A DNA stretch of 64,000 bases, from positions 64,001 through 128,000 of the forward strand of contig JBIPSI010000016.1 of NCBI GenBank assembly GCA_044070495.1. The letters run 5' to 3'. The notes under the pieces are model-generated. The model did not search any database, was not told the origin of the DNA, and worked only from the letters and a program-made list of their open reading frames with translations. Shown here one piece after another: positions 1 to 64,000 of this stretch (the first letter of the stretch is position 1; the number at the start of each line of letters is the position of its first letter). The DNA comes from Spirulina sp. Lineage in GTDB: Bacteria; Cyanobacteriota; Cyanobacteriia; Phormidesmidales; Phormidesmidaceae. The translations under genes and the position numbers were made by a program.

Positions 1-1149
1 GCCATGTCGAGAAAGCTGATTTTCCTCGATGAGTTGAACAACCTGCTTAGGATCAAGGCGTTCTCCTCGCTCCAGCTTGAGCATGATTTCATAGAATGGA
101 TCGACAGATAGGTTGCCAACAATTTGATACTTACGCTTTAAGAGCCTGAAATGAAAAGCCCTTGCAATCTTGGCTGTATCAAGAAGTTCTTTGCCTTCAA
201 GCCAGTGAATATCAGCTTCGTTAATCTCCGAACCTGAATCCATGCCCTGAAGTATTCTAAATAGTCTGTCATCAGGTTCAGCATTTGGATATTGATTTGC
301 TTGATATTTATCTTTTAAATCTTTGAAAAGCTGGATTTCTCTGCGGCGATGATTGATCTCTAGTAATGTATATAATCGTCGATCTTGAAGCCAGTTACAT
401 TCGCTACCACTTAATACCTCCCCTTGATCTATTTTTTTCAAAATAGGATAAAGAAAGCTAGAATGTAATTTCTCCGGGAATGAGTATAGATCATATTTTT
501 TCTTTAAATTAGAAAATTCTTCAATAGTCTTCTTTTCCTGTTCTTGATGCCAATAAATTTGTAGTGTTGCTTGAAATTCATGATCAGACAGCCAATCTTC
601 TTCATCCGAGGATAGACTATCCTTCGTCGCCAGCTTCTTCAGGATTGAATAAAGAGGCTCTTCAGGAAAAATCCCAATGTGCTGAGTAGCTTTATAGGAG
701 AGCTTCAGCTTCTTGAAGATTGATGCATTCTGAATGAGGGAAACTGTTTCTAATAGATTCTTATTTTGAAGAAAATTAACTTCTGATTTTCCAGGAGTCT
801 CGCCAGATTCTACTCTCCAAAGAATAGAATAAACTGAACTAGAGGGAGGAAAATCAATCTCCTCTGGGATTTTAAATTTGCATTTTAAGCTTAGCAATTC
901 AGCTTCTAGACGCTCTTGTTCTAATGACTGATATTCCTGTAGCGCAATCATTTCAGTCGTTGCAAGAAGACCGTTTTTAAGCATCCATCGCTTTTCCAAC
1001 TTTGTAATCTTGAGGCCTAGTTCGGCTTTCCTTAGTACAAAATATAGAAAATTGCTAGAAGCAGTAGCATGATCAGTATTAAAGGGGCTAACCTGATATT
1101 TCTTTTTCAGGGCAGAAAAATGCTTATTCCGCAGCTCACCATGATCCAT
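1..1149 (-). CDS. Hypothetical helical-repeat protein, 3'-truncated by the window edge
   Basis: Manual translation from ATG at 1149 is open to position 1 (MDHGELRNKHFSALKKKYQ...). It has about six ~55-aa repeats of the form FxxLKxKY...LYxILxK...LxxxExxWLxxxxL. AT-rich. Not in the ORF track because its stop lies outside the window. Confidence 0.8.
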   Translation of the reverse strand, partial: MDHGELRNKHFSALKKKYQVSPFNTDHATASSNFLYFVLRKAELGLKITKLEKRWMLKNGLLATTEMIALQEYQSLEQERLEAELLSLKCKFKIPEEIDFPPSSSVYSILWRVESGETPGKSEVNFLQNKNLLETVSLIQNASIFKKLKLSYKATQHIGIFPEEPLYSILKKLATKDSLSSDEEDWLSDHEFQATLQIYWHQEQEKKTIEEFSNLKKKYDLYSFPEKLHSSFLYPILKKIDQGEVLSGSECNWLQDRRLYTLLEINHRRREIQLFKDLKDKYQANQYPNAEPDDRLFRILQGMDSGSEINEADIHWLEGKELLDTAKIARAFHFRLLKRKYQIVGNLSVDPFYEIMLKLERGERLDPKQVVQLIEENQLSRHG

Positions 1150-1225
1150 AGGGGAGATTCATCAATCCTTCAGTACATTAGGCTAGAGTACCCACAAAGT
1201 ACTGAAGGATCGACAAGCTAGCCAC

Positions 1226-1306
1226 AGACACTCCTGACCGCTAAGCTGGATGGCCCAATCTAGTTCCAAGGACTAGACCTCCAGCTTTAGCGATCAAGAG
1301 TGTCTA
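1226..1306. terminator. Long imperfect hairpin downstream of argZ
   Basis: agacactcctgaccgctaagctgga ... tccagctttagcgatcaagagtgtct. A second stem, tccttcagtac/gtactgaagga, lies at ~1166-1210. Confidence 0.45.
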
Positions 1307-1316
1307 CTGAGGATCG

Positions 1317-3425
1317 CTAGGCCACCACATGGGGCTGAGTTAGCCGATCCAGTTGCTTCACCAGCAGGCTGAGGAACAGACCCACATCGGTGACCACCCC
1401 GGTGGATTCGAGGGAACCCCGGTCGGCCAGTTTGGTGACGACGGCGGGGTTGATGTCTACGCAGACCATCTTGACGCCAGCGGGGGTCATGTTACCCACG
1501 CCGATGGAGTGGAGCATGGTGGAGAACATCAGGATCATGTCGCAGCCTTCGATCAGGCGGGCGTAGTCGGATTGGGCTTCAATTAAGTCCATTTTGGTGT
1601 CGGGCAGGGGGCCGTCGTCGCGGATGGAACCCGCTAGGGAGAAGGGCACATTGTGCTTAACACATTCGTAGAACACGCCCTTGGTGAGGACGCCCTGCTC
1701 TACGGCGTTGGCAATGCTGCCGCAGCGGCGGATGCTGTTGATCGCCCGCAGGTGGTGACGGTGCCCCCCCCGCACCGATGTTCCCTGTTTCATATCGACA
1801 CCGAGGGAGGTACCCAGCATGGCCTGTTCGATGTCGTGGACGGCGATGGCGTTGCCACCGAGGAGACCCTGAACATAGCCCTCACGGATCAGGCGAGACA
1901 GGTGTTCGCCGCCCCCGGTGTGGATGACGACAGGGCCAGCCACCACGACGGCCTTGCCACCCTGATCCCGCAGACGGCGCAGTTCCCAGGCCACCTGTTC
2001 CACAATCAGTTCCACCCGCCGTTCGCTGGAGACGCCGGAACCCATGAAGCTGAATTCTTCCTGCTGGTGGGCGGTGCGGCTACGGTCGGCGGCACTGCGT
2101 ACACTGCGAATGCCGTCGTAGCCAACGATCACCTGATCGCCCACTTCTAAATCGCGCAGCAGCTTGCACACGGCGCTGGGCTGGGGCACGCAGTGAACCA
2201 CAATCACGCCGTCCATGCGCTGGTTCTGCACCCGCACCCACTGGCCACAAATGCGAACTTCGGTGGGGTAGATGGTGGAGCTATAGAAATCGTCGGGGGC
2301 GACTCCGGCCTGGGTGATGGCCACCAAACGGGCATCGATTTCTTCATCTGGGGGAGCTACGGCACCGAGGTCGATGAGCTGGGCCATGATCTCATCCATC
2401 ACCTCCTGGCTGGGGGCGGAGACGCGGATGTCTGCGGTGGAGGTGCTTTGGCGCTGTTCGCCCAGGTCAAACTTGAGCACTTGGAAGCTGCCGCCGCCTT
2501 CCACCACGCGATCCAGCGCCCGGTTCACCAGGCCAGAATCCAGCAGGTGTCCGGTCATGGTGACGGTGCGGGAGATGATGCCGCCGAGGCCCGTGGGTTC
2601 GGGGTGGACGGGTTCGTTGACCCGCAGGGTGAGGCATTTGGCCGCGCCGCCTGCTTTGAGGAATTCGGTGAGGGGCGTTTCCACCACCTCAAAGCCCACC
2701 GCCGCCAGTTGGGCCTTCAGGTCGTCGCTGGCCTGGTTCATGATCACCGTCTGGCCGACGTTGACGGCGTTGCAGGCAAAGTTGATGGCATCGGGTTCAT
2801 CAATGGCGATGCGCTTTTCAGCGGGCACCCGCATTTCGATCAAACGGTTGGAGTAGGAATCGAACGCCGGGGGATAGTACAGCAAATAGCCGCCTGTGAG
2901 GGGACAGAAGCAGGTATCCAAATGATAGAAGCGCTCGTCCATTAGGTGCAGCGACAGCACCTCGATGCCTAGCCACTCCGCCACTAGGGCATGGGAATCC
3001 AGCTCGGTGCGGAAGCCGTAGCCCGCCCACAGCCAGCGGCCTTCTCGATCTAACAGGGCATCGCCAGCCCCTTCAAAGGGTAGGTCGGGGGGCAGAACGT
3101 GGACAGTGTGGCCCTGGGCCTCGAACCACTCTTTAAAGAAGGGCTCTTCGCCCTGGCGTTCGGGGTGCAAAAAGCGGCTCAGCACCACCTGATCCCCCAG
3201 AATCAGCCCCGCATTGGCGGTGAACACCATATCCGGCCAGCCCGGTTGAGGCTTGACCAAATCCACATTGGCCCGCTCGGAAATTTTTTGGTATAGCCCA
3301 TGCCATTGCTCCTGGGCGCGTTCCAGCGAAGACTTGTGAACGTTGCCCTCCATCCAGGGGTTAATCACATAGTCCACTTCGTAAAATTGAGGCGAACACA
3401 TCAGAAAGCGAAGGTCGGAAGTCAT
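1317..3425 (-). CDS. argZ: Bifunctional arginine dihydrolase / ornithine cyclodeaminase (ArgZ/AgrE)
   Basis: N-terminal amidinotransferase domain (YVINPWM, DMVFTAN, FEGAGD, YHLDTCF, GGAAKC) fused to a LOR/SDH-type C-terminal part (GHLLDSG, GGNAIAVHDIE, LHSIGVGNMTP); 702 aa. Confidence 0.93.
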   Translation of the reverse strand: MTSDLRFLMCSPQFYEVDYVINPWMEGNVHKSSLERAQEQWHGLYQKISERANVDLVKPQPGWPDMVFTANAGLILGDQVVLSRFLHPERQGEEPFFKEWFEAQGHTVHVLPPDLPFEGAGDALLDREGRWLWAGYGFRTELDSHALVAEWLGIEVLSLHLMDERFYHLDTCFCPLTGGYLLYYPPAFDSYSNRLIEMRVPAEKRIAIDEPDAINFACNAVNVGQTVIMNQASDDLKAQLAAVGFEVVETPLTEFLKAGGAAKCLTLRVNEPVHPEPTGLGGIISRTVTMTGHLLDSGLVNRALDRVVEGGGSFQVLKFDLGEQRQSTSTADIRVSAPSQEVMDEIMAQLIDLGAVAPPDEEIDARLVAITQAGVAPDDFYSSTIYPTEVRICGQWVRVQNQRMDGVIVVHCVPQPSAVCKLLRDLEVGDQVIVGYDGIRSVRSAADRSRTAHQQEEFSFMGSGVSSERRVELIVEQVAWELRRLRDQGGKAVVVAGPVVIHTGGGEHLSRLIREGYVQGLLGGNAIAVHDIEQAMLGTSLGVDMKQGTSVRGGHRHHLRAINSIRRCGSIANAVEQGVLTKGVFYECVKHNVPFSLAGSIRDDGPLPDTKMDLIEAQSDYARLIEGCDMILMFSTMLHSIGVGNMTPAGVKMVCVDINPAVVTKLADRGSLESTGVVTDVGLFLSLLVKQLDRLTQPHVVA

Positions 3426-3663
3426 AGGGGTGATGCTGAACTAGAACGAAGGACAGGCGGCGATTTGGTCACTGGGCTGGATCAGGGGCGGACGGCTATG
3501 GGCCGCAGCGCAGCCGCCTGATTCAGGAGATGTCCTCTCGCAAGGGAGGCAACATCATATTCTAGCCCTCTACTTCGGTGGTTCGCTGGCTTGTTGGCAA
3601 TCCCTAACATCGAGGGAACGGCGACTTGGCAATCCTCATCCCAGACCAGCCCCTAGCCTGGAA

Positions 3664-4713
3664 TTGAGGCGCGGGGTGTCAACAGCCGATAAGCTAGAAA
3701 CGGTTTTTGTTTCCGCTTGCCGAGGTGTTTTTGTGATTGCGTCCCCCCAGGGATCCTCGTCCCGCCTGCGATTTCGCCAAACCCCGCTGCGTTGGCTCTA
3801 TGCCCTCTGGAAATTTTGGCGACCCCATACCGTCATCGGCACCAGCCTCAGCGTGCTTGGCCTGACGGTGATTGTCTTGGCGGGGCTAGATGCCTCTCTG
3901 AGGCCACCACTGGGGGCACTTACTCCCCTGGTGGGGGTCGCCCTGCTGGCCTGCCTCTTGGGGAACCTCTATATCGTGGGACTCAACCAACTGGAAGACA
4001 TCGCCATTGACCGCATCAACAAGCCCCACTTGCCCCTGGCGGCGGGGGAATTTTCGGTGGGGGATGGCCGCTGGATTGTGGCCCTGGCGGGCCTAGGCTC
4101 CTTGGGTTTGGCGCTGGTTGGAGGGTTGTGGTTACTGGCCACGGTGGGGCTGAGCCTCGCCATCGGTACCGCCTACTCTCTACCGCCCCTGCGGCTAAAG
4201 CGGTTTCCCTTCTGGGCTTCCTTTTGCATTTTGGCGGTACGGGGGGCAGTGGTCAACCTGGGCCTGTTTTTGCACTTCAGCGAACGCCTAGGGCAACCCT
4301 TCGCCATCCCCGGTCGGGTGTGGGCCTTGACGGCGTTTATTCTGCTGTTTAGCATCGCCATCGCCTTATTTAAGGATATTCCCGACATCGAAGGCGACCG
4401 TCGCTACGGCATCCGAACCTTTTCGGTAGACCTCGGCCAGCGTCCGGTCTTCAACTTGGCCAGGGGCATTCTCACGGTCTGCTACCTGGGCGTTGTTTTC
4501 GCGGCCCCTTGGCTAGCGGGGGTGAACCCAATTTTCCTCATCGCCACCCACCTCCTGGCCCTCGCCGCCCTGTGGATCGCCAGCTTCCGCGTCGCCCCCC
4601 TCCATCCCAACAACCCCAGGGCCACCCTCTCCTACCCCAACTTCTACCAATTCATCTGGAAACTCTTCTTCCTGCAATACCTGATCTTCCCCCTAGCCTG
4701 CTGGCTCGCCTAA
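3664..4713 (+). CDS. hpt: Homogentisate phytyltransferase (UbiA family; tocopherol synthesis)
   Basis: FWRPHTVIGT, GLNQLEDIAIDRINKPHLPLAAGE, KDIPDIEGD, FYQFIWKLFF. The true start may be a later GTG (~3733). Confidence 0.9.
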   Translation: MRRGVSTADKLETVFVSACRGVFVIASPQGSSSRLRFRQTPLRWLYALWKFWRPHTVIGTSLSVLGLTVIVLAGLDASLRPPLGALTPLVGVALLACLLGNLYIVGLNQLEDIAIDRINKPHLPLAAGEFSVGDGRWIVALAGLGSLGLALVGGLWLLATVGLSLAIGTAYSLPPLRLKRFPFWASFCILAVRGAVVNLGLFLHFSERLGQPFAIPGRVWALTAFILLFSIAIALFKDIPDIEGDRRYGIRTFSVDLGQRPVFNLARGILTVCYLGVVFAAPWLAGVNPIFLIATHLLALAALWIASFRVAPLHPNNPRATLSYPNFYQFIWKLFFLQYLIFPLACWLA

Positions 4714-4768
4714 CCCCCACCCCTCACGCCCCCATCCCCACCCTCCCCACCATCCCCACCCTCCCCCC
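4714..4768 (+). repeat. C-rich short tandem repeat
   Basis: (ccccaccct/ccccaccat)n between hpt and the next gene. Confidence 0.6.
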
Positions 4769-5908
4769 ATGCCCATCTACGACTGCATCATCGTCGGCGC
4801 TGGCCCCGCCGGATCCACCGCTGCCTACCACCTCAGCCGTGCTGGCCATCGGGTGCTGCTCGTAGAAGCCGCTACCCTGCCCCGCTACAAGCCCTGCGGC
4901 GGTGGCGTATCGCCCCAAATTGCCGAATGGTTTGACTTCGACTTCACCCCGGCCATTTCCATCAAGGTGCGGAGGGTGCGCTACACCCTCAACCTGCAAG
5001 ACCCGGTGGAGGCCGAACTACCGGAGGAACGGGCGCTGTGGATGGTGCGGCGCGACCAGTTTGATCACTTCATCGTGCAGCAGGCCCAACGCCAAGGGGC
5101 TACCCTGTGGGACGGCACCAAGGCCAAGGGCATTGAATCTACGGGCGACACCTGGCGCGTTCTCACCAGCCAAGGCACCGTGGAAGGCAAGTTTCTGATC
5201 GCCGCCGATGGATCGCGGGGGTCGATGGCCAAGTGGCTAGGGTTTACCCAGCGTCGCTATCGCCTCGCCGCCGCCATTGAAATTGAGCCACGTCTAGCAG
5301 TGCCCAGCGAACCCGTCATTCATTTTGATTTGGGCCTGCTCAAACAGGGCTATCTGTGGAACTTTCCCAAGGCCGATGGCTACTCCATTGGCGGGGGGGT
5401 GTTTCGGTCGGGCGACCAGCGCAAACAAGACCTACGCGCCCCCGTGGCCGACTATGCCGCCGAATTTGAGGTGGATGCCAAGGCCGTACAACCCTTTGGC
5501 CACCCAATTTTTATTTGGGATGGGCCGCAACCCCTACATACCCACCGTGCCCTGCTGGCCGGGGAAGCCGCCTGTGTGGTGGATCCCTTCACCGCCGAGG
5601 GCATTCGGCCCTCCATCTTCAGCGGGATGAAGGCCGCCGAGGCCGTTTCCCAAGCCCTAGCAGGGGATGACCAAGCCCTGCCCCACTACAGCGACACCAT
5701 GAACCGCGAATGGGGCGAAGAGATGCGCTGGGCCAAACGCCTCGCCCAGGTGGTCTACCAAGCGCCAGGGCTGGCCTATCGCCTGGCGGTAAAACGGCCC
5801 TCCAGCACCCTCACCATGGCCCAAATTTTTGCGGGAGAAGTACGCTACGCCGACGTGGTTCACCGTGCCGTTCAGCGCTTGCTTCGCCCGTCGTTTATGG
5901 GGGATTGA
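4769..5908 (+). CDS. Geranylgeranyl reductase family FAD-dependent oxidoreductase
   Basis: YDCIIVGAGPAG, KPCGGG, IAADG, GEAACVVDPFTAEGI. Confidence 0.88.
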   Translation: MPIYDCIIVGAGPAGSTAAYHLSRAGHRVLLVEAATLPRYKPCGGGVSPQIAEWFDFDFTPAISIKVRRVRYTLNLQDPVEAELPEERALWMVRRDQFDHFIVQQAQRQGATLWDGTKAKGIESTGDTWRVLTSQGTVEGKFLIAADGSRGSMAKWLGFTQRRYRLAAAIEIEPRLAVPSEPVIHFDLGLLKQGYLWNFPKADGYSIGGGVFRSGDQRKQDLRAPVADYAAEFEVDAKAVQPFGHPIFIWDGPQPLHTHRALLAGEAACVVDPFTAEGIRPSIFSGMKAAEAVSQALAGDDQALPHYSDTMNREWGEEMRWAKRLAQVVYQAPGLAYRLAVKRPSSTLTMAQIFAGEVRYADVVHRAVQRLLRPSFMGD

Positions 5909-6014
5909 ACCCGAAAATTACTTTTATATTCAAAATAAAACCCTGGTGTGCGGCAAGATTATCGTAGACCTAGACCCGCCCCCAGATTTAGCCCTAGACA
6001 TTGACCTCAATAGC
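5901..6014 (+). pseudogene. Remnant of a Uma2-family endonuclease gene
   Basis: GIEPENYFYIQNKTLVCGKIIVDLDPPPDLALDIDL aligns with GIEPDNCFYIQNEALVRGKLTLDLDQDPPPDLALEIDL of the intact gene (~7995-8113). Confidence 0.85.
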
Positions 6015-6054
6015 ACATTCATTTTAATAGAAGAACAGCAGTCATGCGATAGCC

Positions 6055-6087
6055 AGAACCCCGGCTTCTTCGAGAAGCCGGGGTTCT
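6055..6087. repeat. Palindromic dispersed repeat
   Basis: agaaccccggcttcttcgagaagccggggttct; related copies at ~8382-8413 and ~16400-16430. Confidence 0.75.
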
Positions 6088-6095
6088 GGTGCAAA

Positions 6096-6753
6096 GTATA
6101 TAACTATTCCGAAATCAGCCTCTCGGCAGGGTGATCAGAATTAGAGATCCCAGGGTTCTTAAAGAACCCTGGGATCTGAGTTTCCAACTATTCCGAAATT
6201 AGTCCTTCGATAGGGAGTGGCTCAGGAATCACGGCAGATTGTGTTGGTCACTCCGTTTCCAACTATTCCGAAATTAGCCATTCGGTAGGGTTGCTTGCCA
6301 GTTCGCTTGGTATTGCTAACGGTGCAATTGCCCAAGTTTCCAACTATTCCGAAATTAGCCCTTCGGTAGGGCAGATCAGGCCAAGGTGCGCAAGCACTAC
6401 GGTATCACGTTGTTTCCAACTATTCCGAAATTAGCCCTTCGGTAGGGCTACTTCGTCATGCACGTCGTCTTGCTTACCTGACCTCAGGAGTTTCCAACTA
6501 TTCCGAAATTAGCCCTTCGGTAGGGGCTGAACAACAAACCTTGACAGGAGAACAGCAAAACAAGTTTCCAACTATTCCGAAATTAGCCATTCGGTAGGGG
6601 GTAAGAGCAAGGTATTAACGACTCTGGCAACTCCGAGTAGTTCCCAACTATTCCGAAATTAGCCCTTCGGTAGGGACCTGATGCTAACGCGACCAATATC
6701 CTTGGTCTTTTTGCTTGGTTTCCAACTATTCCGAAATTAGCCCTTCGGTAGGG
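6096..6753 (-). CRISPR. CRISPR array 1: 8 repeats plus 1 degenerate
   Basis: 36-nt repeat GTTTCCAACTATTCCGAAATTAGCCCTTCGGTAGGG (+ strand) at 6180, 6255, 6336, 6412, 6490, 6564, 6640, 6718; degenerate copy at 6096. Minus-strand orientation is inferred from the 3' TTGGAAAC end and left-end degeneracy. Confidence 0.97.
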
Positions 6754-6895
6754 GTTGAGAATGATTGGTTTGCCAGATCCCAGGGTTCTTCGAGAACCCT
6801 GGGATCTTCTATCCGCAAAATCTCGCTTCATCACAAAGCTGTGCCAGTGCCAGCGCTCTCTTCTATCATACAAAGCGTTCTTGCCTATCATCACC

Positions 6896-7600
6896 ATGGC
6901 TTGGCTTATCTCCCTGCTGGCCCAAACCCCACCCGCCAGCCAAATCGACCTTCTCACCCAGCAGATCGAATTTCTGCAAGATGCCAACTCGCGGATGGCC
7001 GATAGCTTTGGCCAATTCGTCACCCTGGTCAACGTAGCGATTACCCTGGTGGTGGCGTTTATCGGTATCTTGGGGTTCAGTACGCGCCGAGAAATTAAGC
7101 AATCTCTGGATGGCTTAGTGCGGGCCGAGGTGAAAAAGCAGTTGGCCAACACCGTTAAAGCCCAGGTTGAAGACTTGGAGCGCATTATTTTGCGCGAAGC
7201 CGTGGTGGGCCAAACCCAGGTCGATTACCTGCTGCCCATCAGCCCCAGCCCCACCCCCACCGCCGAATATCAACTGCTGAAGGCGAGGGGGTTTCAAATG
7301 GCCTGGATGCCCTACGACCCCGAACGTCGCTATGGCAACAGCCATGTCCTCATCCTCGATTTGCTCACCCCCGACCTCGCCCCAGAACGCCGGGAGGCTC
7401 TCATCACCGACCTCGGCCAACGGCTGCAACACCTCACGAGGCCGCCCGTTCTGGTCATCTATGTGCGGGGGCAGAGCCAAGCTATCACCGATCTCCCCAA
7501 GGCGTTGTACTACATCCCCGTCAACAGCCGGGGCACCCTCCTAGGAGCCGTAACCGATGCGGCCCAGATTGCCTACGCCCTTCGCCAACCCGCCACCTAG
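6896..7600 (+). CDS. Membrane protein with C-terminal REC-like Rossmann domain; candidate Cam2/NARF-type type III effector
   Basis: Coiled segment, TM helix (FVTLVNVAITLVVAFIGILGF), coiled coil, then alternating beta/alpha elements (VDYLL, EYQLLKARGF, VLILDL, VLVIYVRG, YIPVNS). Lies between the two arrays. Start placed at ATG 6896. Confidence 0.65.
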   Translation: MAWLISLLAQTPPASQIDLLTQQIEFLQDANSRMADSFGQFVTLVNVAITLVVAFIGILGFSTRREIKQSLDGLVRAEVKKQLANTVKAQVEDLERIILREAVVGQTQVDYLLPISPSPTPTAEYQLLKARGFQMAWMPYDPERRYGNSHVLILDLLTPDLAPERREALITDLGQRLQHLTRPPVLVIYVRGQSQAITDLPKALYYIPVNSRGTLLGAVTDAAQIAYALRQPAT

Positions 7601-7709
7601 GGAACGGCGGTGGGGCGGGTGGCCAAGGAAGACCAGGACGGGAGGACTATCATAGGGGGTAGCACTGGCACCGCCCCCGACGGGCATTTCCAAGAGAGCG
7701 TATTTACCG

Positions 7710-8357
7710 ATGGTTACGATTCAACTTCGGCAATTAGAGGTACCCCCAGGGCAGCGTCTGGTGCTGCGCGATGTAAGCTGGGCCGAGTTTAATGCCATTT
7801 TGGCGGAATTGGGGGAGCAACGCAGCACCCGCATTGCCTACGACCACGGACTGTTAGAGATTATGGCCCCTTTACCCGAACACGAGTATTTTAAGGAAAC
7901 CATGGGTGATGCGGTTAAAGATATTAGTGAAGAACTAGATTTAGATTACGAAAGTTATGGGTCTACCACCTGGAGAAAGCAGGCGGCCCAGGCTGGCATA
8001 GAACCCGACAATTGCTTTTATATTCAAAACGAAGCCCTGGTACGCGGCAAACTTACCTTAGACCTAGACCAAGATCCACCCCCAGATTTAGCCCTAGAAA
8101 TTGATCTCACTAGCAAATCGATCCATCGGTTTTCGATCTATGCGCGGCTAGGCATACCCGAAATTTGGTGCTACGACCAAGGCCAACTGACGGTCTACCG
8201 TTTGCAATCTGGAGCCTATCAATCGGTGGCCCAAAGTCTGGTTTTTCCGATGCTTAAGGTACAGGAATTGCCCCACCTAATTGAAGCCCACCGCACCCAA
8301 GGACGGCTGGCCCTACGCCGAGCGGTGAGAGCCTGGGTGAGGGAGCAGATTCAATAA
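7710..8357 (+). CDS. Uma2 family (DUF820) endonuclease
   Basis: VSWAEF, LEIMAPLPEHE, IEPDNCFYIQN, PPPDLALEID, YARLGIPEIW. Confidence 0.9.
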   Translation: MVTIQLRQLEVPPGQRLVLRDVSWAEFNAILAELGEQRSTRIAYDHGLLEIMAPLPEHEYFKETMGDAVKDISEELDLDYESYGSTTWRKQAAQAGIEPDNCFYIQNEALVRGKLTLDLDQDPPPDLALEIDLTSKSIHRFSIYARLGIPEIWCYDQGQLTVYRLQSGAYQSVAQSLVFPMLKVQELPHLIEAHRTQGRLALRRAVRAWVREQIQ

Positions 8358-8431
8358 GAAAATAGCGATTATTCGACAGAAAGAACCCCGGTTTCCTGAA
8401 GAAACCGGGGCTTTAGTGCGAAGTATCCGAC

Positions 8432-8581
8432 TATAACGGTTCTCGATAGAGTGAGATACACCGTTGCTAGGTTCTAGATCCCCCCAGTACCTAGCTGTCT
8501 AAGTTTTACTCTATACCCCCCTTATCAAGGGGGGCAGGGGGGATCATCACAATGTACTTTACCCAAGTGACATCCGCTCTA
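8432..8581. mobile_element. MITE-like element inserted in the terminal CRISPR repeat
   Basis: Imperfect terminal inverted repeats tataacggttctcgatagagtgagataca / tgtactttacccaagtgacatccgctcta, internal ccccccttatcaagggggg hairpin. It splits a degenerate repeat: gtatccgacta | actattccgagaatagtccctcgttagg. Confidence 0.6.
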
Positions 8582-8653
8582 ACTATTCCGAGAATAGTCC
8601 CTCGTTAGGCGATTTCCAATTAAAGACACTGCATTTGACGGCGACACACTGTT

Positions 8654-10234
8654 GTTTCCAACTATCCCGAAATTAGCCCTCCGGTAGGGGGACCTTCTTC
8701 TTCAAGAAATGCCTGATGTTGATGGAGAAAACTCGTTTCCAACTATTCCGAAATTAGCCCTTCGGCAGGGTTCCTGGAGCCTAGTCAACAAGTGGAACAT
8801 GATTCGCACCTTTGCGTTTCCAACTATTCCGAAATTAGCCCTTCGGTAGGAAACATAGGAGAGTAAGTATGAAACCCTGTGGAATTAATGGTTTCCAACT
8901 ATTCCGAAATTAGCCCTTCGGTAGGGTAGGTTATTGGGCAGGTGAGATTACATTTTTCTTCGGTTTCCAACTATTCCGAAATTAGCCCTTCGGCAGGGTC
9001 TTTCGCGCCCTTGAAACAGGGGACGCAAGCGGCCTACTTGGTTTCCAACTATTCCGAAATTAGCCCTTCGGTAGGGCCGCTACCTAAGCCTATCAAGCGC
9101 AATGCTAAGCCTGTGTAGTTTCCAACTATTCCGAAATTAGCCCTTCGGTAGGGCACCCCGCACACGCCGACCAACAACAGACCAATAGGACTTTAGGTTT
9201 CCAACTATTCCGAAATTAGCCCTTCGGTAGGGCGTCCCAGCCCAGCCCAGATCAAGGCCAAGGGTGCTGTGACTGTTATGGGGTTTCCAACTATTCCGAA
9301 ATTAGCCCTTCGGTAGGGTAATGGTGAAATCCAAAACCGAAGCTGGGGGATTGGTTTCCAACTATTCCGAAATTAGCCCTTCGGCAGGGCTGGCAAAACT
9401 TCACCGAGGAGTTGATCGAGGAGGCTATAGAGTTTCCAACTATTCCGAAATTAGCCCTTCGGTAGGGGGTCGCACATTCAACAAGTGTTGAGCACTGCTG
9501 CAACTGAGTTTCCAACTATTCCGAAATTAGCTCTTCGGTAGGGCAACACTGACAATCGCTCTGCTGACTCTTCTACATGCTTTGGTCGGTTTCCAACTAC
9601 TCCGAAATTAGCCCTTCGGTAGGGCACAGAAAAAGAAAATATTGTAGACGGGTTCTATGAGCTAGGGTTTCCAACTATTCCGAAATTAGCCCTTCGGTAG
9701 GGAAGGCTCCTGAAAAAATTGGAGAAGGCCAGGTGGTCCAAGTGTTTCCAACTATTCCGAAATTAGCCCTTCGGTAGGGGGAGAATAGCACTGCCCAAGA
9801 GGTCATTAGCAGTCGTTTCCAACTATTCCGAAATTAGCCCTTCGGTAGGGAAACAGCTTCTCCGGAGCAGGTTCCAGCTCTAGTCTAGGTTTCCAACTAT
9901 TCCGAAATTAGCCCTTCGGTAGGGGCGTTCCAGATTTGGCACTTCGGTTTCACTAAAACAGGCTAGTTTCCAACTATTCCGAAATTAGCCCTTCGGTAGG
10001 GTTCCGTACAATTTGATTGACTTTGTTACGCTTCTGATTGTTTTGGGGTTTCCAACTATTCCGAAATTAGCCCTTCGGTAGGGTCGTGCCCCCTTTGGTT
10101 CTTACAATGCAGGCGTTCTTCTATAACTAAAGACCTCAGTAAGTACCTTAATCAAGTCGTGCCCCCTTTGGTTCTTACAATGCAGGCGTTCTAGATTCGT
10201 TTCCAACTATTCCGAAGTTAGCCCTTCGGTAGGA
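8654..10234 (-). CRISPR. CRISPR array 2: 20 repeats plus a split degenerate repeat at 8423-8610
   Basis: Same 36-nt repeat at 8654, 8735, 8816, 8891, 8963, 9041, 9118, 9197, 9283, 9354, 9432, 9508, 9589, 9667, 9744, 9815, 9889, 9966, 10048, 10199. Spacers are ~35-50 nt except one anomalous 115-nt unit. Confidence 0.98.
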
Positions 10235-10471
10235 AAGTTACGATCAATGGTGGAAAACCACAAAGGATCTCCATCACACTCTAGCCTACCCAAACCGAGA
10301 GGCTGTCCCTAGAATCTGCCAAACATTAAGCCCCCGTGATACGGCGTAGCAAACCGCAGTAAAACGTTATGGTTCGCAGGACAGAGCGAAGAAATCCTTA
10401 AATCTGAGCCGTAATCATTGCTCTTGCCCGTAGCCTTGGCCTTAACGCTCCGCCGTTCCGACACCTAGGCC

Positions 10472-12157
10472 ATGCCCTCGCCTGTCTATACCGCCATCAC
10501 CTTTGCCCCCGTGCAGGGCTTCATCGAAAAATCGCGCAAACTGCGAGATCTCTACGGGAGTTCGCTAATTTTGTCCTACCTGGCGGATCAACTTTGCGAT
10601 GCCGCGAGGGCCACCCTAGCCAGCCCTAATGCCCAATGGCCAGAGGATCCCGTCATTTCCCCAGCCCACATTAACGTGACCCAAGGCACCCCCAACCAAA
10701 TCCTGATTCGGGGAGAGTTTTCTGAGCCTGTCGCTGCCCAAGCCTTCAAAACCGCTTGGCGCGACCTGTGCAACACCTGTCGAGCGTGGATCGAAACCCA
10801 GGTTAGCACCCAACCCAACGGCCAACCCTGGGCCTACCACTGGGCGCGGCCTTGGCAAGAATGGGTCAACCATGCCTGGGAATTTTTCCATGCCACTGGC
10901 CCCAGCCCAGAACAGGCCAAACAAACCTTGATGGCCAAAAAACAAGCCCGTGCCTGGACGGGGGTGAACTGGGTGGGCGAAAGTTCTACCCTGTCGGGGC
11001 TAGATTCGCGGGCGTGGCCCTTACTGGGGCGGCACTCTCCCCACCAACGCCCCAAGGCCGAAGAAGAGACCGAAGTCACCACCTTTTACCAACAGCTCAG
11101 CGAGGCCATCGGCGCAACCGGAGAAGCCATCATCACCCCCAGGGAACAGCTCAGCATTCCCGAACTGGTGAAACGGCTGGTGACGGTGGAGGCCGTGGTG
11201 GGCCACAACCCAGAACTGGGTACCCTAATGAGCTTTAAAGACCTCAACCGCTGGCACGATCCAGAGGTAGACGACCTGCCCGACGAAGCCCAGCGCCGTC
11301 CCGAAGACTCCCAGCCGGGACGCTGGACAGGCTGGTTTCAGGGCGATGGGGATCGTGTCAGCGACCATTTACGGGGACAATCCCCCGATGCCCTCCACGA
11401 CTTTAGCCATCAACTGCGGCGGTGGGGTCGCCAGTTGCCCCGTCATCTGCCCAAAGCCACCACCCAGCGCCGCACCCTAGATCGCGATGGGCGGATCATC
11501 TATGCAGGCGGCGACGACTTCCTGGGCGTCCTCTATCGCAATGAACCCGACCCACCCTTGGCCCCCGCCGAGGCCGTGGCTTGGCTGTCGCAGTTTCGTT
11601 CCCACATTTGGAGTCTGCACCAGCAGCCGATTACCGTCAGCGTGGGCTTTGTGTGGGCGGCCCCCAACGTGCCCCAGCGAGACGTGTTGCAGCACTGCCG
11701 CGAAGCCCAGGACTCGGCCAAGCAGCACGGACGAGATCGCATTGCCTTTCGCCTTCTGTTTAACGGTGGCAACTGGCTAGAGTGGGTCTGTCCTTGGTGG
11801 TTGCTAGAGGCGGGGTTGCTGGAGTCTTACCGAGATCGCAACGGGGTGCAGGGAACCACCAACGCCCCCAACTGGACACATCTCTATAACGACATCGCCA
11901 CCCTAGAGGCCCGCCACGGCTTTGATGCCCAGGGTGATGTGGCCCTAGCCCTGGTGACGATCTACTTTGGAGAAGACCTCTGTACCCTCATCCGTCAGCA
12001 CCGTTGGGATACCCCAGACCGCACCGGAATTTTGGGCCACTCCGCCCCAGAGGCCATCGCGATCACCGCCTGGGTGATCGCCCTCGCCAAGGTCGGCTTC
12101 CATCTGCATCGCCTTGGGGTTAACCGGGACTACATCGCTACCCCCATAGCCGCCTAG
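10472..12157 (+). CDS. cas10: Cas10/Cmr2, short form without HD domain, GGDD intact
   Basis: ITFAPVQGFIEKSRKLRDLYGSSLILSYL at the N-terminus, WFQGDGD, IIYAGGDDFLG; 561 aa. Confidence 0.93.
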   Translation: MPSPVYTAITFAPVQGFIEKSRKLRDLYGSSLILSYLADQLCDAARATLASPNAQWPEDPVISPAHINVTQGTPNQILIRGEFSEPVAAQAFKTAWRDLCNTCRAWIETQVSTQPNGQPWAYHWARPWQEWVNHAWEFFHATGPSPEQAKQTLMAKKQARAWTGVNWVGESSTLSGLDSRAWPLLGRHSPHQRPKAEEETEVTTFYQQLSEAIGATGEAIITPREQLSIPELVKRLVTVEAVVGHNPELGTLMSFKDLNRWHDPEVDDLPDEAQRRPEDSQPGRWTGWFQGDGDRVSDHLRGQSPDALHDFSHQLRRWGRQLPRHLPKATTQRRTLDRDGRIIYAGGDDFLGVLYRNEPDPPLAPAEAVAWLSQFRSHIWSLHQQPITVSVGFVWAAPNVPQRDVLQHCREAQDSAKQHGRDRIAFRLLFNGGNWLEWVCPWWLLEAGLLESYRDRNGVQGTTNAPNWTHLYNDIATLEARHGFDAQGDVALALVTIYFGEDLCTLIRQHRWDTPDRTGILGHSAPEAIAITAWVIALAKVGFHLHRLGVNRDYIATPIAA

Positions 12158-12167
12158 GAATCACTGA

Positions 12168-13232
<1,065 letters not shown>

Positions 13233-13317
13233 TCCCAATCCCCCGCACAGGCACACCGCTGGTCACCAAAATCCCAGCCCTCCCCCCCAGCCCCTTCACA
13301 CTTTCACACTTTCACCC

Positions 13318-14127
13318 ATGTACCACAAAGCCTACGGCATCATCGAAACCCTAGCCCCGCTCCATATAGGGGCCAGCGCCGGAGAAGAAACCGGAAACCT
13401 CAACCTGATTTTTCGCGACCAGTTCACCCAAACGGGCATTATTCCCGGTAGCTCGATTCGGGGGCGGTTCCGGGCCGATATGCGGCAGATCGACGGAGCT
13501 TCTGCCCAGCAGTGGTATGGCCATGAGGCCGTGGCGGGGGCAGAGGATGGCGGCACCACCGAAGCCCTGGTGAAGTTTGAGTATGCATCGTTGGTGTGGC
13601 TGCCAGTGTTCTGTCCAGGCCAGCCGATTTTATGGGTAACGTGCCCTTGGCTGCTGAAGCGCTACCAACGCATTGCGGAGATTGCCGATCCGATTCCCGA
13701 CCCCTACACAGCCTCCCCCGGTCTTCAGGGCCGCCAGGTGGGCACCGGAGGCAAAGTGTTGTTTTTCAACCTGGGCTTTCTGACGCTGGAACATGAGGTG
13801 GATTTGTCCCCCTGGATTCCGGCGGGGGTAGATCTGCGGGCCGATAGCTTAGTGGTGGTAGACAACCGCGACATCAGCATGATCCACGACATGGCCCTCT
13901 ATCGCCAAAGCCGGGTGCGCCTAGAGGATGACCAAAAGAAAGTGGCATCGGGCGCTTTCTTTAATGTGGAAGCCCTACCGGAGGGCTGCATTTTGGTGTT
14001 TCCGGTTGCCCTCAAAGCGCCAGACTGGCAACCCTTTGGTTCGGCCCAGACCCAGGAACTTTACTTTGGCGGGCTAGAATCCATCGGCTTTGGCCGTTGT
14101 TACGTCACCCTAGCGGGAGGGAATTAG
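13318..14127 (+). CDS. cmr4: Cmr4 (Cas7 group RAMP)
   Basis: TLAPLHIGA, IPGSSIRGRFR, EALPEG, FGGLESIGFG glycine-rich loop. Confidence 0.9.
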   Translation: MYHKAYGIIETLAPLHIGASAGEETGNLNLIFRDQFTQTGIIPGSSIRGRFRADMRQIDGASAQQWYGHEAVAGAEDGGTTEALVKFEYASLVWLPVFCPGQPILWVTCPWLLKRYQRIAEIADPIPDPYTASPGLQGRQVGTGGKVLFFNLGFLTLEHEVDLSPWIPAGVDLRADSLVVVDNRDISMIHDMALYRQSRVRLEDDQKKVASGAFFNVEALPEGCILVFPVALKAPDWQPFGSAQTQELYFGGLESIGFGRCYVTLAGGN

Positions 14128-14129
14128 TC

Positions 14130-14525
14130 ATGGCTTGGGAATCCTACGGACTCGATCAACTGGCTCAACAACTGGTGTTAGATGCCAAGGCCAGGGAACC
14201 GCAATCCCTGAATCAGGCCTACAAAATGCGGATGGCCACCGCCTACGGCCTAGAGCGTTTTTGGGGCGAACATCTGCGGCTGCAACGGCGAGAACTGAAT
14301 GCCTCTCTGTTTTGGCAAGAAACCTGGGCCGCCTTGGTAACGGTGATGGCCCGCGCTGGGGTCAACCTGCCGAATCAGCGGGTGAACTCCGACGATGTGG
14401 CCTCCATTCGCGCTATTTCCGAAGCCCTGTGGCAGTTGCCCCTCAGCGACCAGCGGGTGGCCCTAGCGGTGTTGACCCAGCTTTGCGACAGCCTCGTTTG
14501 GTGGACGCAGCGCTACAAGGGGTAA
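14130..14525 (+). CDS. cmr5: Cmr5-like small subunit (Cas11)
   Basis: 131-aa helical protein directly after cmr4, with C-terminal WWTQRYK. Confidence 0.7.
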   Translation: MAWESYGLDQLAQQLVLDAKAREPQSLNQAYKMRMATAYGLERFWGEHLRLQRRELNASLFWQETWAALVTVMARAGVNLPNQRVNSDDVASIRAISEALWQLPLSDQRVALAVLTQLCDSLVWWTQRYKG

Positions 14526-14649
14526 GTCGGGTTCACACACCCGTAACGCACTTGATTTATAAGGCTTTGATGCCTGACGCTAGCCCATCCTCCAGACTTC
14601 CAACCCTCCCATTGCGCTGATCTGGCTTAGGTTTCAGCTTTTTTACCCA

Positions 14650-16386
14650 ATGCCCTCGACCATGCCAACTTCACCTAACATCCCAAACATAACCACTCGC
14701 GTACCCATGATGTTTCGGGCACAGGTGCCAGGTCGCTGCCAACTTCAGCGCATTGATCCACAGCGTAGTAAGGACGGCATCGATCAAGATGTAGAGCGTT
14801 GGGTGGATGAGTGGATTGATAAAACGAGCGACGATCCGCCCCAATCTAGCCGCACCGAAAACAGCCGCGTGTACGACATCACCTGGCGGTTTGTCACCAA
14901 TGGCGGCCAAGACGATGGCATCATTCGTCCGGTGATTGGGGCCTATGGCTGGCCTGTATATCCGGGCAGCAGTATGAAAGGAGCCTTTCGCCAAGCCTGT
15001 ACCATTACCCAAGCCGACCGTTACTGTGGACGGGCCGTTGGCCAAGATTTCCAGCCTGGTATTTTGCGATTCCACGGGGGCTATCCCACCAGTACCGACT
15101 GGACGGATGGCCTGGTGGATATCATCCACCCTCAACAGGATCGCCAGGTTAAGCAGGAACAAACGACCAGCGCCTTTGCCCAAATTTCCCTCTATCAGCC
15201 CCAGTTGCGGTTTGCCATCTCCAGCACCGAACCCCTAGAGGCCACGGAATGGGAGATCATTTGGCAAATTTGGGAGCGGGCGTCGCACAACGGCCTGGGC
15301 TGCCGCGTTAGTGCGGGCTATGGCCAGGTTCTCTTGCCTGCGGATCGCCCAAAAAATGGGGATTCTGGTGAAGTCCTATTCCAAGCCCATCTAAAGGGGC
15401 AGGGGCAAGCGCCTAAGTTGATTGATCAGGCTGGGGAGTTTCGGCCCAATGTATTCCGGGCGGCGGTGCGGGGCCATGCCTTGCGATTATTTGGTGGCCT
15501 AACTTCGGCAGAGCAGGCGGAGGCGTTGGTCAACGGTCTCTTTGGCAGTGTGCGAGGCAGTGGCGATGTGGGACTGCTGGCCCTCCAGTTTCAAACTCGC
15601 CATTTAACCTTGGACAGCTACGGCACCGGGAAATGGGAGCAGCCCACCTATGCCGTAGATGGTGATCTATCTTGGCGACTTACCCGATCCTTACCAGATG
15701 CCGACCAGCGGACAGCGTTAGCAAATTTGGTGCGGGCGCTGATGCATTTTTCCATGGTGTTTGGCGGCTTTGGCAAATCCTGGCGACGGGCCGATCATCG
15801 CCTCTTTTACCCCGACTATGCCGAGCAACCCAACAAGCCCCTGATTGGTTGCCACTGGCAATGGGGGGCCGAGTCCCTTCAGCAGAACTATCAAGTTCGC
15901 AAGTCAGAGCAAATTCCCTCCTTCCTAAATGCCGTACGGGGCGTGGCGCGGCAATGGATTCGGCTCCAGGGGGCCGAGTCTAACCAGCGGGCCACCCACT
16001 GGCGCGAAGCTTGGCACCCGCAGACGGTTCAAGTGTGGGGGCGCGTAGCCACCCACCAAGACGACAGCCTCGCCATCGAATGGTTGCACCGTCCCTATCA
16101 AGAGGCGATTCGGGCGGCTGGCATCCCCGAAGGATCGATCTACAAAACCTCGGTCACGGGAGAACTGGGGCGCATTGGTCGTCTATGGCATCGGATGTAT
16201 CCTGTGGTGCGGCTGGCAAAACGGAAGGATGACCCCCAGGGCAAACCCAGGGCCATTCTGCCGCCAAATCCCCAGTATTTAGAACTTCTGACCCTTTTTC
16301 CGGATGATTCCACGGAATACCAGCAATTTCTGCAATTTCTTCAGCAGCAGCAAACGGCGTTTACCCCGCTTTGGCCAGCACCCTAG
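14650..16386 (+). CDS. Cmr6-Cmr1 fused Cas7 RAMP protein
   Basis: Two RAMP units: PVYPGSSMKGAFR...GLGCRVSAGYG (Cmr6-like) and FRPNVFRAAVRGHALR...GGFGKSWRR (Cmr1-like). Confidence 0.8.
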   Translation: MPSTMPTSPNIPNITTRVPMMFRAQVPGRCQLQRIDPQRSKDGIDQDVERWVDEWIDKTSDDPPQSSRTENSRVYDITWRFVTNGGQDDGIIRPVIGAYGWPVYPGSSMKGAFRQACTITQADRYCGRAVGQDFQPGILRFHGGYPTSTDWTDGLVDIIHPQQDRQVKQEQTTSAFAQISLYQPQLRFAISSTEPLEATEWEIIWQIWERASHNGLGCRVSAGYGQVLLPADRPKNGDSGEVLFQAHLKGQGQAPKLIDQAGEFRPNVFRAAVRGHALRLFGGLTSAEQAEALVNGLFGSVRGSGDVGLLALQFQTRHLTLDSYGTGKWEQPTYAVDGDLSWRLTRSLPDADQRTALANLVRALMHFSMVFGGFGKSWRRADHRLFYPDYAEQPNKPLIGCHWQWGAESLQQNYQVRKSEQIPSFLNAVRGVARQWIRLQGAESNQRATHWREAWHPQTVQVWGRVATHQDDSLAIEWLHRPYQEAIRAAGIPEGSIYKTSVTGELGRIGRLWHRMYPVVRLAKRKDDPQGKPRAILPPNPQYLELLTLFPDDSTEYQQFLQFLQQQQTAFTPLWPAP

Positions 16387-16466
16387 CCCCCTACTAAAGG
16401 CCCCCAGTTCCTTGAAGAAACCGGGGGTCTTGAAGACAGATAGATCCTTGTAGATCCTTGAGCCGC

Positions 16467-16763
16467 CTAAGCCTCTGAACTGGACTTTGGATCGTCGTTG
16501 TCGTCGTTGTAGAGGGCATCGAGTTGTTCGCGGGCATCCTTCACGGAGATAGACCGCATCACCAGCAGCGGTTCCCGAATTACCTGTCCATCTTGATCCA
16601 GCAATTCTGGGTGAGGCACCGGACGGCGACTGTCGTTACCGTAGGCGCTGGGGGATTGCGAGGTACGGGCATTGTTGCCGAGCAAAATGATATTTCTCAC
16701 CAGATTGGCAATGGCCAGAATGGCGAGAGCCGCAAACGCAATGATGTAAATTACCTGCCACAT
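16467..16763 (-). CDS. DUF2973 family protein
   Basis: N-terminal TM, HPELLDQDGQVIREPLLVMRS. Confidence 0.8.
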   Translation of the reverse strand: MWQVIYIIAFAALAILAIANLVRNIILLGNNARTSQSPSAYGNDSRRPVPHPELLDQDGQVIREPLLVMRSISVKDAREQLDALYNDDNDDPKSSSEA

Positions 16764-16863
16764 GACTTGTATCCTCTGGCCAATCGTTGCCTGTATTGAC
16801 TGTAACCTGTTTACCCTGATTATGGCCCATCCCTAGAAGCTAAATTCGCCCCCAGATCCGAGG

Positions 16864-17208
16864 CTAAGGGGATAGGGATCGATGGCGACGGGCGACCATC
16901 CAACATTCCGCCACTAGGGCGTGCCAAGCCATCACCTGGGCCGGATCCACACCCACCTGGCCATCGGTAACCGCCAAGAGAGAGGCCGCCGTTTGGGTCT
17001 CGGCCATGGCTTCCCTGAGGCGGTTGAGTAAGTTGGCCTGATCCTCAACGCTAGTGCCTTGCAGTGGCCCCTCCTCAAGCAACGCGAGGGAACGCTGAAA
17101 CCAGTATTGAAAATCGTCTAGCAAGGGCGAAAGCACCCGGGCCAGCAGGGTTGTTTGGTTGGGGTTAACCCCATCGGCAGGGGCACCATCGAAGGGGGAA
17201 GGCGGCAT
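16864..17208 (-). CDS. DUF2605 family protein
   Basis: PLLDDFQYWFQRS, WHALVAECW. Confidence 0.8.
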   Translation of the reverse strand: MPPSPFDGAPADGVNPNQTTLLARVLSPLLDDFQYWFQRSLALLEEGPLQGTSVEDQANLLNRLREAMAETQTAASLLAVTDGQVGVDPAQVMAWHALVAECWMVARRHRSLSP

Positions 17209-17315
17209 GACGGTTGTTTGGGATGACTAGGGCTAGGGTGAATGCTCGCAGTCTAGGCATCTATGCCTTGATCCTAACGCAACCTTAAGGATTGGTTGAG
17301 CCAGGACGAAGGGAT

Positions 17316-17567
17316 TCAGGGAGCAATTGCCGTTTCCTCCCGTGGCCCTAGGGGTTGCCATCCGGCTTGCCAAAGATCGCGGTTTTTCAGTTGTTTGGCA
17401 TTCACCCACAGCCGCACCGAAGGATCGCAGGAGGCCACCAGTTCCGCAAACACCCAGTCGCCCTCCTGTTTGCGGTTGGCCACCTGGAAATGTCGCCAGC
17501 CTTCGGTGGCGTGGCGGGCCGTCCATTTAGAACCCAGCAGGTGGGGAAATTTTTGTTTACGAGCCAT
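17316..17567 (-). CDS. TIGR02450 family Trp-rich protein
   Basis: KFPHLLGSKWTA, GWRHFQV, LWQAGW. Confidence 0.8.
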   Translation of the reverse strand: MARKQKFPHLLGSKWTARHATEGWRHFQVANRKQEGDWVFAELVASCDPSVRLWVNAKQLKNRDLWQAGWQPLGPREETAIAP

Positions 17568-17794
17568 CGGAAACCATGAAAATCAAGGGTTTTGCTGTAA
17601 GGTACAAGCGCGAAGCAATTCACCAAAACCCATCCATACCATCATAAACCCGCTATGGGCGTAGGGTGGCCAAGGGGGTGGTGCATTGCGGCCAAGGGGT
17701 GGTGCCGCAGGGGCGAAGGATGACGGTGCCGCGAATACCCCATCGCTACCTAGCCAAAGGATATGATGAAGGGGCCGCAACCCAAGATCGGACT

Positions 17795-18064
17795 ATGCCT
17801 GTCGTCTCGATGTTCTATGGGGTAATCGTACTGATGTATTTCTTTGATAATAGGAAGCATCATCAGCCCCATATTCATGTGAAATACCAGGGCGAAGAAG
17901 CCGTGATCTCAATTCCAGATGGATTGGTCTTGGAGGGTAAGCTACGTAGCTCAAAGCTGAAGCTAGTGTTGGCTTGGGTTGAGATTCATCAAGACGAGTT
18001 GATGGCAAACTGGGAATTAGCGATTGCGGGTGAGCAGATTTTCAAAATTGAGCCGTTACGATAG
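17795..18064 (+). CDS. DUF4160 domain protein (putative toxin)
   Basis: MPVVSMFYGVIVLMYF, HHQPHIHVKY, WVEIHQDELMANW. Confidence 0.85.
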   Translation: MPVVSMFYGVIVLMYFFDNRKHHQPHIHVKYQGEEAVISIPDGLVLEGKLRSSKLKLVLAWVEIHQDELMANWELAIAGEQIFKIEPLR

Positions 18065-18074
18065 GAGTAGAAAC

Positions 18075-18335
18075 ATGATGTCTCCTAAAGTGGTTAAGCT
18101 AGAAGCCCTAGAAAATAGCTGTCTACGATTGTTTTTTGACAACGGTGAAACTCGTATTTTTGATGTCTCACCCTATCTAGAAAAGGGCTTCTTTAAGGAG
18201 TTGCAAAATAGTCACTACTTCAAGCAGGCTAAACCTTTCTTTGGCGGTGTGCAGTGGCCTCACGAACAAGATTTTGGCCCAGATACCCTATTCCTAGAAA
18301 GCACCCTAGAAAGCGTTTGGGATGTAGCAGGATAA
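18075..18335 (+). CDS. DUF2442 domain protein (putative antitoxin)
   Basis: LRLFFDNGETRIFDV, VQWPHEQDFGPDTL; AGGAG RBS. Confidence 0.82.
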   Translation: MMSPKVVKLEALENSCLRLFFDNGETRIFDVSPYLEKGFFKELQNSHYFKQAKPFFGGVQWPHEQDFGPDTLFLESTLESVWDVAG

Positions 18336-18713
18336 TGAACCGATTGGTACATAACGCCAAGGCGAGGCTAGCGCCAACGCGAAGCAATGCACCAAAGCCA
18401 TATACAGGGAAATTCGTGATGAGTAAGCGGTGCATTGTGGCCAAAATGATTGATCGCGCCATTGCCGAAAATGTTGGTGCCGCGAATGTACCCTACGGCT
18501 ATGGCGAGACCTAAACGCAGTTTTCAGACGGGCTATTGCTACCACGTTACGGTTCGCTGCAATAACCGCGAGTTTCGATTAATTCGGGATGAGTGCCGGG
18601 AGATTTTGCTGTACGCCTTGGAGCGCTGCAAGGCAACATACGGCTTCAAGCTCTATGCCCTGTGCATTATGAGCAACCATGTGCATTACCTGATTGAGCC
18701 TGGTGGGGTAGAA

Positions 18714-18769
18714 TTCAAAGTTCAAAGTTCAAAGTTCAAAATTCAAAGTTCAAAGTTCAAAGTTCAAAA
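18714..18769 (+). repeat. Heptamer tandem repeat (TTCAAAR)x8
   Basis: Direct reading. Further direct copies at 19133-19160 and inverted copies at ~19184-19213. Confidence 0.9.
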
Positions 18770-19143
18770 TGGAAAAGTCTGTTCAGCCCATTACGGAGAG
18801 AACGTTTGCGTTTGCGGTGCGGATTGTGAAGCTCTGTCAGACGGTGGGAGCTACGATGGGGGTGAGCCAGCCTTTGGTGAGGCAGTTGATCCGGTCGGGA
18901 ACATCGGTGGGGGCTAATGTGGAGGAAGCGCAGGCGGCGCAAAGTCGGGCAGATTTTATCCACAAAATGGAAATTGCGCTGAAGGAGCTACGGGAGACTC
19001 GCTACTGGTTGCGCTTGCTAGTGGCGACCGACTTGGTGCCAGAGGAGCAAATGAGGGGATTGATGGGTGAGGCGGAGGAGTTGGTGAAGATTATGTCGAA
19101 GATTGTGGTGAATACGAAGGCGAGGAATAAAGTTCAAAATTGA
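18769..19143 (+). CDS. Four helix bundle protein (23S rRNA IVP / TIGR02436 family)
   Basis: ERTFAFAVRIVKL, QLIRSGTSVGANVEEA, SRADFIHKMEIALKELRETRYWL. Confidence 0.92.
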   Translation: MEKSVQPITERTFAFAVRIVKLCQTVGATMGVSQPLVRQLIRSGTSVGANVEEAQAAQSRADFIHKMEIALKELRETRYWLRLLVATDLVPEEQMRGLMGEAEELVKIMSKIVVNTKARNKVQN

Positions 19144-19697
19144 AAATTCAATGTTCAAAAAGGTCAACTTAGACTTCTTTATTTTTTGAATTCATAATTT
19201 TGAATTTTGAATTGATATGCAACAGGGCTTTTTTTACGACTACAGCAACTACGGCACCTACGACCGTTTGACCACGGATGGCCTGACGCAATGGCACCCG
19301 TCTTTTTTGGCGTTGGGGGCCACGCTGGAACTCTGTGCTGAGGCGTATCGGAAATTTTGCAAAAAATATAAGCCCAAACCCAAGCCAGAGCGGCGCAATA
19401 CCTGGGGCAGCAAAAAACTGGCGGCGATTCGGCAGAAGATGAAGGCCAAAAAAAAGACCCCTGGCCAACAAAGCCTGTGGGATGAATGGCAAGCGCCGAT
19501 GGATGCGGTGCAAAAGGTTGCTAAGAAATTTGTATTAGCGAATTGTTTGAACCCAGATGTGGTAAGTGCCCGATTTGAGGCCAATACGACCTGACGCCCG
19601 GTGCCAGGTAAGCGATCCCCGAAACACCTAGTTTTCCGTGCAGAGGGGGTCGGTAATCATTCTTTTGGATCGGGCTGAAGCGCTTATCTGCTACAGT

Positions 19698-21971
19698 TTA
19701 CAAGTCTCTGTGCGAGAGAAGAGATGCCCACCCCCCCCAAACCCCCCCAGGAAATTCTCCTGCGGGGGAAAAAGAAGGGTTGGCTTTTAGGTCGCTGTAG
19801 TTCAGGTAGCTTCCGTCCTTGCGCCAGCCGACGCGATCTGCAAAGTCTTCCCAAGTTTCTTCATGATACTTGCCATCGAGCGGGTTGCCGCATTCCACAT
19901 AAAGTTGCTTTTGTACGCTGAAGCCAAACTTGCCTTGGCTGTACTTCACCCATAGCCCATCGAGGTGCAGCAAATCAGGGCAAGGAAAGTTGAGTAGCTC
20001 ATTCGAGTAAAGAATTCGTCCAAACTCTTTGCCATAGGTTTGCAGCATCAAGCGCCAGGTTTCCTCATCGGATTCTCTCCATTGGCCCTGTTGCAGGTAT
20101 TCCTCTAGCTGGCCAAAACGGCGGATTTTGATATCGGCCACTAGGTCATCATCTAAACGGCGGCGGTTAACGCGCAGGCAATCGTAGGCTAGGGATGCGG
20201 CGGCGTGGCTGCGGCGATAGGCGGCACGGAGCAAGTTGGTGGGGTTGACCTGGGCAACGTAGAGCAGAACGGTGCCCTTCCAGTATTCGTTGTCGAAGTT
20301 TTGCAAAAGCAGGTCTTCGTAGCTGGGGTCTCTTTGTACCTGATCTTTGATTTGGGTGGCGGCTAGGTATTCTTGAAAGCTGCGGTGGGCAAATTCGTAG
20401 CCGTCGTCTTTTTTCACCAGCAGTTCGCTCACCCGTTCAATGGTTTGGAGAAAGGGGCGAGGGGCAACGGTTTCGTCCTGGTCAGCCAAGCCCTGTTGAA
20501 TCAAGTCGAGCAGGGCATCGACGGGAATCACCTGCTGTTCGGCCTTCACCATGGCCAGAGCGACGTTTTGTAACACGGCCTGACTCGCCTCGGCGGGCAG
20601 GGGCAAATCCACCTTTTTGGCCATGGGGCGATCTCCCAGTTGCAGTTTGCAAATGCCGGAATATAACTCGGCCTGACGCTGGGGCAGTTGTTCGTTGGGG
20701 TAGCTGCGGTGAAACATGGCGATCATATTCAGCATCAGCGGATTTTCGGCCATGCTTTCCAGTTCTGGGCGATTGTCGATTTGGCTCAGCAGGTTTTCGG
20801 CCCGTTGCTTGGCAGCTTCTTGCACATCGGGTGTCAGGCGGTTGCCCCGATGAAAGCGCTCTTGGCACAGATACCACTGCTCCACAAAGCGGCGGCGTTG
20901 GTCTTCGTCAAAGGGTTGCACGGCTAGGGGCGTTTGCACCCTTTCGGCGGAGTAATCGGTGTCGTAGGCGGTGGGGCGCGAGGTGAGAATAAACACCGTG
21001 TTTGGGTACGCCTGCATTTGGTGGGTAATCCACTGGCTAACGGCGGGGCGCTGGGCTTCGGCAACTTCGTCAAAGCCGTCGAGCATCACCAGCAGGCGTC
21101 CGGTGTGCAGCAGGTTTTCGGCCCAGGAGGTCGGGATATCTAGAGCCTTGCCCTGGGCTAGGGCTTTGGCATGATGCTGGGTGATCAGTTCTGGCAGGGC
21201 GGGGGCATTGGGCTGGGCAATCGTGTCTCGCCAGGTGCGGAGGTACAACAGCACGGGGATAAGGCGAGGGGCTTTGTAGCGACAGCGCACCAAGCGAGGG
21301 CGAGTGGCATAGAGATAGGTGAGGTGGCGCAGCAGGGTGGTTTTGCCAAAGCCGCCGTAGGCTTTGATCACCAAATGGCGAAACTGGGGCGTTTTGGCAC
21401 TGAGGGCGAGGATATCCCAAATTTGCTGGGTGGGCCGCTCCTGCATCTGCTGAAGGATGTCTTCGGGCTTGTCGCCAAAGCCGGGTAAGGTGGGCAGGGC
21501 TTGGCCTTCAAAATTACGCAAAAACTCACTGCTGAGCTTCAGCGGTACATAGACTTCATCCAGGTCAGGATTCAAAATGCCAGAGGGCAGGGGTACTTCG
21601 TTATGGCTCACATAGGCACGACAAGCGCTGGCCTGAGCTTTGAGGTACTGGCCTTCCGTTCCCGAAAAGCGCCAACGAATTGCCCGATCCAGCCGATCAA
21701 GGAAAGCGACCAAGGCATCGGCATCCTGGGTGCCACGCTCCCCGGCAATTTCCCCCAACCGAGCCGTAAAGTTGCCCGTATACCTGGCCCACACCGCCGT
21801 TACCACCATGGCCGGAAACGTGAGCATGGCCATCGCCCACTCTTGCTGAAGTAAAAAGTGTGCAAAGGCCCAGCCACTCCCCCCCAACGGGCTCCACTGG
21901 ATCAAGGCATCCACAGCCTTTTGTACGTAGCGACGTTCAGGGCTGGAATTCGGGGCAGGTGGCTGAGTCAT
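19698..21971 (-). CDS. NACHT (STAND) NTPase with N-terminal TM helices and C-terminal GUN4 domain
   Basis: VYVPLKL, Walker A AYGGFGKT, Walker B LVMLDGFDE, ILTSRP, NPLML, FAHRSFQEYL; GUN4 motifs WRESDEET, FPCPDLLHLDGLWVKYSQGKFGFSVQK, VGWR. Confidence 0.88.
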   Translation of the reverse strand: MTQPPAPNSSPERRYVQKAVDALIQWSPLGGSGWAFAHFLLQQEWAMAMLTFPAMVVTAVWARYTGNFTARLGEIAGERGTQDADALVAFLDRLDRAIRWRFSGTEGQYLKAQASACRAYVSHNEVPLPSGILNPDLDEVYVPLKLSSEFLRNFEGQALPTLPGFGDKPEDILQQMQERPTQQIWDILALSAKTPQFRHLVIKAYGGFGKTTLLRHLTYLYATRPRLVRCRYKAPRLIPVLLYLRTWRDTIAQPNAPALPELITQHHAKALAQGKALDIPTSWAENLLHTGRLLVMLDGFDEVAEAQRPAVSQWITHQMQAYPNTVFILTSRPTAYDTDYSAERVQTPLAVQPFDEDQRRRFVEQWYLCQERFHRGNRLTPDVQEAAKQRAENLLSQIDNRPELESMAENPLMLNMIAMFHRSYPNEQLPQRQAELYSGICKLQLGDRPMAKKVDLPLPAEASQAVLQNVALAMVKAEQQVIPVDALLDLIQQGLADQDETVAPRPFLQTIERVSELLVKKDDGYEFAHRSFQEYLAATQIKDQVQRDPSYEDLLLQNFDNEYWKGTVLLYVAQVNPTNLLRAAYRRSHAAASLAYDCLRVNRRRLDDDLVADIKIRRFGQLEEYLQQGQWRESDEETWRLMLQTYGKEFGRILYSNELLNFPCPDLLHLDGLWVKYSQGKFGFSVQKQLYVECGNPLDGKYHEETWEDFADRVGWRKDGSYLNYSDLKANPSFSPAGEFPGGVWGGWASLLSHRDL

Positions 21972-22199
21972 GGGCGTGTGGCGGCGGCGGGTTGCCTTCT
22001 ATTGTGGCCCACCCTAGAAAAACTGCATCTGCGGTTCTGTGCCCCCAAGACTTCACCCACCTCAGATTCATCGCCCAGCCCCAACCCTGGAGCAACCTGT
22101 CGTGAGCTTGCCAAACAGAGGGCCAAGGCCAGGAACTTGCCCTAGCCTTGGCCCAGCTTGAGGAATATGCCCCGGTGCTAGCTCTAAGATTCTAGGCAA

Positions 22200-22370
22200 C
22201 TAGCTGCCGTGGCAGCCGCAGCCCTTGTGGCCACAGCCGTCGCCGCTGGTGTGCCCGTTGGCGCAGGCCTCGCTGCAATAGTAATGGCCGTCTTTTTCTA
22301 GGGCTTTGCTGGTATCAACAATACACAGGCAAGATTCGCAGGCGCACTTCATTTGGGTTACGGCGGTCAT
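22200..22370 (-). CDS. smtA: Metallothionein SmtA
   Basis: Manual translation MTAVTQMKCACESCLCIVDTSKALEKDGHYYCSEACANGHTSGDGCGHKGCGCHGS (56 aa, below the ORF track cutoff); divergent from smtB. Confidence 0.95.
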   Translation of the reverse strand: MTAVTQMKCACESCLCIVDTSKALEKDGHYYCSEACANGHTSGDGCGHKGCGCHGS

Positions 22371-22393
22371 CGGGACTCCTTACATCCACAAGG

Positions 22394-22440
22394 ATGAATA
22401 GCTGTTCATGGGTTCATATTAACACCTGAATATCTGTTCA
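22394..22440. promoter_or_regulatory. Two SmtB-type operator inverted repeats
   Basis: ATGAATAGCTGTTCAT (22394-22409) and TGAATATCTGTTCA (22427-22440), matching the TGAA-N6-TTCA core of smt operators. Confidence 0.75.
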
Positions 22441-22541
22441 AGGGTAGAGAGTTTGTTAAGCTTTAATGAGTCCAACGTGTATCCCCAGGGCAGAGTTTCT
22501 GGGGGAATGCTAGGCGTGCGTGAACCCTTGTTGCAATTCCA

Positions 22542-22922
22542 ATGTCCCCCTTGCCCCACCCACCCACTCCTGAGTCTGATCCGCCCACCGTTGAGCCAAG
22601 GGCTGAGTTGGATCACCCGGGCCCTGAGATTCTGAGCCAAGAAAAGGCAGAGCGGATGGCGGAATTCTTTGGCGGATTGGGTGATCCGAACCGCTGGCGC
22701 ATTTTGTCGGCCCTAGCCTTGGGAGAGCGACGGGTGGGAGAGTTGGCGGCGGCGGTGGCCATGAGTGAATCGGCGGTGTCGCACCAGTTGCGAACCCTCC
22801 GCAATCTGCGCCTCGTGAGCCGCCAGAAACAGGGGCGTACGGTGGTGTATCGCCTCACCGATCACCATATTTTTGATCTCTACCATGCCGCCTCAGAACA
22901 CCTCGATGAACCGACAGACTAG
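22542..22922 (+). CDS. smtB: ArsR/SmtB Zn-sensing repressor
   Basis: [34 protein letters not shown], alpha5 site [17 protein letters not shown]. Confidence 0.9.
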
Positions 22923-23070
22923 CCTGATCCCCCCCGTTGAATGGGAAGAGGGCGGTGCCTTGGGAAACCCTGAGACAAGCCATGGCTTAGGGTAGACCCC
23001 TTCATCCGAAGAATGCGGTAATATCAGCGGAACAGATTGACCCGATTGACCTGCCGGAAGGAGATTCCCT

Positions 23071-23319
23071 ATGTTTCACCTCTATTTTGGGGCCTTTGAC
23101 CTAGTACTCTACCTGGGGGGCATCTATGCCGCCATGACCCTAGCCAAGGCCATCTGTGATCAGATGGATGCCGCCGAGGTTTCCCAGGCGGTGGATCAGG
23201 GGGATAAAACAGGGGATGCGGCCCGCGCCATGGCTCCCATGCAGCCTATCCCGGCTCACCTATCGGCTCCGGCAACGAAGCGCGAAGGCGTTGGCGTCAA
23301 AGTATCCGTGAATGGATAG
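23071..23319 (+). CDS. Small hypothetical membrane protein
   Basis: GGAG RBS, hydrophobic N-terminus, 82 aa. Confidence 0.55.
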   Translation: MFHLYFGAFDLVLYLGGIYAAMTLAKAICDQMDAAEVSQAVDQGDKTGDAARAMAPMQPIPAHLSAPATKREGVGVKVSVNG

Positions 23320-23593
23320 GATATTTGAGCGATAGCCAACGCATGAAGGTATCGAAATGTAACTCAAATGCGTAGTTTTATTTCCTTCTGTAGCGATCTG
23401 GATAACAGGTCGTTTTTTTATGACAAAAGGCATCTAAAAAGCGTAGTTTTAACCACGTTTTTTGTGGCGCAAACGTCCAATCTGAACTACTTTTTGGCGA
23501 ATCTAGAGAGATTATTAAAACGTAGTCCAAGGCATAAACTTTGGTAGCTGGGGTTGTTATGCCTAGGGGGCCGTTTGCTTAGGAGGGTAGCCG

Positions 23594-25183
23594 ATGACCT
23601 ACGCCGTTCAGACCGATTGCGTTGCCTGCGATCAGTGCCGCCCCACCTGTCCCCAGGGAGCCATCAAGCCATCGGAGGAGGGCTACTGGATTGACCCCAC
23701 CCTCTGCGACCAATGCCCTGATGCGGAGACGCCCCCCTGCGTAGCGGCCTGTGATCTGGGTGCCCTGGCCCCTTTGCAACCGAAAAAGGGGCGTCACCGC
23801 AGTACGCTGCTCCCGGCGGCCATCCCTAGCATTTTCCTGAACGGCAAAACCACCCCCTTTGCCTCCTCCATGGTGGTGTGGGAGGCCTGTAACCTGTTGG
23901 CCCAGCGCCAGTCCCTCCCCTGGCAGGCCGATAAAGACCAGCGCCTTTGCTATCTGCGCACTATTCACCGGGGACGGGGCACCCTGCGCCTGCGCCTCGC
24001 CGCTAACCCGGAGGATCCCCAACCCCAACCCCTGGGCTATGAGGAGGGGCAAGGGGTTCTACAGCAGATGGATCTGCGGGCGGCCTGTCTCCACCTCATC
24101 TTTGCGGCCCACGCCACCACCCTCGACCGACCCTGGGATAGCCCCTTCGTCATCAACGATCAACACATTGAAGCCTACCTAGGACTGAATCGCCGCAAAG
24201 ACCTCAGCAAGCTAGAAAAACTCACCCTGATTAAAACCTTGGTCTACCAAGCCTGCCAACCCCTCGTCTGCCTCGACTGGCCTCGCCAAGGACGGGTACG
24301 GGGCTTTTCCCTACCAGAACATCCGGTGTGGCAGCACCTAGACACCCAGTACTATTTCGAGCCCGACGCCGAGGGCAACCGCCACCTGATTGGCCTCAGC
24401 TTTACCCTACAGGCAGGGCTATGGAGTCGCTACTTCCTCAATCGGCAGGACTACCGCAAACAAACGGCCTTCTACCAGTACGGCACCCTGCCCCAGTCGT
24501 TGATTACCGAGGTGATGGGCCACTGGCAACAGCACGAAGGAGCTGTGCGTCTGCTGCTGTGGTTGGTGTTTAAGCTACGCCTTGGTCAAAATCACCGCAT
24601 GACCGTGCGCACCCTGCTACGCATTGCCTACGGCGAAGAACGCCTCACCACCGCCATGACCGTGCGTGGTGCCCACAAGCGGCTGCTGAAAACCTTCGAG
24701 ACCGACCTCGAAACCCTCCACCACTACGGCCTCAGCCCCCAGTTCGACCCCGAAACCTATGGCCCCGATATTCAGCCCCTGTGGGCCAGGGTGGCCGATA
24801 TTCCCGACGATGCCGACGATGCCCTCGACTTCTGGGCCAACGACGCCCACCAAGACCTCAGCCTCACCCAGCGCGCCCCCCGCGACAAATGGCCGCGCCT
24901 GCTGAACGCTCGCATCCTAGGGTTTGACCTCGCTCCAGACTGGCAGCAGCCCAGCCTCAAGCCCCACCGCCGCCGTCGGCCCAAGGCCGATCCTCACCCC
25001 GCTGGCCCACCCCTCTCCACCGATACCATTCGCCAGGCCCGGCAACGGCTGCAACTTAGTCAGCGCGACCTAGCCCAACGGCTGGGCAAAAGCCAAAGCT
25101 GGGTGCGAGACGTGGAAAAGGGACGTTTTCAGATCAGCCCCGACGATCAAGATCGCCTGCGCCGCACCCTAGAGTTGGGTTGA
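23594..25183 (+). CDS. cnfR: Nitrogen-fixation transcriptional activator CnfR/PatB
   Basis: N-terminal 2x[4Fe-4S] (CVACDQCRPTCP, CDQC...C...C), NGKTTPFASSMVVWEACN, C-terminal XRE HTH (LSQRDLAQRLGKSQSWVRDVEKG). Confidence 0.9.
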   Translation: MTYAVQTDCVACDQCRPTCPQGAIKPSEEGYWIDPTLCDQCPDAETPPCVAACDLGALAPLQPKKGRHRSTLLPAAIPSIFLNGKTTPFASSMVVWEACNLLAQRQSLPWQADKDQRLCYLRTIHRGRGTLRLRLAANPEDPQPQPLGYEEGQGVLQQMDLRAACLHLIFAAHATTLDRPWDSPFVINDQHIEAYLGLNRRKDLSKLEKLTLIKTLVYQACQPLVCLDWPRQGRVRGFSLPEHPVWQHLDTQYYFEPDAEGNRHLIGLSFTLQAGLWSRYFLNRQDYRKQTAFYQYGTLPQSLITEVMGHWQQHEGAVRLLLWLVFKLRLGQNHRMTVRTLLRIAYGEERLTTAMTVRGAHKRLLKTFETDLETLHHYGLSPQFDPETYGPDIQPLWARVADIPDDADDALDFWANDAHQDLSLTQRAPRDKWPRLLNARILGFDLAPDWQQPSLKPHRRRRPKADPHPAGPPLSTDTIRQARQRLQLSQRDLAQRLGKSQSWVRDVEKGRFQISPDDQDRLRRTLELG

Positions 25184-25190
25184 CGCGACC

Positions 25191-25472
25191 CTACTTCTGA
25201 CCTCGATTCTCCAGCCACAGCAACAACCCTACGGTGCCCAACACCCCAAACTGAATCAGCAGATTCAGCCCCAAATCCTCCGTGGCTCGGCCTGCTAGCC
25301 CTTGGGTAACCATAATAAAGGCTCCAATGGCTGCCGAGGCCCCCGCCGTCAGGTATACCACCCGCCGTAACCCCCGGTAGGGAGCCTTAGCCTCTGCCCG
25401 CAAACGGGCATATTTTTCAGGACTCATCCCCTGGGGTGGGCGTTGGGGGGACGGGGAATCGGGCCTAGTCAT
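25191..25472 (-). CDS. DUF3493 domain protein
   Basis: KYARLRAEAKAPYRGLR followed by two TM helices. Confidence 0.8.
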   Translation of the reverse strand: MTRPDSPSPQRPPQGMSPEKYARLRAEAKAPYRGLRRVVYLTAGASAAIGAFIMVTQGLAGRATEDLGLNLLIQFGVLGTVGLLLWLENRGQK

Positions 25473-25570
25473 AGCAGGACGCTCCTAAAAAATTTCCTCC
25501 CCAATCCCTTGGGGAAGGGGCAGTGCACAGACGACCCACCCTGTTATACTAATTGACTGTGAGATCCTAT

Positions 25571-25642
25571 GCCGATGTGGCTCAGTGGTAGAGCACTCGA
25601 TTCGTAATCGAGCGGTCGCGGGTTCAAATCCCGCCATCGGCT
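25571..25642 (+). tRNA. trnT: tRNA-Thr(CGT)
   Basis: Acceptor stem GCCGATG/CATCGGC, D arm GCTCAGTGGTAGAGC, anticodon arm CTCGA-TTCGTAA-TCGAG, T arm GGTTCAAATCC. Confidence 0.96.
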
Positions 25643-25923
25643 TAAACGCCATAACATTTGACTGGCAAGGGTTTCAAGGTGAATTAGCCTCGGTAGTGCA
25701 TTAATGCACTACCCTCACCTGAAAGCCATTAAGACCTATCAGCAATGGCTTTTGAGCAACCAGCGGCGTAAACGATAGTAGCTTGGGTGCTGAATTAGGA
25801 GTTGGCTTAGAGCCTGGTTCCGGAAATGCTGCGAAGCTTTGGATGGGGTTATGGTTCAGGAACAAACGTACTCAAGATGGATGGAAAGCAGTACACTCGT
25901 TCAGCACCATGAGCTAGCGCGTT

Positions 25924-26075
25924 ATGATCCACATCATTCGCCAGAGAGCAGAACCTGAGCAGATGCGTCAGATGCTAGAGGCGCTGGGAATTTACATTAA
26001 ACTGGCGGCAGATGTTAAGCGCCGCATTCTGGCTAGAGGAGGCGAATTGCAGTTCTATTGGACGATGGCAGCCAG
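25924..26075 (+). pseudogene. DUF5674-family gene fragment
   Basis: MIHIIRQRAEPEQMRQMLEALGIYIKLAADVKRRILARGGEL, after which the frame breaks. Confidence 0.6.
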
Positions 26076-26146
26076 CGCGGCCTGCCTATACTCTTGACGA
26101 GCAAGGCGTTTTCTAGCAAGCTTTGAAGGCTTGCCTGCACCTCTGA

Positions 26147-27358
26147 GTGAACCCGGCTATTTTGGCAATTCGGCTGCGCACGACAGTAATCGAGCTTTTT
26201 TCAACCTTCATTCGGTTTGCGGACGATCACTTTGAGGGTTGGGCTAGCGATCGGCGGCTGAAAAAGGCCATGGAAGACCGCCTGGGCCAGGCCGACGCGG
26301 CTGCCCAATCGGAGGGGTTTTGGGCGCTATACTGGCACAAATGCTGGCCGACCCACAAGCAGGCAGAGACCCATCTACAGGCCTATCTCCAGGAGCCCTG
26401 CTATTGGGCCACCCAACGGATCACCCAGCGCTTTGGCAGCGATCAGTGGACCCTGGCCGATGGCTTTCAAACGGCGATCGCCCACACGCCCAGCATTCTC
26501 AAGCGCTACCGCCCCGACTATGGCAGCGATTTGAGGGCCTACGCCCTAACCGCGTTTGGCAACGTAGTGCGCGACCAGATGCGGCAGCAGCAGACGGCTA
26601 ATATTTGTAGCGATTGGGGCCTGTTGCGACGGCTGAGCCGGGTGCAGGTGCAGCGATCGCTGGAGGCCGCTGGAATTACCCAGACCGAGGCGGCCATTCT
26701 ACTCTGGCAGTGCTTTAAAGCGGTTTGTCGGCCCGATCCCCAACGCTCGGTGCGGGCGCTACCGTCGTCACCCCCCGACCAGCTGGCCCAAATGGCGGCG
26801 CGCTACAACCGTCTGCGGGTTCAGCTCAGCCCCATCCCTCCCCGGTTGGAGGACGAGGATCTGGTGGGCAAGCTTCAGCAAATTGTGCAAGCGGCCCGTG
26901 CCCACCTGGTGCCAAAGGTGACGTCGCTGAACGATCCTCAGTTTGACCACGGGGCGCACGAGCAGATCGAGAGCTTGATCGGTGATGATGTGCCGATGGC
27001 TCGGCTCTTGGCGGAGGAAGCCTATGCGGAACAGCAGCGGCGGGTACGGCAGATGGAGGAGGTGCTGAAGAATGCGATCGCGGCGCTCCCCCCCGCCGAT
27101 CAGACCTTGCTGCGGCTTTACTACCAGGAGCAGTTAACCCAAACGGCGATCGCCCAGCAGCTCCACATTCAGCAGTATCAGGTGTCGCGGCGGCTGAACC
27201 GGGTGCGCCAGCAGTTCCTGGCCGAGGTGGCTCAATGGAGCCAGGAAAGCCTGCATATTGCCCTGGATTCTGCCGTACTAGGCAGTATGAGCGACGCGAT
27301 TCACGAGTGGCTACAGCGGCGTTACGCAGCAGAGGATCTAGATGAGTTTGGTGTTTGA
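26147..27358 (+). CDS. Sigma-70 family (ECF-like) sigma factor
   Basis: ELFSTF, HLQAYLQEPCYW, DWGLLR; region-4 HTH LLRLYYQEQLTQTAIAQQLHIQQYQVSRRL. Start uncertain. Confidence 0.85.
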   Translation: MNPAILAIRLRTTVIELFSTFIRFADDHFEGWASDRRLKKAMEDRLGQADAAAQSEGFWALYWHKCWPTHKQAETHLQAYLQEPCYWATQRITQRFGSDQWTLADGFQTAIAHTPSILKRYRPDYGSDLRAYALTAFGNVVRDQMRQQQTANICSDWGLLRRLSRVQVQRSLEAAGITQTEAAILLWQCFKAVCRPDPQRSVRALPSSPPDQLAQMAARYNRLRVQLSPIPPRLEDEDLVGKLQQIVQAARAHLVPKVTSLNDPQFDHGAHEQIESLIGDDVPMARLLAEEAYAEQQRRVRQMEEVLKNAIAALPPADQTLLRLYYQEQLTQTAIAQQLHIQQYQVSRRLNRVRQQFLAEVAQWSQESLHIALDSAVLGSMSDAIHEWLQRRYAAEDLDEFGV

Positions 27359-28466
27359 CAATCCGGTGCAGCCCGTTCTGGCGATGCCGCCCGATATGGC
27401 CCTGTGGCAGCAGGGCGAGGCGATTGCAGACCCGGCGGCCCGCTGGCGCGTCTACCTGCATCATCTGGGATTCGCGGCCCTGCAAGCCTGGGTACAGGAG
27501 GAATGGGATCAACCGCTGCGGCTCTGGCCCGTCAACGCAGCGGAGCTCTGGCCGTGGGTGGAGGGGCTGGCCCTGGGGCTGGGTGATCGCCGCCTGGTGG
27601 TCATCCTCAGCGAGGCGATTGATGCCAGTGCTCTGACGGTGCCCCAGGAGTGGGTCGATATTCCCGGTTGGGCGGCGGACTACTACCTGGCGGCCCAGGT
27701 GGATGTGGACGAGCAGCGGCTGGTGCTGTGGGGCTATGGCACCCACGCCCAGGTGAAGACTCAGGGGCACTACGAACCGAGCGATTGCACCTACAGCCTG
27801 AGCGACGACGACCTAATTCAAGATTTTTCGGTCTTTTGGGTAGCCCAACAGCTCGAACAGCCCCAAACCTTTTCCCTGCCTGAGTTGCCTCCCCTCTCAG
27901 AGGCCCAGGCCGAGCGCCTGATCGATCGGCTGGTCTATGCGGTGGAACCGAGACTAGAAATTCCCTTTGAGCAGTGGGGGGCGCTGCTCAGCGATGAGGG
28001 CTGGCGGCAACGGCTCTGGCGACAGCGGCGGGGGATGGTGGACCTGAGCGGCTGGCTGAGGGATTTGGTAGAACCGGGCTGGCGATCTCTGACTTCGCTG
28101 TTGCCCCGCACTCCGGCTTTGGGGTTTCGCTCCAGCGGTACTCAAAGTGCGACGGTCAGTCGGGGCAAGGCCATCTGGCTCAGTCCTCCCGACTGTTTCC
28201 TAGTGCTGGGCCTGCGGGTGACACCCACCGAGGATGATCGCCGCCGTATTAGCGTGCAGCTCTTTCCCACCGATGTGGACCTGCTGCCTGTGGGCATGAC
28301 CCTGACTCTGGAACTGCCGGAAACCGGAGAGCCCCTGCAAACGGTGCAGGCGGGGGGGCAGGACAACTATATACAAATTCCCAGTTTTCGCTGTCCGCCG
28401 GGGCAGCGGTTTCGGGTGAGCATTCAGCTGGCAGATGCTATCGTGCAGGAGGACTTCGTCAGCTAA
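27342..28466 (+). CDS. DUF1822 family protein
   Basis: VPQEWVDIPGWAADYYLAAQVD, WGYGTH, LSGWL...GW, C-terminal beta domain (DNYIQ); overlaps the sigma stop. Confidence 0.85.
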   Translation: MSLVFDNPVQPVLAMPPDMALWQQGEAIADPAARWRVYLHHLGFAALQAWVQEEWDQPLRLWPVNAAELWPWVEGLALGLGDRRLVVILSEAIDASALTVPQEWVDIPGWAADYYLAAQVDVDEQRLVLWGYGTHAQVKTQGHYEPSDCTYSLSDDDLIQDFSVFWVAQQLEQPQTFSLPELPPLSEAQAERLIDRLVYAVEPRLEIPFEQWGALLSDEGWRQRLWRQRRGMVDLSGWLRDLVEPGWRSLTSLLPRTPALGFRSSGTQSATVSRGKAIWLSPPDCFLVLGLRVTPTEDDRRRISVQLFPTDVDLLPVGMTLTLELPETGEPLQTVQAGGQDNYIQIPSFRCPPGQRFRVSIQLADAIVQEDFVS

Positions 28467-28470
28467 TGCG

Positions 28471-30837
28471 ATGGAACAGCGCCTGTTGCTCAATCTGGGC
28501 CAGGGCGATTGGCACACCGGCTTTGCCAGCGTCACGGCTCAGCTTTGGGAAAATGAGCAGCCGCCCATGCAGTTTGTCGGCAGTTTGCCGCCGATGCCCC
28601 AGCTAGCGGCCCAGTACCAGCGCTGGCAGCAGCTTTACGAGGCTATCTACGGCAGCCAGAGCCGCTGGCGACGGTCGGCATCGCCCTTTGAGTTTGAAGC
28701 GGGGGCGCTCACCCATGTGTCGCACCAGGAGTTTGCCACCCTCTGCACCACCCTGCACACCGATCTAAACCAGTGGCTGATGGCGGCCACCTTTGCCCCC
28801 ATCGAGCGCCGCCTGCGCACGCACCTTTCGGCCCATGCCAACCTTCAGGTCATGCTCACCGCCCACGCCAAAGCGGTGCTGCGGTTCCCCTGGCGTCTGT
28901 GGCACTTGTTTGACGACTATCCCAATGCCGAACTCTCGTTGAGTCTGCCTGACTACGGACGCGCCCTGAAGCAGAGTCAGGGCAATTCCACAGGAACGGT
29001 CAGAATTTTGGCGGTGCTGGGCACAGACACCGGTATTGATATCGAAACCGATCGGCGGATTTTGAGCCAGTTACCCGACGCTGAGGTAACGCTGCTGGCT
29101 CAGCCCAACCTGAGGGAATTGCAGCATCAACTCTGGGAGTCCAGCTGGGATATTTTGTTTTTTGCGGGACACAGCAGCAGCCAGGGAAAGGGGCATCTCC
29201 AGGTCAACCCCACTGAATCACTAACCATTGAGCAGCTCAAATACGCCCTGCAACGCACCATCACTAATGGCTTACAGCTAGCGATTTTGAACTCCTGCGA
29301 CGGGCTGGGGCTGGCCTGGGATCTGGCGGATCTGCACCTGCCCCAAACCATCGTGATGCGGGAGCCGGTACCCGATGCAATCGCCCACCAGTTTCTCAAG
29401 GGGTTTTTGGCCCGGTTTGCCAGCGGTCAGCCCCTCTACAGCGCCGTGCGCGACGCCCGCGAACGGCTCCACGGCCTAAGCGAGCTGGGGATCTGCGCCG
29501 CCTGGCTGCCCGTGATTGTGCAAAACCCGGCGGAGGTGCCCCCCACCTGGCCACAGTTGGCGGGGCAACCCCAGGCGCAACCCACGCCCCCGGCGATGAC
29601 GCGGTTTCGGCCAAATCCGGCCCAGCGGCGGGTGGGCCTGGGCTGTCTGGCGATGGCCGCCACGGTTTTGGCCCTGCGCTGGTTCGGCTTCCTGCAACCG
29701 GCGGAGCTGTGGGCCTACGATGCCCTGCTGCGATCGCGCCCCCCAGAAACGCCGGACTCTCGCCTGCTGCTGGTGACGGTGGACGAGAGCGATATCCAGG
29801 CCCAAGCGGGGTTAGAACGGCGGGGTTCGGTAGCCGATGAGACCCTGCTCCAGACGCTGACCCTGCTGATGGAGGGGGAACCCCGCCTGATTGGCCTCGA
29901 TCTGTACCGCGACTTTTCGGCCAGCGATCCGGCCCTGGTTGAAGCCCTGGGGCAGCCCCATCTGGTGGGGCTGTGCAAAAGCCGGGATGCGATCGCAGGC
30001 TCGGTTGGCATCAGCCCGCCGCCAGAACTGCCCGCCACCCAGGTCGGCTTCAGTGACTTTATTGAAGAGGCCGATGGCCGGGTGCGGCGGCAACTGCTGA
30101 CCCTGACCCCCGACCCGGCTTCGCCCTGCACCTCGCCCTACGGCTTTGGGGCGCTGATCGCGATTCGCTACCTGCAAGCCACCGGGCTGCAACCCCGGTT
30201 TACCGCCCAGGGCGATTTGCAGATCGGGGAGGTGGTCTTGCCCCGGTTGACCAACCGCACTGGCGGACTGCAACGGATGGACAGCGGCGGCAATCAGATC
30301 CTGCTCAACTACCGCGCCCTGCCTACCCCCGACCAGATCGCAGCGACGGTTTCCCTCCAGCAGCTTTTGAATGGGCAGGTGAATTTGGAACGGCTGCGTG
30401 ATCGCATTGTCTTAATCGGCGTCACGGCCCCCAGTGGCGGCGATTACTGGTCTACCCCCTACGGCAGCCAGGGGCAGGCCCGAACGGCAGGCGTGTTTAT
30501 GCAGGCCCAGATGATCAGCCAGATCGTCAGCGCCGTGGAGGACGGGCGGCCCCTGATCTGGGTCTGGCCCCAGTGGGCCGAGGCGCTGTGTATTGCGGTG
30601 GGGGCGATTGCCGGTAGTCTGCTGGCCTGGCGCTGGCGATCAGCCCGGCTAGCTCTAGCCTGTGCGCTAACCACGAGTGCGCTGACTGTAGTCGCCTGGG
30701 CCACTCTATTCACAGGCGGATGGCTGCCGCTGTTGCCCACCCTGGTAGCCCTGAACAGTAGCGCGTTATTAACCGCTACCCTAACCCGCCCATCAGACCG
30801 ATATCTCCCTCTGAAATCAGCCGATGGGGGGCCGTAG
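28471..30837 (+). CDS. CHAT (caspase-like) + CHASE2 membrane sensor
   Basis: CHAT dyad FFAGHS ... LAILNSCDG, then a TM, CHASE2 (AYDALLRSRP, IGLDLYRD, DGRVRRQLL, RIVLIG, GVFMQAQM) and three C-terminal TMs. Confidence 0.9.
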   Translation: MEQRLLLNLGQGDWHTGFASVTAQLWENEQPPMQFVGSLPPMPQLAAQYQRWQQLYEAIYGSQSRWRRSASPFEFEAGALTHVSHQEFATLCTTLHTDLNQWLMAATFAPIERRLRTHLSAHANLQVMLTAHAKAVLRFPWRLWHLFDDYPNAELSLSLPDYGRALKQSQGNSTGTVRILAVLGTDTGIDIETDRRILSQLPDAEVTLLAQPNLRELQHQLWESSWDILFFAGHSSSQGKGHLQVNPTESLTIEQLKYALQRTITNGLQLAILNSCDGLGLAWDLADLHLPQTIVMREPVPDAIAHQFLKGFLARFASGQPLYSAVRDARERLHGLSELGICAAWLPVIVQNPAEVPPTWPQLAGQPQAQPTPPAMTRFRPNPAQRRVGLGCLAMAATVLALRWFGFLQPAELWAYDALLRSRPPETPDSRLLLVTVDESDIQAQAGLERRGSVADETLLQTLTLLMEGEPRLIGLDLYRDFSASDPALVEALGQPHLVGLCKSRDAIAGSVGISPPPELPATQVGFSDFIEEADGRVRRQLLTLTPDPASPCTSPYGFGALIAIRYLQATGLQPRFTAQGDLQIGEVVLPRLTNRTGGLQRMDSGGNQILLNYRALPTPDQIAATVSLQQLLNGQVNLERLRDRIVLIGVTAPSGGDYWSTPYGSQGQARTAGVFMQAQMISQIVSAVEDGRPLIWVWPQWAEALCIAVGAIAGSLLAWRWRSARLALACALTTSALTVVAWATLFTGGWLPLLPTLVALNSSALLTATLTRPSDRYLPLKSADGGP

Positions 30838-30925
30838 TCAGGGCTTACCCCCTCATCGAAACGTTACAAAATTGACAATCTCTGGCCCCCTTCCCCCATA
30901 CTTTGGAGGATAAATCCCTAGGAGC

Positions 30926-31663
30926 ATGACCATGAGACGTGCTGTGATGCGATCGTCCCTATCCGCCGCCATCTCCCTGGGGGTAGCTGCTGCCCTGGGA
31001 TGGCCCCTGGTGCCTGTGGCCCAGGCCGTGCCTACCCCACCCGACCAGGGCGCACCCAGCGGACGGCAGCGAGGTGGAGCTTCTCGCGGTGACTGTATGG
31101 CCTATCAAGGCTTGACCGCGCTGGTGCCCGTAGTGGATGGCAGCGTCTGGAGTCAGACCCATAGCCCCACCCCCGACTTCTTCTTTTACATTCCGCAATC
31201 CCTCACCGCAGACGTTCCCCTAGAGATGGTGGTGCAGGATAGCGACGATAACTACGTCTTCCGCAAGCAGTTCTCCGTCGATGCCGCCGCTGGCATTCTC
31301 ACGGTTCCGGTTAGCCCTGCCGAGACTGAACTGACCCCCGGCGAAAGCTACTCCTGGACCTTTTCAATCTACTGCGATGCAGCTCGTCCGTCGGCCTCGG
31401 TTGCTGTGTTTGGCACGGTTACTCGAGTGGCGGCTGGGACAATGCCTGAAGCAGGTCACCCCCTTACCCCGGCGCAACAGCTTGACCTGGCCAAGCAGTA
31501 TGCCGCTGCCGGGATCTGGCACGAAGCATTGGGGCTGACCCTGGCGCTGCATCAGGCCGACCCAGACAATGCCGAATACCTCGAAGCGTTGGATGCGCTG
31601 CTTCAACAGGCTGGACTGGCGGACTTATCGCCTGCTGTGTCGGTGAGTGAGGTGCCTGAGTGA
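30926..31663 (+). CDS. DUF928 domain protein
   Basis: Signal peptide, GGASRGDC, LTALVP, FFFYIP, YSWTFSIYC, YAAAGIWHEAL. Confidence 0.88.
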   Translation: MTMRRAVMRSSLSAAISLGVAAALGWPLVPVAQAVPTPPDQGAPSGRQRGGASRGDCMAYQGLTALVPVVDGSVWSQTHSPTPDFFFYIPQSLTADVPLEMVVQDSDDNYVFRKQFSVDAAAGILTVPVSPAETELTPGESYSWTFSIYCDAARPSASVAVFGTVTRVAAGTMPEAGHPLTPAQQLDLAKQYAAAGIWHEALGLTLALHQADPDNAEYLEALDALLQQAGLADLSPAVSVSEVPE

Positions 31664-31711
31664 TGGGGGCGGGGTGGTAGTGGGATGGTGGGGTAGTGAG
31701 ATGGTGGGAAG

Positions 31712-34678
31712 ATGGGGAGTTATGAAACCGGTGTAATTCGTGCTCGTTGGCCTTTGGCCGCAGGAGCTGCACTTTTGGGCATGGTTGGCAGCCCCTTTCT
31801 GGTGCAGGCGCAGGTGATCCCAGATGCCACCCTACCGTCAGAAAACTCTATCGTCACCACCGATGGCACGACCTCTCAAATCACGGGTGGGGCCATTCGG
31901 GGCGGCAACCTGTTCCACAGTTTTGAGCAGTTTTCGGTGCCCTTGGGCGATACCGTTGTCTTTGCCAACGGGGACAGCTTTGCCAACATCATCAACCGCG
32001 TCACCGGGGGGACGCTTTCGGATCTCCAGGGGACGATCCAGGCGGGCGGTAACGCCAATGTATTCCTGATCAACCCCGCAGGTATTGTGTTTGGCCCCAA
32101 TGCCCGGTTGGAGATAGGCGGCTCTTTCTTCGCCAGCACGGGGGAAGGGCTGCGGTTTGAGACTGGGTTTGTGTACGATGTCGCTGGCGCTGAGGCCCCG
32201 CCGCTGCTGACCATCAGTGCGCCCATCGGTCTCCGCTTGGGCAATGTTTCAGGGGGCAATGCCCCAGGGGATGTAGTGGTGGCTGGGGCAGACCTCTCCA
32301 TGGCTGAGGGCCAAACCCTGGCCTTGATTGGAGGGAATATCTCCCTGACGGGAGCGCAGCTCACTACCCCTGGAGGCCGCATTGAAGTTGGCAGCGTACA
32401 GGCAGGCCAGGAGCTAGGACTCGCCCCTGACGGGCTAGGGTTTGATGTGGGCTTCGACGGCGTGAATAACTTTGGCGATATTCAACTTTCTAATCGGTCG
32501 GTCTTGAATGCCAGCGGCGCAGGCGGGGGGGCGATCGCACTTCACGGCAATACAGTCACCCTATCCGGTCAGTCAGCCATTATTTCCGATACCCTGGGCG
32601 ATCAGGATGGTCGCGGTGTGCAAATTACTGCCGACAGTCTTCAACTCTTGGATAGCTCCTACATCGGGGCAGCGAGCCTAGGGCGCGGAGCCTCTAGCAG
32701 CATCGATATCACGGCAAACGATATCGTAATGGTCGGCACTGGCATCGCCAACTACAAACTTGTTGAGTTCAGTACCTTTTTAGGAGCCAGGCAGATTAGC
32801 GATCGCCAAATTGGTGGCATTTCTACAACCACCGTTGCGTCGGGCCGAACCGGAAACATCTCCTTAAATGCTCAAAACATATTGATGGATGAAGGGGTGT
32901 TGCTGTCTACCGAGTCATTTGGCACGGGCGACAGCGGTGATATTAATATTACTGCCACCGAATCGCTCCGCCTAAGAGGGTCAGGTGTTGTGTCGGGTAG
33001 TCAAGTGTCTGGAATACCCCTAGTCACTCCCGGTGGTATTCCCACTGGATTATCCACTAGTAACATTCCAGCAGGTGAGGGTGGACGTATTGCGATCAAT
33101 ACAGCCCAGCTAGCTGTAGAAGATGGTAGTGCAATTGCAGCTATGACCCAAAGCGATCAACGTTCGGGAGATGTTGTTATCAGCGTCTCAGATTCAATCA
33201 CGTTAAGGGGCTTTTTTGCCCCTTTCTTCCTTCCAACATCAGTCACGACTATTACGATTGGTGGTAACGGGACAGCCGGAAATTTGCAAATTGAAACAGG
33301 TCGTTTAATTGTTCAAGATAGCTCAGCCATCTATGCCGACTCGGGTAGTCGAGGCATAGATGGCAACGTTACTTTTGGTGGAATAGCTGGTGATATATCT
33401 ATCGTTGCCACTAATTCAGTTGATATTGTCGGCAATCGAACTGTTGTGGCTGGATTAGCAGCTAGTGGTGTGCGATCAAGAACCTTTTCTGATTCACCCG
33501 CAGGCACCATCCAGATCACCACACCAATCCTGAATGTTCGTGACGGCGGTCTCATTAGCAGTGCTACGTTGAATGACGGAGCAGGCGGTGCAATCAACAT
33601 TGATGCCCAGACAGTTGTTGTGTCAGGGGATAGGAATCGCCCCACCGAAACCTTCAGCAGTATTGGTGCCAGTTCAGGTATTGAGCGGCAGACAGCGTTT
33701 ACCACCGGAGCGATTGAGTCTTTGCCCGCTGCTGGATCTGGGGGAAGCATCACCATCAATGCGACGAATCTAGCCTTACAAGGTGCCGCTGAAATATCTG
33801 TGGGGAGTTTTGGGTCAGGCACTGCTGGCAACCTTGACATTACAGCTAATACCGTTCGTCTAAATGATGGCGGCAGTCTAACTGCAACAACGACCTCCGG
33901 TGGAGGGGGCAATATTGCTCTGACATCCCAGACCCTGGCTCTTGACGGCAGCCACATCACCGCCAGTTCGGATAGCGGCGATGGCGGCAACCTGGCTTTT
34001 CATCTTCAGGATTTTCTACTGCTGAGAAACGGTAGTTTAATCTCTACTGAAGCGGGGACAGATGGGGCTGGGGGCAACGGCGGCGACATTGCCCTCAACC
34101 TGCCCACTGGCTTTCTCGTTGCCGTACCCACGGAAAATAGCGACATTCGCGCCAATGCCTTTGAGGGGGATGGCGGCAGCGTCACCATCACCGCCCGCAG
34201 TCTGCTGGGGATCGAATTTCGTCCTGACGTGATCGATACGCCCCTCAGCGACATTACCGCCAGCTCCCGTTTTGGCAACAGCGGCACGGTCACCATTGAC
34301 GAACTGGCCCCAGATATCGCCCAGGACGATGTGGCCCTTCCGACTGAAACAGCGCCAACAGAACTGGCCCAGGGCTGTCGGGGGCAGGGGGCACAGGCGG
34401 GTAGCTTCGTAGTTACCGGGCGTGGCGGTCTGCCCACCAACCCGGCTGATTCGCTCAGCGCCGATTCCGTTTGGCAAGATTTGGCTCCCATTCCGCTGAC
34501 TGAGGACGGTGCGGAGCCATCTTCTGAGGCCCCCGATCCTGAACCCATGGTTGCGGCTACCCCCATAGTCGAAGCCCAAAGCTGGACTAGGGCTGAGGAT
34601 GGCACAGTAATGCTCCTGGCGGATGCCACCGCTGCGCCAGATCACTTTGTGTCAAGAGTGAATTGTGCGGGTAATTGA
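31712..34678 (+). CDS. Filamentous haemagglutinin-like TpsA protein
   Basis: AQVIPDATL, NLFHSFEQFSV, NIINRVTGG, LINPAGIVFGPNA, GGxIxI beta-helix repeats, FVVTGRGGLP, IVEAQSW. Confidence 0.92.
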   Translation: MGSYETGVIRARWPLAAGAALLGMVGSPFLVQAQVIPDATLPSENSIVTTDGTTSQITGGAIRGGNLFHSFEQFSVPLGDTVVFANGDSFANIINRVTGGTLSDLQGTIQAGGNANVFLINPAGIVFGPNARLEIGGSFFASTGEGLRFETGFVYDVAGAEAPPLLTISAPIGLRLGNVSGGNAPGDVVVAGADLSMAEGQTLALIGGNISLTGAQLTTPGGRIEVGSVQAGQELGLAPDGLGFDVGFDGVNNFGDIQLSNRSVLNASGAGGGAIALHGNTVTLSGQSAIISDTLGDQDGRGVQITADSLQLLDSSYIGAASLGRGASSSIDITANDIVMVGTGIANYKLVEFSTFLGARQISDRQIGGISTTTVASGRTGNISLNAQNILMDEGVLLSTESFGTGDSGDINITATESLRLRGSGVVSGSQVSGIPLVTPGGIPTGLSTSNIPAGEGGRIAINTAQLAVEDGSAIAAMTQSDQRSGDVVISVSDSITLRGFFAPFFLPTSVTTITIGGNGTAGNLQIETGRLIVQDSSAIYADSGSRGIDGNVTFGGIAGDISIVATNSVDIVGNRTVVAGLAASGVRSRTFSDSPAGTIQITTPILNVRDGGLISSATLNDGAGGAINIDAQTVVVSGDRNRPTETFSSIGASSGIERQTAFTTGAIESLPAAGSGGSITINATNLALQGAAEISVGSFGSGTAGNLDITANTVRLNDGGSLTATTTSGGGGNIALTSQTLALDGSHITASSDSGDGGNLAFHLQDFLLLRNGSLISTEAGTDGAGGNGGDIALNLPTGFLVAVPTENSDIRANAFEGDGGSVTITARSLLGIEFRPDVIDTPLSDITASSRFGNSGTVTIDELAPDIAQDDVALPTETAPTELAQGCRGQGAQAGSFVVTGRGGLPTNPADSLSADSVWQDLAPIPLTEDGAEPSSEAPDPEPMVAATPIVEAQSWTRAEDGTVMLLADATAAPDHFVSRVNCAGN

Positions 34679-34694
34679 GCGAGGACAGGGGTGA

Positions 34695-34922
34695 CTATGC
34701 CAAAGTGCCAAGCCACGGAACGACCTCATCATCAGGACGCCCCACCACCATGGCAGCGACATCAGTGACCTTGTAGACCCACCCATCCATGACTACCTGG
34801 TAGTTCGGTAGAACCTGGGGAGTCAGGGCTCTGGCCATTTCTGCCACCAGCTGATTGTGAAAGTCTGCCCCGTAGTCAGGCGGCTCCAAATACGGATTGG
34901 CTCATGGGAAAGGGTTGCTCAT
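34695..34922 (-). pseudogene. DUF4058-family fragment
   Basis: Frameshifted MSNPFP.../NPYLEPPDYGADFHNQLVAEMARALTPQVLPNY. Confidence 0.6.
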
Positions 34923-35046
34923 GGCACGAAAGATCACCGAGGCATCTTGCTGAGATTCTAGCCCCTGACCCTGGAAAGCGGGCCTTGGTCAACCTCACAG
35001 GGGGTGATCCGGTCGGATTCGGTTTCAAAAGCATCGAAAAATTTTC

Positions 35047-35093
35047 TCAAAGTCAGGGCTGAGCCCTGCATACTTCGTTCCGATCCGCCGTAT
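35047..35093 (+). promoter_or_regulatory. Putative alternative-sigma promoter, copy 1
   Basis: tcaaagtcagggctgagccc TGCATACT (35067) N13 CCGTAT (35088). Confidence 0.7.
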
Positions 35094-35150
35094 ACGCCTT
35101 TAATCAGCGGTATCCGTTGGGAGAAAAGCGACGGCCTGAGGGGGCTACTT

Positions 35151-35276
35151 GGTTGACTGACAAAAGATCCTGCGCCGGACGCGGAAACCGTGCCCCTACA
35201 GGATTTGGATAATGTAGGGGTCAGGTCTCCTGACCCTTTGGCGGATTTGGGTTCTCGCAAGTTTTGTCAGTCAACC
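35151..35276. mobile_element. MITE-like/REP-doublet dispersed repeat, copy 1
   Basis: TIR ggttgactgacaaaa/ttttgtcagtcaacc with internal cccctac...gtagggg; homologous to 56830-56955. Confidence 0.75.
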
Positions 35277-35400
35277 AGGGGGGCTACTGGCCCTGGTGAC
35301 AGTCAAAAGTCAGCCCAGAGGCGATCGCACCTCTACTTTCAAGACAATCAACAGGAGTTAGAAACGGTGAACCTGAACGGATGTTGGAGTTGACGTCACT

Positions 35401-36960
35401 GTGAAACGCTATCTAGCTCATCTGTTTCAAATTTCAGTTAATCGTCCGGTTACGACCGTTATGGTTGCGATTTTTTTGACGCTGTCACTGTTTTTACCTC
35501 TGGGTTGGAGCGCCTGGAATGCGTACCAAACCTTTAGCCGCGTCATCGTCAATGACTTTCGCCTGCAATATCTGGTGGGTTCAATTATTCACCTGGATGA
35601 AGTGCTCACCATGTCAGCTCGGATGAACGCTGCTACGGGCGATACCCGCTGGGAAGGGCGCTACAACGACTTTGAACCGCAATTGGATGCTGTGATCAAA
35701 GAAGCAATCGCGATCGCCCCAGACACCTACGAAGGGGAAGGCGCTGCGCAAACCGACATTGCTAACCAAAAGCTGGTCGCCATGGAAGTGCAGTCGTTTG
35801 AACTGGTGCGCAACGGGCAGCAGGCAGCGGCAGCCGATTTACTGTTTAGTGCCAATTATGAACAGCAAAAAGTGATCTACGCCGAGGGCATTCAGCGGGG
35901 ACTCGACGCCACCCAGGAGCGAATTCGCGAGAACCAGAAAAATTTTGCTCAGCAGCTAATTCTTGCCAGTGCGATCGCCGCCTTCAGCCTGCTAATTCTG
36001 CTGCCAATCTGGTGGGTAGTCTTGCAGGTCTTGCAGCGCTACCTAGACGCTCGTAACACCGCAGAACATGCCCTCCACGCCGCCAAAGATCAGCTAGAAG
36101 CTGTCTTAGACGCCGTACCCGGCCCCATCTCTTGGATTGATGCGGGCGGCGTTTATATTGGCGTCAATCGGTACCTAGCCAACAGCTGGAGCATGGCCCA
36201 GGGAGCATTTATTGGGCGCAGCGTTAACTCCCTCAACGGCAATGCCCAACTGGCCCAGTTTTTGCAGGAGTTCCTCACAAACTCCCGTAAATCGGACTCC
36301 CGCACCATCGAAGTCGAAATTAAAGGCGTACTCCGCTACTTTCTCGTCGCGGTGCAAAAGTATCAGCGGGGTACAGCGGCGGTTTCGGTGGGCATTGATA
36401 TCACCGAGCGCAAACAGGCCGAAGAAGCCCTACGTGTCGCCGAAGAAAACTATCGCAGCATCTTTGAAAATGCCCTCGAAGGAATTTTTCAATCCTCCCC
36501 AGAGGGCTACTTCATCAGGGTTAATCCAGCCCTGGCAAAGATTTACGGCTATGACTCACCCCACGACATGATCAAAAGCATTACCAATATTTCAAAACAG
36601 CTCTATGTGGATGCAGAAAGACGGGCAGAATTCATCACCGCGATTGAAAAATATGGCACCGTCAAAGATTTTGAATACCGTGGCTACTGTAAAAATGGCC
36701 GCATTATCTGGACTCAAATTGATGCCCGTGCGGTTACCGATGGTAATGGCAAAGTGATCTACTACGAAGGTATTGTGCAGGACATAACTGAACGCAAGCA
36801 GCAAGAAGAGTCCTGGAAGCGGCAGTTGCAGGAATTACAAATCGAAATTGACCATAAGCAGCGGGCGCGTCAAGTCGCTGAAATCAGCTCAACGGACTAT
36901 TTTCAACAGTTGATGGCCGAAGCCGATGATTTAAGAAATTTTGATAATGAGTGGAGTTGA
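35401..36960 (+). CDS. Membrane sensor with two PAS domains and no catalytic output domain
   Basis: TM - periplasmic helical domain (IIHLDEVLTMSARM) - TM - PAS (DITERK) - PAS (DITERK) - tail LQIEIDHKQRARQVAEISSTDYFQQL. Confidence 0.82.
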   Translation: MKRYLAHLFQISVNRPVTTVMVAIFLTLSLFLPLGWSAWNAYQTFSRVIVNDFRLQYLVGSIIHLDEVLTMSARMNAATGDTRWEGRYNDFEPQLDAVIKEAIAIAPDTYEGEGAAQTDIANQKLVAMEVQSFELVRNGQQAAAADLLFSANYEQQKVIYAEGIQRGLDATQERIRENQKNFAQQLILASAIAAFSLLILLPIWWVVLQVLQRYLDARNTAEHALHAAKDQLEAVLDAVPGPISWIDAGGVYIGVNRYLANSWSMAQGAFIGRSVNSLNGNAQLAQFLQEFLTNSRKSDSRTIEVEIKGVLRYFLVAVQKYQRGTAAVSVGIDITERKQAEEALRVAEENYRSIFENALEGIFQSSPEGYFIRVNPALAKIYGYDSPHDMIKSITNISKQLYVDAERRAEFITAIEKYGTVKDFEYRGYCKNGRIIWTQIDARAVTDGNGKVIYYEGIVQDITERKQQEESWKRQLQELQIEIDHKQRARQVAEISSTDYFQQLMAEADDLRNFDNEWS

Positions 36961-36963
36961 CCC

Positions 36964-37722
36964 ATGGCCGAAGTTGTATTGGTTCATTCCTTTCGCGGTG
37001 GCACCGGAAAATCTAACACCACCGCCAATTTGGCGACCACAATCGCCCGCACGGGCAAACGGGTGGCGGTGATCGACACTGATATTCAATCCCCTGGTAT
37101 TCACGTGTTGTTTAGCATGGAACAGGTCGATTCCCAAATCACGCTTAACCAATATTTGTGGGGCAACTGTTCTGTAGAGGAGGTCGCCCATGATGTCAGC
37201 CCCGATGAGGTGAAACAGAACGGCGGGCAGGTATTTTTAGTGCCATCGAGTAGCGATGCGGGCGACATCACCCGAATTTTGCACGAAGGGTATGACGTGC
37301 GTCTGTTAAAAAAAGGCTTTGCCAGCCTGATCAAAACGCTCACCCTGGACTATGTTTTTGTAGATAGCCATCCAGGATTGAACGAAGAAACCCTGCTGTG
37401 CATCGCGGTTGCCAACACGCTGATCGTGATTTTGCGCCCCGACCGTCAAGACTTTCAGGGTACTGCCGTGATGGTCGATTTGGCCCAAAAGCTCAAGGTG
37501 CCCAGAATTTTGATGGTGGTGAATCGGGTGATGCAAAATTCTGACCCCGAGATGGTGCGCCAACAACTTCAAGCCAAATATGAGGTGCCCGTCGTCGGGG
37601 TGTTGCCCAACTGCGACGAGATGATGCAGCTCGCCAGCAGCGATTTGTTTTCGCTGCGATATCCGGATCATCCCCTGACCCAGATTTACCACCAGGTGGC
37701 CGATAAGGTTATGACCACCTAA
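36964..37722 (+). CDS. MinD/ParA family ATPase
   Basis: HSFRGGTGKS, IDTDIQSPG, VDSHPG, RPDRQDFQGT. Confidence 0.9.
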   Translation: MAEVVLVHSFRGGTGKSNTTANLATTIARTGKRVAVIDTDIQSPGIHVLFSMEQVDSQITLNQYLWGNCSVEEVAHDVSPDEVKQNGGQVFLVPSSSDAGDITRILHEGYDVRLLKKGFASLIKTLTLDYVFVDSHPGLNEETLLCIAVANTLIVILRPDRQDFQGTAVMVDLAQKLKVPRILMVVNRVMQNSDPEMVRQQLQAKYEVPVVGVLPNCDEMMQLASSDLFSLRYPDHPLTQIYHQVADKVMTT

Positions 37723-37747
37723 GCCCTTTCGTAATACTGGCTCAGCC

Positions 37748-40000
37748 ATGAAAGCTTCCTCCCGCAAGTCCCAACTACCTCAATTCACCCTAGGCACCCA
37801 AGTGCGTCAGGAATTACAGCCTGCTCGGCTCGTCCCCACGCTGACAGCAGGGTTGATTACGGGAGTTCTGCTGGTGATTTACGCCATTTCAATGGCAGCG
37901 TTAATCTTTACTGGTTCTCTCGTCGAATTTATTCCCATTGGCATTGGCTTAACGCTGTTCACGGCGATTGTTATAGCCATCATCGTGGCGTTAACAAACT
38001 CGATGCCAGGAATCGTCATCATGCCCCAGGATTCTCCAGCGATCATTCTGGCCATGATGGCGAGTGCGATCGCAGCCCAACTGCCAGCCTCTGATCCGGC
38101 CCTGTTACCCACGGTGATGATGGCACTGGCAATCGCCACCGGAGTCGTGGGTATCGTTTACTTTTTACTTGGCTCCTTCAAACTCGGCAATTTAATCCGC
38201 TTTATTCCCTATCCAGTGGTGGGCGGCTTTCTGGCGGGCACTGGCTACTTACTTGCCCAGGGTGCCTTCAACGTAATGACGGATCAGTTTTTTAATCTAG
38301 CGGATTTACCGGCTTTACTGACCCCAACGATGGCTGTACGTTGGCTACCCGGCTGTGCCGTTGGCCTGACTTTAGTGGTCTTGCTGCGCCGCTACAACAA
38401 TGTGTTTATTATGCCGGGCATTATCGTTGGCAGCACCCTGGCGTTTTATTTGACCCTATGGCTAACTCGAACACCCATCAGCCATGCCCAGGAGTTGGGG
38501 CTGCTCTTTGGCGATTTCCCTAAAGGTGGGCTGTGGCAACCCCTGCATTGGTCAATGCTGACCCAGGTCAACTGGGCGCTCATTTTAGGTCAGGTCGATA
38601 AAATGGCGACCGTGACACTGCTTTCAGTGATTGCTCTTTTGCTGAACGTGTCGGGTATTGAGCTGGCCGCCCGTCAGGATATCGACCTGAACCGGGAGCT
38701 GCAATCAACCGGGATTGCCAATGTGATTGTTGGCCTAGGCGGTGGCATTGTGGGTTTCCATGCCCTGGGTCTATCCGTTTTAAGCTGCGCCAAAATTAAT
38801 GCCAAAAGTCGTCTGGTAGGAGTGCTCGCCGCCAGTATTTGTGTCGTTACCCTGCTGCTGGGGGATACGTTGGTCACGTTGTTTCCGAAACCGGTGCTAG
38901 GAGGGGTGGCTCTATTTTTGGGTTTAAGCTTTTTGGTGGAGTGGGTCTACGACGCCTGGTTTAAGCTGCCGAAAACAGATTATGGCATTGTTATCTTGAT
39001 CCTGTTTGTAATTGCCACCGTTGGCTTTTTACAGGGGGTCGGCGTCGGTATCGTCGTCGCCATTGCCCTGTTTGTAGTCAGTTCTAGCCGAGTCAACGTC
39101 ACCAAACACATCCTCTCCGGTGCCACCCACCAGAGCCACAGGGCTCGCAGCTTACCCCAAACCCGAATTCTTCAGGAGGAAGGCGATCAGATCTACATTC
39201 TCGATTTGCAGGGGTTTCTTTTTTTTGGCACTGCCAATGCCCTACTAAAGCGCGTTCAAGATAGGCTTAATGATAACTGCCTCACTCCCTTAAAGTACGT
39301 CGTTCTCGACTTTCAGGCGGTCAACGGACTCGACTCTTCAGCGGTACTCAGCTTTGTCCGCCTCAAGCAACTCTTGCAGCAACAGCAGGTCAAACTGGTG
39401 CTGACCCATCTCAGCCCAGCGATTCGCACCCAGCTCAAGCGGGGGGGATGCCTACTGCCGGATGACCTGGCTTGTCAGGCGTTTGCCGATCGCGATCGCG
39501 GCCTGGAATGGTGTGAAAATGACCTGCTCGGGGTGATTCCCCTACGACGCGCCCGCACTCTGCCGCTGCTGCTTCAGCTCAATGATCTGTTTCCGGCCCG
39601 TGATGTCGCCACTGAATTCATCGACTACCTGGAAGAGTGGGACGCCGAACCAGGGGAATACATCTATCAACAGGGTCAGCCCGCCGATACCCTTGATCTG
39701 ATCGAAGTGGGTGAGGTGGCCGTATATCTGGATGGGCAACAGGAACAAACTCATCGCATTCAAGCGCTAGGGGCAGGCAACGTGGTCGGAGCGGTAGATT
39801 TTTTCCGTCACTCCAATCACCAAACGACAGCGATCGTCGAAGCGCCCAGCACCCTCTATCGATTAACGGTAGAGAGCTTCCAGCGTATGGAAAAAGAGCA
39901 CCCCGAGGTGGCAACGGCGTTTCAGGCGGCGGTGATTCAAATTTTGGGTGATCGGCTCACCTATGCCTACAAAGAAATTGCCGACCTGCTGCGATCGTGA
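37748..40000 (+). CDS. SulP anion transporter with STAS and cNMP-binding domains
   Basis: RFIPYPVVGGFLAG, DLNRELQSTG, LQGFLFFGTA, DSSAV, C-terminal cNMP fold. Confidence 0.9.
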   Translation: MKASSRKSQLPQFTLGTQVRQELQPARLVPTLTAGLITGVLLVIYAISMAALIFTGSLVEFIPIGIGLTLFTAIVIAIIVALTNSMPGIVIMPQDSPAIILAMMASAIAAQLPASDPALLPTVMMALAIATGVVGIVYFLLGSFKLGNLIRFIPYPVVGGFLAGTGYLLAQGAFNVMTDQFFNLADLPALLTPTMAVRWLPGCAVGLTLVVLLRRYNNVFIMPGIIVGSTLAFYLTLWLTRTPISHAQELGLLFGDFPKGGLWQPLHWSMLTQVNWALILGQVDKMATVTLLSVIALLLNVSGIELAARQDIDLNRELQSTGIANVIVGLGGGIVGFHALGLSVLSCAKINAKSRLVGVLAASICVVTLLLGDTLVTLFPKPVLGGVALFLGLSFLVEWVYDAWFKLPKTDYGIVILILFVIATVGFLQGVGVGIVVAIALFVVSSSRVNVTKHILSGATHQSHRARSLPQTRILQEEGDQIYILDLQGFLFFGTANALLKRVQDRLNDNCLTPLKYVVLDFQAVNGLDSSAVLSFVRLKQLLQQQQVKLVLTHLSPAIRTQLKRGGCLLPDDLACQAFADRDRGLEWCENDLLGVIPLRRARTLPLLLQLNDLFPARDVATEFIDYLEEWDAEPGEYIYQQGQPADTLDLIEVGEVAVYLDGQQEQTHRIQALGAGNVVGAVDFFRHSNHQTTAIVEAPSTLYRLTVESFQRMEKEHPEVATAFQAAVIQILGDRLTYAYKEIADLLRS

Positions 40001-40022
40001 GGCAGCTCATGGGCCAGATATT

Positions 40023-40049
40023 TGCATACTTAGCCCAAACCAGCCGTAT
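40023..40049 (+). promoter_or_regulatory. Putative alternative-sigma promoter, copy 2
   Basis: TGCATACT tagcccaaaccag CCGTAT. Confidence 0.6.
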
Positions 40050-40289
40050 ATGTTTGTGAGTTAAATCTCACTTACAAAACCACCGGCCAGGGCTGCGAAC
40101 TATCTTTTGATATTCCGGTACTGGTCATTTTTTTGACCACCCAAGCAGAGCCCTACTTAGAGCCTGCCCCTATGCTTGAAATGCGAGTCAAGGCACGACT
40201 GACGGGACGCGAATTCTTATAGGCGATGCAAGGCCCGCTCCAAGTATGACGCTTGGGGGGCGATCGCTAATATTTGCCAAACGAAAGTT

Positions 40290-40336
40290 TCAAATTCAGG
40301 CCTGAGAATTGCATACTCACCCTATGGCAGCCGTAT
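40290..40336 (+). promoter_or_regulatory. Putative alternative-sigma promoter, copy 3
   Basis: tcaaattcaggcctgagaat TGCATACT (40310) N13 CCGTAT (40331), ~75 nt before the patatin ATG. Confidence 0.7.
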
Positions 40337-40410
40337 TATCCTGTGAGCACATCGTTTGGCTCACCGTTAACGATAAATTTAGGGCCAGATACCATATAAG
40401 AGCAATCTCT

Positions 40411-41472
40411 ATGAAGAAAATTCTGAGTATCGACGGCGGTGGCATTCGAGGTTTGATTCCGGCCATGGTGCTGACAGAAATTGAAAGGAGAACCAATCAG
40501 CCCATTTCAAAGAGCTTTGATCTAATCGCAGGTACTTCAACTGGAGGAATTCTAGCGCTTGGGCTTAGTAAGGCTGACGAGAGCGGGCAGCCCGAATTTT
40601 CTGCCAAAGCCCTGAGCGAAATCTATACAAATCACGGCAAAACCATATTTCCCCAGGGCACCTGGGCTTCTGCTGCCCGGCACCTTTGGGTCGGATTTGG
40701 TATGTCGGAGAAAATTTATTCTCACCAAGGCTTAGAAGAAGTGCTTAGGGATAAGGTTGGAAATGCAACCCTGGGTGATGCGCTGGGTAGAGTACTGATT
40801 TCAACCTACGACATTGTCGGTGGAGAACCTGTCTTTTTCAAAAGCTGGGATGGCCCCCACAAAGCCGTGAAGATGGTTGATGTGGCTCGCGCTACATCGG
40901 CGGCCCCTACCTACTTCGAGCCTCACCAAGTAACGATTACCTACGAAAAAGAAGAGTATTTTGAGAAGTATAACCTGAGCTACAAAAAAGAAAAATTCAA
41001 GAAAATTATTGTCGAGAAAGTCATTGATGGAAAAGAGATGATTGAAAAAACGTACACATTGGTGGATGGAGGAATTTGTATCAATTCTCCCGCAGTTTCC
41101 GCCTATGCCGAGGCTAAGCGCCTTTTTCCTGAAGAGCAAGACTTTTTAGTCCTGTCATTGGGCACAGGGCAAATTAATCCTGAAACGACTTACCAGCAAG
41201 CGAGGGCTTGGGGGATGGCTTCCTGGGCTAGGCCACTGATCAAGTTCATGTTTGATGGTGTCTCTGATGTGGCCGACTATCAACTGCGAAATATTTTGAG
41301 CGGCGAACCTAAGCGTTACTACCGCATGCAGACCGATATCCATGAGGATTCGGGTGCCATGGATCTTGCCAGTGATGAAAATATTCTCAGATTAATCAAC
41401 GGCGCTACAAGTCTGATCAGAGAGCAAGATGCAAACCTGAATGAACTCTGTGGTTTGCTAAGCGGCTCATAG
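40411..41472 (+). CDS. Patatin-like phospholipase
   Basis: ILSIDGGGIRG, GTSTG, ATSAAPTYF, DGG, LSLGTG. Confidence 0.92.
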   Translation: MKKILSIDGGGIRGLIPAMVLTEIERRTNQPISKSFDLIAGTSTGGILALGLSKADESGQPEFSAKALSEIYTNHGKTIFPQGTWASAARHLWVGFGMSEKIYSHQGLEEVLRDKVGNATLGDALGRVLISTYDIVGGEPVFFKSWDGPHKAVKMVDVARATSAAPTYFEPHQVTITYEKEEYFEKYNLSYKKEKFKKIIVEKVIDGKEMIEKTYTLVDGGICINSPAVSAYAEAKRLFPEEQDFLVLSLGTGQINPETTYQQARAWGMASWARPLIKFMFDGVSDVADYQLRNILSGEPKRYYRMQTDIHEDSGAMDLASDENILRLINGATSLIREQDANLNELCGLLSGS

Positions 41473-41523
41473 CGCCTGCATAGATGCTTCAGTTTGTCCA
41501 TTTGTATACTTTTTATCACTGCC

Positions 41524-42561
41524 ATGACTCTTCTTTCAAACAGCCTCAAGATTTCTGCAACAGTAACGACAGCTGCTCTCCTAGCTACCTGCTTTTCCCC
41601 TAGTGCGATCGCCGACCAGCCGACCATTGTCACCGTTCAGAAACTCACCGCTGGCGATCGCGCCTGCTATGTCGATGTCATTGATGCGGGGGGAGTCTAC
41701 TCTACAGAATATGCAGCTTTCGAGGTTTGTGAGCAAGATTTAGTCGGTAGAGACGTGAATCTTATCTATGAGCCGGGCAGCATTATAGCTGTCTCGTGCC
41801 AGGGCGATCCGGCCTGTAGCGAAACTGAAACGGTGATGCTGATTACCCAGGCTGAAATCATCGAGGCTCCGACAGTGGGCGTTATCCATGAGGTTATTGT
41901 AGGGGACAGAGCCTGTGATATTGGATTTACAGATGAAACGGGAGAACTCTGGTACCGCCAAGCAACCTTTGCAGTCTGTAATCAAGATTTAATCGGTGAC
42001 ACTGCGCAATTTACCTATGAAGTAGCGGAGATTTCAGCCTATGCTTGCGAGGGCGATCCAACCTGTGAGCAAACCGATGTCGTGACTCTGATTACCAATG
42101 TCGAAATTGTTTCTGACTTGACCCCCAATTTAATCAATGATAGACCTCAAGGTCGCGTGCAGGATCTCCCCGATGGCAACTATCGCTACTGGAGCGGCAC
42201 CACCGATCAAAGTATTGTTTCTGACGATATCCTGATCAATAACGGAGGCACCTTATTTCTGTTCCGAAAGCAGGGTGATAATGTTACAGGCATTTTCTCT
42301 TATGTGAATGCGGAAGCCATCTGTATTAGCGGCCAAGTCAATGGCAACACCGTCAGCGGTCGGGCGGTGCAAACGGGGGAGGGGATTTCTGTCCTGAGTA
42401 GCGGAGAAACCTTTGCAAACTTTGGGCCGAGTGAGACCTTGTCTCTACGTCGAGGTCGCCAGGTCAGCGATGAACAGGTTCGCTATGGCAGCGCCCTTCT
42501 AAATCTCGCAGAACTCAATCGCATTAATGCCGGTACAGCCCTTCCCCCAGGAGGATGCTAG
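41524..42561 (+). CDS. Secreted hypothetical protein with a duplicated Cys-containing domain
   Basis: Signal peptide; two copies of GDRAC...F.VC.QDL.G...C.GDP.C..T..V.LIT. Confidence 0.75.
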   Translation: MTLLSNSLKISATVTTAALLATCFSPSAIADQPTIVTVQKLTAGDRACYVDVIDAGGVYSTEYAAFEVCEQDLVGRDVNLIYEPGSIIAVSCQGDPACSETETVMLITQAEIIEAPTVGVIHEVIVGDRACDIGFTDETGELWYRQATFAVCNQDLIGDTAQFTYEVAEISAYACEGDPTCEQTDVVTLITNVEIVSDLTPNLINDRPQGRVQDLPDGNYRYWSGTTDQSIVSDDILINNGGTLFLFRKQGDNVTGIFSYVNAEAICISGQVNGNTVSGRAVQTGEGISVLSSGETFANFGPSETLSLRRGRQVSDEQVRYGSALLNLAELNRINAGTALPPGGC

Positions 42562-42731
42562 AACTCATTATGTGCCCTGAGACTATCAAGAAAAATAGGC
42601 TTGGGGTGCGTGACAGTTTTCCTTCAACAGATCGTTTCAACCTGTGCTAGCGTAGGTAGATCGCAGGGCTTGATTTGAATGAGATCGTCTACGGGTGAGG
42701 TGCGATCAATGATAGTTGCCAAAAGAAATTC

Positions 42732-42778
42732 TCAAACTTAGGGCTGAGAGCTGCATACTCCGTAAACATCAACCGTAT
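42732..42778 (+). promoter_or_regulatory. Putative alternative-sigma promoter, copy 4
   Basis: tcaaacttagggctgagagc TGCATACT (42752) N13 CCGTAT (42773), ~30 nt before ATG 42808. Confidence 0.72.
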
Positions 42779-42807
42779 ATGTTCTTAGACTACATGGAGA
42801 AGTATTT

Positions 42808-43713
42808 ATGTTATTGATACCTGAACTTGAAAGAGTAAACCATTGGGCTTCGGTTCACAGTCCACTACATTCCCATAGATCTGCAAAGCGCGAACGTCAA
42901 TCGGTAACACATTTTGCACCATTATTCCTTACAGAAAGTAACGTTGGCGAGCATGGCTTTCAACCGCCTGTAGTCTCTGGAAGCGCTTTAGTCGGAGATG
43001 GGAAGGAAAATGGCTTAAGGAAAGATTTAGAAGTAGGCAATTGTCTACCTGGTTTAGGAGAACCTCTTACTGCAGAGGGGTATAATGCTCTGTTAGAACA
43101 ATATCGTGGAAGTCCGCTCACTGGTTGTACAACCGTAATGGATATGGCAAGGATAAAAGCCGGTTATAACCCCCTTAGTCCAGACTTTGACGGTAATAAG
43201 TCAGCTTTCGATGATTACGTTTCAAGAATAATGCAGTCTCCTTTTTTCTTTCTCGATTATTCAAGCCGAACGGATTATCACAAGGAAGAGCAAAATTGGG
43301 ATCAAGCGATTAGTGGAATTGCTGATCTCTATGAGGGAATTGAATCTGGCAGTAAAGATTCAATAGTCAAAAGCTTAGCAGCCATGGCCCAGGCAGCAGC
43401 CTCAAGAAAGAACACAAAAAACACGCAGAACTTGTTTGCGCAAAGCACAATAAGCATCAATGATAAAATCGAGGTTTTTATTTACTCCAGCCTAGTTGAG
43501 ATGGAGGAAAGCCAGTCTAAGGGTAGCGATTCTAAGCAGACTGATATGACCATCATAAAAGCTAAGTTAACCTTTTACAGCACTATGTGGCCATCATACG
43601 CGCAGATGGTGCTAGGTCATCATATAAAGCTAACGAGTGATTGGTTAGACGAGAATACATTAAAGTCAGGTTCTGAAACAACAAATCTGAATTTAGGACA
43701 AAATAAAGCATAG
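42808..43713 (+). CDS. Hypothetical protein, probable Evf (Erwinia virulence factor)/Cyt-like fold
   Basis: GGAG RBS. SPLTGCTTVMDMARIKAGYNP, SLAAMA, NLFAQSTI and DWLDEN resemble Evf as I recall it. AT-rich. Confidence 0.6.
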   Translation: MLLIPELERVNHWASVHSPLHSHRSAKRERQSVTHFAPLFLTESNVGEHGFQPPVVSGSALVGDGKENGLRKDLEVGNCLPGLGEPLTAEGYNALLEQYRGSPLTGCTTVMDMARIKAGYNPLSPDFDGNKSAFDDYVSRIMQSPFFFLDYSSRTDYHKEEQNWDQAISGIADLYEGIESGSKDSIVKSLAAMAQAAASRKNTKNTQNLFAQSTISINDKIEVFIYSSLVEMEESQSKGSDSKQTDMTIIKAKLTFYSTMWPSYAQMVLGHHIKLTSDWLDENTLKSGSETTNLNLGQNKA

Positions 43714-43737
43714 GGTGAGACTGGTTTCGCAAAAACA

Positions 43738-43780
43738 CAAGATTGGGAGATTAATGAAGTTTCGTCATCTCCCAATCTTA
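43738..43780. terminator. Hairpin between the two Evf-like genes
   Basis: aagattgggagat ... atctcccaatctt. Confidence 0.55.
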
Positions 43781-43833
43781 TTGATTACACATCGAAATCC
43801 GCGAAAAATATACCGAATAGGCTTTTGACTAGA

Positions 43834-44697
43834 ATGAATTTAGAAAGCACTAATAAGTGGATTGAACACGTAAACAGTTTTCCGGTTGAATTTAATCTTG
43901 ATCCTACCCGTATCCATCCGTTCACCCTTGAGCTTCCATCTAGCATATCAACTAACAATAAAACGTCTGGTGTGGGCGCAATATTATTAGGAAAAGGAAT
44001 AACAGAAGTTCATAAGCAAGCGGAAGAGCTGGCAGCAACAAAGCCAGAGGAAAGACCGTGGGAAAATTCAGATTGGTTAGATAAATTTAGTGCTTCTCCT
44101 GCAAACGGATTGGCCAGCATTTTAGGTTTTATACAGCATAGAGTGAACTGGAATCCAATTAGAAATTCCGAAGCGACACGGAATAATTTCTCGGCCTTTA
44201 TTAACCTACTTTCACTTAGCCCATATTTGGCACATAATATTGTTGACAAAACCAAAGTTAACTTCAAGAATAAAGACTATCCGAAGATAATTGATGAAAT
44301 TCTATCTCTGTACACTGGATTATCTCCTGAGCAAATGCAGGATGTGAAGACTAACTTGCGGCAAATGGTGTATGCGGCTTTATCAGAAGCGGGTAGTCAG
44401 CAAACCAATACATTATTTGTTCAAAACATTATGGAAGTTAAGACGCCAGACATAATAGCTTTCTACGTGTACTCTTCGAAGGTTTCATTTATTTACCATG
44501 GCGGGAAGCATCATTTCATGGAGACACATGCCATAATTGATCGCATTAAACTTATCTTTGATGCATCAAAGGTTTGGAATCGTACCACTGCTGCAATTGT
44601 TTCTGGAATCCTATATAACGATGTCAATCAATGGTTAGAAAACAATAATGCTCCTGATAAACAGTCGATTCAACCCACAATAGATCTGTGTTTCTAA
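43834..44697 (+). CDS. Paralogue of 42808-43713, probable Evf/Cyt-like
   Basis: SPANG...NWNP, LSPY, LYTGL, TNTLFVQN, YVYSS, QWLENN align with the upstream gene; AT-rich. Confidence 0.55.
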   Translation: MNLESTNKWIEHVNSFPVEFNLDPTRIHPFTLELPSSISTNNKTSGVGAILLGKGITEVHKQAEELAATKPEERPWENSDWLDKFSASPANGLASILGFIQHRVNWNPIRNSEATRNNFSAFINLLSLSPYLAHNIVDKTKVNFKNKDYPKIIDEILSLYTGLSPEQMQDVKTNLRQMVYAALSEAGSQQTNTLFVQNIMEVKTPDIIAFYVYSSKVSFIYHGGKHHFMETHAIIDRIKLIFDASKVWNRTTAAIVSGILYNDVNQWLENNNAPDKQSIQPTIDLCF

Positions 44698-44899
44698 TTA
44701 TTTTATAATCTCATAACTAAGATTTCCGTTTTCTTGGGTATGTTGTCGTCCATCGTGTAGAGAATAAACGTTGCTAAACAGTTTGAATCGGTATACAGTG
44801 TTGGTAAAGTGCCAAAAGGGTTGCCCCGGCCTCACTAGCCTGAAATAGTCTGTATGGCTAATTGCTTAATACTGCAAAGTATCCGCTAGATCATTTTCT

Positions 44900-47491
44900 A
44901 TGGCGTGGCGCATTGATAGCGTGCTTTCCTGGCTGCGGCTATTCAAACTAAGCCTTTACCTATTTTTAGGCATAGTCCTTGCCTTCACTCCCGTTTGGGG
45001 ACTTAGTCTAGTCCATGCTGGAGAAGCGAGAATGGCTGAGATCGCCGCTTCCCCCTCGCCTAACGACCTGCTCGATCAGGGTCGCCAAGCTTATACATCC
45101 CAGCGATATATCGAGGCTGTAGCCGCTTGGGAAGAGTCAACAATGTTATTCACTGATCGCCCGCTCCAGCAAGCCCTGGCTCTCGGCTATCTCACCCTGG
45201 CGCACCAGCAACTCAGCCAGTGGGACGCCGCCGATCGCACCATCACCCACAGCTTAAACCTCCTCGCCACCGCCCCCGACTCCCCCCAAAAGCTGGCCGT
45301 GAGCGCCCAGGTTCACAACACCCTCGGCAGCCTGCAATTTGCCCTAGGGCAGACCCAGGCTGCCCTAGAAACCTGGCACACCGCTGCCGAGCTGTACAAG
45401 CAAACCGGAGACGAAAGCCGCTACGTCAACGCTCTCCTAAACCAGGTACAGGCCCAGCAGTCATTGGGATACTACCAGCCCGCGCGGCGTACCCTGGCGA
45501 CCCTGGAGCAGCGCCTGCCGCTACAGTCGCTGCCCGTGCAGGTGCTGGGCTATCAACGGCTAGGGCAGACCTACCGCCTGCTGGGCGACCTGGAAATGGC
45601 CCAGGCTCATTTGCAGACTGCTTTGGAACTGGCGCAGCGAGAGCGCTTAGCCACGGGGGCCATCTTGCTGGGGCTGGCCAATACGGCCCAGGGGCAGGGA
45701 GACTGGCAGAGCGCAATCGCTCTCTACCAGCAAGCCGAACAGACCCAGGAATCCGACATTCGCCTCAAGGCCCGCCTGAACCGACTCAGCCTGTTAGCCC
45801 AGCACGATCCTGAGGCGGCTCCACCGCTGGCCGTCTCTCTACCGAGAGATCTAGCCGAAATGCCCCCAGGGCGCAGCCAGATCTATGCCCACATCAACGC
45901 GGCCCAAAGCCTGCTCCAGCTTAAAACCCCTGCTGAGGTCGAAACCGCTGCCCGACTGCTGGCCCAGGCCATTCAGCAGAGCATGGCCTTGCAAGATACC
46001 CGTGCCGAAGCCTATGCCAGGGGCTATCTGGGCCACGCCTACGAGGTCTCCCAGCAGTGGCCGGAGGCGCAGCAGTTAACCGAGCAAGCTCTGACCCTGG
46101 CCCAAGCCCTCAATGCCGCCGATATCGCCTACCAGTGGCACTGGCAGCTAGGTCGCCTGCTCAATCAACAGGGGCAACCAAACCTGGCTTTGCCAGCCTA
46201 CCGGAATGCTTTCACCGCCCTGCAATCCCTCAAACAAGATCTAGTAGCCGTCAGCGACGACCTCCAGTTCTCCTTTCGCGACAGCGTCGAGCCAGTCTAC
46301 CGAGAGCTGGTCGATCTGCTGCTGCAACCGGAACCCCAAACACCCTCTTCCGTCACCCCACCACCCCACTACCCCACCACCCGCCTCACCGAAGCCCGCT
46401 TAGTCATCGAAGCCTTGCAGATCGCCGAACTCAACAATTTCTTTAGAACCGCCTGCCTGGAGGGTGAGCAGGTCGCCCTTGAGGCGGTGAGTCAGTCCAC
46501 CACCGCCGTCATTTACCCAATTATTCTGCCGGATCGGCTGGAGATCATCGCCAGTCTGCCGGGGCAGCCCCTGCGGCAGTACACCAGCCCAGTGCCCCAG
46601 GCAGCGCTGGAGCAGACCCTGACGGACTGGCGGCAAAACCTGGAACGGCGGTTCACCGCTCCCGAGGGCAGGGCCCTGGGACAGCAGCTCTACCGCTGGC
46701 TGATTGACCCGATGCAGGAGGTACTGGCCGAAACCCGGCCCCAAACCCTGGTCTTCGTGCTGGATGGTGCCCTGCGAAACACCCCCATGGCGGCCCTGTA
46801 CGACGGGGAGCGGTATTTGGTGGAAGACTATGCGATCGCCCTCTCCCCCGGTCTCCAACTTCTCGGCCCCCGGCCTTTACAGGACAGTCGGATGGCGGCA
46901 CTCTTGGCAGGGCTGACGGAGCCTAGACATGGCTTTAGCGCCCTCACCAACGTGAACAACGAGATTCAAACCATTCAGGCGCTGCTCGACAATCGGGTCT
47001 TGCTCGATGAACAGTTCACCACAACAGCCCTAGCCCAGCAGATCGCAAAGACTGAGCTGCCCATTGTGCACCTGGCCACCCATGCCCAGTACAGCTCTAA
47101 TCTGCAAGACACCTTCATTCTGGCCTGGGATCGCCCCATGCCGGTGGATGAGTTGAGCCTCCTGCTCAGCGCCGGAGACCAGAGCCGGGTGGAACCCATT
47201 GAGCTGCTGGTGCTCAGCGCCTGCGAGACGGCCACCGGAGACAACCGCGCCGCCCTGGGTTTGGCGGGTCTGTCGCTCCAGGCGGGTGCCCGCAGTACCC
47301 TGGCCTCCCTGTGGAATTTAGACGACGCTTCTGGAGCGTATTTTATTCGCCAGTTCTATCAAGCCCTGGCCCAGCCCGGTGCAACTAAAGCCAAAGCGCT
47401 GCGCCAGGCCCAAAGGTCGCTGCTACAGCATCCTGACTACCGCCATCCGATCTATTGGTCGGCCTATGTGCTGGTGGGAAACTGGCTGTAG
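44900..47491 (+). CDS. TPR + CHAT domain protein
   Basis: N-terminal signal/TM, TPR repeats, FRDSVEPVY, VHLATHA, LLVLSACETA, ASLW, HPIYWSAYVLVGNWL. Confidence 0.92.
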   Translation: MAWRIDSVLSWLRLFKLSLYLFLGIVLAFTPVWGLSLVHAGEARMAEIAASPSPNDLLDQGRQAYTSQRYIEAVAAWEESTMLFTDRPLQQALALGYLTLAHQQLSQWDAADRTITHSLNLLATAPDSPQKLAVSAQVHNTLGSLQFALGQTQAALETWHTAAELYKQTGDESRYVNALLNQVQAQQSLGYYQPARRTLATLEQRLPLQSLPVQVLGYQRLGQTYRLLGDLEMAQAHLQTALELAQRERLATGAILLGLANTAQGQGDWQSAIALYQQAEQTQESDIRLKARLNRLSLLAQHDPEAAPPLAVSLPRDLAEMPPGRSQIYAHINAAQSLLQLKTPAEVETAARLLAQAIQQSMALQDTRAEAYARGYLGHAYEVSQQWPEAQQLTEQALTLAQALNAADIAYQWHWQLGRLLNQQGQPNLALPAYRNAFTALQSLKQDLVAVSDDLQFSFRDSVEPVYRELVDLLLQPEPQTPSSVTPPPHYPTTRLTEARLVIEALQIAELNNFFRTACLEGEQVALEAVSQSTTAVIYPIILPDRLEIIASLPGQPLRQYTSPVPQAALEQTLTDWRQNLERRFTAPEGRALGQQLYRWLIDPMQEVLAETRPQTLVFVLDGALRNTPMAALYDGERYLVEDYAIALSPGLQLLGPRPLQDSRMAALLAGLTEPRHGFSALTNVNNEIQTIQALLDNRVLLDEQFTTTALAQQIAKTELPIVHLATHAQYSSNLQDTFILAWDRPMPVDELSLLLSAGDQSRVEPIELLVLSACETATGDNRAALGLAGLSLQAGARSTLASLWNLDDASGAYFIRQFYQALAQPGATKAKALRQAQRSLLQHPDYRHPIYWSAYVLVGNWL

Positions 47492-47536
47492 CCCTATAAT
47501 GCAGTCGCCACAACCGTAGTTTTTCTAGCCCCCACC

Positions 47537-49318
47537 TTGACGCGATCGCAAACCCGATGCCCTTGGGTTGGCTTGGCGCTTGCCTGTCCAGCTATGCTTC
47601 AAACCCTGGCAGCCGCTTCTCCTACCAGGGCGCAAATGGTGGAGCGATCACTTGATCCCGTCCCTCTGATGCTCTCCCAAGGGGGGCCAGCGCTACCCCG
47701 TTTGCCAAACCAGCCGATTCCAGAACCGCCCTTGCCCGACCAGCTGCTGCCCACCCTGCCCCCGCCGGAGGAACTTCTGCCATCGGCTGAGCCCGCGCCA
47801 CCAGAAGCACCCCTGGACGGAACCGACGCTACTTTTTTTGTTAGCACTATCGAGATTACGGGCAGCACCGTCTTTTCCCAGGCCGATTTGGCTGACCTGG
47901 TGGCCCCCTACCTCAACCGGCAGGTCAGTTTTGGGGAACTGCTGGAACTGCGCAATGCCATTACCGAACGCTACGTTACGGCGGGCTACATTACCTCAGG
48001 GGCCATCCTGCCGCCCCAAACCCTAGTGGACGATAGGGTCACGATTCAGGTGATTGAAGGGGAACTCGAAGACATTGTGGTAGTCGGCTTGAATCGCCTT
48101 AGTCCGGCCTATGTCCGCAGCCGCCTGGGGTTGGCTAGTGCCCCTCCCCTCAATGTGGATCGATTGCTGGCGGGGTTGCAGCGGCTCCAGCTCAATCCCC
48201 TGATTGAAACGGTGGCGGCAGACTTGCAGGCGGGCAGTAGAGCGAACCTCAGCGTGCTGGTGGTCGATTTGGCGGAGGCGGATTCCTTTGCCGTGGATCT
48301 GAGTTTGGACAACTACGGGGCGGACAGCACCGGGGTCGGACAGCGCCGACTGCTGTTGAGCGAGGGCAATCTTTCGAGCCTGGGCGATCGTATCACCCTG
48401 GAGTACGAAAACACCGACGGCAGCAACGGCGTTGATCTCAGCTACACCCTGCCCGTGAGTCCAAACGGCGATATCCTGCGCTTCAGAGTGGGCTACGCAA
48501 ACAGCCGGGTCATTGACCCCAATTTTCAGGTGCTCGACATTTCCTCCAGCAGTGTTTACTACGACCTGGGCTATCGCCATACCCTGATCGAAACCCCCAC
48601 CGAAGAACTCACCCTGGGCCTCACCCTATCCCATCAGCACAGCCAAACCCGCCTGGGCCTAGACAACATTGGCCCCTTTCCCCTCTCCCCAGGGGCCGAC
48701 CGTGATGGCATCACCCGCATCACGGCCCTGCGCTTCTCCCAACAGTGGACCCAGCGCAGCCAGACCCATGTGCTGGCCTTTCGTTCCCAATTCAGCCTGG
48801 GGCTAGATTGGCTCAACGCCACCGTCAACCCCACTGGCCCCGACAGCCGCTTTCTGGCCTGGCGCGGTCAGGGCCAGTGGCTCCAACGCTTTGGCCCCGA
48901 TACCCTGCTGCTGCTGCGGGGCGACGCCCAACTGGCGAGCAATGACCTGCTATCGCCCGAGAAATTTGGCCTGGGCGGTGCCCAGAGCGTGCGCGGCTAT
49001 GGGCGAGATGTGCTGCTGCGCGACAGTGGGGTGCTGCTCTCGGCAGAGTTGCGATCGCCCATCGCCCGCATTCCAGAACTGGATAGCACTCTCCAGATCA
49101 TTCCGTTTCTGGATGCTGGGGTGGCCTGGAGTGTAAACGATGACTTGTCCTCTGGCCCTAACACCTTGATTGGCACTGGACTGGGCCTACTTTGGCAGCA
49201 GGGCGATCGCCTCTCCATGCGAGTCGATCTGAGTCTTCCCCTTGTACCCCTGGCTGAAGATAGAAACGTTTTCCAAAACAGCCGTATCTATGGTTCAGTT
49301 CGGTACGCACTCTTCTGA
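47537..49318 (+). CDS. ShlB/FhaC/HecB (TpsB) outer-membrane transporter
   Basis: POTRA (ITGSTVFS, YVTAGYITSGA, VIEG), LGGAQSVRGY, GTGLGL, C-terminal Phe. Confidence 0.92.
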   Translation: MTRSQTRCPWVGLALACPAMLQTLAAASPTRAQMVERSLDPVPLMLSQGGPALPRLPNQPIPEPPLPDQLLPTLPPPEELLPSAEPAPPEAPLDGTDATFFVSTIEITGSTVFSQADLADLVAPYLNRQVSFGELLELRNAITERYVTAGYITSGAILPPQTLVDDRVTIQVIEGELEDIVVVGLNRLSPAYVRSRLGLASAPPLNVDRLLAGLQRLQLNPLIETVAADLQAGSRANLSVLVVDLAEADSFAVDLSLDNYGADSTGVGQRRLLLSEGNLSSLGDRITLEYENTDGSNGVDLSYTLPVSPNGDILRFRVGYANSRVIDPNFQVLDISSSSVYYDLGYRHTLIETPTEELTLGLTLSHQHSQTRLGLDNIGPFPLSPGADRDGITRITALRFSQQWTQRSQTHVLAFRSQFSLGLDWLNATVNPTGPDSRFLAWRGQGQWLQRFGPDTLLLLRGDAQLASNDLLSPEKFGLGGAQSVRGYGRDVLLRDSGVLLSAELRSPIARIPELDSTLQIIPFLDAGVAWSVNDDLSSGPNTLIGTGLGLLWQQGDRLSMRVDLSLPLVPLAEDRNVFQNSRIYGSVRYALF

Positions 49319-49439
49319 GGAGAACGTTGGCTGTAGTTGCTCCACTCAAATTAAGCGCCAGGACAGGGAGTCACTGGCTCAGCATTGGATTAGGTCTGCG
49401 ATGGTTAAAGACCGGCTTGCGGCCATCGCCGCGTAGTCC

Positions 49440-51143
49440 TCAAGATGAACAGCTATAGTGCGCCACGCCACCAACATCAGAAAACGCCCTCGGTCTTAGG
49501 CGATAGTATTTATCTTCTATTTCTTGTGATTGCTCATCATATGGATAGCTAAATACGGCTTGCAACTCTTTAACTAAGGTGTAGTCACCCTGCATGGCTC
49601 GTTGGTAGGCGGGGACAACTAACCACTCTCGCCATGTGTATTTCGGGTTCGTCTGTTTCATATTTGCTGATATCTCAGCCAAATTGCCATCGTTAACGAC
49701 GAGGTCGCGCCAGCTTTTTAGCCAAGCTTGCCATTGTTCATCGAGTTGTTGTGACGTTTTACCATAGAAGCTCTTTTTTAATGGTGAGACATCGTCTGGT
49801 ATATGGGATAACTCGCGAAAGAAAATGGTGTAATCCACCTCTGAGTGGGTCATTAACTGCACTAATGTCTTAAATAGCTCTGGGTTAAATTCAGTCAAAC
49901 CAAGTTTGGTCGCCCACATTTTTTGGATTTGTTGTTGCATAGCTTCTGCAAAGCCACGGCCTACTTGGTCAAACTGTTCTAAAGCGTCAGTATCTTCTGC
50001 CAGTAAAGGTCTCACAGCTTTCCAAAACATATAATAATTTGCTTCTGCTGCGATGGGCTGATTGAAGAATGCAAAATGTTTGCCGCCGCCCGTCCAAGGT
50101 TGAAACCAAGGGTCGAAAGTTTCACAAAACCCAAAAGGGCCATAGTCGAGGGTAAAGCCACCAGCGGCGCAGTTATCACTATTAAAATTACCCTGGCAGT
50201 AACCAACCCGTAGCCAATTGGCCACCAGGGTCGTAAGACGTTGGCGAAATAACTTAGCTAACTCAACCAATTGATCGGCAAAACCAAGAGTTTGATTAAT
50301 ATCGCTTTTGTATTCTCGCTCAATTAAATGCGACACAATCATGCGCAACTCTTCTAATGCTTTTGGGTGAGCATGGCTGCGAGCGCGGCGGGCAAATAAC
50401 TCTAGCTGACCAACGCGCAAAAAGGAGGGTGCAACGCGAGTTGAAATAGCTACAGGATTGTCCACCAAAACATCAGGGTCAATAGAGTAGGAGTCTTGGG
50501 AATACCAAGGCCGGGTAACGGTCTCAGATTTAGAAACATACAGGGTCAAAGAGCGCGATGTTGGCACACCTAAAGCCTGCATATAGTCTTGGGCTAGAAA
50601 CTCACGCACACTTGACCGGAGTACTGCACGCCCGTCGGCACCACGGCAATAAGGCGTTGGGCCACCCCCTTTCAATTGCATTTCCCAGCGCTGGCCACTA
50701 ATGATTCCTTCAAATACAGATATTGCCCTACCATCGCCATAACCATTACCCGTACCGAATGGACAATTTTGGAGATATTCGGTGCCATAAATCGACAGGG
50801 CATAACCCGTCGCCCAGCCAACCTGACGCATAGGCCCATGGGCCGCAGAGAGGTCACCAGAAAATACCTGGCAAAATTTTTCATCAAGCACTAGCTCATC
50901 GCTCAACCCAAGTTCCTTAAAAAAAGTGCTGCTATGGGCTACATATTCTGGTTCTGCCAGCGGTGTAGGCGTCACAGGTACGAAATGACCGGAGAAAACT
51001 TGGCGAGCACGGTGATCATCACCATCAACCGTAGCGTTAGGGTCGGCATTTAAGGTGTCCATCAGAGAATAATCCGCCAATTGCACAAACTCATCGAAGG
51101 TCGTTACGCAGTGCTCAGTGGGTGGTTTAGATAGATAGGACAT
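49440..51143 (-). CDS. selO: Protein adenylyltransferase SelO (YdiU)
   Basis: [45 protein letters not shown]-terminal CSS. Confidence 0.9.
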
Positions 51144-51724
51144 TGTTGTTAGCGCCGGTATTGTTGGAAAAGATTCATGTTTAAGTCAGGACTTTGCAGA
51201 TGCTAGCATATTAAATGTGGAGCTTTTCCCTGTCCGACTAATCGACTTGTTAGTAGGCTACGGAAAGGCATTCTGGCTCTCGGCGTAAGAAGATCCTAGA
51301 TCAAGTGCGTAATTCCCATAAAGCACTACTCCTATCGAGCAGAGCAAACCTATGCGCAAGAGTTCGGCTCACTATTTCGGCATCGAGCACATTTAGCCAA
51401 CACATATCCTCGAAATAGCAGCGTGCTTCTCTCACTTCACTCACCCATTCTTTGGGAGGGCTGACACCTAAAACGGGGGCTAATTCGCTAATCCTTCGGC
51501 AACCCTGTGGGCACTGTAGCTGACCTACATCAGGCAGCCTATTGCGCGTGATCGCAGGGGCAGTCGCAGTTACACCACGATATCTTGATCCTGTTCAACG
51601 CATGGCAAGCGCCCACAACTACCATCGGGTAATGCGGGCTGGCGTGGGAGGGAACACCATAGACAAAACCGGGACGCACAGTCATTGCACATCCCGGTTA
51701 GAAAGTCTTAACTCGTTTCAAGCC

Positions 51725-51868
51725 TTACATCAAGCCGATCTGAGACAGAATGCCTTGGCCCGTCAGAAGCTCGGTAGCGACGCCAATCACAAAGCCCAGC
51801 ATAGCTAGACGACCATTCCAAGTCTCTGCAAAGTTGACAAACCCGAACTTGCCTTCGTTACCGTCCAT
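51725..51868 (-). CDS. High-light-inducible protein (Hli/SCP)
   Basis: AETWNGRLAMLGF motif, 47 aa. Confidence 0.92.
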   Translation of the reverse strand: MDGNEGKFGFVNFAETWNGRLAMLGFVIGVATELLTGQGILSQIGLM

Positions 51869-52494
51869 AATCGTTAATCTCCGGAAGTGCAAAAGCTTTT
51901 TTGATTCAAGCTTCTGTAACAAATTGTAACACATGGAGCCTGGCATGGCCAGAAGTGTATCAACTTTTAGCAATAGCTCAGTCTTTTTGATGTCCCAAAC
52001 CCCTTGCTGGCTCTAGCTTGAATCCGCTTGCATCTCACCTGATCGGTGCCGGGGCTATAGATCACGTAGGAGGGCTGGCCTGAGCGGCCTACATTACCCA
52101 CCCCACCCCCCGGCGAGGGGACTTTTCCTGTTCCTGGGGGGATAAGTCAGGGTCAACTCTTAAGTTTAAATTAAGAACCCATCGGCCTGGGGGTTTTCAC
52201 GGTATCAAAGGGATACTACTAATAATATTTTTTGTCATTAACTGCCTTCATTTAGCCCATGGCCTAACCTGAGCTTTCCATTTCCCCCAGGCGCAGCACT
52301 ACCTGCCTGGGCCAAGAATCCGGCTTAGGCAATCTCAATGCAGATGGCCAGGGTTGTGGGGCTAGGCAAGATCGCAGCCCGTCTAAATCATTTAATCGAA
52401 AGATCGCTTTTTAGCGATTAAGTGATACTATTTCTTTAGTAAATGAGAAAAATTCCTGACAAAATGCTTTCTCAACCGTGACACTGGAGTCCCC

Positions 52495-53175
52495 ATGGAA
52501 CTCAATTCGCTCAACACCGCCTCACGTGCTGTACGGGAGATCGAATCCCCATGCATTACCTTCGTGGGCGGCACCGCCGATTTAGGCGACCCCCTTGCTC
52601 CAAACCACGATTTTGCGCAGTCCCCCAATTCTGGGGAGGCGCGATTACCCCTGACGATGATGGCCATCGGCGACCGCGTCTGGATCGTCGAAATCAAGGG
52701 TGGCCATCGCATGGTGCGCCGTCTCACCGATCTAGGCCTCACCCAGGGCAGCGAAATCACCATCGTCAGCCGCACCGAGAGTGGCTCTGTGATCGTCGGC
52801 TTCCAAGGCTGTCGCATTGGCTTAGGCGCGGGCATCTCCCATCGAGTCTTGGTGACAACAACTCAACGGGAGATATCGCCAACCGCGACCCGGCCAGCAC
52901 CAGCACAGCCTGTAAATGGAGATTTAATCATGCCAGAACCCCTGCACCTTGGGGCTCTAGCGGTGGGCCAATCCGGCCACATCGTTGGCTACGAAAACGC
53001 ACATCGCGCCTACCGCGAAAAACTGCTGTCCATGGGCCTCACCCCCGGCACCCACTTCACCGTCACCCGCCAAGCCCCCCTGGGCGACCCCATCGAAGTT
53101 GAAGTGCGCGGCTACAAACTCAGCCTCCGCAAGGGGGAAGCCGCCGCCCTGAAGGTGGAGCTTTTGGGGGAATGA
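52495..53175 (+). CDS. feoA: Tandem FeoA-FeoA protein
   Basis: Two FeoA domains (RRLTDLGLTQGS; KLLSMGLTPG...APLGDP...LSLRKGEA). Confidence 0.85.
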   Translation: MELNSLNTASRAVREIESPCITFVGGTADLGDPLAPNHDFAQSPNSGEARLPLTMMAIGDRVWIVEIKGGHRMVRRLTDLGLTQGSEITIVSRTESGSVIVGFQGCRIGLGAGISHRVLVTTTQREISPTATRPAPAQPVNGDLIMPEPLHLGALAVGQSGHIVGYENAHRAYREKLLSMGLTPGTHFTVTRQAPLGDPIEVEVRGYKLSLRKGEAAALKVELLGE

Positions 53176-53224
53176 GGTTACTGAGTTACCACCCATCCTC
53201 AACGTAGACCTTACTGGGGATGGA

Positions 53225-53256
53225 TCCCCCCTAGCCCCCCTTAGGAAGGGGGGGAC
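53225..53256. repeat. Cyanobacterial dispersed hairpin repeat
   Basis: tccccctagccccccttaggaagggggg; related copies at ~55679-55711, ~55735-55767 and ~8515-8545. Confidence 0.7.
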
Positions 53257-53321
53257 TGGATTTGAGAATCCCTTCACCCCCTCATCTCTTCACCCTTCAC
53301 TCCATTACCCCCATTTATGCC

Positions 53322-55664
<2,343 letters not shown>

Positions 55665-56048
55665 TCCTCGGATTCAAAGTCCCCCTTTCCAAGGGGGATT
55701 TAGGGGGATCTCCTTGCTAGGTCACTGAGATCGGATCCCCCCTAGCCCCCCTTGTAAAGGGGGGAATCGGATTCAAAGCAGAACCCAACAATCCCGAAAT
55801 TCTCAGCGGGTGTTGGGTTCCGCTCCGCTTCACCCAACCTACTTTGGAGAGGTATCAGGCAAGCAGGATTTCGAGTATTAATGAGAGCCATTTCTAGCTT
55901 TAGATATTGATCCTCGTTCTAAACATAAAATTCAATCTAGAACTCAATCTTATTAACGCTCATCACATCAATTCTCGATATCAACTTCTGCCAAATCTTG
56001 CCCTTTGTTACCCAGAATTATTCCTCTCAAATCCTGCTTTATAGCCCT

Positions 56049-56300
56049 ATGCTGACCGACATTCAAACCTATATTGCTAACCACGGCACCGTATCCCTGG
56101 CCGATCTGTCGCTACATTTCCATACCGACAGCCAAGCCCTACAGCCCATGCTAAATCGACTGGTGCGAAAAGGTCGCCTGCGCCGCCTGCCTGCCCCCAC
56201 CAAATGTGGAGACTGCACCTGCTGCGATTTCAGCCAACTGGAATGTTATGAGTGGTTGCAAGAAAATAGAAGCCATTCCCATGAAGCCAATCACCTATGA
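56049..56300 (+). CDS. feoC: FeoC-like winged-helix protein
   Basis: MLTDIQTYI...LVRKGR...CGDCTCC. Confidence 0.8.
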   Translation: MLTDIQTYIANHGTVSLADLSLHFHTDSQALQPMLNRLVRKGRLRRLPAPTKCGDCTCCDFSQLECYEWLQENRSHSHEANHL

Positions 56301-56476
56301 CTAAGCCTAGGTTAAGCAGTAGAATGGTTGAAGAGAGTGCCTTCAATCACCTTGTTTAGCCATCCTTTTTAGTCCATCGCTAAACAAAGTCAAAATTTTC
56401 TTCGCCATGGAGAATTGATAGATTGCACCCATAAACCGCAAGTTTAAACTTGCCTTGGCCCAAGGAGACGATAACC

Positions 56477-56797
56477 ATGCTCAATCCCCATCACACCCCC
56501 GTCAGCCTAAGAACACGGGTGGCCGAACTCGCCAGCCATCCCAGTGCCAAAACCTTAGCCATTGGGGTCGCTGCGGTGGCCATCACGCCCATTGTGTTGC
56601 CCCTGGTAAAGCCTGCCCTCAAGGCCACCATCAAATCCGGCGTTACCCTCTACGAACGGGCAAAAATTGCCGTGGCCGAAACCGCTGAAGCCCTCGCCGA
56701 TGTCGCCGCCGAAGCCAGAGCCGAAGTTCGCGGCGACGTCCATCCCCCCACCAGTCTGCCCGCCGCCGCACCGACTGAGCCTGCCCCAGCGGAATAA
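56477..56797 (+). CDS. DUF5132 family protein
   Basis: KPALKATIKSGVTLYE...EALADVAAEARAE; AAGGAG RBS. Confidence 0.75.
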   Translation: MLNPHHTPVSLRTRVAELASHPSAKTLAIGVAAVAITPIVLPLVKPALKATIKSGVTLYERAKIAVAETAEALADVAAEARAEVRGDVHPPTSLPAAAPTEPAPAE

Positions 56798-56829
56798 GGC
56801 TGGACGCTCCCCGCCCGATCAACCACCCT

Positions 56830-56955
56830 GATTGACTGACGAAAGTTGTTGCATCGGGCGCGGCAACCTCGCCCCTACCGTATTTGGATAACGTAGGGGG
56901 CAGGTCTCCTGACCCTTGAACAAATCTAGGTTCTGGCACGTTTTGTCAGCCAATC
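56830..56955. mobile_element. MITE-like/REP-doublet dispersed repeat, copy 2
   Basis: gattgactgacgaaa ... ttttgtcagccaatc; homologous to 35151-35276. Confidence 0.72.
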
Positions 56956-57122
56956 AGCCAGCGGTTTGTTCAGGAATCGAGATCTACGCCCCATCCCCAT
57001 CACAAACGCCGTCGATACTTCCTGGATTTCCGGGGCATCGGCGGCGTTGTCGTTGAAATGTCTTGGCAATGGTTTGCTCGGTGCGTGGATTTAGGTTGCG
57101 CCCTAGGAAAAATTGCGCTGGC

Positions 57123-57383
57123 CTAGGCTGCCCACCGATCCGAGTTTGAGGATGGGGCCACCGTCAGCGTGGGTCGTTCGGGTTTGGCCGCCACGGATAG
57201 GGTCGGCGCTTCTGAGGCGGAATGGCCCTGCTTTTTAAGCTGAAGGATCACCTGACGAGTGGCGGCGGCAATGGCAATGTTCACCAGCAGCGCCGTGCCC
57301 CCCGCAACCGCAGCTGAGTCGTCACCAACAGCCCCGTCACCACGGGCAGAATGGTGGCAATTTCGCTGTACTCCTCCAACCAA
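57123..57383 (-). pseudogene. Possible degraded gene fragment
   Basis: Short ORF with partly protein-like IAAATRQVILQL and no convincing start. Confidence 0.3.
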
Positions 57384-57688
57384 CGACCTAGTTGAGAATA
57401 GCTTTCGTTAGTGGTTGGTGTAGTACTCCCGGCAGCTTGCGATAGCGTCATGATCAATCCTTAGCCTTTCCTTAGGGAACAGCCCTAATCGTACCCCCGC
57501 ATTATCGGCAGATTTATCATTAAATGCAGATAATTCCTATCTAAAATTAATAATCCGCCAACGTTCAGAAGGCGTACCCCCCCTAACCCGTCTGCTTCCA
57601 AATGCCTCCCACTTGGCTAGATAGAATGGAGTTATAGAACCGTAGGGGCAAGGTTTCCTTACCCTTCTAGCATTTTGAGGATATCGCC

Positions 57689-58342
57689 ATGCAAGATTCC
57701 CTCGCCGCCGCCCTCACCGAAGCCCTGCAAGACGAATACAAAGCCTGCGCCACCTATCGCGCTATTTTGGAGTGTTTTGGCCCTGTTCGTCCCTTTATCA
57801 ATATTTTGTCGGCAGAGGAACGCCACATTCAAGCACTACTGCCCCTGTTCGAGCGCTACGGCATCCCCATACCGGAAGATCACTGGCCGAGCCAGGTGGT
57901 CGTCCCCAATACCCTCGCCCAAGCCTGCGCCGAGGGGGTACAGGCCGAAATCGAAAACGGCGCGATGTATGACCGACTGCTGGGCCTCACGGTGGACTAT
58001 CCCGATGTGCAGCGGGTGTTTCGCAACCTTCAGCGGGCCTCCCAAGAAAACCATTTGCCAGCCTTCCAGCGCAGGGCAGAACGCCTCACCCGCCAAACGA
58101 TCTATCCCCATAGCGCCGAACATCGCCCTGCCCGTGGCCATCCTCATCAGGGGAACGCCCAGCCCGCCACCCCCCATCACGCCGAATCTCATCATGCTGG
58201 ACATCAGCCGTCCAGCGTTACCACAGATCTGCGCTCCACGGGCCAAAGGTGCCGTCAAGGCCAAGGATGGAGGTCTCCTCAGGGCCAGCGGCACGGTCGA
58301 GGTGGTCAAAGCGGTCGGCACGGTCGCTCTGGGGGTTGTTAA
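57689..58342 (+). CDS. Ferritin-like (DUF2202-type) protein with His/Gly/Arg-rich tail
   Basis: ALQDEYKA, AEERH, AEIENGAMY, ASQENHLPAF; GAGG RBS. Confidence 0.8.
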   Translation: MQDSLAAALTEALQDEYKACATYRAILECFGPVRPFINILSAEERHIQALLPLFERYGIPIPEDHWPSQVVVPNTLAQACAEGVQAEIENGAMYDRLLGLTVDYPDVQRVFRNLQRASQENHLPAFQRRAERLTRQTIYPHSAEHRPARGHPHQGNAQPATPHHAESHHAGHQPSSVTTDLRSTGQRCRQGQGWRSPQGQRHGRGGQSGRHGRSGGC

Positions 58343-58418
58343 CCCGTAGAACAAGGTGGTCGCTGACGAGCTAGGTAGGGCACAGAATGATAGCCCGGTC
58401 TAGCTTGAAGCGCATCCA

Positions 58419-60347
58419 TTAGCCCTCCTTGAGCCAATGGGCGTGATGGGGCAGCCGTGCTTCTGGAGAACCTAAAAACTCAATGCCTCCCTGTTCTAGA
58501 ACCAGGATTTGGCTGGCGCGATTGAGCACCGAGGGCCGATGGGAAACGGCTAAACAAGTGGGTAGGTCAGCCATCCGTCGATGGGGCGATAACAAGCGCT
58601 CCCACAATTGCTGTTCTGTCTCCACATCCAGGGCGCTGGAGAGATCGTCAAACACCATCAGGGCGGGCTGGCGCAGAATCATGCGGGCGGCGGCGGCTCG
58701 TTGCTTTTGGCCACCGGAAAGGCGAAACCCACGGGTGCCCACCAGCGTATCCAGGCCATCGGGTAGTTGGGCAAGGTCTTGGTCAAATACGGCGGTGGCG
58801 ATGGCTCAATCTAGCGATTCTGAATCAACCGCATCCCCCAGCAGCAGGTTTTCCCGTAGGGAGGCGCTGAAAAGTTGGGGCATTTGGGGGGTGTAGGCCG
58901 CCAGGGGTGGCACCAAGAAATTTGCTGGATCGTCGATGGGCTGGCCATTCCAGTGCAGTGTCCCGGCTTGCCTCGGCAGCAGCCCCAGCAGCACGCGCAA
59001 TAGGGTCGTTTTGCCTGCGCCCACTGGCCCTGTGATCACGGTTAGGCTGCCCGCCGTTAAGGTGAAGCTGATATCGCGGATGCCCCCGCCGCCGGGGTAG
59101 CGGTAGGTTAACCCTTCAACCCGTAGCTCTTGAAGGGTACTGGGCATGGGCTTCGCTGGTGACGGTAGGGCTGGTGCTAGGCCCAGGAGGGGTTTTAGGT
59201 AGAGGGGGTGGGGATAAGTGAGGAGGTGAGAGCGTTGGGATGGGCGGGTTGAGTGGTGATCAGAAGGGTTCGCGAAAGGTGGCCTGTGAGACCTCAACGC
59301 TGGAGCCTTAGAGCTTTGCGATGTCAGAGAACTCTGTTTGTCAAACGTCCGCTGTATGGCAGGGCTGTTCGATGCACGGCCCACCAGCCCTGCCATACGC
59401 TCAAAGGAGACTTCGCTTTGCTGGATGGTGGCCATAAAGCCGCCCAGGAAGGCGAGAAAGTAGGTGACAAAGGAAAGGTAGTAGACAAACAGGGCAAAGT
59501 CGCCCACGCTCAGGTCGCCTTGGGCTCCGAGGTGTTGGGAGGCCGCCAGCAACATGAGTCCGGTGCCGATGCTGACAATGTTTTCAAAACCGGAGTTCAG
59601 CATGGCAGAGAACACTTGGTCGCGTACCATCGCATCGCGGCGGTGATCACACCTCTCCTGCAATTCCGCCAGCATGGGGGCTTCGGCTCCGGCCACCTTG
59701 ACGGCCTGCACAGCGGTGAAGAGTTCGCCAATCAATCCGGTCACGCGCTGGGTCGCTTGGCGACTGGCGTGGCGATAGCGCTTCAGGCGATGTTCGGCCC
59801 AGTGGGCCAGGAGGGCGATGGCCGCTAGGGGCACAAACACCAATAGCGTCATCGTTGGGTTAACGCTAATCAGCAGCGCCACGGAACCCACAGCAAACAC
59901 TCCGGCGGCAAAGATCTCATTGGTGCCAACGACGACATCCTCAATTTGGGCCGCATCGTCGCGGAAGTAGCTGAGAATTTCGCCGGGGGAGGCATTGTGG
60001 CCATTGGCACCACCCGTGGCCAGTTCGGCCCCAGGACGTTTGAGGAGTTCATGCAACAGGTTATGCCGCACCAGACCACTGATTAAAAATCGATGCTGGG
60101 TCTTGGTAATGCGCCCCACAAAAATGGCCACCACCCGCGCCAACCCCACCGCCAACAGCAGCCCAATCCACACCCAGGGTGACCCATCAAAACGGGACTC
60201 GCCAGTGAGGCTGTCAAAAAACTCGCGAATGATCAGCCCCGGCACCGCAGGCAAGCCGAGAATGAACAGCCACAGCAGGGTATCGACCCAGTAGAGCCGC
60301 TGGGCATAGCGGATGAGCTGCCAGAGGAGGTGGTGAATGGGAGGCAT
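58419..60347 (-). pseudogene. ABC transporter (TM + ATPase) with an in-frame nonsense codon
   Basis: Walker A GPVGAGKT, then ...ESLD-TGA(58806-58808)-AIATAVFDQD...LSGGQKQR...FDDLSSALD in the same frame. Confidence 0.85.
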
Positions 60348-60429
60348 AGGGGTCGATGGGTAGATTTTTTTGGCTGCTTGACGGAGTTTCTATAATGGCA
60401 GAATAGGCTTTATCGTTACGGTCACGCCC

Positions 60430-60870
60430 ATGCAAACCACCACGCTCTATGAGCAAGACTTTTACGCCTGGGCTCAGCGTCAAGTCGAGCTATTGCGCTC
60501 AGGTCAACTGGGGGAACTAGATATTGACAACCTGATCGAGGAGATAGAATCGTTGGGTCGGCGAGAACGGCAAGAGTTGCGTAACTGGATGGGAGTGTTG
60601 CTAGGGCATCTGCTCAAATGGCGCTATCAGCCAGAGGCTCGATCTAAAAGCTGGGCTGCAACCATCCGAGAACAGCGGGAGCGCATTCAAGAGCACTTGG
60701 CAGAAAACCCCAGCTTGAAGCCCTATTTAGCTGAAGCAACTCTCAAGGGCTATCGATCTGGGTTAAACCTGGTAGATAGAGAAACGCCCCTCGACCTTAA
60801 ACAACTTCCCCAATCTTGTCCCTTCTCCGAAGCAGAAATTTTTGAGGAGCCAATTGACTGGCCGTCATAG
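60430..60870 (+). CDS. DUF29 family protein
   Basis: LYEQDFYAW, NLIEEIESLG, HLLKWRYQ, ENPSLK, CPFS. Confidence 0.9.
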   Translation: MQTTTLYEQDFYAWAQRQVELLRSGQLGELDIDNLIEEIESLGRRERQELRNWMGVLLGHLLKWRYQPEARSKSWAATIREQRERIQEHLAENPSLKPYLAEATLKGYRSGLNLVDRETPLDLKQLPQSCPFSEAEIFEEPIDWPS

Positions 60871-60901
60871 TCACGCGTCACGCGATCGCACGCGGATTCA
60901 C

Positions 60902-61273
60902 TTAAGCGGCGGGAGGAATGCGGGCGATGCGGCAGGGTTGCAGATCTGGCGGCAATTTGAAGGCTGGCACCATGCCATCTTGGCTGTCGAGGTAAAGCTC
61001 GGCGGCGATAAGCAGATCGGCGGCACAGGTGGCAGGGTCGAGGTCGGCAAAGAGGAAGCTGGGTTTGCCCATGCCCACGTAGGCGACGGCACAGGGCTTG
61101 TCACACACGCACAGGCATCCGGTGGTCTCAATCACCAGATCGTCTTGGCGGGGCCACTGGTCGTACAGGGTTTGCAGGTGCTTCAGCAGGTGTCCCCCAC
61201 CCGTTTCGCCGTCGCGCTTTTCTTCATCCACCGAAAAGCCGCAGCTTTTGCAGACAATCAACTGGTCGGGCAT
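60902..61273 (-). CDS. DUF1636 family metal-binding protein
   Basis: VCKSC, CLCVCDKPCAVA, ARIPP. Confidence 0.85.
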   Translation of the reverse strand: MPDQLIVCKSCGFSVDEEKRDGETGGGHLLKHLQTLYDQWPRQDDLVIETTGCLCVCDKPCAVAYVGMGKPSFLFADLDPATCAADLLIAAELYLDSQDGMVPAFKLPPDLQPCRIARIPPAA

Positions 61274-61275
61274 GG

Positions 61276-62286
61276 CTAGGATGGCTCCACCAAGTAGGTA
61301 AACAGGTCATCGAGCACAGCATTGGCGGCGATGGGGCCACTGCCAATCCAATAGCTGGGGACGGTGTACACCCGACCGGCCTGCACCGCCTTGAGCCTCT
61401 GCCACAGGGGATCTTGCAGGAGCGTTTGCAGGTTTTGCTGAGCTGTCGCCATCGCTTCGGGGGTGTTTTCCCCAGTCCACACAAAAATCACATCCCCATC
61501 GGCTTGATCCAACCGTTCACGGCTAATGCTGGTTTGAATGGCGTTACCAAACCGGGTATCGGCCTCGCCAGCCCCCACATCCTGGGCCGGAGGGCGCGCC
61601 AAACCCGCATCCTGTAACACCGTGCCGCAGAAGGAATCTTTGAGATAGAGGTTGATGGTGTCTGGATAAATGCGCACCACCGATATTTGCAAAGTATCGA
61701 GGCGATCTCCCATCTGCCCTTTGAAGTCATCCAGACGAGCGTTATAGTCGGCCATCACCTGCTGGGCAGCGGCGGCGCGTCCGAGGGCTGCCGAAATCTG
61801 CTGAAACACGGTTTTCCATTGGCCGCTGTGGTCAAAGCGAAACAGGAGGGTGGGCGCAATCTGCGTGGCCTGGGCATAGGCCGCCTGATTGGAATCAAGC
61901 CCCACAATTAAGTCGGGCTTGAGGGCTAGAACTTTCTCCAGGCTGGGTTCTCCGGCCACGCCGATGTTTTCCACCTGGGCCATCTGCTCCGTAAGGTGAT
62001 CCATCAGGCCACCCACAGCCGTGGCAATGGGGGAGAGACCCGTTGCCATCGCGGCTTCAAACGTCACTCCGTCAAGCGTCACCAAGCGGTCAAAGCTCAG
62101 CGGCACACAGGTCGTCCCCGCCGCATGGTCAACCTCGGTGCAAGCCGAGGATTGTTCGGGGCTAGGATTGCCACCCTGACAGCCCACCACCAACCCCAGG
62201 GCCATCAACCCCAGGATGAGGGGTATCCCCCACTGTTTTAGCCTTCGCAAATGCAACGTGTTCACCTCCCTAAAATTCAAACCCAA
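61276..62286 (-). CDS. Iron-siderophore ABC transporter substrate-binding lipoprotein
   Basis: Lipobox LVVGC, EPSLEKVLALKPDLI, IAPT, PLWQRLKAVQAGRVY. Confidence 0.9.
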   Translation of the reverse strand: MGLNFREVNTLHLRRLKQWGIPLILGLMALGLVVGCQGGNPSPEQSSACTEVDHAAGTTCVPLSFDRLVTLDGVTFEAAMATGLSPIATAVGGLMDHLTEQMAQVENIGVAGEPSLEKVLALKPDLIVGLDSNQAAYAQATQIAPTLLFRFDHSGQWKTVFQQISAALGRAAAAQQVMADYNARLDDFKGQMGDRLDTLQISVVRIYPDTINLYLKDSFCGTVLQDAGLARPPAQDVGAGEADTRFGNAIQTSISRERLDQADGDVIFVWTGENTPEAMATAQQNLQTLLQDPLWQRLKAVQAGRVYTVPSYWIGSGPIAANAVLDDLFTYLVEPS

Positions 62287-64000
62287 TCCTGGCCGATACC
62301 GTCAACGGGGCCCCTGGGGTAACGCCCAAAAATTGATCTGATGAAGTAAAGTACCGCGTGTCAAATAGGTTTTCTAGGTTGATCTGGGCGCGCCAGTTAT
62401 TACGACGATAAAATAAGGCGGCATCGGTTCTAAAGTAGCTGGGTACGGTAAAACTGTTGTCAGAATTTCCGGCCCGCTGGCTCACATAATACAGACCTAA
62501 CCCAGCACCCAATCCCTCCAGACTACCTTCCTGAATTTGGTAAGTATTCCACAGGCTCAACTGATGATCGGGCACATTGGCAAGGCGATTTCCCACCGGA
62601 ATCGAATTATCTTGGCTAACAAAGGCATCCAGGGCGGTATAGTTAGCGGTAATATTCCATCCCGGCAAAATTTCGCCTCCTAGACCCAGTTCAATGCCTC
62701 GACTGGTCACTTCTCCAGTTTGCACGGTAAACAGTGGATCATCCGGGTCGGGGGTTTGTACATTCTGGCGACGAATATCAAACAAAGCCAGGGTAAAACT
62801 TAAACTGTCGGTAATATCGGCCTTGGCACCAATCTCGAACTGTCGGCCTCGTTCGGGATCAAAGGTTGAGTCATCGACATTGCGGCTAGCCGCAAAGGAG
62901 GGCTGAAAGGAGGTGCTGTAGGACGCATAGAGCGACAGCGGTTCAATTGGCTCGTAAACAATGCCCAATCGAGGGGAAAAGGCACTGTCAGTCTGACGAA
63001 ACTCATTGCGGGGTTCACCAATATCTTGGGTCGTACGAAACTGGTCAGCGGTGTCGTAGCGTATCCCAGCCAGGGCTTTTAGGTTAGGCAGAATATCCAT
63101 TTGATCTTGAAGATAAATGCCGAAGGTTCTAACCGTGTCGTCCCTAAAAAATACAGGTTCTATGGCAAAGGGAAGCCCTGTATAAACCGGATTAAATACA
63201 TTAATGGGGGCATAGGAATCGAATTGAAATTCGGGCTGCTCCAGAACATTGCGATATTCAACCCCGAAAAGAACCTGGTGGGAAACGGCTCCCGTATTAA
63301 ACTGACCAACCGCTTCCACATTGGTTGAGAAACGCTGATAGTCCCCCCCTGCGAAGTAGGCTAAACGTCCTAATTCGCCCGTAGCCTCATCAAAGGAGTC
63401 GAATAGGGGGGCATAGCGCCGAGGTGAATATTGCTGATACTGTAGAGCATGACGCAGAGTGAGGTTGTCGTCAATCGTGTGATTAAGGCGATAGCCCAGA
63501 TTAAATTGATCCTGGGAAAATTCACTAAATTCTTCGCCCAAAAATCGCGTGCGGGGCAAATCGAGAATGCCATTTTCGCCCACCACTAACCCTTCATCAA
63601 TCGTTTCGCGATCACTTGTATACTGGCCATACACATCCAAAGAGGTATTAGGGCCAATATCCCAGGTGAGAATGGGAGAAATCAGCAGCCGATTACCATC
63701 CACAAAATCACGAAAGCTATTGATAGTTTCGTAGGATACATTCAATCGGTAGCGCAGGCTGCGATCCTGAGTTAACGGCCCTGATATATCAACGGCTCCC
63801 TCAAAGCCCCCAAAGCTATCGACATTGGCTGAGACATCATAAAACGGCTCACTCAGTGGGCGCTTGGGCACCAGGCTGATAATGCCCCCCGGTTCTCCTC
63901 GGCCAAACAGCACCGAGGCTGGCCCCCGCAGTACTTCCACCCGTTCCACATCGTTGGTGCTGAGGGCGCTCAAGGAAAAAGCCTCGACCCCATCACGGAA
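62270..64000 (-). CDS. TonB-dependent siderophore receptor (5' part outside the window)
   Basis: VERVEVLRGPASVLFG, FSPRLG, PERGRQFEIG, NLENLFDTRY, C-terminal Phe. Confidence 0.93.
   Translation of the reverse strand, partial: FRDGVEAFSLSALSTNDVERVEVLRGPASVLFGRGEPGGIISLVPKRPLSEPFYDVSANVDSFGGFEGAVDISGPLTQDRSLRYRLNVSYETINSFRDFVDGNRLLISPILTWDIGPNTSLDVYGQYTSDRETIDEGLVVGENGILDLPRTRFLGEEFSEFSQDQFNLGYRLNHTIDDNLTLRHALQYQQYSPRRYAPLFDSFDEATGELGRLAYFAGGDYQRFSTNVEAVGQFNTGAVSHQVLFGVEYRNVLEQPEFQFDSYAPINVFNPVYTGLPFAIEPVFFRDDTVRTFGIYLQDQMDILPNLKALAGIRYDTADQFRTTQDIGEPRNEFRQTDSAFSPRLGIVYEPIEPLSLYASYSTSFQPSFAASRNVDDSTFDPERGRQFEIGAKADITDSLSFTLALFDIRRQNVQTPDPDDPLFTVQTGEVTSRGIELGLGGEILPGWNITANYTALDAFVSQDNSIPVGNRLANVPDHQLSLWNTYQIQEGSLEGLGAGLGLYYVSQRAGNSDNSFTVPSYFRTDAALFYRRNNWRAQINLENLFDTRYFTSSDQFLGVTPGAPLTVSARIGFEF

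Follow-up and report, generated by a model that had tools for sequence, protein, structure and literature searches.

How does a type III CRISPR system act on its signal when its own locus offers no recognisable sensor to read it? It is established for type III systems at large that binding of a target transcript leads Cas10 to produce a nucleotide signal, and this signalling acts through CARF and SAVED sensors, together with a few special cases. The question is raised by a Cmr operon with a short Cas10, located in the window of 64,000 nucleotides of cyanobacterial DNA that was analysed here. A gene for a small protein with a predicted membrane span (P0001) is present upstream of this operon, and a sequence-only reading of the window had singled out its product as the likely second-messenger effector.

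A short-Cas10 Cmr locus and the gene between its arrays

The locus comprises the following features, with positions counted from the first nucleotide of the window.

6083..6754, strand unassigned: CRISPR array 1, with 9 repeats of about 36-37 nucleotides, the leftmost of them degenerate
6841..6869, plus strand: sigma-70-like promoter match GTGCCA-17-TATCAT, 27 nucleotides 5′ of the start codon of P0001
6896..7600, plus strand: gene for the Cam2-like protein P0001, 234 amino acids, an open reading frame from ATG at 6896 to the stop codon TAG at 7598-7600
7710..8357, plus strand: Uma2-family putative endonuclease gene (PADLOC PDC-S17, E 8e-44)
8578..10235, strand unassigned: CRISPR array 2, with 20 repeats and a degenerate left-end copy, sharing the repeat of array 1
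10472..12157, plus strand: cas10/cmr2, short (561 amino acids) and HD-less, with GGDD at residues 346-349 (nucleotides 11507-11518)
12174..13232, plus strand: cmr3 (PF09700)
13318..14127, plus strand: cmr4 (TIGR02580)
14135..14620, plus strand: small open reading frame without family match, cmr5 by position
14650..16386, plus strand: cmr6, 578 amino acids (PADLOC Cmr6, 707.8 bits)

P0001 is encoded between both arrays, where the sequence-only reading had placed it (9 repeats at 6083-6754 on one side, 20-21 at 8578-10235 on the other), and 2.9 kb upstream of cas10. The repeat of array 1 ends in GTTGGAAAC on the minus strand, and minus-strand transcription is therefore likely. The stretches on the right of both arrays, the expected places of the leaders, show no real similarity when compared. 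The Cas10 protein opens directly with a match to Cmr2_N and carries the motif IIYAGGDDFLGV; no HD dipeptide is present in its first 260 residues, and the proposal of a Cas10 that lacks HD and keeps GGDD is thereby confirmed. The same holds for the expectation that recognisable partners of the signal would be missing here, as no CARF, SAVED, NucC or CorA family was found among the open reading frames of the window (Pfam, NCBIfam), nor was any other known effector family found within it.

Elsewhere in the genome, a different contig carries a second type III locus, which holds Csx3, WYL and Cas1/Cas2 genes. A weak Card1-type CARF match is also present there, at 24.3 bits against a cut-off of 24.6. 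A CARF protein and Csx3 at this second locus could read the signal in trans, and P0001 therefore need not be the sole output; an exchange of signals between the two loci is possible in either direction. Scans of the genome for SAVED and APE2256 gave no match, and the control genomes gave none either, with the SAVED profile yielding matches on other genomes.

The open reading frame of P0001 extends upstream without a stop to an in-frame TTG at 6755. However, in the closest relative (L025) homology sets in only 10 nucleotides 5′ of the ATG, and Met-1 is conserved in 95% of the aligned relatives (n=84), which places the start codon at 6896. An upstream start at 6755 or 6761, which would add a second hydrophobic segment, was considered and rejected, since this stretch is unconserved in L025 and the family keeps Met-1. 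The block formed by P0001 and the Uma2 gene has 94.5% DNA identity to the L025 record. Between P0001 and its 97%-identical orthologue there, 20 of the 30 nucleotide differences fall on third codon positions, and the codon changes divide into 19 synonymous and 8 non-synonymous ones. Because of this third-position bias and excess of synonymous changes, P0001 is a real gene under purifying selection.

Contigs from metatranscriptomes (four runs from three studies) cover the P0001 open reading frame in part at 90-99% identity; this is a weak hint of transcription, as DNA may occur in such libraries. The Uma2 gene is left uncovered by these RNA contigs. The promoter match in front of P0001 is weak, as three sigma-70-like matches were found against 4.3 expected, with no excess over shuffled sequence. 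A search for related loci with a 13-row family alignment returned two near-identical records only. A two-gene module of P0001 and Uma2 was also considered and discarded, since the pair is kept only in the near-identical relative, and Uma2 is non-adjacent elsewhere.

A protein with a predicted membrane anchor and a receiver-like domain

The structure of P0001 was modelled with AlphaFold2 from an 84-row alignment, with a mean pLDDT of 88.1. In the model, a helix of residues 14-59, which holds the predicted transmembrane segment, is followed by a turn, a second helix of residues 64-106 and a five-stranded alpha/beta domain of residues 107-234. From the model and from hydropathy, the following parts can be distinguished.

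6896..7015, plus strand: N-terminal part, residues 1-40, a short hydrophobic start (LLAQ-P) and then a conserved helix
7016..7078, plus strand: predicted single transmembrane helix, residues 41-61, from hydropathy
7085..7213, plus strand: charged stalk helix, residues 64-106, from the AlphaFold2 model, ending in near-invariant E101
7214..7597, plus strand: receiver-like (flavodoxin-like) domain, residues 107-234, modelled with five strands at pLDDT ~86-97
7358..7360, plus strand: codon GAT of D155, at the end of strand 3 and aligned with the phospho-acceptor Asp of receivers

The N-terminal part varies in length across the relatives; its short hydrophobic start is kept, as is the conserved helix, in which Q23, F26, L27 and F38 are the conserved residues, and many relatives have a Pro/Thr-rich linker. 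Judged by hydropathy, residues 41-59 are the membrane span: they form a single hydrophobic peak with a Kyte-Doolittle mean of 2.62, and a peak is found at the equivalent position in nearly all relatives (n=127). A second hydrophobic peak is present in just 5 of 57 genomic copies. Residues 1-40 are net acidic, and R64, R65 and K68 are in the stretch that follows the transmembrane helix. By the positive-inside rule, this distribution of charges would place the N-terminus outside and the C-terminal domain, together with the stalk, in the cytoplasm.

The sequence-only reading had described the protein as a transmembrane segment, a coiled coil and a REC-like domain. The first of these elements stands on hydropathy and the last at the level of fold, and the coiled coil is plausible, given the long helix that AlphaFold2 predicts for residues 64-106. 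One transmembrane helix per chain is unable to form a pore alone, so that an oligomer must be assumed for any such activity. A prediction of a three-copy complex gave a score of 0.02 and a mark of 0.42, values that have no bearing on the oligomer either way.

As to the C-terminal domain, structure comparison agrees with the earlier expectation of a receiver-like fold. The top structure found by VIA-align is 6swl_A, with a Z score of 12.3 and an rmsd of 3.0 Å over 121 residues, spanning residues 105-234 of the model. Receiver domains make up most of the best 50 VIA-align matches, at Z scores of 10-12.3 over residues 101-234. Cobalamin-binding flavodoxin-like domains tie with the receivers in score, and the fold alone is therefore of little help in naming the ligand. 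In Foldseek, the pseudo-receiver AmiR comes first (E 6e-5), ahead of the receivers of FixJ and XynC. No CARF or SAVED fold is among the 50 matches listed in each of two VIA-align searches, a result with which a distant relation would still be compatible, and Pfam, NCBIfam and PADLOC gave no CARF or SAVED sequence match in P0001.

By sequence, the domain stands well apart from known receivers. P0001 matches no family in Pfam or NCBIfam, including the receiver family Response_reg (PF00072), which is also absent from the 25 families listed with the largest numbers of matching proteins among the 84 members (E up to 1). A six-frame scan of the genome with Response_reg found 69 receivers, none of them at P0001, and an hhalign comparison of the family with 19 receivers of the same genome reached a probability of 9.7%. 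The family profile retrieved nothing below E 0.7 among the sequences of solved structures, and a PHROGs search gave nothing meaningful. Fused or longer forms of the domain were also sought and none was found, which is weak evidence. The C-terminal domain of P0001 is thus REC-like, as modelled, at the level of fold only.

Conservation is concentrated in a small set of residues. D155 is the sole invariant residue across 84 relatives, and E101, Y111, R131, F133, Y189 and N210 are conserved in 93-99% of them. In the model, Y111 is on strand 1, Y189 at the end of strand 4 and N210 just past strand 5, with R131 and F133 at the end of helix 1 and E101 at the end of the stalk helix. Like CheY-type receivers (PF00072) and AmiR (PDB 1qo0), P0001 has a five-stranded flavodoxin-like fold with an Asp ending strand 3. 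Unlike CheY-type receivers, which it does not match by sequence, it lacks the acidic pair, the Thr/Ser and the Lys of their phosphorylation site, is predicted to be membrane-anchored and has helix 2 replaced by a loop in the model. Where receivers have Thr/Ser and Lys, P0001 has V190 and V209 (Ala in most relatives), and nothing corresponds to the acidic pair that follows strand 1; these equivalences are drawn from the 9.7%-probability alignment and from the strand ends of the model. Taken together, the conserved residues point to a candidate pocket on the face where receivers carry out their chemistry, and not to phosphotransfer.

A catalogued family of type III accessory proteins

P0001 matches two entries of PADLOC-DB over nearly their full length, C3a55 and Mem_02 (PDLC01054 and PDLC01156). 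The match to Mem_02 has an E value of 9.2e-39 (131.6 bits) and pairs residues 10-230 with positions 25-234 of the 235 in the profile; that to C3a55 has an E value of 1.4e-33 (114.9 bits). Both profiles are matched by all ten family proteins scanned, namely P0001 and nine relatives. The profile C3a55 corresponds to cluster 55 in Shah et al. (RNA Biol 2018/2019, PMC6546367), described there as a type III-B/D accessory cluster, with a positive association score of 44.44. Full-length profile matches and an association with type III-B/D systems are thus common to P0001 and these entries, and by sequence P0001 is a member of the catalogued C3a55/Mem_02 accessory family. The window adds a divergent member to a family that is already catalogued, and not a new family. 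The catalogue label of Mem_02, ‘membrane protein (2TM) with a globular domain’, fits few members as regards the ‘2TM’, in line with the count of two-peak copies given above. The label ‘ABC permease’ of C3a55 is unsupported, since no ABC or permease family of Pfam matches P0001 or its relatives, and we suggest its correction.

The same family very probably received a further name, CRISPR-associated membrane protein 2 or Cam2, in a later survey (Hoikkala, Graham & White, NAR 2024, PMC11229360); the identification is made by comparison with the published description. According to that paper, Cam2 has an N-terminal transmembrane region whose length varies and, at the C-terminus, a REC-like domain, and its loci encode a Cas10 that is HD-less and cyclase-positive. 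Among the 26 type III loci reported, Cam2 is found beside NucC once and beside SAVED-CHAT twice (PMC11229360). Binding of cA3 and a disturbance of the membrane are the functions that its authors propose for it, and both stand in the paper as predictions (PMC11229360). In the window, we find the same combination of a predicted transmembrane part, a REC fold as modelled, an HD-less and cyclase-positive Cas10 and no known effector, and relatives of P0001 adjoin SAVED genes, as described below. Cam2 and P0001 are further alike in that relatives lie beside SAVED-CHAT and in that neither has an associated histidine kinase, as far as the account of Cam2 in PMC11229360 goes. Set beside that account, P0001 is distinguished by its short Cas10, its place between two arrays and the lack of SAVED or NucC in cis. 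A literature search returned PMC11229360 as the only paper on Cam2, and no experimental work on Cam2 or any other member was found.

The sequence-only reading had coupled the name Cam2 with NARF. The former was right in substance, given the description in PMC11229360. NARF (Nucleotidyltransferase-Associated Rossmannoid Fold) is a real Pfam family (PF20299), and its link to P0001 is weak: at E up to 1 the profile does not match P0001, and weak matches are found in 4 of 84 relatives (best E 0.0013). NARF is also the Pfam family with the largest number of matching relatives, and about 30% of the members of the nearest named ESM Atlas clusters (scores 0.88 and 0.85) carry NARF. Across 401 genomes of the phylum no NARF match passed the cut-off, and a literature search found no paper on the family.

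The family has 113 representatives at 50% identity among 1.84 billion proteins, and its named matches are all cyanobacterial. A copy is present in 10 of 401 genomes in a sample of the phylum. Within one family of filamentous cyanobacteria, full-length copies occur at 51 places, in 47 of 301 genomes. Between P0001 and the Nostocaceae-type copies, identity does not exceed 37%.

Linkage to type III systems was assessed for 57 full-length loci in 53 genomes, for which all matches to the Cas10 palm2 domain were mapped. A palm2 match lies within 10.2 kb on the same contig at 41 of the 57 loci; by our own arithmetic (163 matches in ~400 Mb), less than 1% of the genomes is within that distance by chance. 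Twelve of the remaining 16 loci were examined with Pfam and with tblastn searches using 35 Cas proteins, and four on short contigs were left out. Five of the twelve adjoin cmr or RAMP genes or part of a Cas10 gene, and these five lie where a contig ends or next to a Tn3 transposase; a further three of the twelve have only cas6, cas1 or cas2 nearby. Overall, type III interference genes adjoin 46 of the 57 loci, including those at contig edges and those that are disrupted. Of the 53 loci examined, four lack any cas gene within 10 kb. Owing to the relatedness among the genomes, these counts are higher than the number of independent events.

The modules that adjoin the gene are of four types: short-Cas10 III-B, long-Cas10 III-B, III-D-like with Csx21, and csm. 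The tree of the family, built from 55 copies with two truncated ones left out, contains a clade of 19 rows, 16 of them beside long-Cas10 III-B modules, and a clade of 30 rows, 21 of them beside III-D modules, each with an SH-aLRT support of 99. Subtype labels require 7 changes each on this tree, against ~16-17 when they are shuffled, and the orphan copies are nested within the CRISPR-linked clades. P0001 is on a long branch, with an unsure placement.

In the neighbouring Cas10 proteins that were read, GGDD is kept in nine of nine, and the HD dipeptide is absent from the first 260 residues in seven, occurring at 145 and 258 in the others. At 8 of the 57 loci a SAVED gene is found within 10 kb, and at four it is directly adjacent; a CHAT-SAVED gene adjoins the family gene at one locus (L017) and a TIR-SAVED gene at another (L014). 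This co-occurrence is compatible with a protein that shares its signal with SAVED effectors. Short-Cas10 loci, defined by open reading frames of 500-660 amino acids, occur commonly in these genomes but have the gene nearby in ~3 of 49 cases by our own count, and the short-Cas10 clade is therefore not dependent on it; in two of these three, the gene directly joins the cmr operon and is read in the same direction. The two computational checks proposed with the sequence-only reading, on fold and on linkage, were thus favourable to it: the fold is receiver-like, and homologues are linked to cas10 and to type III systems at large, but are not a regular partner of the short form.

Predicted function and its alternatives

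We consider it probable, at roughly 0.55, that P0001 is a membrane effector which serves the adjacent Cmr system and is activated by a nucleotide. As a prediction, the effector reading made from the sequence is supported by family membership, fold, type III linkage and conserved pocket residues; the effector function and the ligand themselves we infer. The mechanism would begin with the binding of a target transcript by Cmr, upon which the HD-less GGDD Cas10 would make a nucleotide signal. The signal would bind the cytoplasmic receiver-like domain, in a putative pocket at the C-terminal ends of the strands that is suggested by conservation and would comprise Y111, D155, Y189 and N210, with R131 nearby. 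In an assumed oligomer, the resulting change could travel along the stalk helix (residues 64-106) to the transmembrane helix and to the outer helix, which is conserved. The membrane might then become leaky or depolarised and the growth of the infected cell would halt, by analogy with Cam1, Csx23 and Cap15. For the ligand, the published guess for Cam2 is cA3, proposed from its SAVED-CHAT neighbours (PMC11229360).

Membrane effectors of type III systems have been described before: Cam1 and Csx23 are transmembrane proteins that bind cA4 (PMC11229360). P0001 resembles them, going by their description there, in an N-terminal membrane part, a cytoplasmic sensor (predicted from the charge distribution in P0001) and a proposed loss of membrane integrity. 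The sensor folds differ, however, as Cam1 has a CARF domain and Csx23 a fold of its own, whereas P0001 is receiver-like without CARF or SAVED match (PMC11229360 for the former two).

A more specific proposal can be advanced tentatively, at somewhat under even odds. In addition to CARF and SAVED, the receiver-like domain could be an independent sensor class, the third, for nucleotides that Cas10 makes. It would bind its ligand in a relic phosphorylation pocket (D155, Tyr, Tyr, Asn, Arg) and serve, via a single-pass oligomer, as the sole cis-encoded output of this minimal short-Cas10 system, so that recognition of a target RNA would end in failure of the membrane. The receiver domain is the commonest bacterial signalling module. 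If the proposal is true, its re-use for a CRISPR nucleotide signal would represent both a new sensor class and a new form of membrane coupling.

Among the alternatives, the one that survives best assigns to P0001 the role of a membrane tether, which would hold either the Cmr complex or the processing of crRNA at a membrane, be it cytoplasmic or thylakoid, with the receiver-like domain binding a Cas protein instead of a nucleotide. Such a role has been proposed for uncharacterised membrane proteins of type III systems in the preprint of Shmakov et al. (bioRxiv 10.1101/270033), a single-pass helix is typical of anchors, and co-inheritance with the subtype suits a protein partner as well as a ligand. 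However, the most conserved residues are found at strand ends, where receiver-like folds have their small-molecule pocket, and not over a broad surface. Furthermore, the gene adjoins four unrelated types of module with widely differing Cas proteins, and SAVED effectors are often adjacent to it. We regard a tether as unlikely.

The match to AmiR, a receiver-like regulator that has a coiled coil and is not phosphorylated, and the conservation of the outer helix, which implies that the outside part has a function, would also suit a regulatory pseudo-receiver. The outer helix would in that case sense a cue from the envelope or membrane, and the protein would control CRISPR expression or activity in an AmiR-like manner, via protein contacts; in the window, the gene is divergent beside an array. 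Yet P0001 has no DNA- or RNA-binding output domain, and the cyclase motif is kept in every linked Cas10 that was read, as expected if a signal is read. The family reading given in PMC11229360 is also that of an effector. A regulator of this kind is accordingly rather unlikely, more so than the tether.

The gene could also be a hitch-hiker that collects in variable CRISPR regions in the way of Uma2, XisH/XisI and DUF29, without any function in CRISPR. Cyanobacterial CRISPR regions are rich in small mobile genes, a minority of loci have no cas gene within reach, and in the window P0001 lies between arrays and beside Uma2, in a stretch with local duplication. This reading is difficult to reconcile with the proximity to Cas10 far above the chance level, with subclades that track the subtype and orphans that nest inside CRISPR-linked clades, and with the contiguous, co-directional placement at two of three short-Cas10 loci. 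The positive association score of Shah et al. (PMC6546367) also stands against it, and we consider it improbable. A canonical response regulator, in which a histidine kinase would phosphorylate D155, accounts for the invariance of that residue and its alignment with the phospho-acceptor Asp, but is highly improbable given the lack of any Response_reg match in P0001 or among the families of its members, the valines in place of Thr/Ser and Lys, the missing acidic pair and the lack of a kinase gene beside P0001.

For the preferred reading, a membrane effector activated by a nucleotide, the window offers a compact test case, in which a single candidate effector accompanies five cmr genes and a Cas10 that is short and HD-less. 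Residues E101, Y111, R131, D155, Y189 and N210 form a list for mutation.

Duplicated flanks and repeats of the two arrays

The Cam2-like gene lies between two CRISPR arrays, and the left flank of array 1 (window 5901-6107) duplicates that of array 2 (window 7995-8434). The duplicated segments are:

5901-6018, remnant of the 3′ part of the Uma2 gene, the putative endonuclease gene that precedes array 2; 83-87% identity to 7995-8118
6023-6107, the 85 nt that follow the remnant; 72% identity to 8350-8434

These repeated left flanks, comprising the Uma2 3′ remnant and the adjoining 85 nt, suggest that the second array arose by segmental duplication. Close to its right end, array 2 also contains a pair of identical 37-nt spacers, 73 nt apart (10083-10119 and 10156-10192), and the repeat-to-repeat spacing at this site is 151 nt.

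A perfect 33-nt palindrome is present in four copies in the window, which are 73-94% alike:

6055-6087, palindrome copy
6145-6177, palindrome copy
6775-6807, palindrome copy
8382-8414, palindrome copy

The palindrome is a dispersed repeat, since the copy at 6775-6807 recurs within unrelated contigs from three metatranscriptome runs (X17, X18 and X19). A REP-associated tyrosine transposase-like ORF occupies 18450-18917.

The Uma2-family gene (7710-8357) matches PDC-S17, a candidate defence profile of the PADLOC catalogue, with an E-value of 8.3e-44. Genes of this family are located within or adjoining four of the ten related loci that were read (L014, L019, L021 and L022).

Catalogue label, partial matches and broken copies of the Cam2-like family

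In PADLOC, the C3a55 profile (PDLC01054) carries the description ‘ABC permease’, inherited from Shah et al. For the Cam2-like/C3a55 family this label is unsupported: the members that were scanned gave no match to any ABC or permease family.

Proteins of about 370 aa from filamentous cyanobacteria match the family profile only at positions 9-116 (E 1e-5 to 1e-8). The similarity stems either from a membrane module common to both groups or from composition. The sole such protein that was read is the following; the others are low-scoring rows of the family profile search:

L068 1416-2531, protein whose signal-like start ends in AQP and which also has a coiled coil, a single TM helix and TPR repeats at its C-terminus

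Several members of the family itself are frameshifted or truncated (proteins P0003, P0008 and P0011; loci L011/L013, L026 and L030). They comprise three database proteins, a copy split into two pieces in genome G394, and ORFs of 170 and 211 aa in G599 and G452. Such broken copies could indicate that the gene is costly to maintain.

An additional type III locus and further conflict-system-like genes

The genome to which the window belongs contains a second type III locus (L069, contig C20, 3060-17652), comprising RAMP genes, a 541-aa Cas10, Csx3, a WYL protein, Cas1 and Cas2. One protein of this locus has a weak Card1-type CARF match, whose score of 24.3 bits falls short of the 24.6-bit cut-off. 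Within the window, four further genes resemble those of conflict systems:

19698-21971 (-), NACHT-GUN4 protein
28435-30837, CHAT-CHASE2 protein
40309-41472, patatin-like phospholipase
44900-47491, TPR-CHAT protein

Follow-up and report, generated by a model that had tools for sequence, protein, structure and literature searches.

The locus described here raises the question of how a CRISPR array with otherwise ordinary spacers came to hold one unit of 115 nt, in which a single segment occurs twice around a unique piece of DNA. The window, that is, the whole stretch of 64,000 nucleotides that was analysed, contains two arrays with the same family of 36-nt repeats: array A (6180..6753, minus strand), with 8 repeats and 7 spacers of 38-45 nt, and array B (8654..10234, minus strand), with 20 repeats, 18 normal spacers of 35-50 nt and the over-long unit. 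The length of this unit, as originally predicted, was upheld at 115 nt, compared with 35-50 nt for the remaining 25 spacers of arrays A and B.

Structure of the composite unit and its array

The composite lies between repeat R2 (10048..10083, minus strand), a canonical copy whose last 6 nt ahead of its final G read GGTAGG on the plus strand and would serve as a pseudo-leader end, and the leader-proximal repeat R1 (10199..10234, minus strand), for which the two reported mismatches were found at G10217 and A10234 relative to the consensus. Its 37-nt segment, GTCGTGCCCCCTTTGGTTCTTACAATGCAGGCGTTCT, is present at 10083-10119 and again at 10156-10192 as an exact direct repeat (37/37 identity), and between the copies is a unique 36-nt piece, here called X, at 10120-10155; both the coordinates and the identity given by the original prediction stand. 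The two copies and X together make up 110 nt. The first copy consists of the last G of R2 and the first 36 nt of a spacer, S1, and the second, of the same 37 bp, leads into the full-length, 42-nt S1 (10157..10198, minus strand), which abuts R1. No other base of R2 was duplicated, and the edges of the duplication are sharp, with the 12-nt flanks of the two copies agreeing at only 3 and 2 positions. The duplication does begin at a repeat/spacer junction, as had been claimed, sharing the last G of R2, and it is indeed about one repeat long, but at 37 bp it differs from the 36 of the array's own repeat.

The array B repeat reads GTTTCC...GGTAGGG on the plus strand. The two arrays of this genome that adjoin cas1-cas2 genes have repeats whose final bases, in the reading direction leading away from the leader, are GAAAC, and by this rule array B lies on the minus strand, with a putative leader at 10235..10471 (minus strand) that doubles as the divergent region upstream of cmr2. 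The GAAAC rule agrees with the earlier placing of the composite at the leader end, and degenerate repeat copies sit at the opposite, trailer end, at 8654 and, more degenerate, at 8574 (8574-8609). This orientation has weak support from a terminator-like hairpin that lies past the trailer end on the minus strand. No sigma-70-like promoter was detected by a promoter scan of the minus strand of the leader, and an Rfam scan of 7000-11500 matched no family.

Next to array B are type III-B-like effector genes (10472..16386, plus strand), specifying Cas10/Cmr2 (10472-12157), Cmr3 (12174-13232), the RAMP protein Cmr4 (13318-14127) and two unassigned ORFs (14135-14620 and 14650-16386), all on the plus strand. 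Pfam cut-offs were exceeded by Cmr2_N, the Cas10 palm2 domain, Cas_Cmr3 and RAMP; the NCBIfam matches to Cmr2 and Cmr4 fell below the curated cut-offs, which makes this a divergent variant. No cas1, cas2 or cas6 was recognised at the array B locus, and as it lacks Cas1-Cas2, an integrase acting here would have done so in trans. The array B repeat is predicted to form a 5' stem-loop followed by a 13-nt single-stranded tail, a fold no better than those of shuffled sequences (z = -0.45).

X has a G+C content of 11/36, by a hand count from the sequence, and its length of 36 nt lies in the range covered by the spacers of every array in the genome. A degenerate repeat was ruled out as its identity, since 19.5% of shuffles reach the global alignment score of X against the array repeat. 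No new repeat was found between the two 37-nt copies, so the unit is not a product of canonical or ectopic acquisition, and duplication of a spacer-repeat unit by misalignment or recombination was rejected because no repeat separates the copies. Transposable elements carry terminal inverted repeats and/or a transposase, and duplicate a short target of about 2-15 bp. An element of this kind was also rejected, the insert being only 36 nt long and lacking genomic copies, and the duplication being 37 bp.

The 115-nt unit gave no match in a blastn search of 50,697 phage and 72,556 plasmid records. Exact scans, which overlook diverged protospacers, found no viral contig with X, the first 36 nt of S1 or the 24-nt core of X, no metagenome contig with the first 36 nt of S1 or the 24-nt core of X, and no genome contig with X or its 24-nt core. 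Elsewhere in their own genome, X and S1 have only chance matches of at most 15 nt. A near-match to X in the relative G015, covering 30 nt with 27 identities and a 2-nt gap, falls on the antisense strand of a WD40-repeat gene and was put down to chance; its E value of 0.015 applies to one genome, and 41 were searched.

The empty site and a second event

An empty site, with the order repeat, 42-nt S1, repeat and no X, was present in all four metagenome runs (two studies, contigs only). The evidence consists of five contigs of 94-95 nt, which come from a relative of about 95% identity, not from a sister strain. Two contigs, from runs X3 and X6, read out of R2 into the opening 36 nt of S1, continue with GGATTC and then enter a repeat directly, and the S1 of the relative differs from that of the window at one position (G at 10193). 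Depth over 10132-10152 was zero in all four runs, although with contigs only, an uncovered part by itself proves nothing. The leader contig of the metagenome relative has 13 differences over 277 positions; in the leader region the relative G005 shows 98% identity from 10322 onward, and the metagenome contigs about 95%. Given an empty site in a relative, the event can be described as an insertion that duplicated 37 bp of its target, and the possibility that the whole 115 nt had been captured from one contiguous source, raised at the outset as what would speak against an integration error, is incompatible with the empty-site allele.

Neither S1 nor X occurred in any of the 40 other genomes that were searched. 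The arrays of G005 share two other spacers with this genome, but not S1 or X. Judged by unit length only, the arrays of G005, G018 and G004 contain no unit above 60 nt save two kb-scale insertions. Among the sequencing runs, none carries more than 0.20 of the window's sampled words, and no RNA run is listed.

A scan of the 5.3-Mb genome for exact direct repeats (24 nt or longer, with sharp edges, not of low complexity, at a period of 30-400) gave 10 cases, 4 of them with a gap of 30-50 nt. Two of these four are 26-nt repeats with the recurrent GGTGGGCAGTGCCCACC-type palindrome, and 37-nt repeats around a unique, spacer-sized gap occur only at the window event and at one other site, on contig C27. 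Direct repeats on C15, C53, C29, C9, C1 and C4 are extended or tandem duplications or contain a recurrent palindrome, and were not accepted as events. The C27 event (G000:C27:22932-23044) is an exact 37-bp duplication around a unique insert of 39 nt, with the junction CCCAGG/GTT (the slash marks the cut), and is located outside any array, between convergent ORFs. At this locus the relative G067 has a single-copy empty site. The probability of finding AGGGT by chance at one of the two orientations is 0.003. The C27 insert has only chance matches of at most 15 nt elsewhere in its own genome, and its best match among phages and plasmids (E = 0.6) is at chance level. Judged from its sequence, the C27 event is a second fossil of the same form as the window event, and independent of it.

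Candidate integrases and rival explanations

The genome has only two cas1 and two cas2 genes, none of them on this contig and all without internal stops. The cas1-cas2 pairs were assigned to a I-D locus (contig C1) and a III-D locus (contig C20), each of which adjoins an array with 37-nt repeats, compared with 36 nt in array B. The cut site in the window, GGTAGG/GTC, matches the genome's own III-D leader/repeat junction, CCGAGG/GTC, at 12 of 24 positions, six of which are contiguous across the cut (AGG/GTC), and the other five orientation-by-system junction comparisons matched at 3-8 of 24. The motif AGG/GT was first spotted on the window event, so only the C27 event and a survey of the clade test it afterwards. 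The survey covered 11 III-D-type loci whose first repeat could be seen (the genome's own, that of G005, and nine from a 301-genome sample): AGG/GT was present at 8/11 junctions, GTAGG/GT at 6/11 and GGTAGG/GT at 5/11, and the repeats were 37 nt long at 10/11 loci and 37 or 38 nt at the eleventh. The outliers in the clade were G231, with the junction AGT/ATT, and G121 and G334, which lack a clear AGG/GT fit; this genome's own III-D leader ends in CCGAGG, not GGTAGG. Among the III-D spacers of this genome and G005 together, lengths of 36 and 39 nt occur in 8/43 and 5/43 cases, respectively, so that both inserts are of a size suited to III-D arrays, with none of 36 nt among the 24 of the genome's own III-D array. 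III-D spacers are, on average, shorter than those of the III-B-type arrays. As far as sequence comparison can tell, the 37-bp stagger and the GGTAGG/GTC site point to the III-D module on C20.

The composite is probably the fossil of an off-target Cas1-Cas2 integration, made by a III-D enzyme acting in trans at a mimic of its junction. The earlier claim of a mis-integration with the ruler directed into the spacer gains support from the 37-bp stagger, the junction match and the empty site. The ancestral order would have been leader, R1, S1 (42 nt), R2, and the most likely enzyme is the intact III-D Cas1-Cas2 (C20), acting on a III-B-type array without adaptation genes. On the plus strand, the end of the III-B repeat and the first bases of S1 would mimic a III-D leader/repeat junction facing the spacer, which offers a concrete cause for the ruler pointing into S1. 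Carrying a 36-nt prespacer, the integrase would have attacked first on the plus strand, between 10082 and 10083, and then on the other strand 37 bp away within S1, the position being dictated by the ruler independently of sequence, and gap repair would have left the 37 bp duplicated on both sides of X. The sequences directly show the structure, the empty site, integrase genes that are present and intact, the 37-nt repeats, the junction match and a second event of like form; which attack came first, which enzyme made both and what follows at the RNA level are what we infer. A complete copy of S1 remains next to R1, so production of its guide RNA should continue. X is not preceded by a handle derived from the repeat and is probably carried along silently, and this would account for the persistence of the scar.

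Other sources of such a scar were weighed against trans-acting III-D integration. The I-D module (Cas4-Cas1d-Cas2, C1) could instead have been responsible for the off-target integration, as its adaptation genes are intact and its array has 37-nt repeats and a modal spacer length of 36 nt (19/54, with 35-37 nt in 45/54). Its junction, GGCC/CTCGCC, however, agrees with the window site at only 8/24 and 4/24 positions depending on orientation, with no run across the cut, and an I-D-like junction is found at neither the window nor the C27 event. The 39 nt of the C27 insert is the length of just 1/54 I-D spacers, and on balance we regard the I-D module as an unlikely source. Mis-integration by the usual integrase of the III-B-type array, now lost or unrecognised, with an imprecise ruler giving 37 for 36, is very unlikely: the genome has no third cas1, a 36-nt insert is unusual for III-B-type arrays (1/25 in arrays A and B), and the C27 event, with its 37-bp stagger, AGG/GT and position outside arrays, would be left unexplained. 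It does fit the position of the window event, at the leader end of a III-B-type array, and the two changes in R1, one of them at the leader junction, might have disabled the proper site.

Processes without an integrase would involve slippage or template switching with filler DNA, or duplication of a unit followed by decay of its middle repeat. Misalignment duplications of spacers or blocks are common in arrays, according to the review PMC8047081, but these copy whole spacer-repeat units, whereas the copies here have no repeat between them. Their 37/37 identity rules out heavy decay, X is not repeat-like, and as filler it has no other copy in the genome. A length of 37 bp, an insert of spacer size and the recurrence of the junction on C27 would all have to be coincidence, which makes such an origin extremely unlikely. 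An assembly or gap-filling artefact, in which a 37-base overlap was set on both sides of unrelated sequence, is also scarcely credible. The assembly is a draft of 74 contigs, and two events sharing exactly the same overlap length might suggest a k-mer effect, but ordinary reads could span the 110 nt, and an artefact would not create unique sequences of 36 and 39 nt, place both events at AGG/GT (p = 0.003 for the second) or yield the length of the resident CRISPR repeats. There are no other sharp-edged duplications of this type in the 5.3 Mb.

Known systems and significance

Non-canonical Cas1-Cas2 integration and 'neo-CRISPR' formation were reportedly described by Nivala, Shipman and Church in Nat Microbiol in 2018, a study cited in PMC6698737, PMC7054753 and bioRxiv 10.1101/148544. 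Its off-target events reportedly came mostly from E. coli over-expressing type I-E Cas1-Cas2, and natural cases, in two other species, are termed circumstantial in the last of these. Off-target sites resemble leader-repeat junctions, and a ruler sets the second site, in the accounts given by PMC6895254 and PMC6698737. The present events are similar in having a spacer-sized insert, a duplication about one repeat long and a site resembling the native leader-repeat junction, and the C27 event corresponds to a two-repeat proto-array of the 'neo-CRISPR' type. The window event differs in being natural, in lying inside a spacer of an array of another CRISPR type, with the empty site seen, and in that its junction mimic comes from the target array's own repeat. 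This kind of event is known from experiments, and the window case is a new natural example.

In the type II-A system of S. thermophilus, sequence spanning the leader-repeat junction selects the first site and a ruler the second, target sites outside CRISPR arrays look like that junction, and a misplaced second site leads to 'partial duplication of the spacer' (Kim et al. 2019, PMC6895254). As described there, that duplication arose in engineered repeat mutants and included the repeat, whereas here only the last base of the repeat is included, and a cyanobacterial system of type III-D/III-B is involved. Ectopic acquisition inside arrays, for which PMC8047081 summarises Achigar et al. 2017 and 2021 and McGinn & Marraffini 2016, is alike in that the new spacer enters elsewhere than at the leader/first-repeat junction, and altered leader junctions may favour this. 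Ectopic acquisition, however, copies an internal repeat and gives a normal unit, while the window event copied a spacer and produced no new repeat.

CRISPR3 of Synechocystis PCC 6803 is a type III-Bv system, processed by RNase E and with 13/14-nt handles, according to PMC12464536. The present genome, like that of Synechocystis, has three systems (I-D, III-D and III-B-like), and array B, like CRISPR3, has a 36-nt repeat with a 5' stem-loop and a 13-nt tail at a locus without cas6, cas1 and cas2, a likeness of repeat, fold and gene layout alone. In Listeria seeligeri, a Cas1-less locus is reported to depend on the integrase of another system (10.1101/2024.10.25.620265); that cross-talk is proper acquisition, whereas the product here is misplaced.

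Most records of off-target integration by Cas1-Cas2 come from over-expression or in vitro work, and natural scars are few and circumstantial. With two scars that have empty sites in relatives, the stagger of the enzyme becomes readable from sequence, at exactly 37 bp both times. The scars would also expose the sequence to which the enzyme is keyed, AGG/GT, the conserved end of III-D leaders, with a second cut that ignores sequence, and they give a concrete, testable rule for the cyanobacterial III-D adaptation module, for whose integration rules no description was found in a literature search not aimed at this question. In annotation, they explain an over-long 'spacer' which programs for finding arrays would report wrongly.

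They also hint that Cas1-less type III-B arrays interact with the integrase of a neighbouring system. A broader proposal, which we hold tentatively and at somewhat less than even odds, is that the end of the III-B-type repeat, GGTAGG/G, may be a built-in III-D leader-anchoring motif, and that promiscuity for AGG/GT may also seed proto-arrays. If so, every repeat/spacer junction of this Cas1-less array would be a latent, inverted III-D landing site, and the III-D module would seed two-repeat proto-arrays at AGG/GT in intergenic palindromes, as on C27. GGTAGG/GT with a rigid 37-bp ruler would then be the first sequence rule for III-D-type adaptation, and this genome would record both natural cross-talk between CRISPR types and the natural birth of a 'neo-CRISPR'. 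The scars would represent a rare natural record of how spacer-inserting enzymes choose a target and measure from it.

The composite unit and its empty site

Two CRISPR arrays built on one 36-nt repeat family (+ strand, GTTTCCAACTATTCCGAAATTAGCCCTTCGGTAGGG) were present in the window: array A (6180-6753), with 8 repeats, and array B (8654-10234), with 20 and one more degenerate copy at 8574. Their ordinary spacers (n = 25) were 35-50 nt in length. Between the leader-proximal terminal repeat of array B, R1 (10199-10234), and the next repeat, R2 (10048-10083), lay a composite unit of 115 nt. In it, two copies of a 37-nt segment, D (10083-10119 and 10156-10192; identical at 37/37 positions), flank a unique stretch of 36 nt, X (10120-10155), and a remainder of 6 nt (10193-10198) follows the second copy. 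The last G of R2 is also the first G of D, and the 42-nt spacer abutting R1, S1, occupies 10157-10198. The sequences flanking the two copies of D were unrelated, and R1 differed from the repeat consensus at 2 positions. The original prediction had described the copies, X, the length of the unit and the two mismatches in R1 correctly in all details.

One way to arrive at such a unit is the duplication of a spacer and repeat with the middle repeat ruined, but this was rejected because X is not repeat-like: 19.5% of shuffles aligned to the repeat as well or better. No other copies of X or S1 were found elsewhere in the genome, and no sequencing run was found that carried the exact stretch of the window. 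Four wastewater-metagenome runs (two studies) contained contigs of a relative, with a leader differing at 13/277 positions. In these four runs, contigs of 94-95 nt read repeat, S1, repeat; in two of them (X3 and X6; records 22 and 26), R2 was followed by the first 36 nt of S1, then GGATTC, and then directly a repeat. No contig in any of the four covered 10132-10152. The relative's S1 is intact, 42 nt long and placed between two repeats, with one difference, a G for the window's A at 10193, directly after the second copy of D. Compared with this empty site, the window genome has 73 bp more, corresponding to X and the second 37-bp copy. Uptake of all 115 nt from one contiguous source, the alternative considered in the original prediction, was also rejected, since an intact S1 exists without X in the relative and the 115 nt were therefore not acquired as one piece. 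These sequence comparisons identify the composite unit as the product of an insertion and not of decay or capture. Of the 13 leader differences, 11 were listed; the other two must sit no more than about 31 nt from where a piece ends and could correspond to positions 10217 and 10234. The relative's R1 would then be canonical and both changes in R1 specific to the window genome.

Other irregularities were seen in and around related arrays. In the closest genome-level relative (G005:C257, locus L029), about 0.9 kb of extra DNA lies between the last repeat and the conserved part of the leader (5580-6510); its array has 45 repeats, only two spacers in common with the window arrays, and one abnormally short spacer of 23 nt (3037-3059). 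In G018:C2 (locus L030, 9092-10106), 14 consecutive repeats of an otherwise canonical III-B-type-family array have the variant ending GGTAGTG, and the same array is broken by insertions of 1.2 kb and 5.5 kb.

The host locus and the CRISPR systems of the genome

On the + strand, array B is followed 3' by divergent Cas10/Cmr2, Cmr3 and a Cmr4-type RAMP gene; the locus is type III-B-like, and cas1, cas2 and cas6 were not recognised among its genes. In the genome as a whole (74 contigs), cas1 and cas2 were each present only twice, and all four genes were open. On contig C1, one pair ends a type I-D locus (Cas3', Cas10d, Csc2, Csc1, Cas6, Cas4, Cas1d), with an array of 55 repeats after it; on contig C20, the second pair is part of a type III-D locus (Csx10, Csx19, Csx7-like RAMPs, Crn3/Csx3), after which comes an array of 25 repeats. 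Both arrays have 37-nt repeats that, read in the direction away from cas2 and the leader, end in GAAAC. Applied to the window arrays, this rule makes the minus strand the reading strand and puts the leader at 10235-10471. Such a reading fits the degenerate repeats at their left ends and, weakly, a minus-strand hairpin of terminator type that lies beyond the left end. The leader end originally placed on the right side of array B agrees with both the GAAAC rule and the degenerate repeats. In its three-system layout, its repeat length of 36 nt and a repeat fold in which a 13-nt tail comes after the stem, the genome resembles CRISPR3 (III-Bv) of Synechocystis, where 13/14-nt handles are produced by RNase E (PMC12464536).

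The ~1.9 kb between arrays A and B holds an ORF without assignment (6755-7600) and, after it, an endonuclease gene of the Uma2 family (7710-8357). Array A is preceded by a hairpin, a degenerate repeat and, at about 5930-6015, a fragment resembling the 3' part of this endonuclease gene, and the region (5900-8660) looks like a segmental duplication or split. A fourth, small array (C5:49046-49292), near neither cas1, consists of four 37-nt repeats, which end in GTTGAAAG, and spacers of 34-35 nt. Two degenerate III-D repeat copies in reverse orientation, adjoining a palindrome (C20:12819-12930), are probably a remnant array. Beyond the cmr genes, a DhiT-like toxin ORF (17666-18064), which scored under the curated cut-off, and, at 19698-21971, a weak antiphage match of NACHT/EruA-like type suggest a defence island.

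Junction resemblance and a second scar

Repeats in the I-D and III-D arrays are exactly as long as the 37-bp stagger, whereas the repeat of the host array is 36 nt. For each of the three systems, the leader/first-repeat junction was compared with the pre-insertion site in both orientations. The window site on the + strand, CCCTTCGGTAGG/GTCGTGCCCCCT (slash, cut), matched the genome's own III-D junction, CCAAGGCCGAGG/GTCAGATACCCT, at 12/24 positions, six of them consecutive across the cut, compared with 3-8/24 in the remaining five pairings. The far end of the duplication did not resemble the junction (3/24), which is what a second cut placed by distance, and not by sequence, would give. Since this comparison was made post hoc, after the event had been seen, independent tests were sought in junction conservation and a second scar.

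The III-D Cas1, used as query on 301 genomes of the class, matched eleven further loci (identity 58-71%). Junctions were counted in 11 cases: nine loci with the first repeat inside the fetched stretch, the own genome and G005; G155 (array absent from the fetched stretch) and G250 (whose only array lies at the opposite end and points the other way) were left out. AGG/GT was present in 8/11, GTAGG/GT in 6/11 and GGTAGG/GT in 5/11; of the remaining junctions, G334 was ambiguous by a single G, G121 had TAG/GTC, and G231 was different (AGT/ATT). The repeat was 37 nt long in 10/11 loci and 37 or 38 nt in the eleventh. GGTAGG/GTC at the window site equals the III-D clade consensus, and GGTAGG is the end of the III-B-type repeat. 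In one III-D-type array (G238, locus L046), seven leader-proximal repeats end in GGAAAT and the next five in GGAAAC, a pattern that fits the copying of new repeats from a variant first repeat.

A scan of the whole genome for sharp-edged direct repeats with a spacer-sized gap gave one further case, outside the window (C27:22932-23044; locus L034, 1433-1545). Here an exact 37-bp duplication surrounds a unique 39-nt insert, between convergent ORFs and in the loop of a recurrent palindromic intergenic element. The left junction, CCCAGG/GTTCTA, again has AGG/GT, with a chance of 0.003 from genome pentamer frequencies, both orientations allowed; AGGGTT is more than twice as frequent in the genome as AGGGTC. 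In the relative G067, the same palindrome carries the segment in single copy and the insert is absent. The insert had no other copy in the genome, and its database matches were at chance level only. This scar is in effect a two-repeat proto-array. The palindrome (GATCCCAGGGTTCT-loop-AGAACCCTGGGATC) that hosts it (C27:22917-23060) also occurs on both sides of array A (6148-6178, 6778-6808) and before the degenerate III-D-like mini-array (C20:12790-12820).

The two inserts measure 36 and 39 nt. Spacers of 36 nt made up 8/43 in III-D arrays (own and G005) and 19/54 in the I-D array, and those of 39 nt 5/43 and 1/54, respectively; III-B-type spacers are on average longer than III-D spacers. Against the III-D reading, spacers of 36 nt are absent from the III-D array of this genome, whose leader ends in CCGAGG, not GGTAGG. 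On balance, the III-D module is the likely integrase, and integrase action as a whole is very probably the explanation. The original prediction, that Cas1-Cas2 had integrated off target and duplicated a spacer instead of a repeat, is supported and sharpened.

Proposed mechanism and significance

In the proposed mechanism, III-D Cas1-Cas2 carrying a 36-nt prespacer would read GGTAGG/GT on the + strand as a leader/repeat junction and attack between 10082 and 10083; the second active site would attack the opposite (minus) strand at a distance of 37 bp, leaving six bases between that point and R1, and gap filling would duplicate the 37 bp. Spacer units starting with T, which give AGG/GT, number 7/26 in the two arrays, and those starting with TC 2/26, S1 among them. 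As a complete S1 still follows R1 on the minus strand, its guide should still be made, and X, preceded by a spacer and not a repeat, should never head a crRNA; the scar is therefore predicted to be close to neutral.

Off-target Cas1-Cas2 integration and the birth of 'neo-CRISPR' loci were reportedly described by Nivala et al. in 2018. A preprint citing that work calls the natural evidence circumstantial, from two other species (bioRxiv 10.1101/148544). Experimental work on other systems describes a first site guided by sequence and a second by a ruler, off-target sites that resemble leader-repeat junctions and, where the second site was misplaced, duplication of part of a spacer (PMC6895254; PMC6698737); the proposed III-D mechanism matches these rules. 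Ectopic acquisition inside arrays, as described in PMC8047081, duplicates a repeat, whereas the window event does not. Keyword searches of open-access text on integration and III-Bv processing turned up no account of such a scar. The window event belongs to an already known kind of event. What is new is that the instance is natural, with empty sites in relatives, that it lies inside a spacer of another CRISPR type's array, where the host array's own repeat supplied the junction mimic, that a second scar occurs in the same genome, and that a candidate anchoring motif for III-D-type integrases emerges.

Follow-up and report, generated by a model that had tools for sequence, protein, structure and literature searches.

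Within the 64,000-nucleotide stretch of DNA analysed here (the window), a single tight run of five genes on the + strand encodes a sigma-70-family sigma factor (403 aa, 26147-27358; Pfam sigma-70 regions 2 and 4), a DUF1822 protein (374 aa, 27342-28466; Pfam E 9.5e-72), an EACC2-CHAT-CHASE2 receptor-protease (788 aa, 28471-30837; Pfam CHAT and CHASE2), a DUF928 protein (245 aa, 30926-31663; Pfam E 2.4e-36) and a TpsA-type exoprotein (988 aa, 31712-34678; Pfam TPS E 1.1e-54, TIGR01901). On the same strand, 10 kb further on, lie genes for a TPR-CHAT protease (863 aa, 44900-47491; Pfam CHAT E 2.6e-57 and TPR) and a TpsB outer-membrane transporter with POTRA and a ShlB/Omp85 barrel (47537-49318; Pfam ShlB, POTRA_2, Omp85). 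The Pfam assignments bear out the gene content and order proposed in an earlier note on this DNA, and the coordinates agree with the coupling it described: sigma and DUF1822 overlap by 17 nt, and the DUF1822 stop at 28466 is followed, 4 nt after, by the receptor ATG at 28471 (MEQRLLLNLG), a start in agreement with the homologue consensus, while a longer 800-aa frame opens at 28435. Judging by homologue starts in alignment A2, the sigma start is probably near TTG 26162.

The seven genes between TpsA and TPR-CHAT (35401-44697, + strand), by Pfam a PAS membrane protein, a ParA-like ATPase, a SulP-STAS-cNMP transporter, a patatin phospholipase and three unknown ORFs, are unrelated to the signalling system and lie outside it. 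Their G+C content is 0.44-0.54 against 0.62, and no homologues of them were found in 80 related loci except one PAS match in L003, so that the suggestion of a cargo bracketed by TpsA and TpsB is not borne out. Nor is the idea that this cargo carries a DNA motif: the upstream regions in the window and those of 70 sigma genes gave no shared motif, and neither a promoter motif nor a regulon emerged, which counts against the sigma-release mechanism proposed below. Upstream of genes of the window sigma's family, the -35/-10 motif of HetZ shows no enrichment.

Proposed periplasmic partners of the receptor-protease

The receptor is built of a constant N-terminal (EACC2-type) region, the CHAT caspase-fold domain, a transmembrane segment, CHASE2 and C-terminal transmembrane segments, with CHAT at 203-345 and CHASE2 at 408-728 by Pfam (numbering of the 800-aa frame from 28435) and hydrophobic segments at 388-406, 702-720 and 729-747. 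By hydropathy CHAT, before the first transmembrane segment, is cytoplasmic and CHASE2, between such segments, is periplasmic, which agrees with the cytoplasmic CHAT of the earlier note and favours the mechanism proposed below. The His and Cys motifs it had read in both CHAT domains are likewise upheld (FFAGHS and LNSCDG in the receptor, LATHAQ and LSACE in TPR-CHAT): the two residues are invariant in 19 of 19 TPR-CHAT sequences and in 54 of 54 EACC2-CHAT sequences, the latter a point in favour of the proposed mechanism.

DUF928, which carries an N-terminal signal-like hydrophobic segment (14-32), has a CHASE2 gene next to it in all 4 loci of the window's genome and in 12 of the 20 loci sampled, beside receptors with EACC2-CHAT (5), cyclase (4) or hybrid kinase (3) outputs, and this association with CHASE2 receptors of any output domain supports a periplasmic input module. 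TpsA has an N-terminal TPS domain and, at its C-terminus, a conserved module flanked by Cys (TGRGGLP ... IVEAxGW), recognisable in most of the tails compared by eye (the window protein and 16 homologues), missing from L070 and changed in L057. TPR-CHAT has a signal-like hydrophobic segment of its own (8-26) and is therefore probably exported; in its same-genome paralogues the fusion partner is a TPS or a POTRA domain. These three proteins and TpsB recur around CHASE2 receptors, and one own-genome cluster (C18) combines DUF928, a CHASE2-kinase, TpsA, a CHASE2-cyclase, TPR-CHAT, a further TpsA and TpsB.

TPR-CHAT begins 10.2 kb 3' of TpsA, beyond the seven unrelated genes of lower G+C, a distance that weighs against a single system and would suit a separate secretion module (44900-49318) with no more than a loose link to the sigma operon; the single 23-kb "system" of the earlier note would then be two units and an unrelated insertion. 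Within +-10 kb of DUF1822, moreover, TPR-CHAT occurs in 14 and TpsB in 3 of 47 receptor-bearing loci, although the 10-kb flanks set a limit to these low counts. We hold such a separation to be somewhat unlikely, since in L034 and L047 TPR-CHAT comes after TpsA inside the locus, in L029 and L042 a TPR gene truncated by the locus end comes after it, and all parts form compact clusters with CHASE2 receptors in L127, L132, L134 and contig C18 of the window's genome.

DUF1822 as a candidate anti-sigma

The sigma factor scores 90.2 bits against TIGR02937 (cut-off 42.9), matches sigma-F regions 2 and 4 in a PDB profile search, and yields an AF2 model (pLDDT 86.2) whose top Foldseek matches are all sigma factors; to these two regions it adds an extension at the N-terminus, helices inserted between them and a helix at the C-terminus. 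Neither this protein nor DUF1822 has hydrophobic segments by hydropathy. The AF2 model of DUF1822 (pLDDT 83.9) begins with a PD-(D/E)xK-like N-domain (about 12-173), continues with a helical part at 187-257 and a disordered linker, ends in an Ig-like C-domain at 272-374, and is at odds with its description as a TPR protein (Kaur, Iyer, Burroughs and Aravind 2021, eLife, PMC8195603). VIA-align relates the N-domain to DNA-binding PD-(D/E)xK enzymes (D212, Z 7.6; Hjc, 7.4; DpnI, 7.4; I-Ssp6803I, 7.2) and DUF1822 also to a beta-sandwich (6.8), all values below 8, a range which the tool warns can mean a common arrangement only. The invariant residues of the family are mostly aromatic, and a D...(D/E)xK set is not evident among them by eye, without structural superposition.

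Complex prediction of sigma with DUF1822, a check that the earlier note had itself put forward, predicts binding, with ipSAE 0.84, 0.83 and 0.83 in three runs and 0.00 for the best of three controls. Among solved complexes 116 of 157 reach the ipSAE mark, against 2 of 215 mismatched pairs; these counts hold only roughly here because self-made alignments were used. At least 90% of the contacts are common to the runs, partner pLDDT is at least 81, and as no solved structure related to DUF1822 by sequence was found, the predictor is unlikely to have merely reproduced a known structure. On the AF2 model of sigma, the contacts involve the end of region 2 (139-151), the region-4 recognition helix (342-366) and the C-terminal helix (373-386). 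The DUF1822 N-domain, placed on these three elements and covering the recognition helix, is predicted to form a clamp on sigma region 2.4 and the inserted helices as well as on the recognition and C-terminal helices, a position in which it would act as an anti-sigma; we accordingly treat DUF1822 as a candidate for that role. Equal conservation to that of the sigma contact residues is reached by 82 of 5000 random sets; the DUF1822 contact residues are no more conserved than the rest of the protein (1067 of 5000 random sets equal), which tells against the proposed mechanism.

Arg263, between the helical part and the C-domain of DUF1822, is conserved in 87 of 88 homologues, within a linker of variable length and pLDDT below 50, and lies in an aromatic-Arg-Ser motif. 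Its conservation favours the proposed mechanism, and by analogy with a cyanobacterial CHAT substrate discussed below it is a candidate cleavage site. As the predicted interface is in the N-domain, a cut here would by itself leave the sigma-binding part in place, a point against that mechanism.

A possible route from receptor to sigma factor

We tentatively favour, at slightly under an even chance, the view that the locus encodes signalling across the membrane, with a sigma factor gated by a caspase-like protease and set free when DUF1822 is cut after Arg263. A periplasmic signal would activate CHAT in the receptor. DUF928, whose gene adjoins those of CHASE2 receptors with many kinds of output, would take part in signal input, and TPR-CHAT, itself probably exported, and the secretion pair TpsA/TpsB are probably involved there too. 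Activated CHAT would then cut DUF1822 in its disordered linker, the cut protein would be destabilised or released, and the freed sigma could bind RNA polymerase. The protease-to-sigma reading of the earlier note is partly supported, by the conserved gene pair, the predicted binding, the topology, the linker Arg of DUF1822 and the recurrence of DUF928, TpsA, TPR-CHAT and TpsB around CHASE2 receptors, but not in its claim of novelty or its TpsA-TpsB cargo.

The conserved core of the locus is the sigma-DUF1822 gene pair, often overlapping, and in the window the two are co-translated. In support of the mechanism, sigma lies immediately 5' of DUF1822 in 69 of the 76 related loci with room for it (two of the other seven, L014 and L074, have a sigma gene nearby), and EACC2-CHAT lies immediately 3' in 47 of 66. 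On the other side of the balance, in 19 of these 66 loci the sigma-DUF1822 pair lacks a protease gene next to it, though five genomes with such a pair hold 3-13 EACC2-CHAT matches elsewhere, and shorter DUF1822 paralogues adjoin EACC2-CHAT-CHASE2 without sigma (L120, L123, L124), implying a role for DUF1822 independent of an adjacent sigma.

Those sigma-less partnerships fit the model put forward by Kaur et al. (PMC8195603), where a CHASE2-sensed stimulus would lead to caspase self-cleavage and to a freed or activated EACC2 module, with DUF1822 as a scaffold or adaptor to sigma and not the substrate. Conservation of the region N-terminal to CHAT across 54 homologues is consistent with this, as are natural fusions of TRADD-N adaptor domains to DUF1822 (P0251, and P0204, which further has a sigma-4-type HTH), fusions that speak for the sigma-release mechanism as well. 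We nevertheless consider autoprocessing unlikely: it leaves unexplained a nearly universal Arg in an otherwise variable, disordered linker, HetF, one studied cyanobacterial CHAT protease, cuts a separate inhibitor in trans, and the TPR label given to DUF1822 in that paper disagrees with the AF2 model. DUF1822 could also be a positive partner of sigma (a chaperone, stabiliser or DNA-contacting subunit), with the protease as off-switch of the response, given its likeness to DNA-binding enzymes and the retention of the pair even where no protease gene adjoins. With Z values that may reflect arrangement only, a predicted interface over the promoter-reading parts of sigma, and a closest experimental analogue, PatU3, that inhibits its sigma (PMC13342950), we find this quite improbable. 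Least plausible, and very unlikely, is a conflict or programmed-cell-death system with a receptor-activated, nuclease-like DUF1822 effector and sigma as an accessory transcriptional response. It has in its favour that Kaur et al. class EACC2-caspase and TRADD-N systems as counter-invader, that the N-domain is nuclease-like, and that the genome has 23 CHAT matches, with one contig (C35) rich in CHAT. Against it, PADLOC models gave no match for sigma, DUF1822, receptor or DUF928, the D...(D/E)xK set is not evident by eye, and the close linkage with a sigma factor and with a periplasmic sensor speaks for signalling.

Comparison with known systems

Protease-gated release of sigma, of which the earlier note knew no description, is already anticipated, as a gene triad by Kaur et al. 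and in its logic by HetF-PatU3-HetZ. Kaur et al. reported EACC2-caspase-CHASE2 genes whose neighbours encode an ECF sigma and DUF1822; in their proposal a stimulus activates the peptidase and sigma gives the output. They favour autoproteolysis, which speaks against our reading. The window shares with their triad the constant N-terminal module, the caspase-fold, a variable C-terminus of which CHASE2 is an example, and both neighbours. Their account is purely computational and treats DUF1822 as a TPR protein, whereas here it is modelled as nuclease-like plus Ig-like, with predicted sigma binding and a conserved linker Arg; the periplasmic partners DUF928, TpsA, TPR-CHAT and TpsB are absent from their passages on the triad.

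In Anabaena PCC 7120, the HetF-PatU3-HetZ switch controls heterocyst formation: the CHAT protease HetF cleaves PatU3 between R117 and S118, with Y116 before the Arg (PMC9457339, 2022), and HetZ, a sigma factor carrying three insertions, is inhibited by PatU3 via sigma-4 and the terminal insertions (PMC13342950, 2026). In both cases a CHAT protease cuts, or here would cut, after Arg an inhibitor, in the window a candidate one, co-transcribed with the sigma it sequesters, at Tyr-Arg|Ser in PatU3 and aromatic-Arg-Ser in DUF1822, and an ECF-like sigma with N-terminal, internal and C-terminal insertions is contacted, in the window by prediction, at sigma-4 and a terminal insertion. HetF is divisome-associated and without CHASE2, whereas the window protease is fused to a periplasmic sensor in the same operon; the HetF logic is experimental, that of the window locus predicted. 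Language-model comparison places DUF1822 nearest, own family aside, to clusters named PatU (0.82) and a HetZ-related cluster at rank 10 for the window sigma (0.89), leads only and not alignment homology.

In RseA/sigma-E-type systems an extracytoplasmic signal leads to proteolysis of an anti-sigma, which sets an ECF-type sigma free. The candidate anti-sigma of the window is instead soluble and without a classical helical anti-sigma domain, and the protease would be the receptor's own cytoplasmic caspase-fold domain, not a site-1/site-2 protease pair. In the type III-E Craspase, Csx29 (TPR-CHAT) cleaves Csx30, a sigma-binding protein, so that a CHAT protease likewise faces a protein that holds a sigma factor; the present cluster has no CRISPR component, and its trigger would be a periplasmic sensor, not target RNA. 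Finally, TpsA with its TPS domain and TpsB with POTRA and a ShlB barrel resemble two-partner secretion, but the two genes are 12.9 kb apart, one paralogue has CHAT fused to the TPS domain itself, and the exoprotein belongs to a cyanobacterial type whose C-terminal module is flanked by Cys and which travels with TPR-CHAT, DUF928 and CHASE2 receptors.

Gene content and conservation of the operon

Pfam searches recover every gene listed by the earlier note, namely a sigma-70-family protein (26147-27358), DUF1822 (27342-28466, E 9.5e-72), a CHAT+CHASE2 protein (28471-30837, from the ATG of MEQRLLLNLG, hereafter the receptor or receptor-protease), DUF928 (30926-31663), the TPS-domain exoprotein TpsA (31712-34678), a TPR-CHAT protein (44900-47491) and the ShlB/POTRA transporter TpsB (47537-49318). 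The tight coupling that it described also holds: sigma and DUF1822 overlap by 17 nt, and the DUF1822 stop at 28466 is followed by the receptor ATG at 28471, the consensus start of 54 homologues. For sigma, an alignment of 36 homologues suggests that translation truly begins near TTG 26162, a few codons into the GTG frame. The His and Cys motifs quoted for both CHAT domains are present in the window proteins, and the two residues are invariant in all 54 receptor-type and all 19 TPR-type sequences. None of the core genes matches a PADLOC model, and NCBIfam holds no family for DUF1822, DUF928 or TPR-CHAT. About 500 nt separate the sigma operon from the sole tRNA within 25000-50000, an upstream tRNA-Thr (CGU) at 25571-25642. 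The system is flanked by a gene (23594-25183) whose 529-aa product has a 4Fe-4S motif at the N-terminus and an HTH at the C-terminus, and by a SelO adenylyltransferase gene on the minus strand (49440-51143).

To place this arrangement, we searched species-representative genomes with a DUF1822 profile and classed the ORFs of the 80 resulting loci by BLASTP against the window proteins. By title, all of these loci come from cyanobacteria or cyanobacterial MAGs, apart from one MAG labelled Crocinitomicaceae and one 'uncultured bacterium'. A sigma gene stands directly upstream of DUF1822 in 69 of the 76 loci with room for one, and two of the other seven (L014 and L074) have sigma nearby; on the other side, among the 66 loci that leave 3 kb or more for it, a receptor-protease gene directly follows DUF1822 in 47. 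DUF1822, with sigma before it and the protease-receptor after it, is therefore the common link. The 47 receptor loci also hold DUF928 (27), a TPS protein (26), TPR-CHAT (14) and TpsB (3), counts for which the 10-kb flanks set a ceiling. In 19 loci DUF1822 is not directly followed by a protease gene, and 18 of these show none at all within the locus; the Leptothoe / Leptolyngbya PCC 7375 group has the sigma-DUF1822 pair alone among housekeeping genes. Five genomes with such protease-less loci each carry 3-13 EACC2-CHAT (receptor-type) matches elsewhere together with 3-11 DUF1822 matches, many of the DUF1822 genes lying immediately upstream of an EACC2-CHAT gene. Conversely, three loci (L120, L123 and L124) hold shorter DUF1822 paralogues with receptor and DUF928 and without sigma.

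The sigma factor, DUF1822 and their predicted complex

The first gene of the operon scores 90.2 bits against TIGR02937 (cut-off 42.9) and passes the Pfam region 4 model, with region 2 at 19.4 bits, under its cut-off of 24. Among PDB structures, a profile of the family hits sigma-F and FliA in their regions 2 and 4, and Foldseek with the AF2 model (pLDDT 86.2) returns a sigma factor as every top match. In the model, residues 14-66 extend the protein at its N-terminus, 71-153 form the region-2 helices and 156-254 the inserted helices; after a disordered part at 263-282 come region 4 (284-369) and a helix at the C-terminus (375-400). Together, the TIGR02937 score, the PDB profile matches, the AF2 model and the Foldseek result therefore identify a real sigma factor, though not a canonical short ECF factor: a length of 403 aa and three additions rule out the group 4 architecture of about 200 aa with regions 2 and 4 and a short linker. 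Elsewhere in the same genome, DUF1822 paralogues at G000:C12:102994-107992 (L085) and G000:C35:8495-11058 (L086) each follow a 448-468-aa protein that matches no Pfam or NCBIfam family, aligns weakly and collinearly with the sigma family (hhalign E 1.2e-3 and 8.8e-3) and has SDWAIL, sharing SDW with that family's CSDWGLLRR motif; judged by these alignments, the two proteins may represent a more divergent sigma-like family. The C12 copy of DUF1822 has another CHAT-CHASE2 gene downstream.

DUF1822 is modelled by AF2 (pLDDT 83.9) as an alpha/beta N-domain, a helical middle, a disordered segment (258-268) and a beta-sandwich at the C-terminus. By VIA-align, the top matches of the N-domain are PD-(D/E)xK nucleases (D212 Z 7.6, Hjc 7.4, DpnI 7.4, I-Ssp6803I 7.2) and those of the C-domain are Ig-like sandwiches; the fold assignment is tentative because the Z values fall below 8. 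Foldseek of DUF1822 against the PDB gives a single match at E ≤ 0.001, over 107 columns, and a PDB profile search by sequence finds no solved relative. The predicted fold is clearly not that of a TPR protein, contrary to the label in the 2021 paper of Kaur et al. Nor does it resemble a classical anti-sigma factor, a helical, often zinc-binding and usually transmembrane protein: no Pfam or NCBIfam anti-sigma model matches, the sequence has no hydrophobic segment, and the model shows an alpha/beta nuclease-like domain and a beta-sandwich instead. The family spans 2913 representative clusters at E ≤ 0.001, and the best 150 of these 2913 matches are all full-length DUF1822.

Within the disordered linker, Arg263 is kept in 87 of the 88 DUF1822 sequences of a wider alignment, usually with an aromatic or hydrophobic residue before it and often with Ser after it, in a linker whose length and sequence are otherwise freely variable. 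This pattern of conservation makes Arg263 a candidate CHAT cleavage site. One family member, P0191, carries an insertion of HEAT repeats behind the conserved Arg of the linker. A functional link between sigma and DUF1822 gains support from two natural fusions: P0204 joins a sigma-4/GerE-type HTH and a TRADD-like N domain (TRADD-N) to DUF1822, and P0251 joins TRADD-N to DUF1822.

Complex prediction of sigma with DUF1822, the multimer check proposed with the earlier note, predicts binding, with ipSAE values of 0.84, 0.83 and 0.83 against 0.00 for the best of three controls. Of 157 solved complexes, 116 attain the ipSAE mark, as do 2 of 215 mismatched pairs; this calibration is only rough because self-made alignments went in. 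The ipSAE is moreover the model's own confidence and no measurement. At least 90% of contacts agree between runs, and partner pLDDT is 81 or higher. DUF1822 would bind through its N-domain (residues 3-38, 90-99, 122-134, 155-172 and 201-202), contacting in sigma the end of region 2 (116-151), the inserted helices (161-223), region 4 including its recognition helix (325-366) and the C-terminal helix (373-386). Such a cover over both promoter-reading parts of sigma would be expected of an anti-sigma factor. Two observations weigh against that reading, namely the unremarkable conservation of the DUF1822 contacts, which 1067 of 5000 random sets equal and which is thus not significant, and the position of Arg263 outside the predicted sigma interface; on the sigma side, contact conservation is modest (equalled by 82 of 5000 random sets). 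Overall, the in-silico case for DUF1822 binding sigma is strong, as a prediction from models.

As to the targets of the sigma factor, which had been described as motif-bearing, we find no motif above chance either in the window or upstream of sigma genes. K-mer and two-block searches in the 255 nt upstream of 70 sigma genes yield no shared promoter motif (the top dyad occurs 12 times, against up to 11 in shuffles), a scan for sigma-70-type promoters gives nothing over chance, and most of the direct repeats found within 25000-50000 are words of the GCGATCGC type. The HetZ-type promoter TCCGGA-N15-18-TGNA matches the window once (TCCGGA-N15-TGGA at 25819-25843, upstream of sigma) where 1.85 matches are expected, in keeping with chance, and TCCGGA precedes sigma in 2 of 69 loci against a shuffle mean of 4.9, so that the HetZ consensus is not enriched for this sigma family.

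Receptor topology, DUF928 and the exported genes

The hydropathy profile of the receptor places its constant N-terminal region and CHAT domain ahead of the first transmembrane segment (388-406), and CHASE2 between that segment and the C-terminal transmembrane segments. DUF928 and TPR-CHAT have N-terminal signal-like segments by hydropathy, and sigma and DUF1822 have none. The secretion pair carries the expected domains in Pfam, TPS for TpsA and POTRA with a ShlB barrel for TpsB. The two genes stand apart rather than in a single operon, TpsA ending at 34678 and TpsB starting at 47537; in a paralogous cluster on contig C18 of the same genome, TpsA and TpsB are neighbours.

The seven genes between TpsA and TPR-CHAT (35401-44697) encode a PAS membrane protein, a ParA-like ATPase, a SulP-STAS-cNMP transporter, a patatin and three proteins (41494-42561, 42808-43713 and 43825-44697) that match no family in Pfam, NCBIfam or PADLOC. 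Their G+C is lower, and among the 80 related loci they have no counterpart except one PAS match in L003; we therefore treat as an unrelated block what had been taken for the cargo of the TpsA/TpsB pair. Gene content, coupling and catalytic motifs thus stand from the initial observation, and its cargo and motif parts do not. The patatin (40309-41472) matches PADLOC phospholipase effector models (E 2.5e-69) and sits after the SulP-STAS transporter with its cyclic-nucleotide-binding domain. At the edge of the inserted block, within the 720 nt that separate it from TpsA, is a perfect 16-nt inverted repeat (35150-35165 / 35262-35277, 96 nt between arms).

DUF928 follows CHASE2 beyond this operon. 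All four DUF928 genes of the genome adjoin a CHASE2 gene, that of the window receptor-protease, of a CHASE2-kinase on C18, of a CHASE2-only protein on C1 and of a Ser/Thr-kinase-CHASE2 on C6; the C18 cluster comprises, within 21 kb, DUF928, the CHASE2-kinase, TpsA, a CHASE2-cyclase, TPR-CHAT, TpsA and TpsB. Across the phylum, DUF928 occurs in 62 of 201 sampled genomes. In a sample of 20 loci from 13 single-contig genomes, chosen among the high-scoring matches listed, a CHASE2 gene adjoins DUF928 in 12 and encodes a receptor-protease in five of these, a cyclase in four and a hybrid kinase in three; one of the others has TpsA genes only, and seven have DUF928 alone among housekeeping genes. From the own-genome and sampled loci together it follows that DUF928, often with TpsA, TPR-CHAT and TpsB, accompanies CHASE2 whatever the output, a distribution that fits a candidate role of the DUF928 group as an input module of CHASE2 receptors.

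Two fusion proteins of the same genome have CHAT proteases built into the secretion machinery itself, a 1947-aa protein on C6 (L084:7150-12993) with an N-terminal TPS domain and a C-terminal CHAT, and a 1547-aa protein on C1 (L083:9261-13904) with POTRA, TPR and CHAT. Both proteins argue for a site of action outside the cytoplasm for these TPR-CHAT proteases. The C-terminus of TpsA (window 34250-34678) has a conserved module, Cys ... TGRGGLP ... IVEAxGW ... Cys, and the N-terminus of DUF928 (window 31040-31100) a conserved GGxSRGxC stretch; that the Arg-Gly motifs in both are sites for the exported CHAT protease is speculation. Contig C35 of the genome (51 kb, L086-L088) holds about ten CHAT-domain genes, mostly TPR-CHAT, as well as one EACC2-CHAT-CHASE2 gene of the receptor type, a DUF1822 pair and a subtilase.

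Relation to caspase-like receptors and the HetF-PatU3-HetZ switch

The mechanism proposed in the earlier note, in which the CHAT protease cuts DUF1822 as an anti-sigma factor, is plausible, and the heterocyst switch HetF-PatU3-HetZ of Anabaena PCC 7120 is a close experimental precedent for it; it is not new in kind. The available text of Kaur et al. 2021 (PMC8195603) describes proteins in which a constant EACC2 domain and a caspase domain are followed by a C-terminus that varies, CHASE2 being one example; most of the neighbourhoods of such proteins encode an ECF sigma and DUF1822, and a stimulus is proposed to activate the autopeptidase, with sigma as the output. The window has the same adjacent sigma and DUF1822 genes, and its receptor the same order of a conserved N-terminal 185 aa (54 homologues), a CHAT domain with His and Cys and then CHASE2 (Pfam), the name EACC2 for the N-terminal region resting on that paper's description. 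From the sections available, the topology that Asplund-Samuelsson et al. 2012 (PMC3501461) inferred for a metacaspase-CHASE2 protein is the same as here, and Hu et al. 2017 (PMC5587647) noted one CHASE2-DUF928 neighbourhood. Full-text searches of the literature returned no paper joining CHASE2, a CHAT domain and a sigma factor, none joining a CHAT domain with two-partner secretion, and none joining CHASE2, hemagglutinin and cyanobacteria; two papers mention DUF1822 and one mentions DUF928. What we add is the in-silico case for DUF1822 binding sigma, a corrected DUF1822 fold, a specific candidate cleavage site, and a link of DUF928 and the TPS/CHAT genes to CHASE2 receptors in general.

According to the available text of Xing et al. 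2022 (PMC9457339), PatU3 sequesters HetZ and is cleaved by the CHAT protease HetF between Arg117 and Ser118, with Tyr116 preceding the Arg; the cryo-EM study of Hu et al. 2026 (PMC13342950), likewise in its available text, shows HetZ to be a sigma factor with N-terminal, internal and C-terminal insertions and the co-transcribed PatU3 to be a likely anti-sigma factor contacting sigma-4 and the terminal insertions. DUF1822 is absent from the main text of both papers as available, and neither DUF1822 nor CHAT appears in the available supplement text of the latter. In a language-model atlas with PF08852 excluded, DUF1822 is nearest to PatU-named clusters at 0.82 with 170 shared features, under the bar of 0.9, and with sigma families excluded a HetZ-related cluster stands at rank 10 for sigma at 0.89, again under 0.9; these matches are two independent leads. 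A back-translated pattern of the PatU3 site peptide matches once, spuriously, in 5 genomes and never in 201 Nostocaceae genomes, the sigma profile finds in 5 genomes only its own family and region 4 of other sigma factors, and the weak own-genome matches in the HetZ/PatU search are ordinary sigma factors or unrelated proteins.

We consider the full chain, in which the receptor-protease would cut DUF1822 and free sigma, to fall slightly short of an even chance, and the joint reading, in which sigma/DUF1822 pairs would be ancient HetZ/PatU paralogues and the periplasmic genes would supply the CHASE2 signal, to be unlikely. Were the paralogy true, DUF1822 would be a large family of protease-cleaved anti-sigma factors, with its 2913 representative clusters, EACC2-CHAT-CHASE2 receptors would be its dedicated, signal-activated proteases, and a general signalling system of cyanobacteria, 'receptor-caspase to sigma', would have HetF-PatU3-HetZ as one specialised branch. 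Under the joint reading, DUF928, the exported TPR-CHAT and TpsA would further generate or present the long-unknown CHASE2 ligand, a role holding for any CHASE2 output, be it protease, cyclase or kinase. The steady association of DUF928 with CHASE2 receptors, whichever output they have, also offers a concrete handle on what CHASE2 senses.

The three-insertion layout of HetZ, compared through its published description only, agrees with the AF2 domain layout of our sigma factor, and the Arg motif of the PatU3 site fits the candidate Arg263 of DUF1822. If the model holds, DUF1822 would represent an anti-sigma class with a new fold, signals would cross the membrane by a new route, through a sensor fused to a caspase-like protease rather than through a site-1/site-2 protease cascade, and HetZ, PatU and HetF would join a much wider family found in many cyanobacteria, often in several copies per genome.

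Follow-up and report, generated by a model that had tools for sequence, protein, structure and literature searches.

The two-block motif TGCATACT-N13-CCGTAT is probably the cognate promoter of a putative protease-gated sigma/DUF1822/CHAT-CHASE2 module in Spirulina sp., read by the sigma factor encoded in the same island. The original prediction had assigned the motif to the island's own sigma factor, and its rarity, recurrence, spacing, direction and linkage support this assignment in silico; all of the computational checks and refuting conditions named with that prediction turned out in its favor. If it is true, a varied set of effector-like genes would be switched on by the island's own sigma factor. 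The motif was confirmed to occur exactly four times, always on the + strand, in the window (the whole 64-kb stretch of DNA that was analyzed), and had 0 occurrences in 100 dinucleotide shuffles. The weak variants that had been reported near 26085 and 41477 were absent at up to three mismatches, and a fifth copy, TGCATATT-N13-CCGTAC, had been overlooked. The five copies are located as follows:

27252..27278, + strand: fifth motif copy, within codons L369-L378 of the sigma gene, 64 nt 5' of the DUF1822 ATG
35067..35093, + strand: motif copy P1, exact match, 308 nt 5' of the PAS gene
40023..40049, + strand: motif copy P2, exact match, 23 nt 3' of the SulP stop codon
40310..40336, + strand: motif copy P3, exact match, 75 nt 5' of the patatin ATG
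42752..42778, + strand: motif copy P4, exact match, 30 nt 5' of the ATG at 42808

A scan of the whole genome (5,313,730 bases in 74 contigs) bore out the claim that no copy lies outside the island and indicated that the motif is not common genome-wide: with up to one mismatch allowed, the four island copies were the only motif matches, and a reversed-pattern control gave 1. The core TGCATA-N15-CCGTAY had five matches in the genome, all five inside the island and on the + strand, and the same core at N12, N13, N14, N16, N17 and N18 gave 0, 0, 0, 1, 0 and 0 matches, respectively. A relaxed pattern was at background level across the genome, with 8 matches at N15 versus 1–11 at other spacings. As had also been noted, the sequence TCAAAnTyAGGsCTGAG lies directly upstream of three of the four exact copies, and the spacers differ. 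The possibility that the motif is a mobile repeat or MITE was rejected, as the five copies all fall within 16 kb and the motif lies outside the MITE-like element beside P1:

~35149..35279, no strand assigned: MITE-like repeat of ~130 bp between P1 and the PAS gene, with 93 BLAST matches genome-wide and a structured RNA z of -4.09

The exact copies are interspersed with three cargo units, and two further genes belong to the island without a motif copy of their own:

35401..40000, + strand: cargo unit 1 (Pfam: PAS, ParA/MinD, SulP)
35401-36960, + strand: PAS protein (Pfam)
36964-37722, + strand: ParA/MinD ATPase (Pfam)
37748-40000, + strand: SulP-STAS-cNMP transporter (Pfam)
40411..42561, + strand: cargo unit 2, patatin-like phospholipase and 355-aa protein
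40411-41472, + strand: patatin-like phospholipase (Pfam)
41494-42561, + strand: 355-aa protein of no family, unrelated to the patatin (BLASTP E 1.5)
42808..44697, + strand: cargo unit 3, two paralogous proteins (301 aa and 290 aa) assigned to no Pfam family
44900-47491, + strand: TPR-CHAT protein (Pfam), without its own motif copy
47537-49318, + strand: ShlB/FhaC-type transporter (Pfam), without its own motif copy

The gene labels first proposed held for the PAS-MinD-SulP unit after the first copy and for the patatin after the next two; for the cargo unit 3 pair, whose members share 23% identity (E 8e-14), likeness to Evf/Cyt toxins is a language-model lead only. Orthologous copies of P1 were found in two other genomes (G058 and G097). 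No ORF was found downstream of P2; the motif is instead followed by a conserved stretch of ~260 nt without a conserved ORF, and in the comparison of this region with G097 the alignment starts at the motif, at 90% identity.

The module itself occupies the left part of the island:

25571..25642, + strand: tRNA-Thr(CGT) (ARAGORN; Rfam tRNA, 76.8 bits), directly upstream of the module, whose left edge it marks
26147..27358, + strand: sigma-70 family factor, 403 aa (Pfam Sigma70_r4/r2; TIGR02937)
27342..28466, + strand: DUF1822 protein (Pfam PF08852, E 9.5e-72), overlapping the sigma stop codon by 16 nt
28435..30837, + strand: CHAT (caspase-like) and CHASE2 membrane sensor-protease (Pfam)
30926..31663, + strand: DUF928 protein (Pfam)
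31712..34678, + strand: TPS-domain exoprotein, a two-partner secretion passenger (Pfam PF05860)

The sigma factor matched TIGR02937 at 90.2 bits (cut-off 42.9) and Sigma70_r4 at 29.5 bits, above the cut-off, with r2 at 19.4 bits, below it. Its AF2 model (pLDDT 84.6) had SigD, SigB, sigma32, SigA, sigma28 and WhiG as top Foldseek matches, with probability 1.0 to sigma factors, and the FliA/WhiG model aligned to residues 211-347. Regions 2 and 4 are ~150 aa apart and a helical extension follows at the C-terminus. A minimal two-domain ECF sigma (~170-220 aa) was rejected on the basis of the 403-aa length and of top structural matches that are three-domain sigma factors, which this protein looks like more than it does the minimal ECF types.

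The motif combines ECF-type geometry with an atypical upstream block. All five window copies have CATA-N16-CGT, the fixed ECF-type spacing of ~16 nt, and the CGT core is present in the -10 block, as CCGTAT in this clade. The AAC typical of an ECF -35 is absent from the upstream block, TGCATA(C/T)(T/C), in which there is a weak C preference at -1. No same-orientation copy was found upstream of the sigma gene in any of 41 sigma loci, and the usual ECF autoregulation is therefore absent. A housekeeping sigma-70 promoter (TTGACA-N16-18-TATAAT) was also rejected as a candidate, since none of the six sites predicted between 34700 and 43000 was on the + strand.

DUF1822 adjoins the sigma gene in 40 of 40 loci; with the island protein as query, 24 of these also had a CHAT-CHASE2 homologue. 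By Pfam, the adjacent sigma, DUF1822 and CHAT genes with the CHASE2 sensor are the gene set of the EACC2-caspase/sigma/DUF1822 system, in which the sensor varies and the caspase domain follows an EACC2 alpha+beta domain. Among DNA-binding proteins, the sigma factor alone is linked to the motif throughout; a neighboring Fer4-HTH protein was found in 0 of 40 other loci, and DUF1822 had no match to a DNA-binding family in Pfam and profile searches. Modeling of the sigma-DUF1822 complex gave a score of 0.83, versus 0.01 for the best of three controls; for reference, 116 of 157 solved complexes passed the mark, compared with 2 of 215 mismatched pairs. The model runs agreed in at least 82% of contacts, with a partner pLDDT of at least 81, and placed DUF1822 on sigma residues 116-167, 325-359 and 362-386. 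The modeling supports binding of DUF1822 to the sigma factor, of which it is a predicted partner and a candidate anti-sigma.

The fifth copy, embedded in the sigma gene, is under DNA-level selection. A copy was found by regular expression in 38 of 41 sigma genes, and among 29 sigma genes from other cyanobacterial families the full motif was present in 18 and missing in 11. In a synonymous-site test on 21 sigma orthologues with at least 50% identity, only three of 160 degenerate columns with a conserved amino acid had an invariant third position (L369, H370 and V377), and all three lie inside the motif. L369 was encoded by NTG in 21/21 sequences, H370 by CAT in 21/21 (background 54%) and V377 by GTA in 20/20 (background 24%); median identity at fourfold sites between orthologue pairs was 0.39. 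Even in sigma paralogues at 33-40% identity, in which residue 377 is V, L or I, the codon was always xTA. We propose that the embedded copy acts as an internal promoter, from which DUF1822 and the genes that follow it would be transcribed.

Recurrence of the motif near orthologous sigma-DUF1822 loci in other cyanobacteria, a check suggested with the original prediction, was found. Of the 172 other genomes from the order, 10 carried the exact motif, at 12 sites in total versus 1 for the reversed control, and in four of them (G058, G097, G168 and G113) an exact site lies 8-12 kb downstream of a sigma orthologue, with which it shares contig and strand. Matches to a relaxed core numbered 110 (control 32) in the 64 genomes that carry a sigma homologue, versus 10 (control 32) in the 108 that do not. 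In a survey of promoter behavior across 41 sigma loci (755 kb), N15 spacing yielded 81 sites, of which 38 fall in sigma genes, 36 between genes and 7 in rough ORFs; N14 yielded about 10 (10 intergenic, 11 overall), and every other spacing from N9 to N22 gave 0-4. Ahead of the 48 sites outside long ORFs were 35 gene starts, 4 gene ends and, in 9 cases, nothing within the available sequence, so that 4 of 39 decidable sites point at gene ends; behind the same 48 sites there were 33 gene ends versus 13 starts. The median distance from motif to start codon was 181 nt. The genes preceded by the motif were varied (PAS, ParA, patatin, STAND, RTX, CHAT and SOD), and in one genome (G067) an exact motif lies directly 5' of a homologue of the 355-aa protein. 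Positions -23/-22 lie in a T-tract, as would suit an UP-like element, and the conserved T-A found 8-9 nt past CCGTAT would suit a start site. The middle -10 base was G in 32, C in 13 and A in 4 of 49 non-redundant sites, and its covariation was imperfect: in loci whose internal copy has CGTA, the external sites were 27 G, 18 C and 5 A.

It is unlikely, in our view, that the motif is instead the operator of another transcription factor, whether DUF1822 itself or some activator or repressor with its gene elsewhere, and merely travels with the module. Fixed-spacing two-block motifs also suit dimeric regulators; the motif contains a weak inverted repeat of 4 bp, ATAC...GTAT; and many copies are flanked by palindromes specific to a genus, with TCAGGsCTGA on the upstream side and hairpins of the form GTGAGC...GCTCAC directly after the motif. 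The repeat, however, is missing in CCTA-type sites, and the motif is asymmetric and strictly directional, with the excess of gene starts over gene ends ahead of it given above. The sole neighboring HTH protein is missing from the 40 other loci, DUF1822 has the negative family searches already described, and no alternative sigma-70-type promoter was predicted beside the copies. That the motif is a promoter inherited with the island genes but read by a different alternative sigma of the host seems rather improbable. The geometry is compatible with several alternative sigma classes, matches are spread over many contigs in three genomes (G045, G046 and G030), and 8 genomes without a close sigma homologue hold 10 relaxed matches; DUF1822 genes were present in 5/5 of these genomes examined. 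Against this, the excess over control appears only where there is a sigma homologue, the embedded copy recurs in sigma genes, including those of other families, and in Spirulina the motif is confined to five copies, none of them more than 16 kb from this sigma gene.

We regard it as highly improbable that the motif acts in RNA, for example where read-through transcripts are processed or bound, or that it survives as a functionless relic of duplicated promoter cassettes. P2, so close behind the SulP stop codon, would sit on a read-through mRNA, and ~45 nt of upstream sequence common to three Spirulina copies suggests cassette duplication. The blocks are nevertheless fixed while the spacers vary freely, and they show no compensatory pairing. 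A dead relic is unlikely because conservation across genera, down to 33-40% sigma identity, and selection at synonymous sites are not expected of one.

If the motif is the promoter of the island sigma factor, it would be read as TGCATA-N16-CGTA, with the upstream block as -35 and CGTA(T) as -10, and transcription would start ~8-9 nt past CCGTAT. DUF1822 would bind the sigma factor across its regions 2 and 4 and its C-terminal helix, keeping it inactive until a signal sensed by CHASE2 activates the CHAT protease and DUF1822 is removed. The released sigma factor would then take RNA polymerase to five promoters, all in the island. Four of these would serve the PAS-ParA-SulP genes, the short conserved non-coding stretch, the patatin and 355-aa genes, and the putative Evf/Cyt-like pair; the fifth, within the 3' codons of the sigma gene, would re-express DUF1822, CHAT-CHASE2, DUF928 and TPS. 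Such re-expression of DUF1822 would result in negative feedback.

The putative island promoters share their two-part build, 16-nt spacing and CGT(A) -10 core with those of classical ECF operons, as in the SigW consensus TGAAAC-N16-CGTA, and the release of sigma by anti-sigma proteolysis known from these operons is what we propose here. The classical autoregulated sigma/anti-sigma operons include RpoE-RseA and SigW-RsiW (PMC10028731, in the part available to us). Unlike them, the island has a -35 block without AAC, no promoter 5' of the sigma gene, a sigma factor extended at both termini and with an additional middle domain, and, in DUF1822, a proposed anti-sigma that belongs to no known anti-sigma family.

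Closer parallels come from two systems, compared here on the accessible parts of the papers that describe them. In Myxococcus xanthus, the ECF sigma DdvS and the transmembrane anti-sigma DdvA control a CBASS/CRISPR-Cas island (PMC6061681, PMC11506125), and a scan for GTAA-N16-CGT, which has the same spacing and CGT core as CATA-N16-CGT, led to the four validated DdvS island promoters (PMC6061681). Both DdvS and, as proposed, the island sigma are dedicated factors driving several promoters restricted to their own island, both have a signaling partner with a CHAT caspase-like domain, and DdvA binds sigma regions 2 and 4, as the complex model suggests for DUF1822. The -35 blocks differ, and the island is known from sequence alone. 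DdvS is a minimal ECF factor autoregulated from a promoter 5' of ddvS-ddvA, whereas the only module-proximal copy of the island sits within the sigma ORF, and DdvA unites in one transmembrane protein the anti-sigma and CHAT parts, whose putative counterparts here, DUF1822 and CHAT-CHASE2, are separate proteins. In Type III-E CRISPR, with Csx29 (TPR-CHAT), Csx30 and CASP-sigma, a CHAT protease cuts a cytoplasmic sigma-binding inhibitor and frees the sigma factor, and CASP-sigma motifs lie within their own locus, as in the island (PMC10028731). The trigger there is the RNA-guided Cas7-11 complex rather than a CHASE2 membrane sensor, the CASP-sigma motif sequence differs, and the protein cleaved is Csx30 (PMC10028731), which is by name unrelated to DUF1822, the protein that would be cleaved here.

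The module itself was already predicted in 2021. Kaur, Iyer, Burroughs and Aravind described EACC2-caspase neighborhoods with an 'ECF sigma factor' and DUF1822, the gene set shared by the island (sigma, DUF1822 and a caspase-like protein carrying CHASE2 at its C-terminus), and suggested 'a multiplicity of genes' as targets of the sigma factor (PMC8195603). Our literature searches found no published promoter for the sigma/DUF1822/CHAT-CHASE2 module. Relative to the accessible text of that study (PMC8195603), the present analysis adds a probable promoter, its putative target genes, the proposed embedded promoter and a modeled sigma-DUF1822 interface.

The original prediction had placed four exact copies of TGCATACT-N13-CCGTAT at 35067, 40023, 40310 and 42752 (P1 to P4), and all four were recovered on the + strand of the window; 100 dinucleotide-preserving shuffles gave 0 matches. 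The spacer sequences differ among the copies and three of them share TCAAAnTyAGGsCTGAG upstream, both as claimed. The window corresponds to positions 64001-128000 of contig C16 in the Spirulina sp. genome (G000; 5,313,730 bases in 74 contigs). A scan of this whole genome allowing at most one mismatch returned these four sites alone, against one match for the reversed-pattern control, in agreement with the earlier remark that no copy was seen outside the island. Looser settings (spacers of 11-16 nt, up to two mismatches) gave 41 matches in this genome, none exact besides the four. The core TGCATA-N15-CCGTAY had five matches in G000, all on the + strand and all within the island, and at spacings of N12, N13, N14, N16, N17 and N18 the same blocks (TGCATA/CCGTAY) were matched 0, 0, 0, 1, 0 and 0 times. 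The weak variants proposed near 26085 and 41477 did not match at up to three mismatches: by eye, the first has an extra base inserted and the second reads TGCATAGA-N13-CCATTT, without the invariant TA. NtcA-type sites have the form GTA-N8-TAC. The motif sequence does not match this form, and an NtcA-type site was rejected. The features of the island are, in order:

25571-25642, +, tRNA-Thr(CGT), left edge of the island
26147-27358, +, sigma-70 family protein, 403 aa
27342-28466, +, DUF1822, overlapping the sigma stop codon
after DUF1822, +, CHAT-CHASE2, DUF928 and a TPS-domain exoprotein
after the TPS exoprotein, +, P1, then PAS, ParA/MinD and SulP-STAS-cNMP
next, +, P2 and P3, then a patatin-like gene and a 355-aa protein without a family
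next, +, P4, then two paralogues of 301 aa and 290 aa
end of the island order, +, TPR-CHAT and a ShlB-type transporter

The motif did not belong to a mobile repeat: a MITE-like element of ~130 bp with inverted ends (~35149-35279; 93 BLAST matches genome-wide) lies between P1 and the PAS gene and excludes the motif. The 301-nt leader between P1 and the PAS gene had an unusually stable fold (z -4.09). Rfam searches of 25000-45000 matched the tRNA alone, leaving the 5' leaders without any family. The SulP transporter (37748-40000) is fused to a STAS and a cyclic-nucleotide-binding domain and forms one operon with the PAS and ParA/MinD genes; the same trio also lies 3' of a motif in three other genomes (G097, G005 and G067). 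The two genes behind P4 are paralogues (23% identity, E 8e-14). Their description as an Evf-like pair is retained as a lead only, from a language model and structure, and Cyt-toxin-like clusters share this lead. The 355-aa ORF after the patatin gene was considered as a second patatin and rejected as unrelated (E 1.5). GC content is ~62% across the core genes (26000-32000) and 44-48% from the patatin gene to the pair (40000-44000), against 56.7% for the genome, and this mosaic suggests that recently acquired cargo was placed behind the module's promoter. In G067, a fetched sigma locus (L062, contig C186) carries at ~3949-4104 an exact motif with a P3-like spacer directly 5' of a homologue of the 355-aa protein and has no patatin gene; cargo is thus gained or lost behind a retained putative promoter.

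The sigma gene itself contains a fifth copy, TGCATATT-N13-CCGTAC, at 27252-27278; this copy spans codons L369-H370-I371 and x376-V377-L378, with its end 64 nt 5' of the DUF1822 ATG. We fetched 20 loci with sigma orthologues (at least 50% identity) and 20 with paralogues (33-40%); together with the window, the relaxed pattern T[GA]CATA-N15-[ACT]C[GCA]TA was found in 38/41 sigma genes. Two of the other three read TGCATATT-N13-CTGTAY and one was without the whole segment. As a genome-wide regulon finder in G000, the relaxed pattern stayed at background level, and we therefore claim no additional targets. Codon usage was compared across the 21 closer sigma sequences in the 160 columns whose amino acid is conserved and encoded by degenerate codons. 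The third position was invariant in just three of these, L369, H370 and V377, and all three are motif positions: L369 was NTG in 21/21 sequences, H370 was CAT in 21/21 (CAT, 54% overall in these genes) and V377 was GTA in 20/20 (GTA, 24% overall). Synonymous sites elsewhere in the sigma gene are near saturation, with a median pairwise fourfold-site identity of 0.39. The motif overlaps five of the 160 columns, and the probability of all three invariant ones being there is 10 in 669,920, a figure computed from the column counts with each column treated independently. Among the distant paralogues, V, L and I all occur at residue 377, always with an xTA codon. Together, the invariant synonymous sites at motif positions and the constant xTA codon indicate that the DNA of this segment is itself under selection, besides the protein.

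Sigma/DUF1822/caspase-like modules are widespread in cyanobacteria. Within the order, a sigma homologue (E <=1e-20) was present in 64/172 other genomes, and the exact motif occurred in 10/172, at 12 sites against one for the reversed control. The relaxed core gave 110 matches in 43 of the 64 sigma-positive genomes (control 32) and 10 matches in 8 of the 108 genomes without a sigma homologue (control 32); as related genomes are not independent, these order-wide motif counts are descriptive. DUF1822 genes were found in 5/5 tested of those eight genomes, and in G152, which has no close sigma homologue, one DUF1822 gene lies 9-23 kb from its two motif matches. Recurrence near orthologous sigma loci was borne out in four genomes (G058, G097, G168 and G113), in which motif and sigma homologue share contig and strand and the motif lies 8-12 kb further 3', as in the window.

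In a phylum sample of 300 genomes, 33 had a sigma homologue (E <=1e-30), spread over 29 genera including that of G000. Beyond the order, the embedded motif was present in 18/29 fetched sigma loci, and 7 of the 11 loci without it kept the upstream block with a different downstream block. Loci with C as the middle base of the internal -10 block had C, G and A at external sites 12, 1 and 0 times, and loci with internal G had G, C and A 27, 18 and 5 times; the embedded and external bases thus tend to agree, a partial correspondence in counts that ignore phylogeny. At many loci beyond the order a motif copy sits just 5' of the sigma gene and points away from it, which argues for a divergent target gene rather than autoregulation. 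Such copies, of the form TGCATAAA... with mostly N14 spacing and CCTA or CGTA as the downstream block, were seen just upstream of the sigma start codon in loci L070, L075, L076, L078, L080-L082, L084, L085 and L089.

We then characterized the relaxed pattern across the 41 loci (754,974 bases, of which 18.6% lies outside ORFs; ORF calls were rough). Its N15 form was counted in 38 sigma genes, 36 intergenic sites and 7 rough-ORF sites; the window's own copies, lying over spurious ORFs, account for two of those 7. N14 gave 10 intergenic sites and one in an ORF, and every other spacing from N9 to N22 gave 0-3 intergenic sites. Six of the 54 non-sigma sites were inside ORFs of at least 150 aa. Ahead of the other 48 lay 35 co-directional gene starts, 4 gene ends and, in the fetched DNA, nothing at 9; behind them lay 33 gene ends, 13 gene starts and nothing at 2. 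The median distance from motif to start codon was 181 nt. The genes 3' of the motif are a varied set, among them those for PAS, ParA/MinD, patatin and CHAT proteins, NACHT and nSTAND1-WD40 NTPases, FG-GAP/RTX giants, a GerE-type regulator and a Cu/Zn superoxide dismutase, along with numerous small proteins without a family.

A profile of 49 non-redundant non-sigma sites (including one misfiled sigma-internal site and two possible chance matches) added to the motif an upstream T-tract, C at -1, T at position 8 and tCa preceding CCGTAT, as well as T-A 8-9 nt past CCGTAT, at the expected place of a start site. When G000 and G097 were compared at P2, similarity started exactly at the motif: the sequence upstream is unrelated, the spacer is poorly conserved, and ~260 nt 3' of P2 are ~90% identical with no conserved ORF. 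The stretch between P2 and P3 (40050-40300) begins with a hairpin, GTGAGTTAAATCTCAC, and possibly encodes a small RNA or leader that depends on the sigma factor. No sigma-70-type promoter was predicted on the + strand of 34700-43000. An RNA hairpin between the two motif blocks was rejected, its pairing being lost in CCTA-type sites.

The sigma protein scores 90.2 bits with TIGR02937, above the cut-off of 42.9, and its regions 2 and 4 are ~150 aa apart. Its AlphaFold model (mean pLDDT 84.6) best matched three-domain sigma factors, namely SigD, SigB, sigma32, SigA, sigmaS, sigma28 and WhiG, and a PDB sequence search gave region-4 matches to SigF and FliA alone. DUF1822 directly follows the sigma gene in 40/40 loci, with a 3- or 16-nt overlap between the genes in 18/21 closer loci, and a homologue of the window's CHAT-CHASE2 protein, used as query, was found in 24/40. 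The modeled sigma-DUF1822 complex scored 0.83 against 0.01 for the best control, by a mark that 116/157 solved complexes and 2/215 mismatched pairs reached; runs agreed in at least 82% of contacts, with a partner pLDDT of at least 81. The complex model thus supports, short of demonstrating, binding of DUF1822 to the sigma factor. Predicted contacts fall at sigma residues 116-167, 191-203, 325-359 and 362-386, the last of which places the helix encoded over the embedded motif within the predicted interface.

On computational evidence, we propose that TGCATA-N16-CGTA is the cognate promoter of the island's sigma factor, which DUF1822 probably sequesters and the CHASE2-CHAT sensor-protease probably releases. 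Once freed, the sigma factor would fire all five promoters, the four that drive cargo and the embedded one, the latter renewing DUF1822 and the sensor. Less likely, another regulator binds the motif as its operator, another sigma factor reads it as a promoter, or the motif is an RNA-level site or relic. Its directionality and lack of symmetry count against all three, as do its restriction to sigma-bearing genomes and the copy embedded in the sigma gene.

Beyond the assignment of the promoter to this sigma factor, we entertain tentatively, and at somewhat less than even probability, a cyanobacterium-wide, protease-gated private circuit with its promoter in sigma codons, pure negative feedback and cargo that joins via a ~30-bp promoter. 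A single segment would serve as coding sequence for the helix that contacts DUF1822 and as the promoter for renewed DUF1822 expression. The sigma factor would not be autoregulated and would induce only its inhibitor and sensor, giving pure negative feedback, while unrelated and often foreign cargo (patatin, Evf/Cyt-like, STAND, RTX and SOD genes) would join the response just by gaining the promoter. If this is true, the module would act as a plug-in regulon serving a programme of defence or cell death.

Caspase/sigma/DUF1822 neighbourhoods were predicted by Kaur et al. (2021), who proposed that the sigma factor regulates many genes and that the modules link sensing to an apoptosis-like or immune response; the gene set is the same as here, and the available portion of that paper gives no promoter (PMC8195603). 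Literature searches returned this prediction and two tested analogues, with no published promoter for the module and no experiment on it. The closest analogue is DdvS/DdvA, in which four island promoters, found by the same kind of scan, share GTAA-N16-CGT (PMC6061681, in the portion available), and DdvA, with a TPR-CHAT domain, binds sigma regions 2 and 4 (PMC11506125, likewise in part). The other is Csx29-Csx30-CASP-sigma, described in the accessible text as a CHAT protease that cleaves a sigma inhibitor, with sigma motifs within the locus (PMC10028731). The system here is set apart by a different -35 block, a larger sigma factor, a separate predicted inhibitor without a known family, no promoter copy upstream of the sigma gene, and a putative promoter inside the sigma ORF. 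Such selective maintenance of a promoter within the coding sequence of its own sigma factor would be rare. A defined promoter would name the genes switched on by the module in any genome and provide a simple reporter-fusion read-out for the module's trigger and for CHAT cleavage of DUF1822.

On the 5' side of the tRNA, 23594-25183 encodes an unusual 529-aa fusion protein, with a 4Fe-4S dicluster ferredoxin domain at the N terminus and an HTH_31 domain at the C terminus; found in 0/40 other loci, it was rejected as reader of the motif. Two more DUF1822 genes, both more divergent, were identified elsewhere in G000, on contigs C35 (9946-11007) and C12 (105364-106455).
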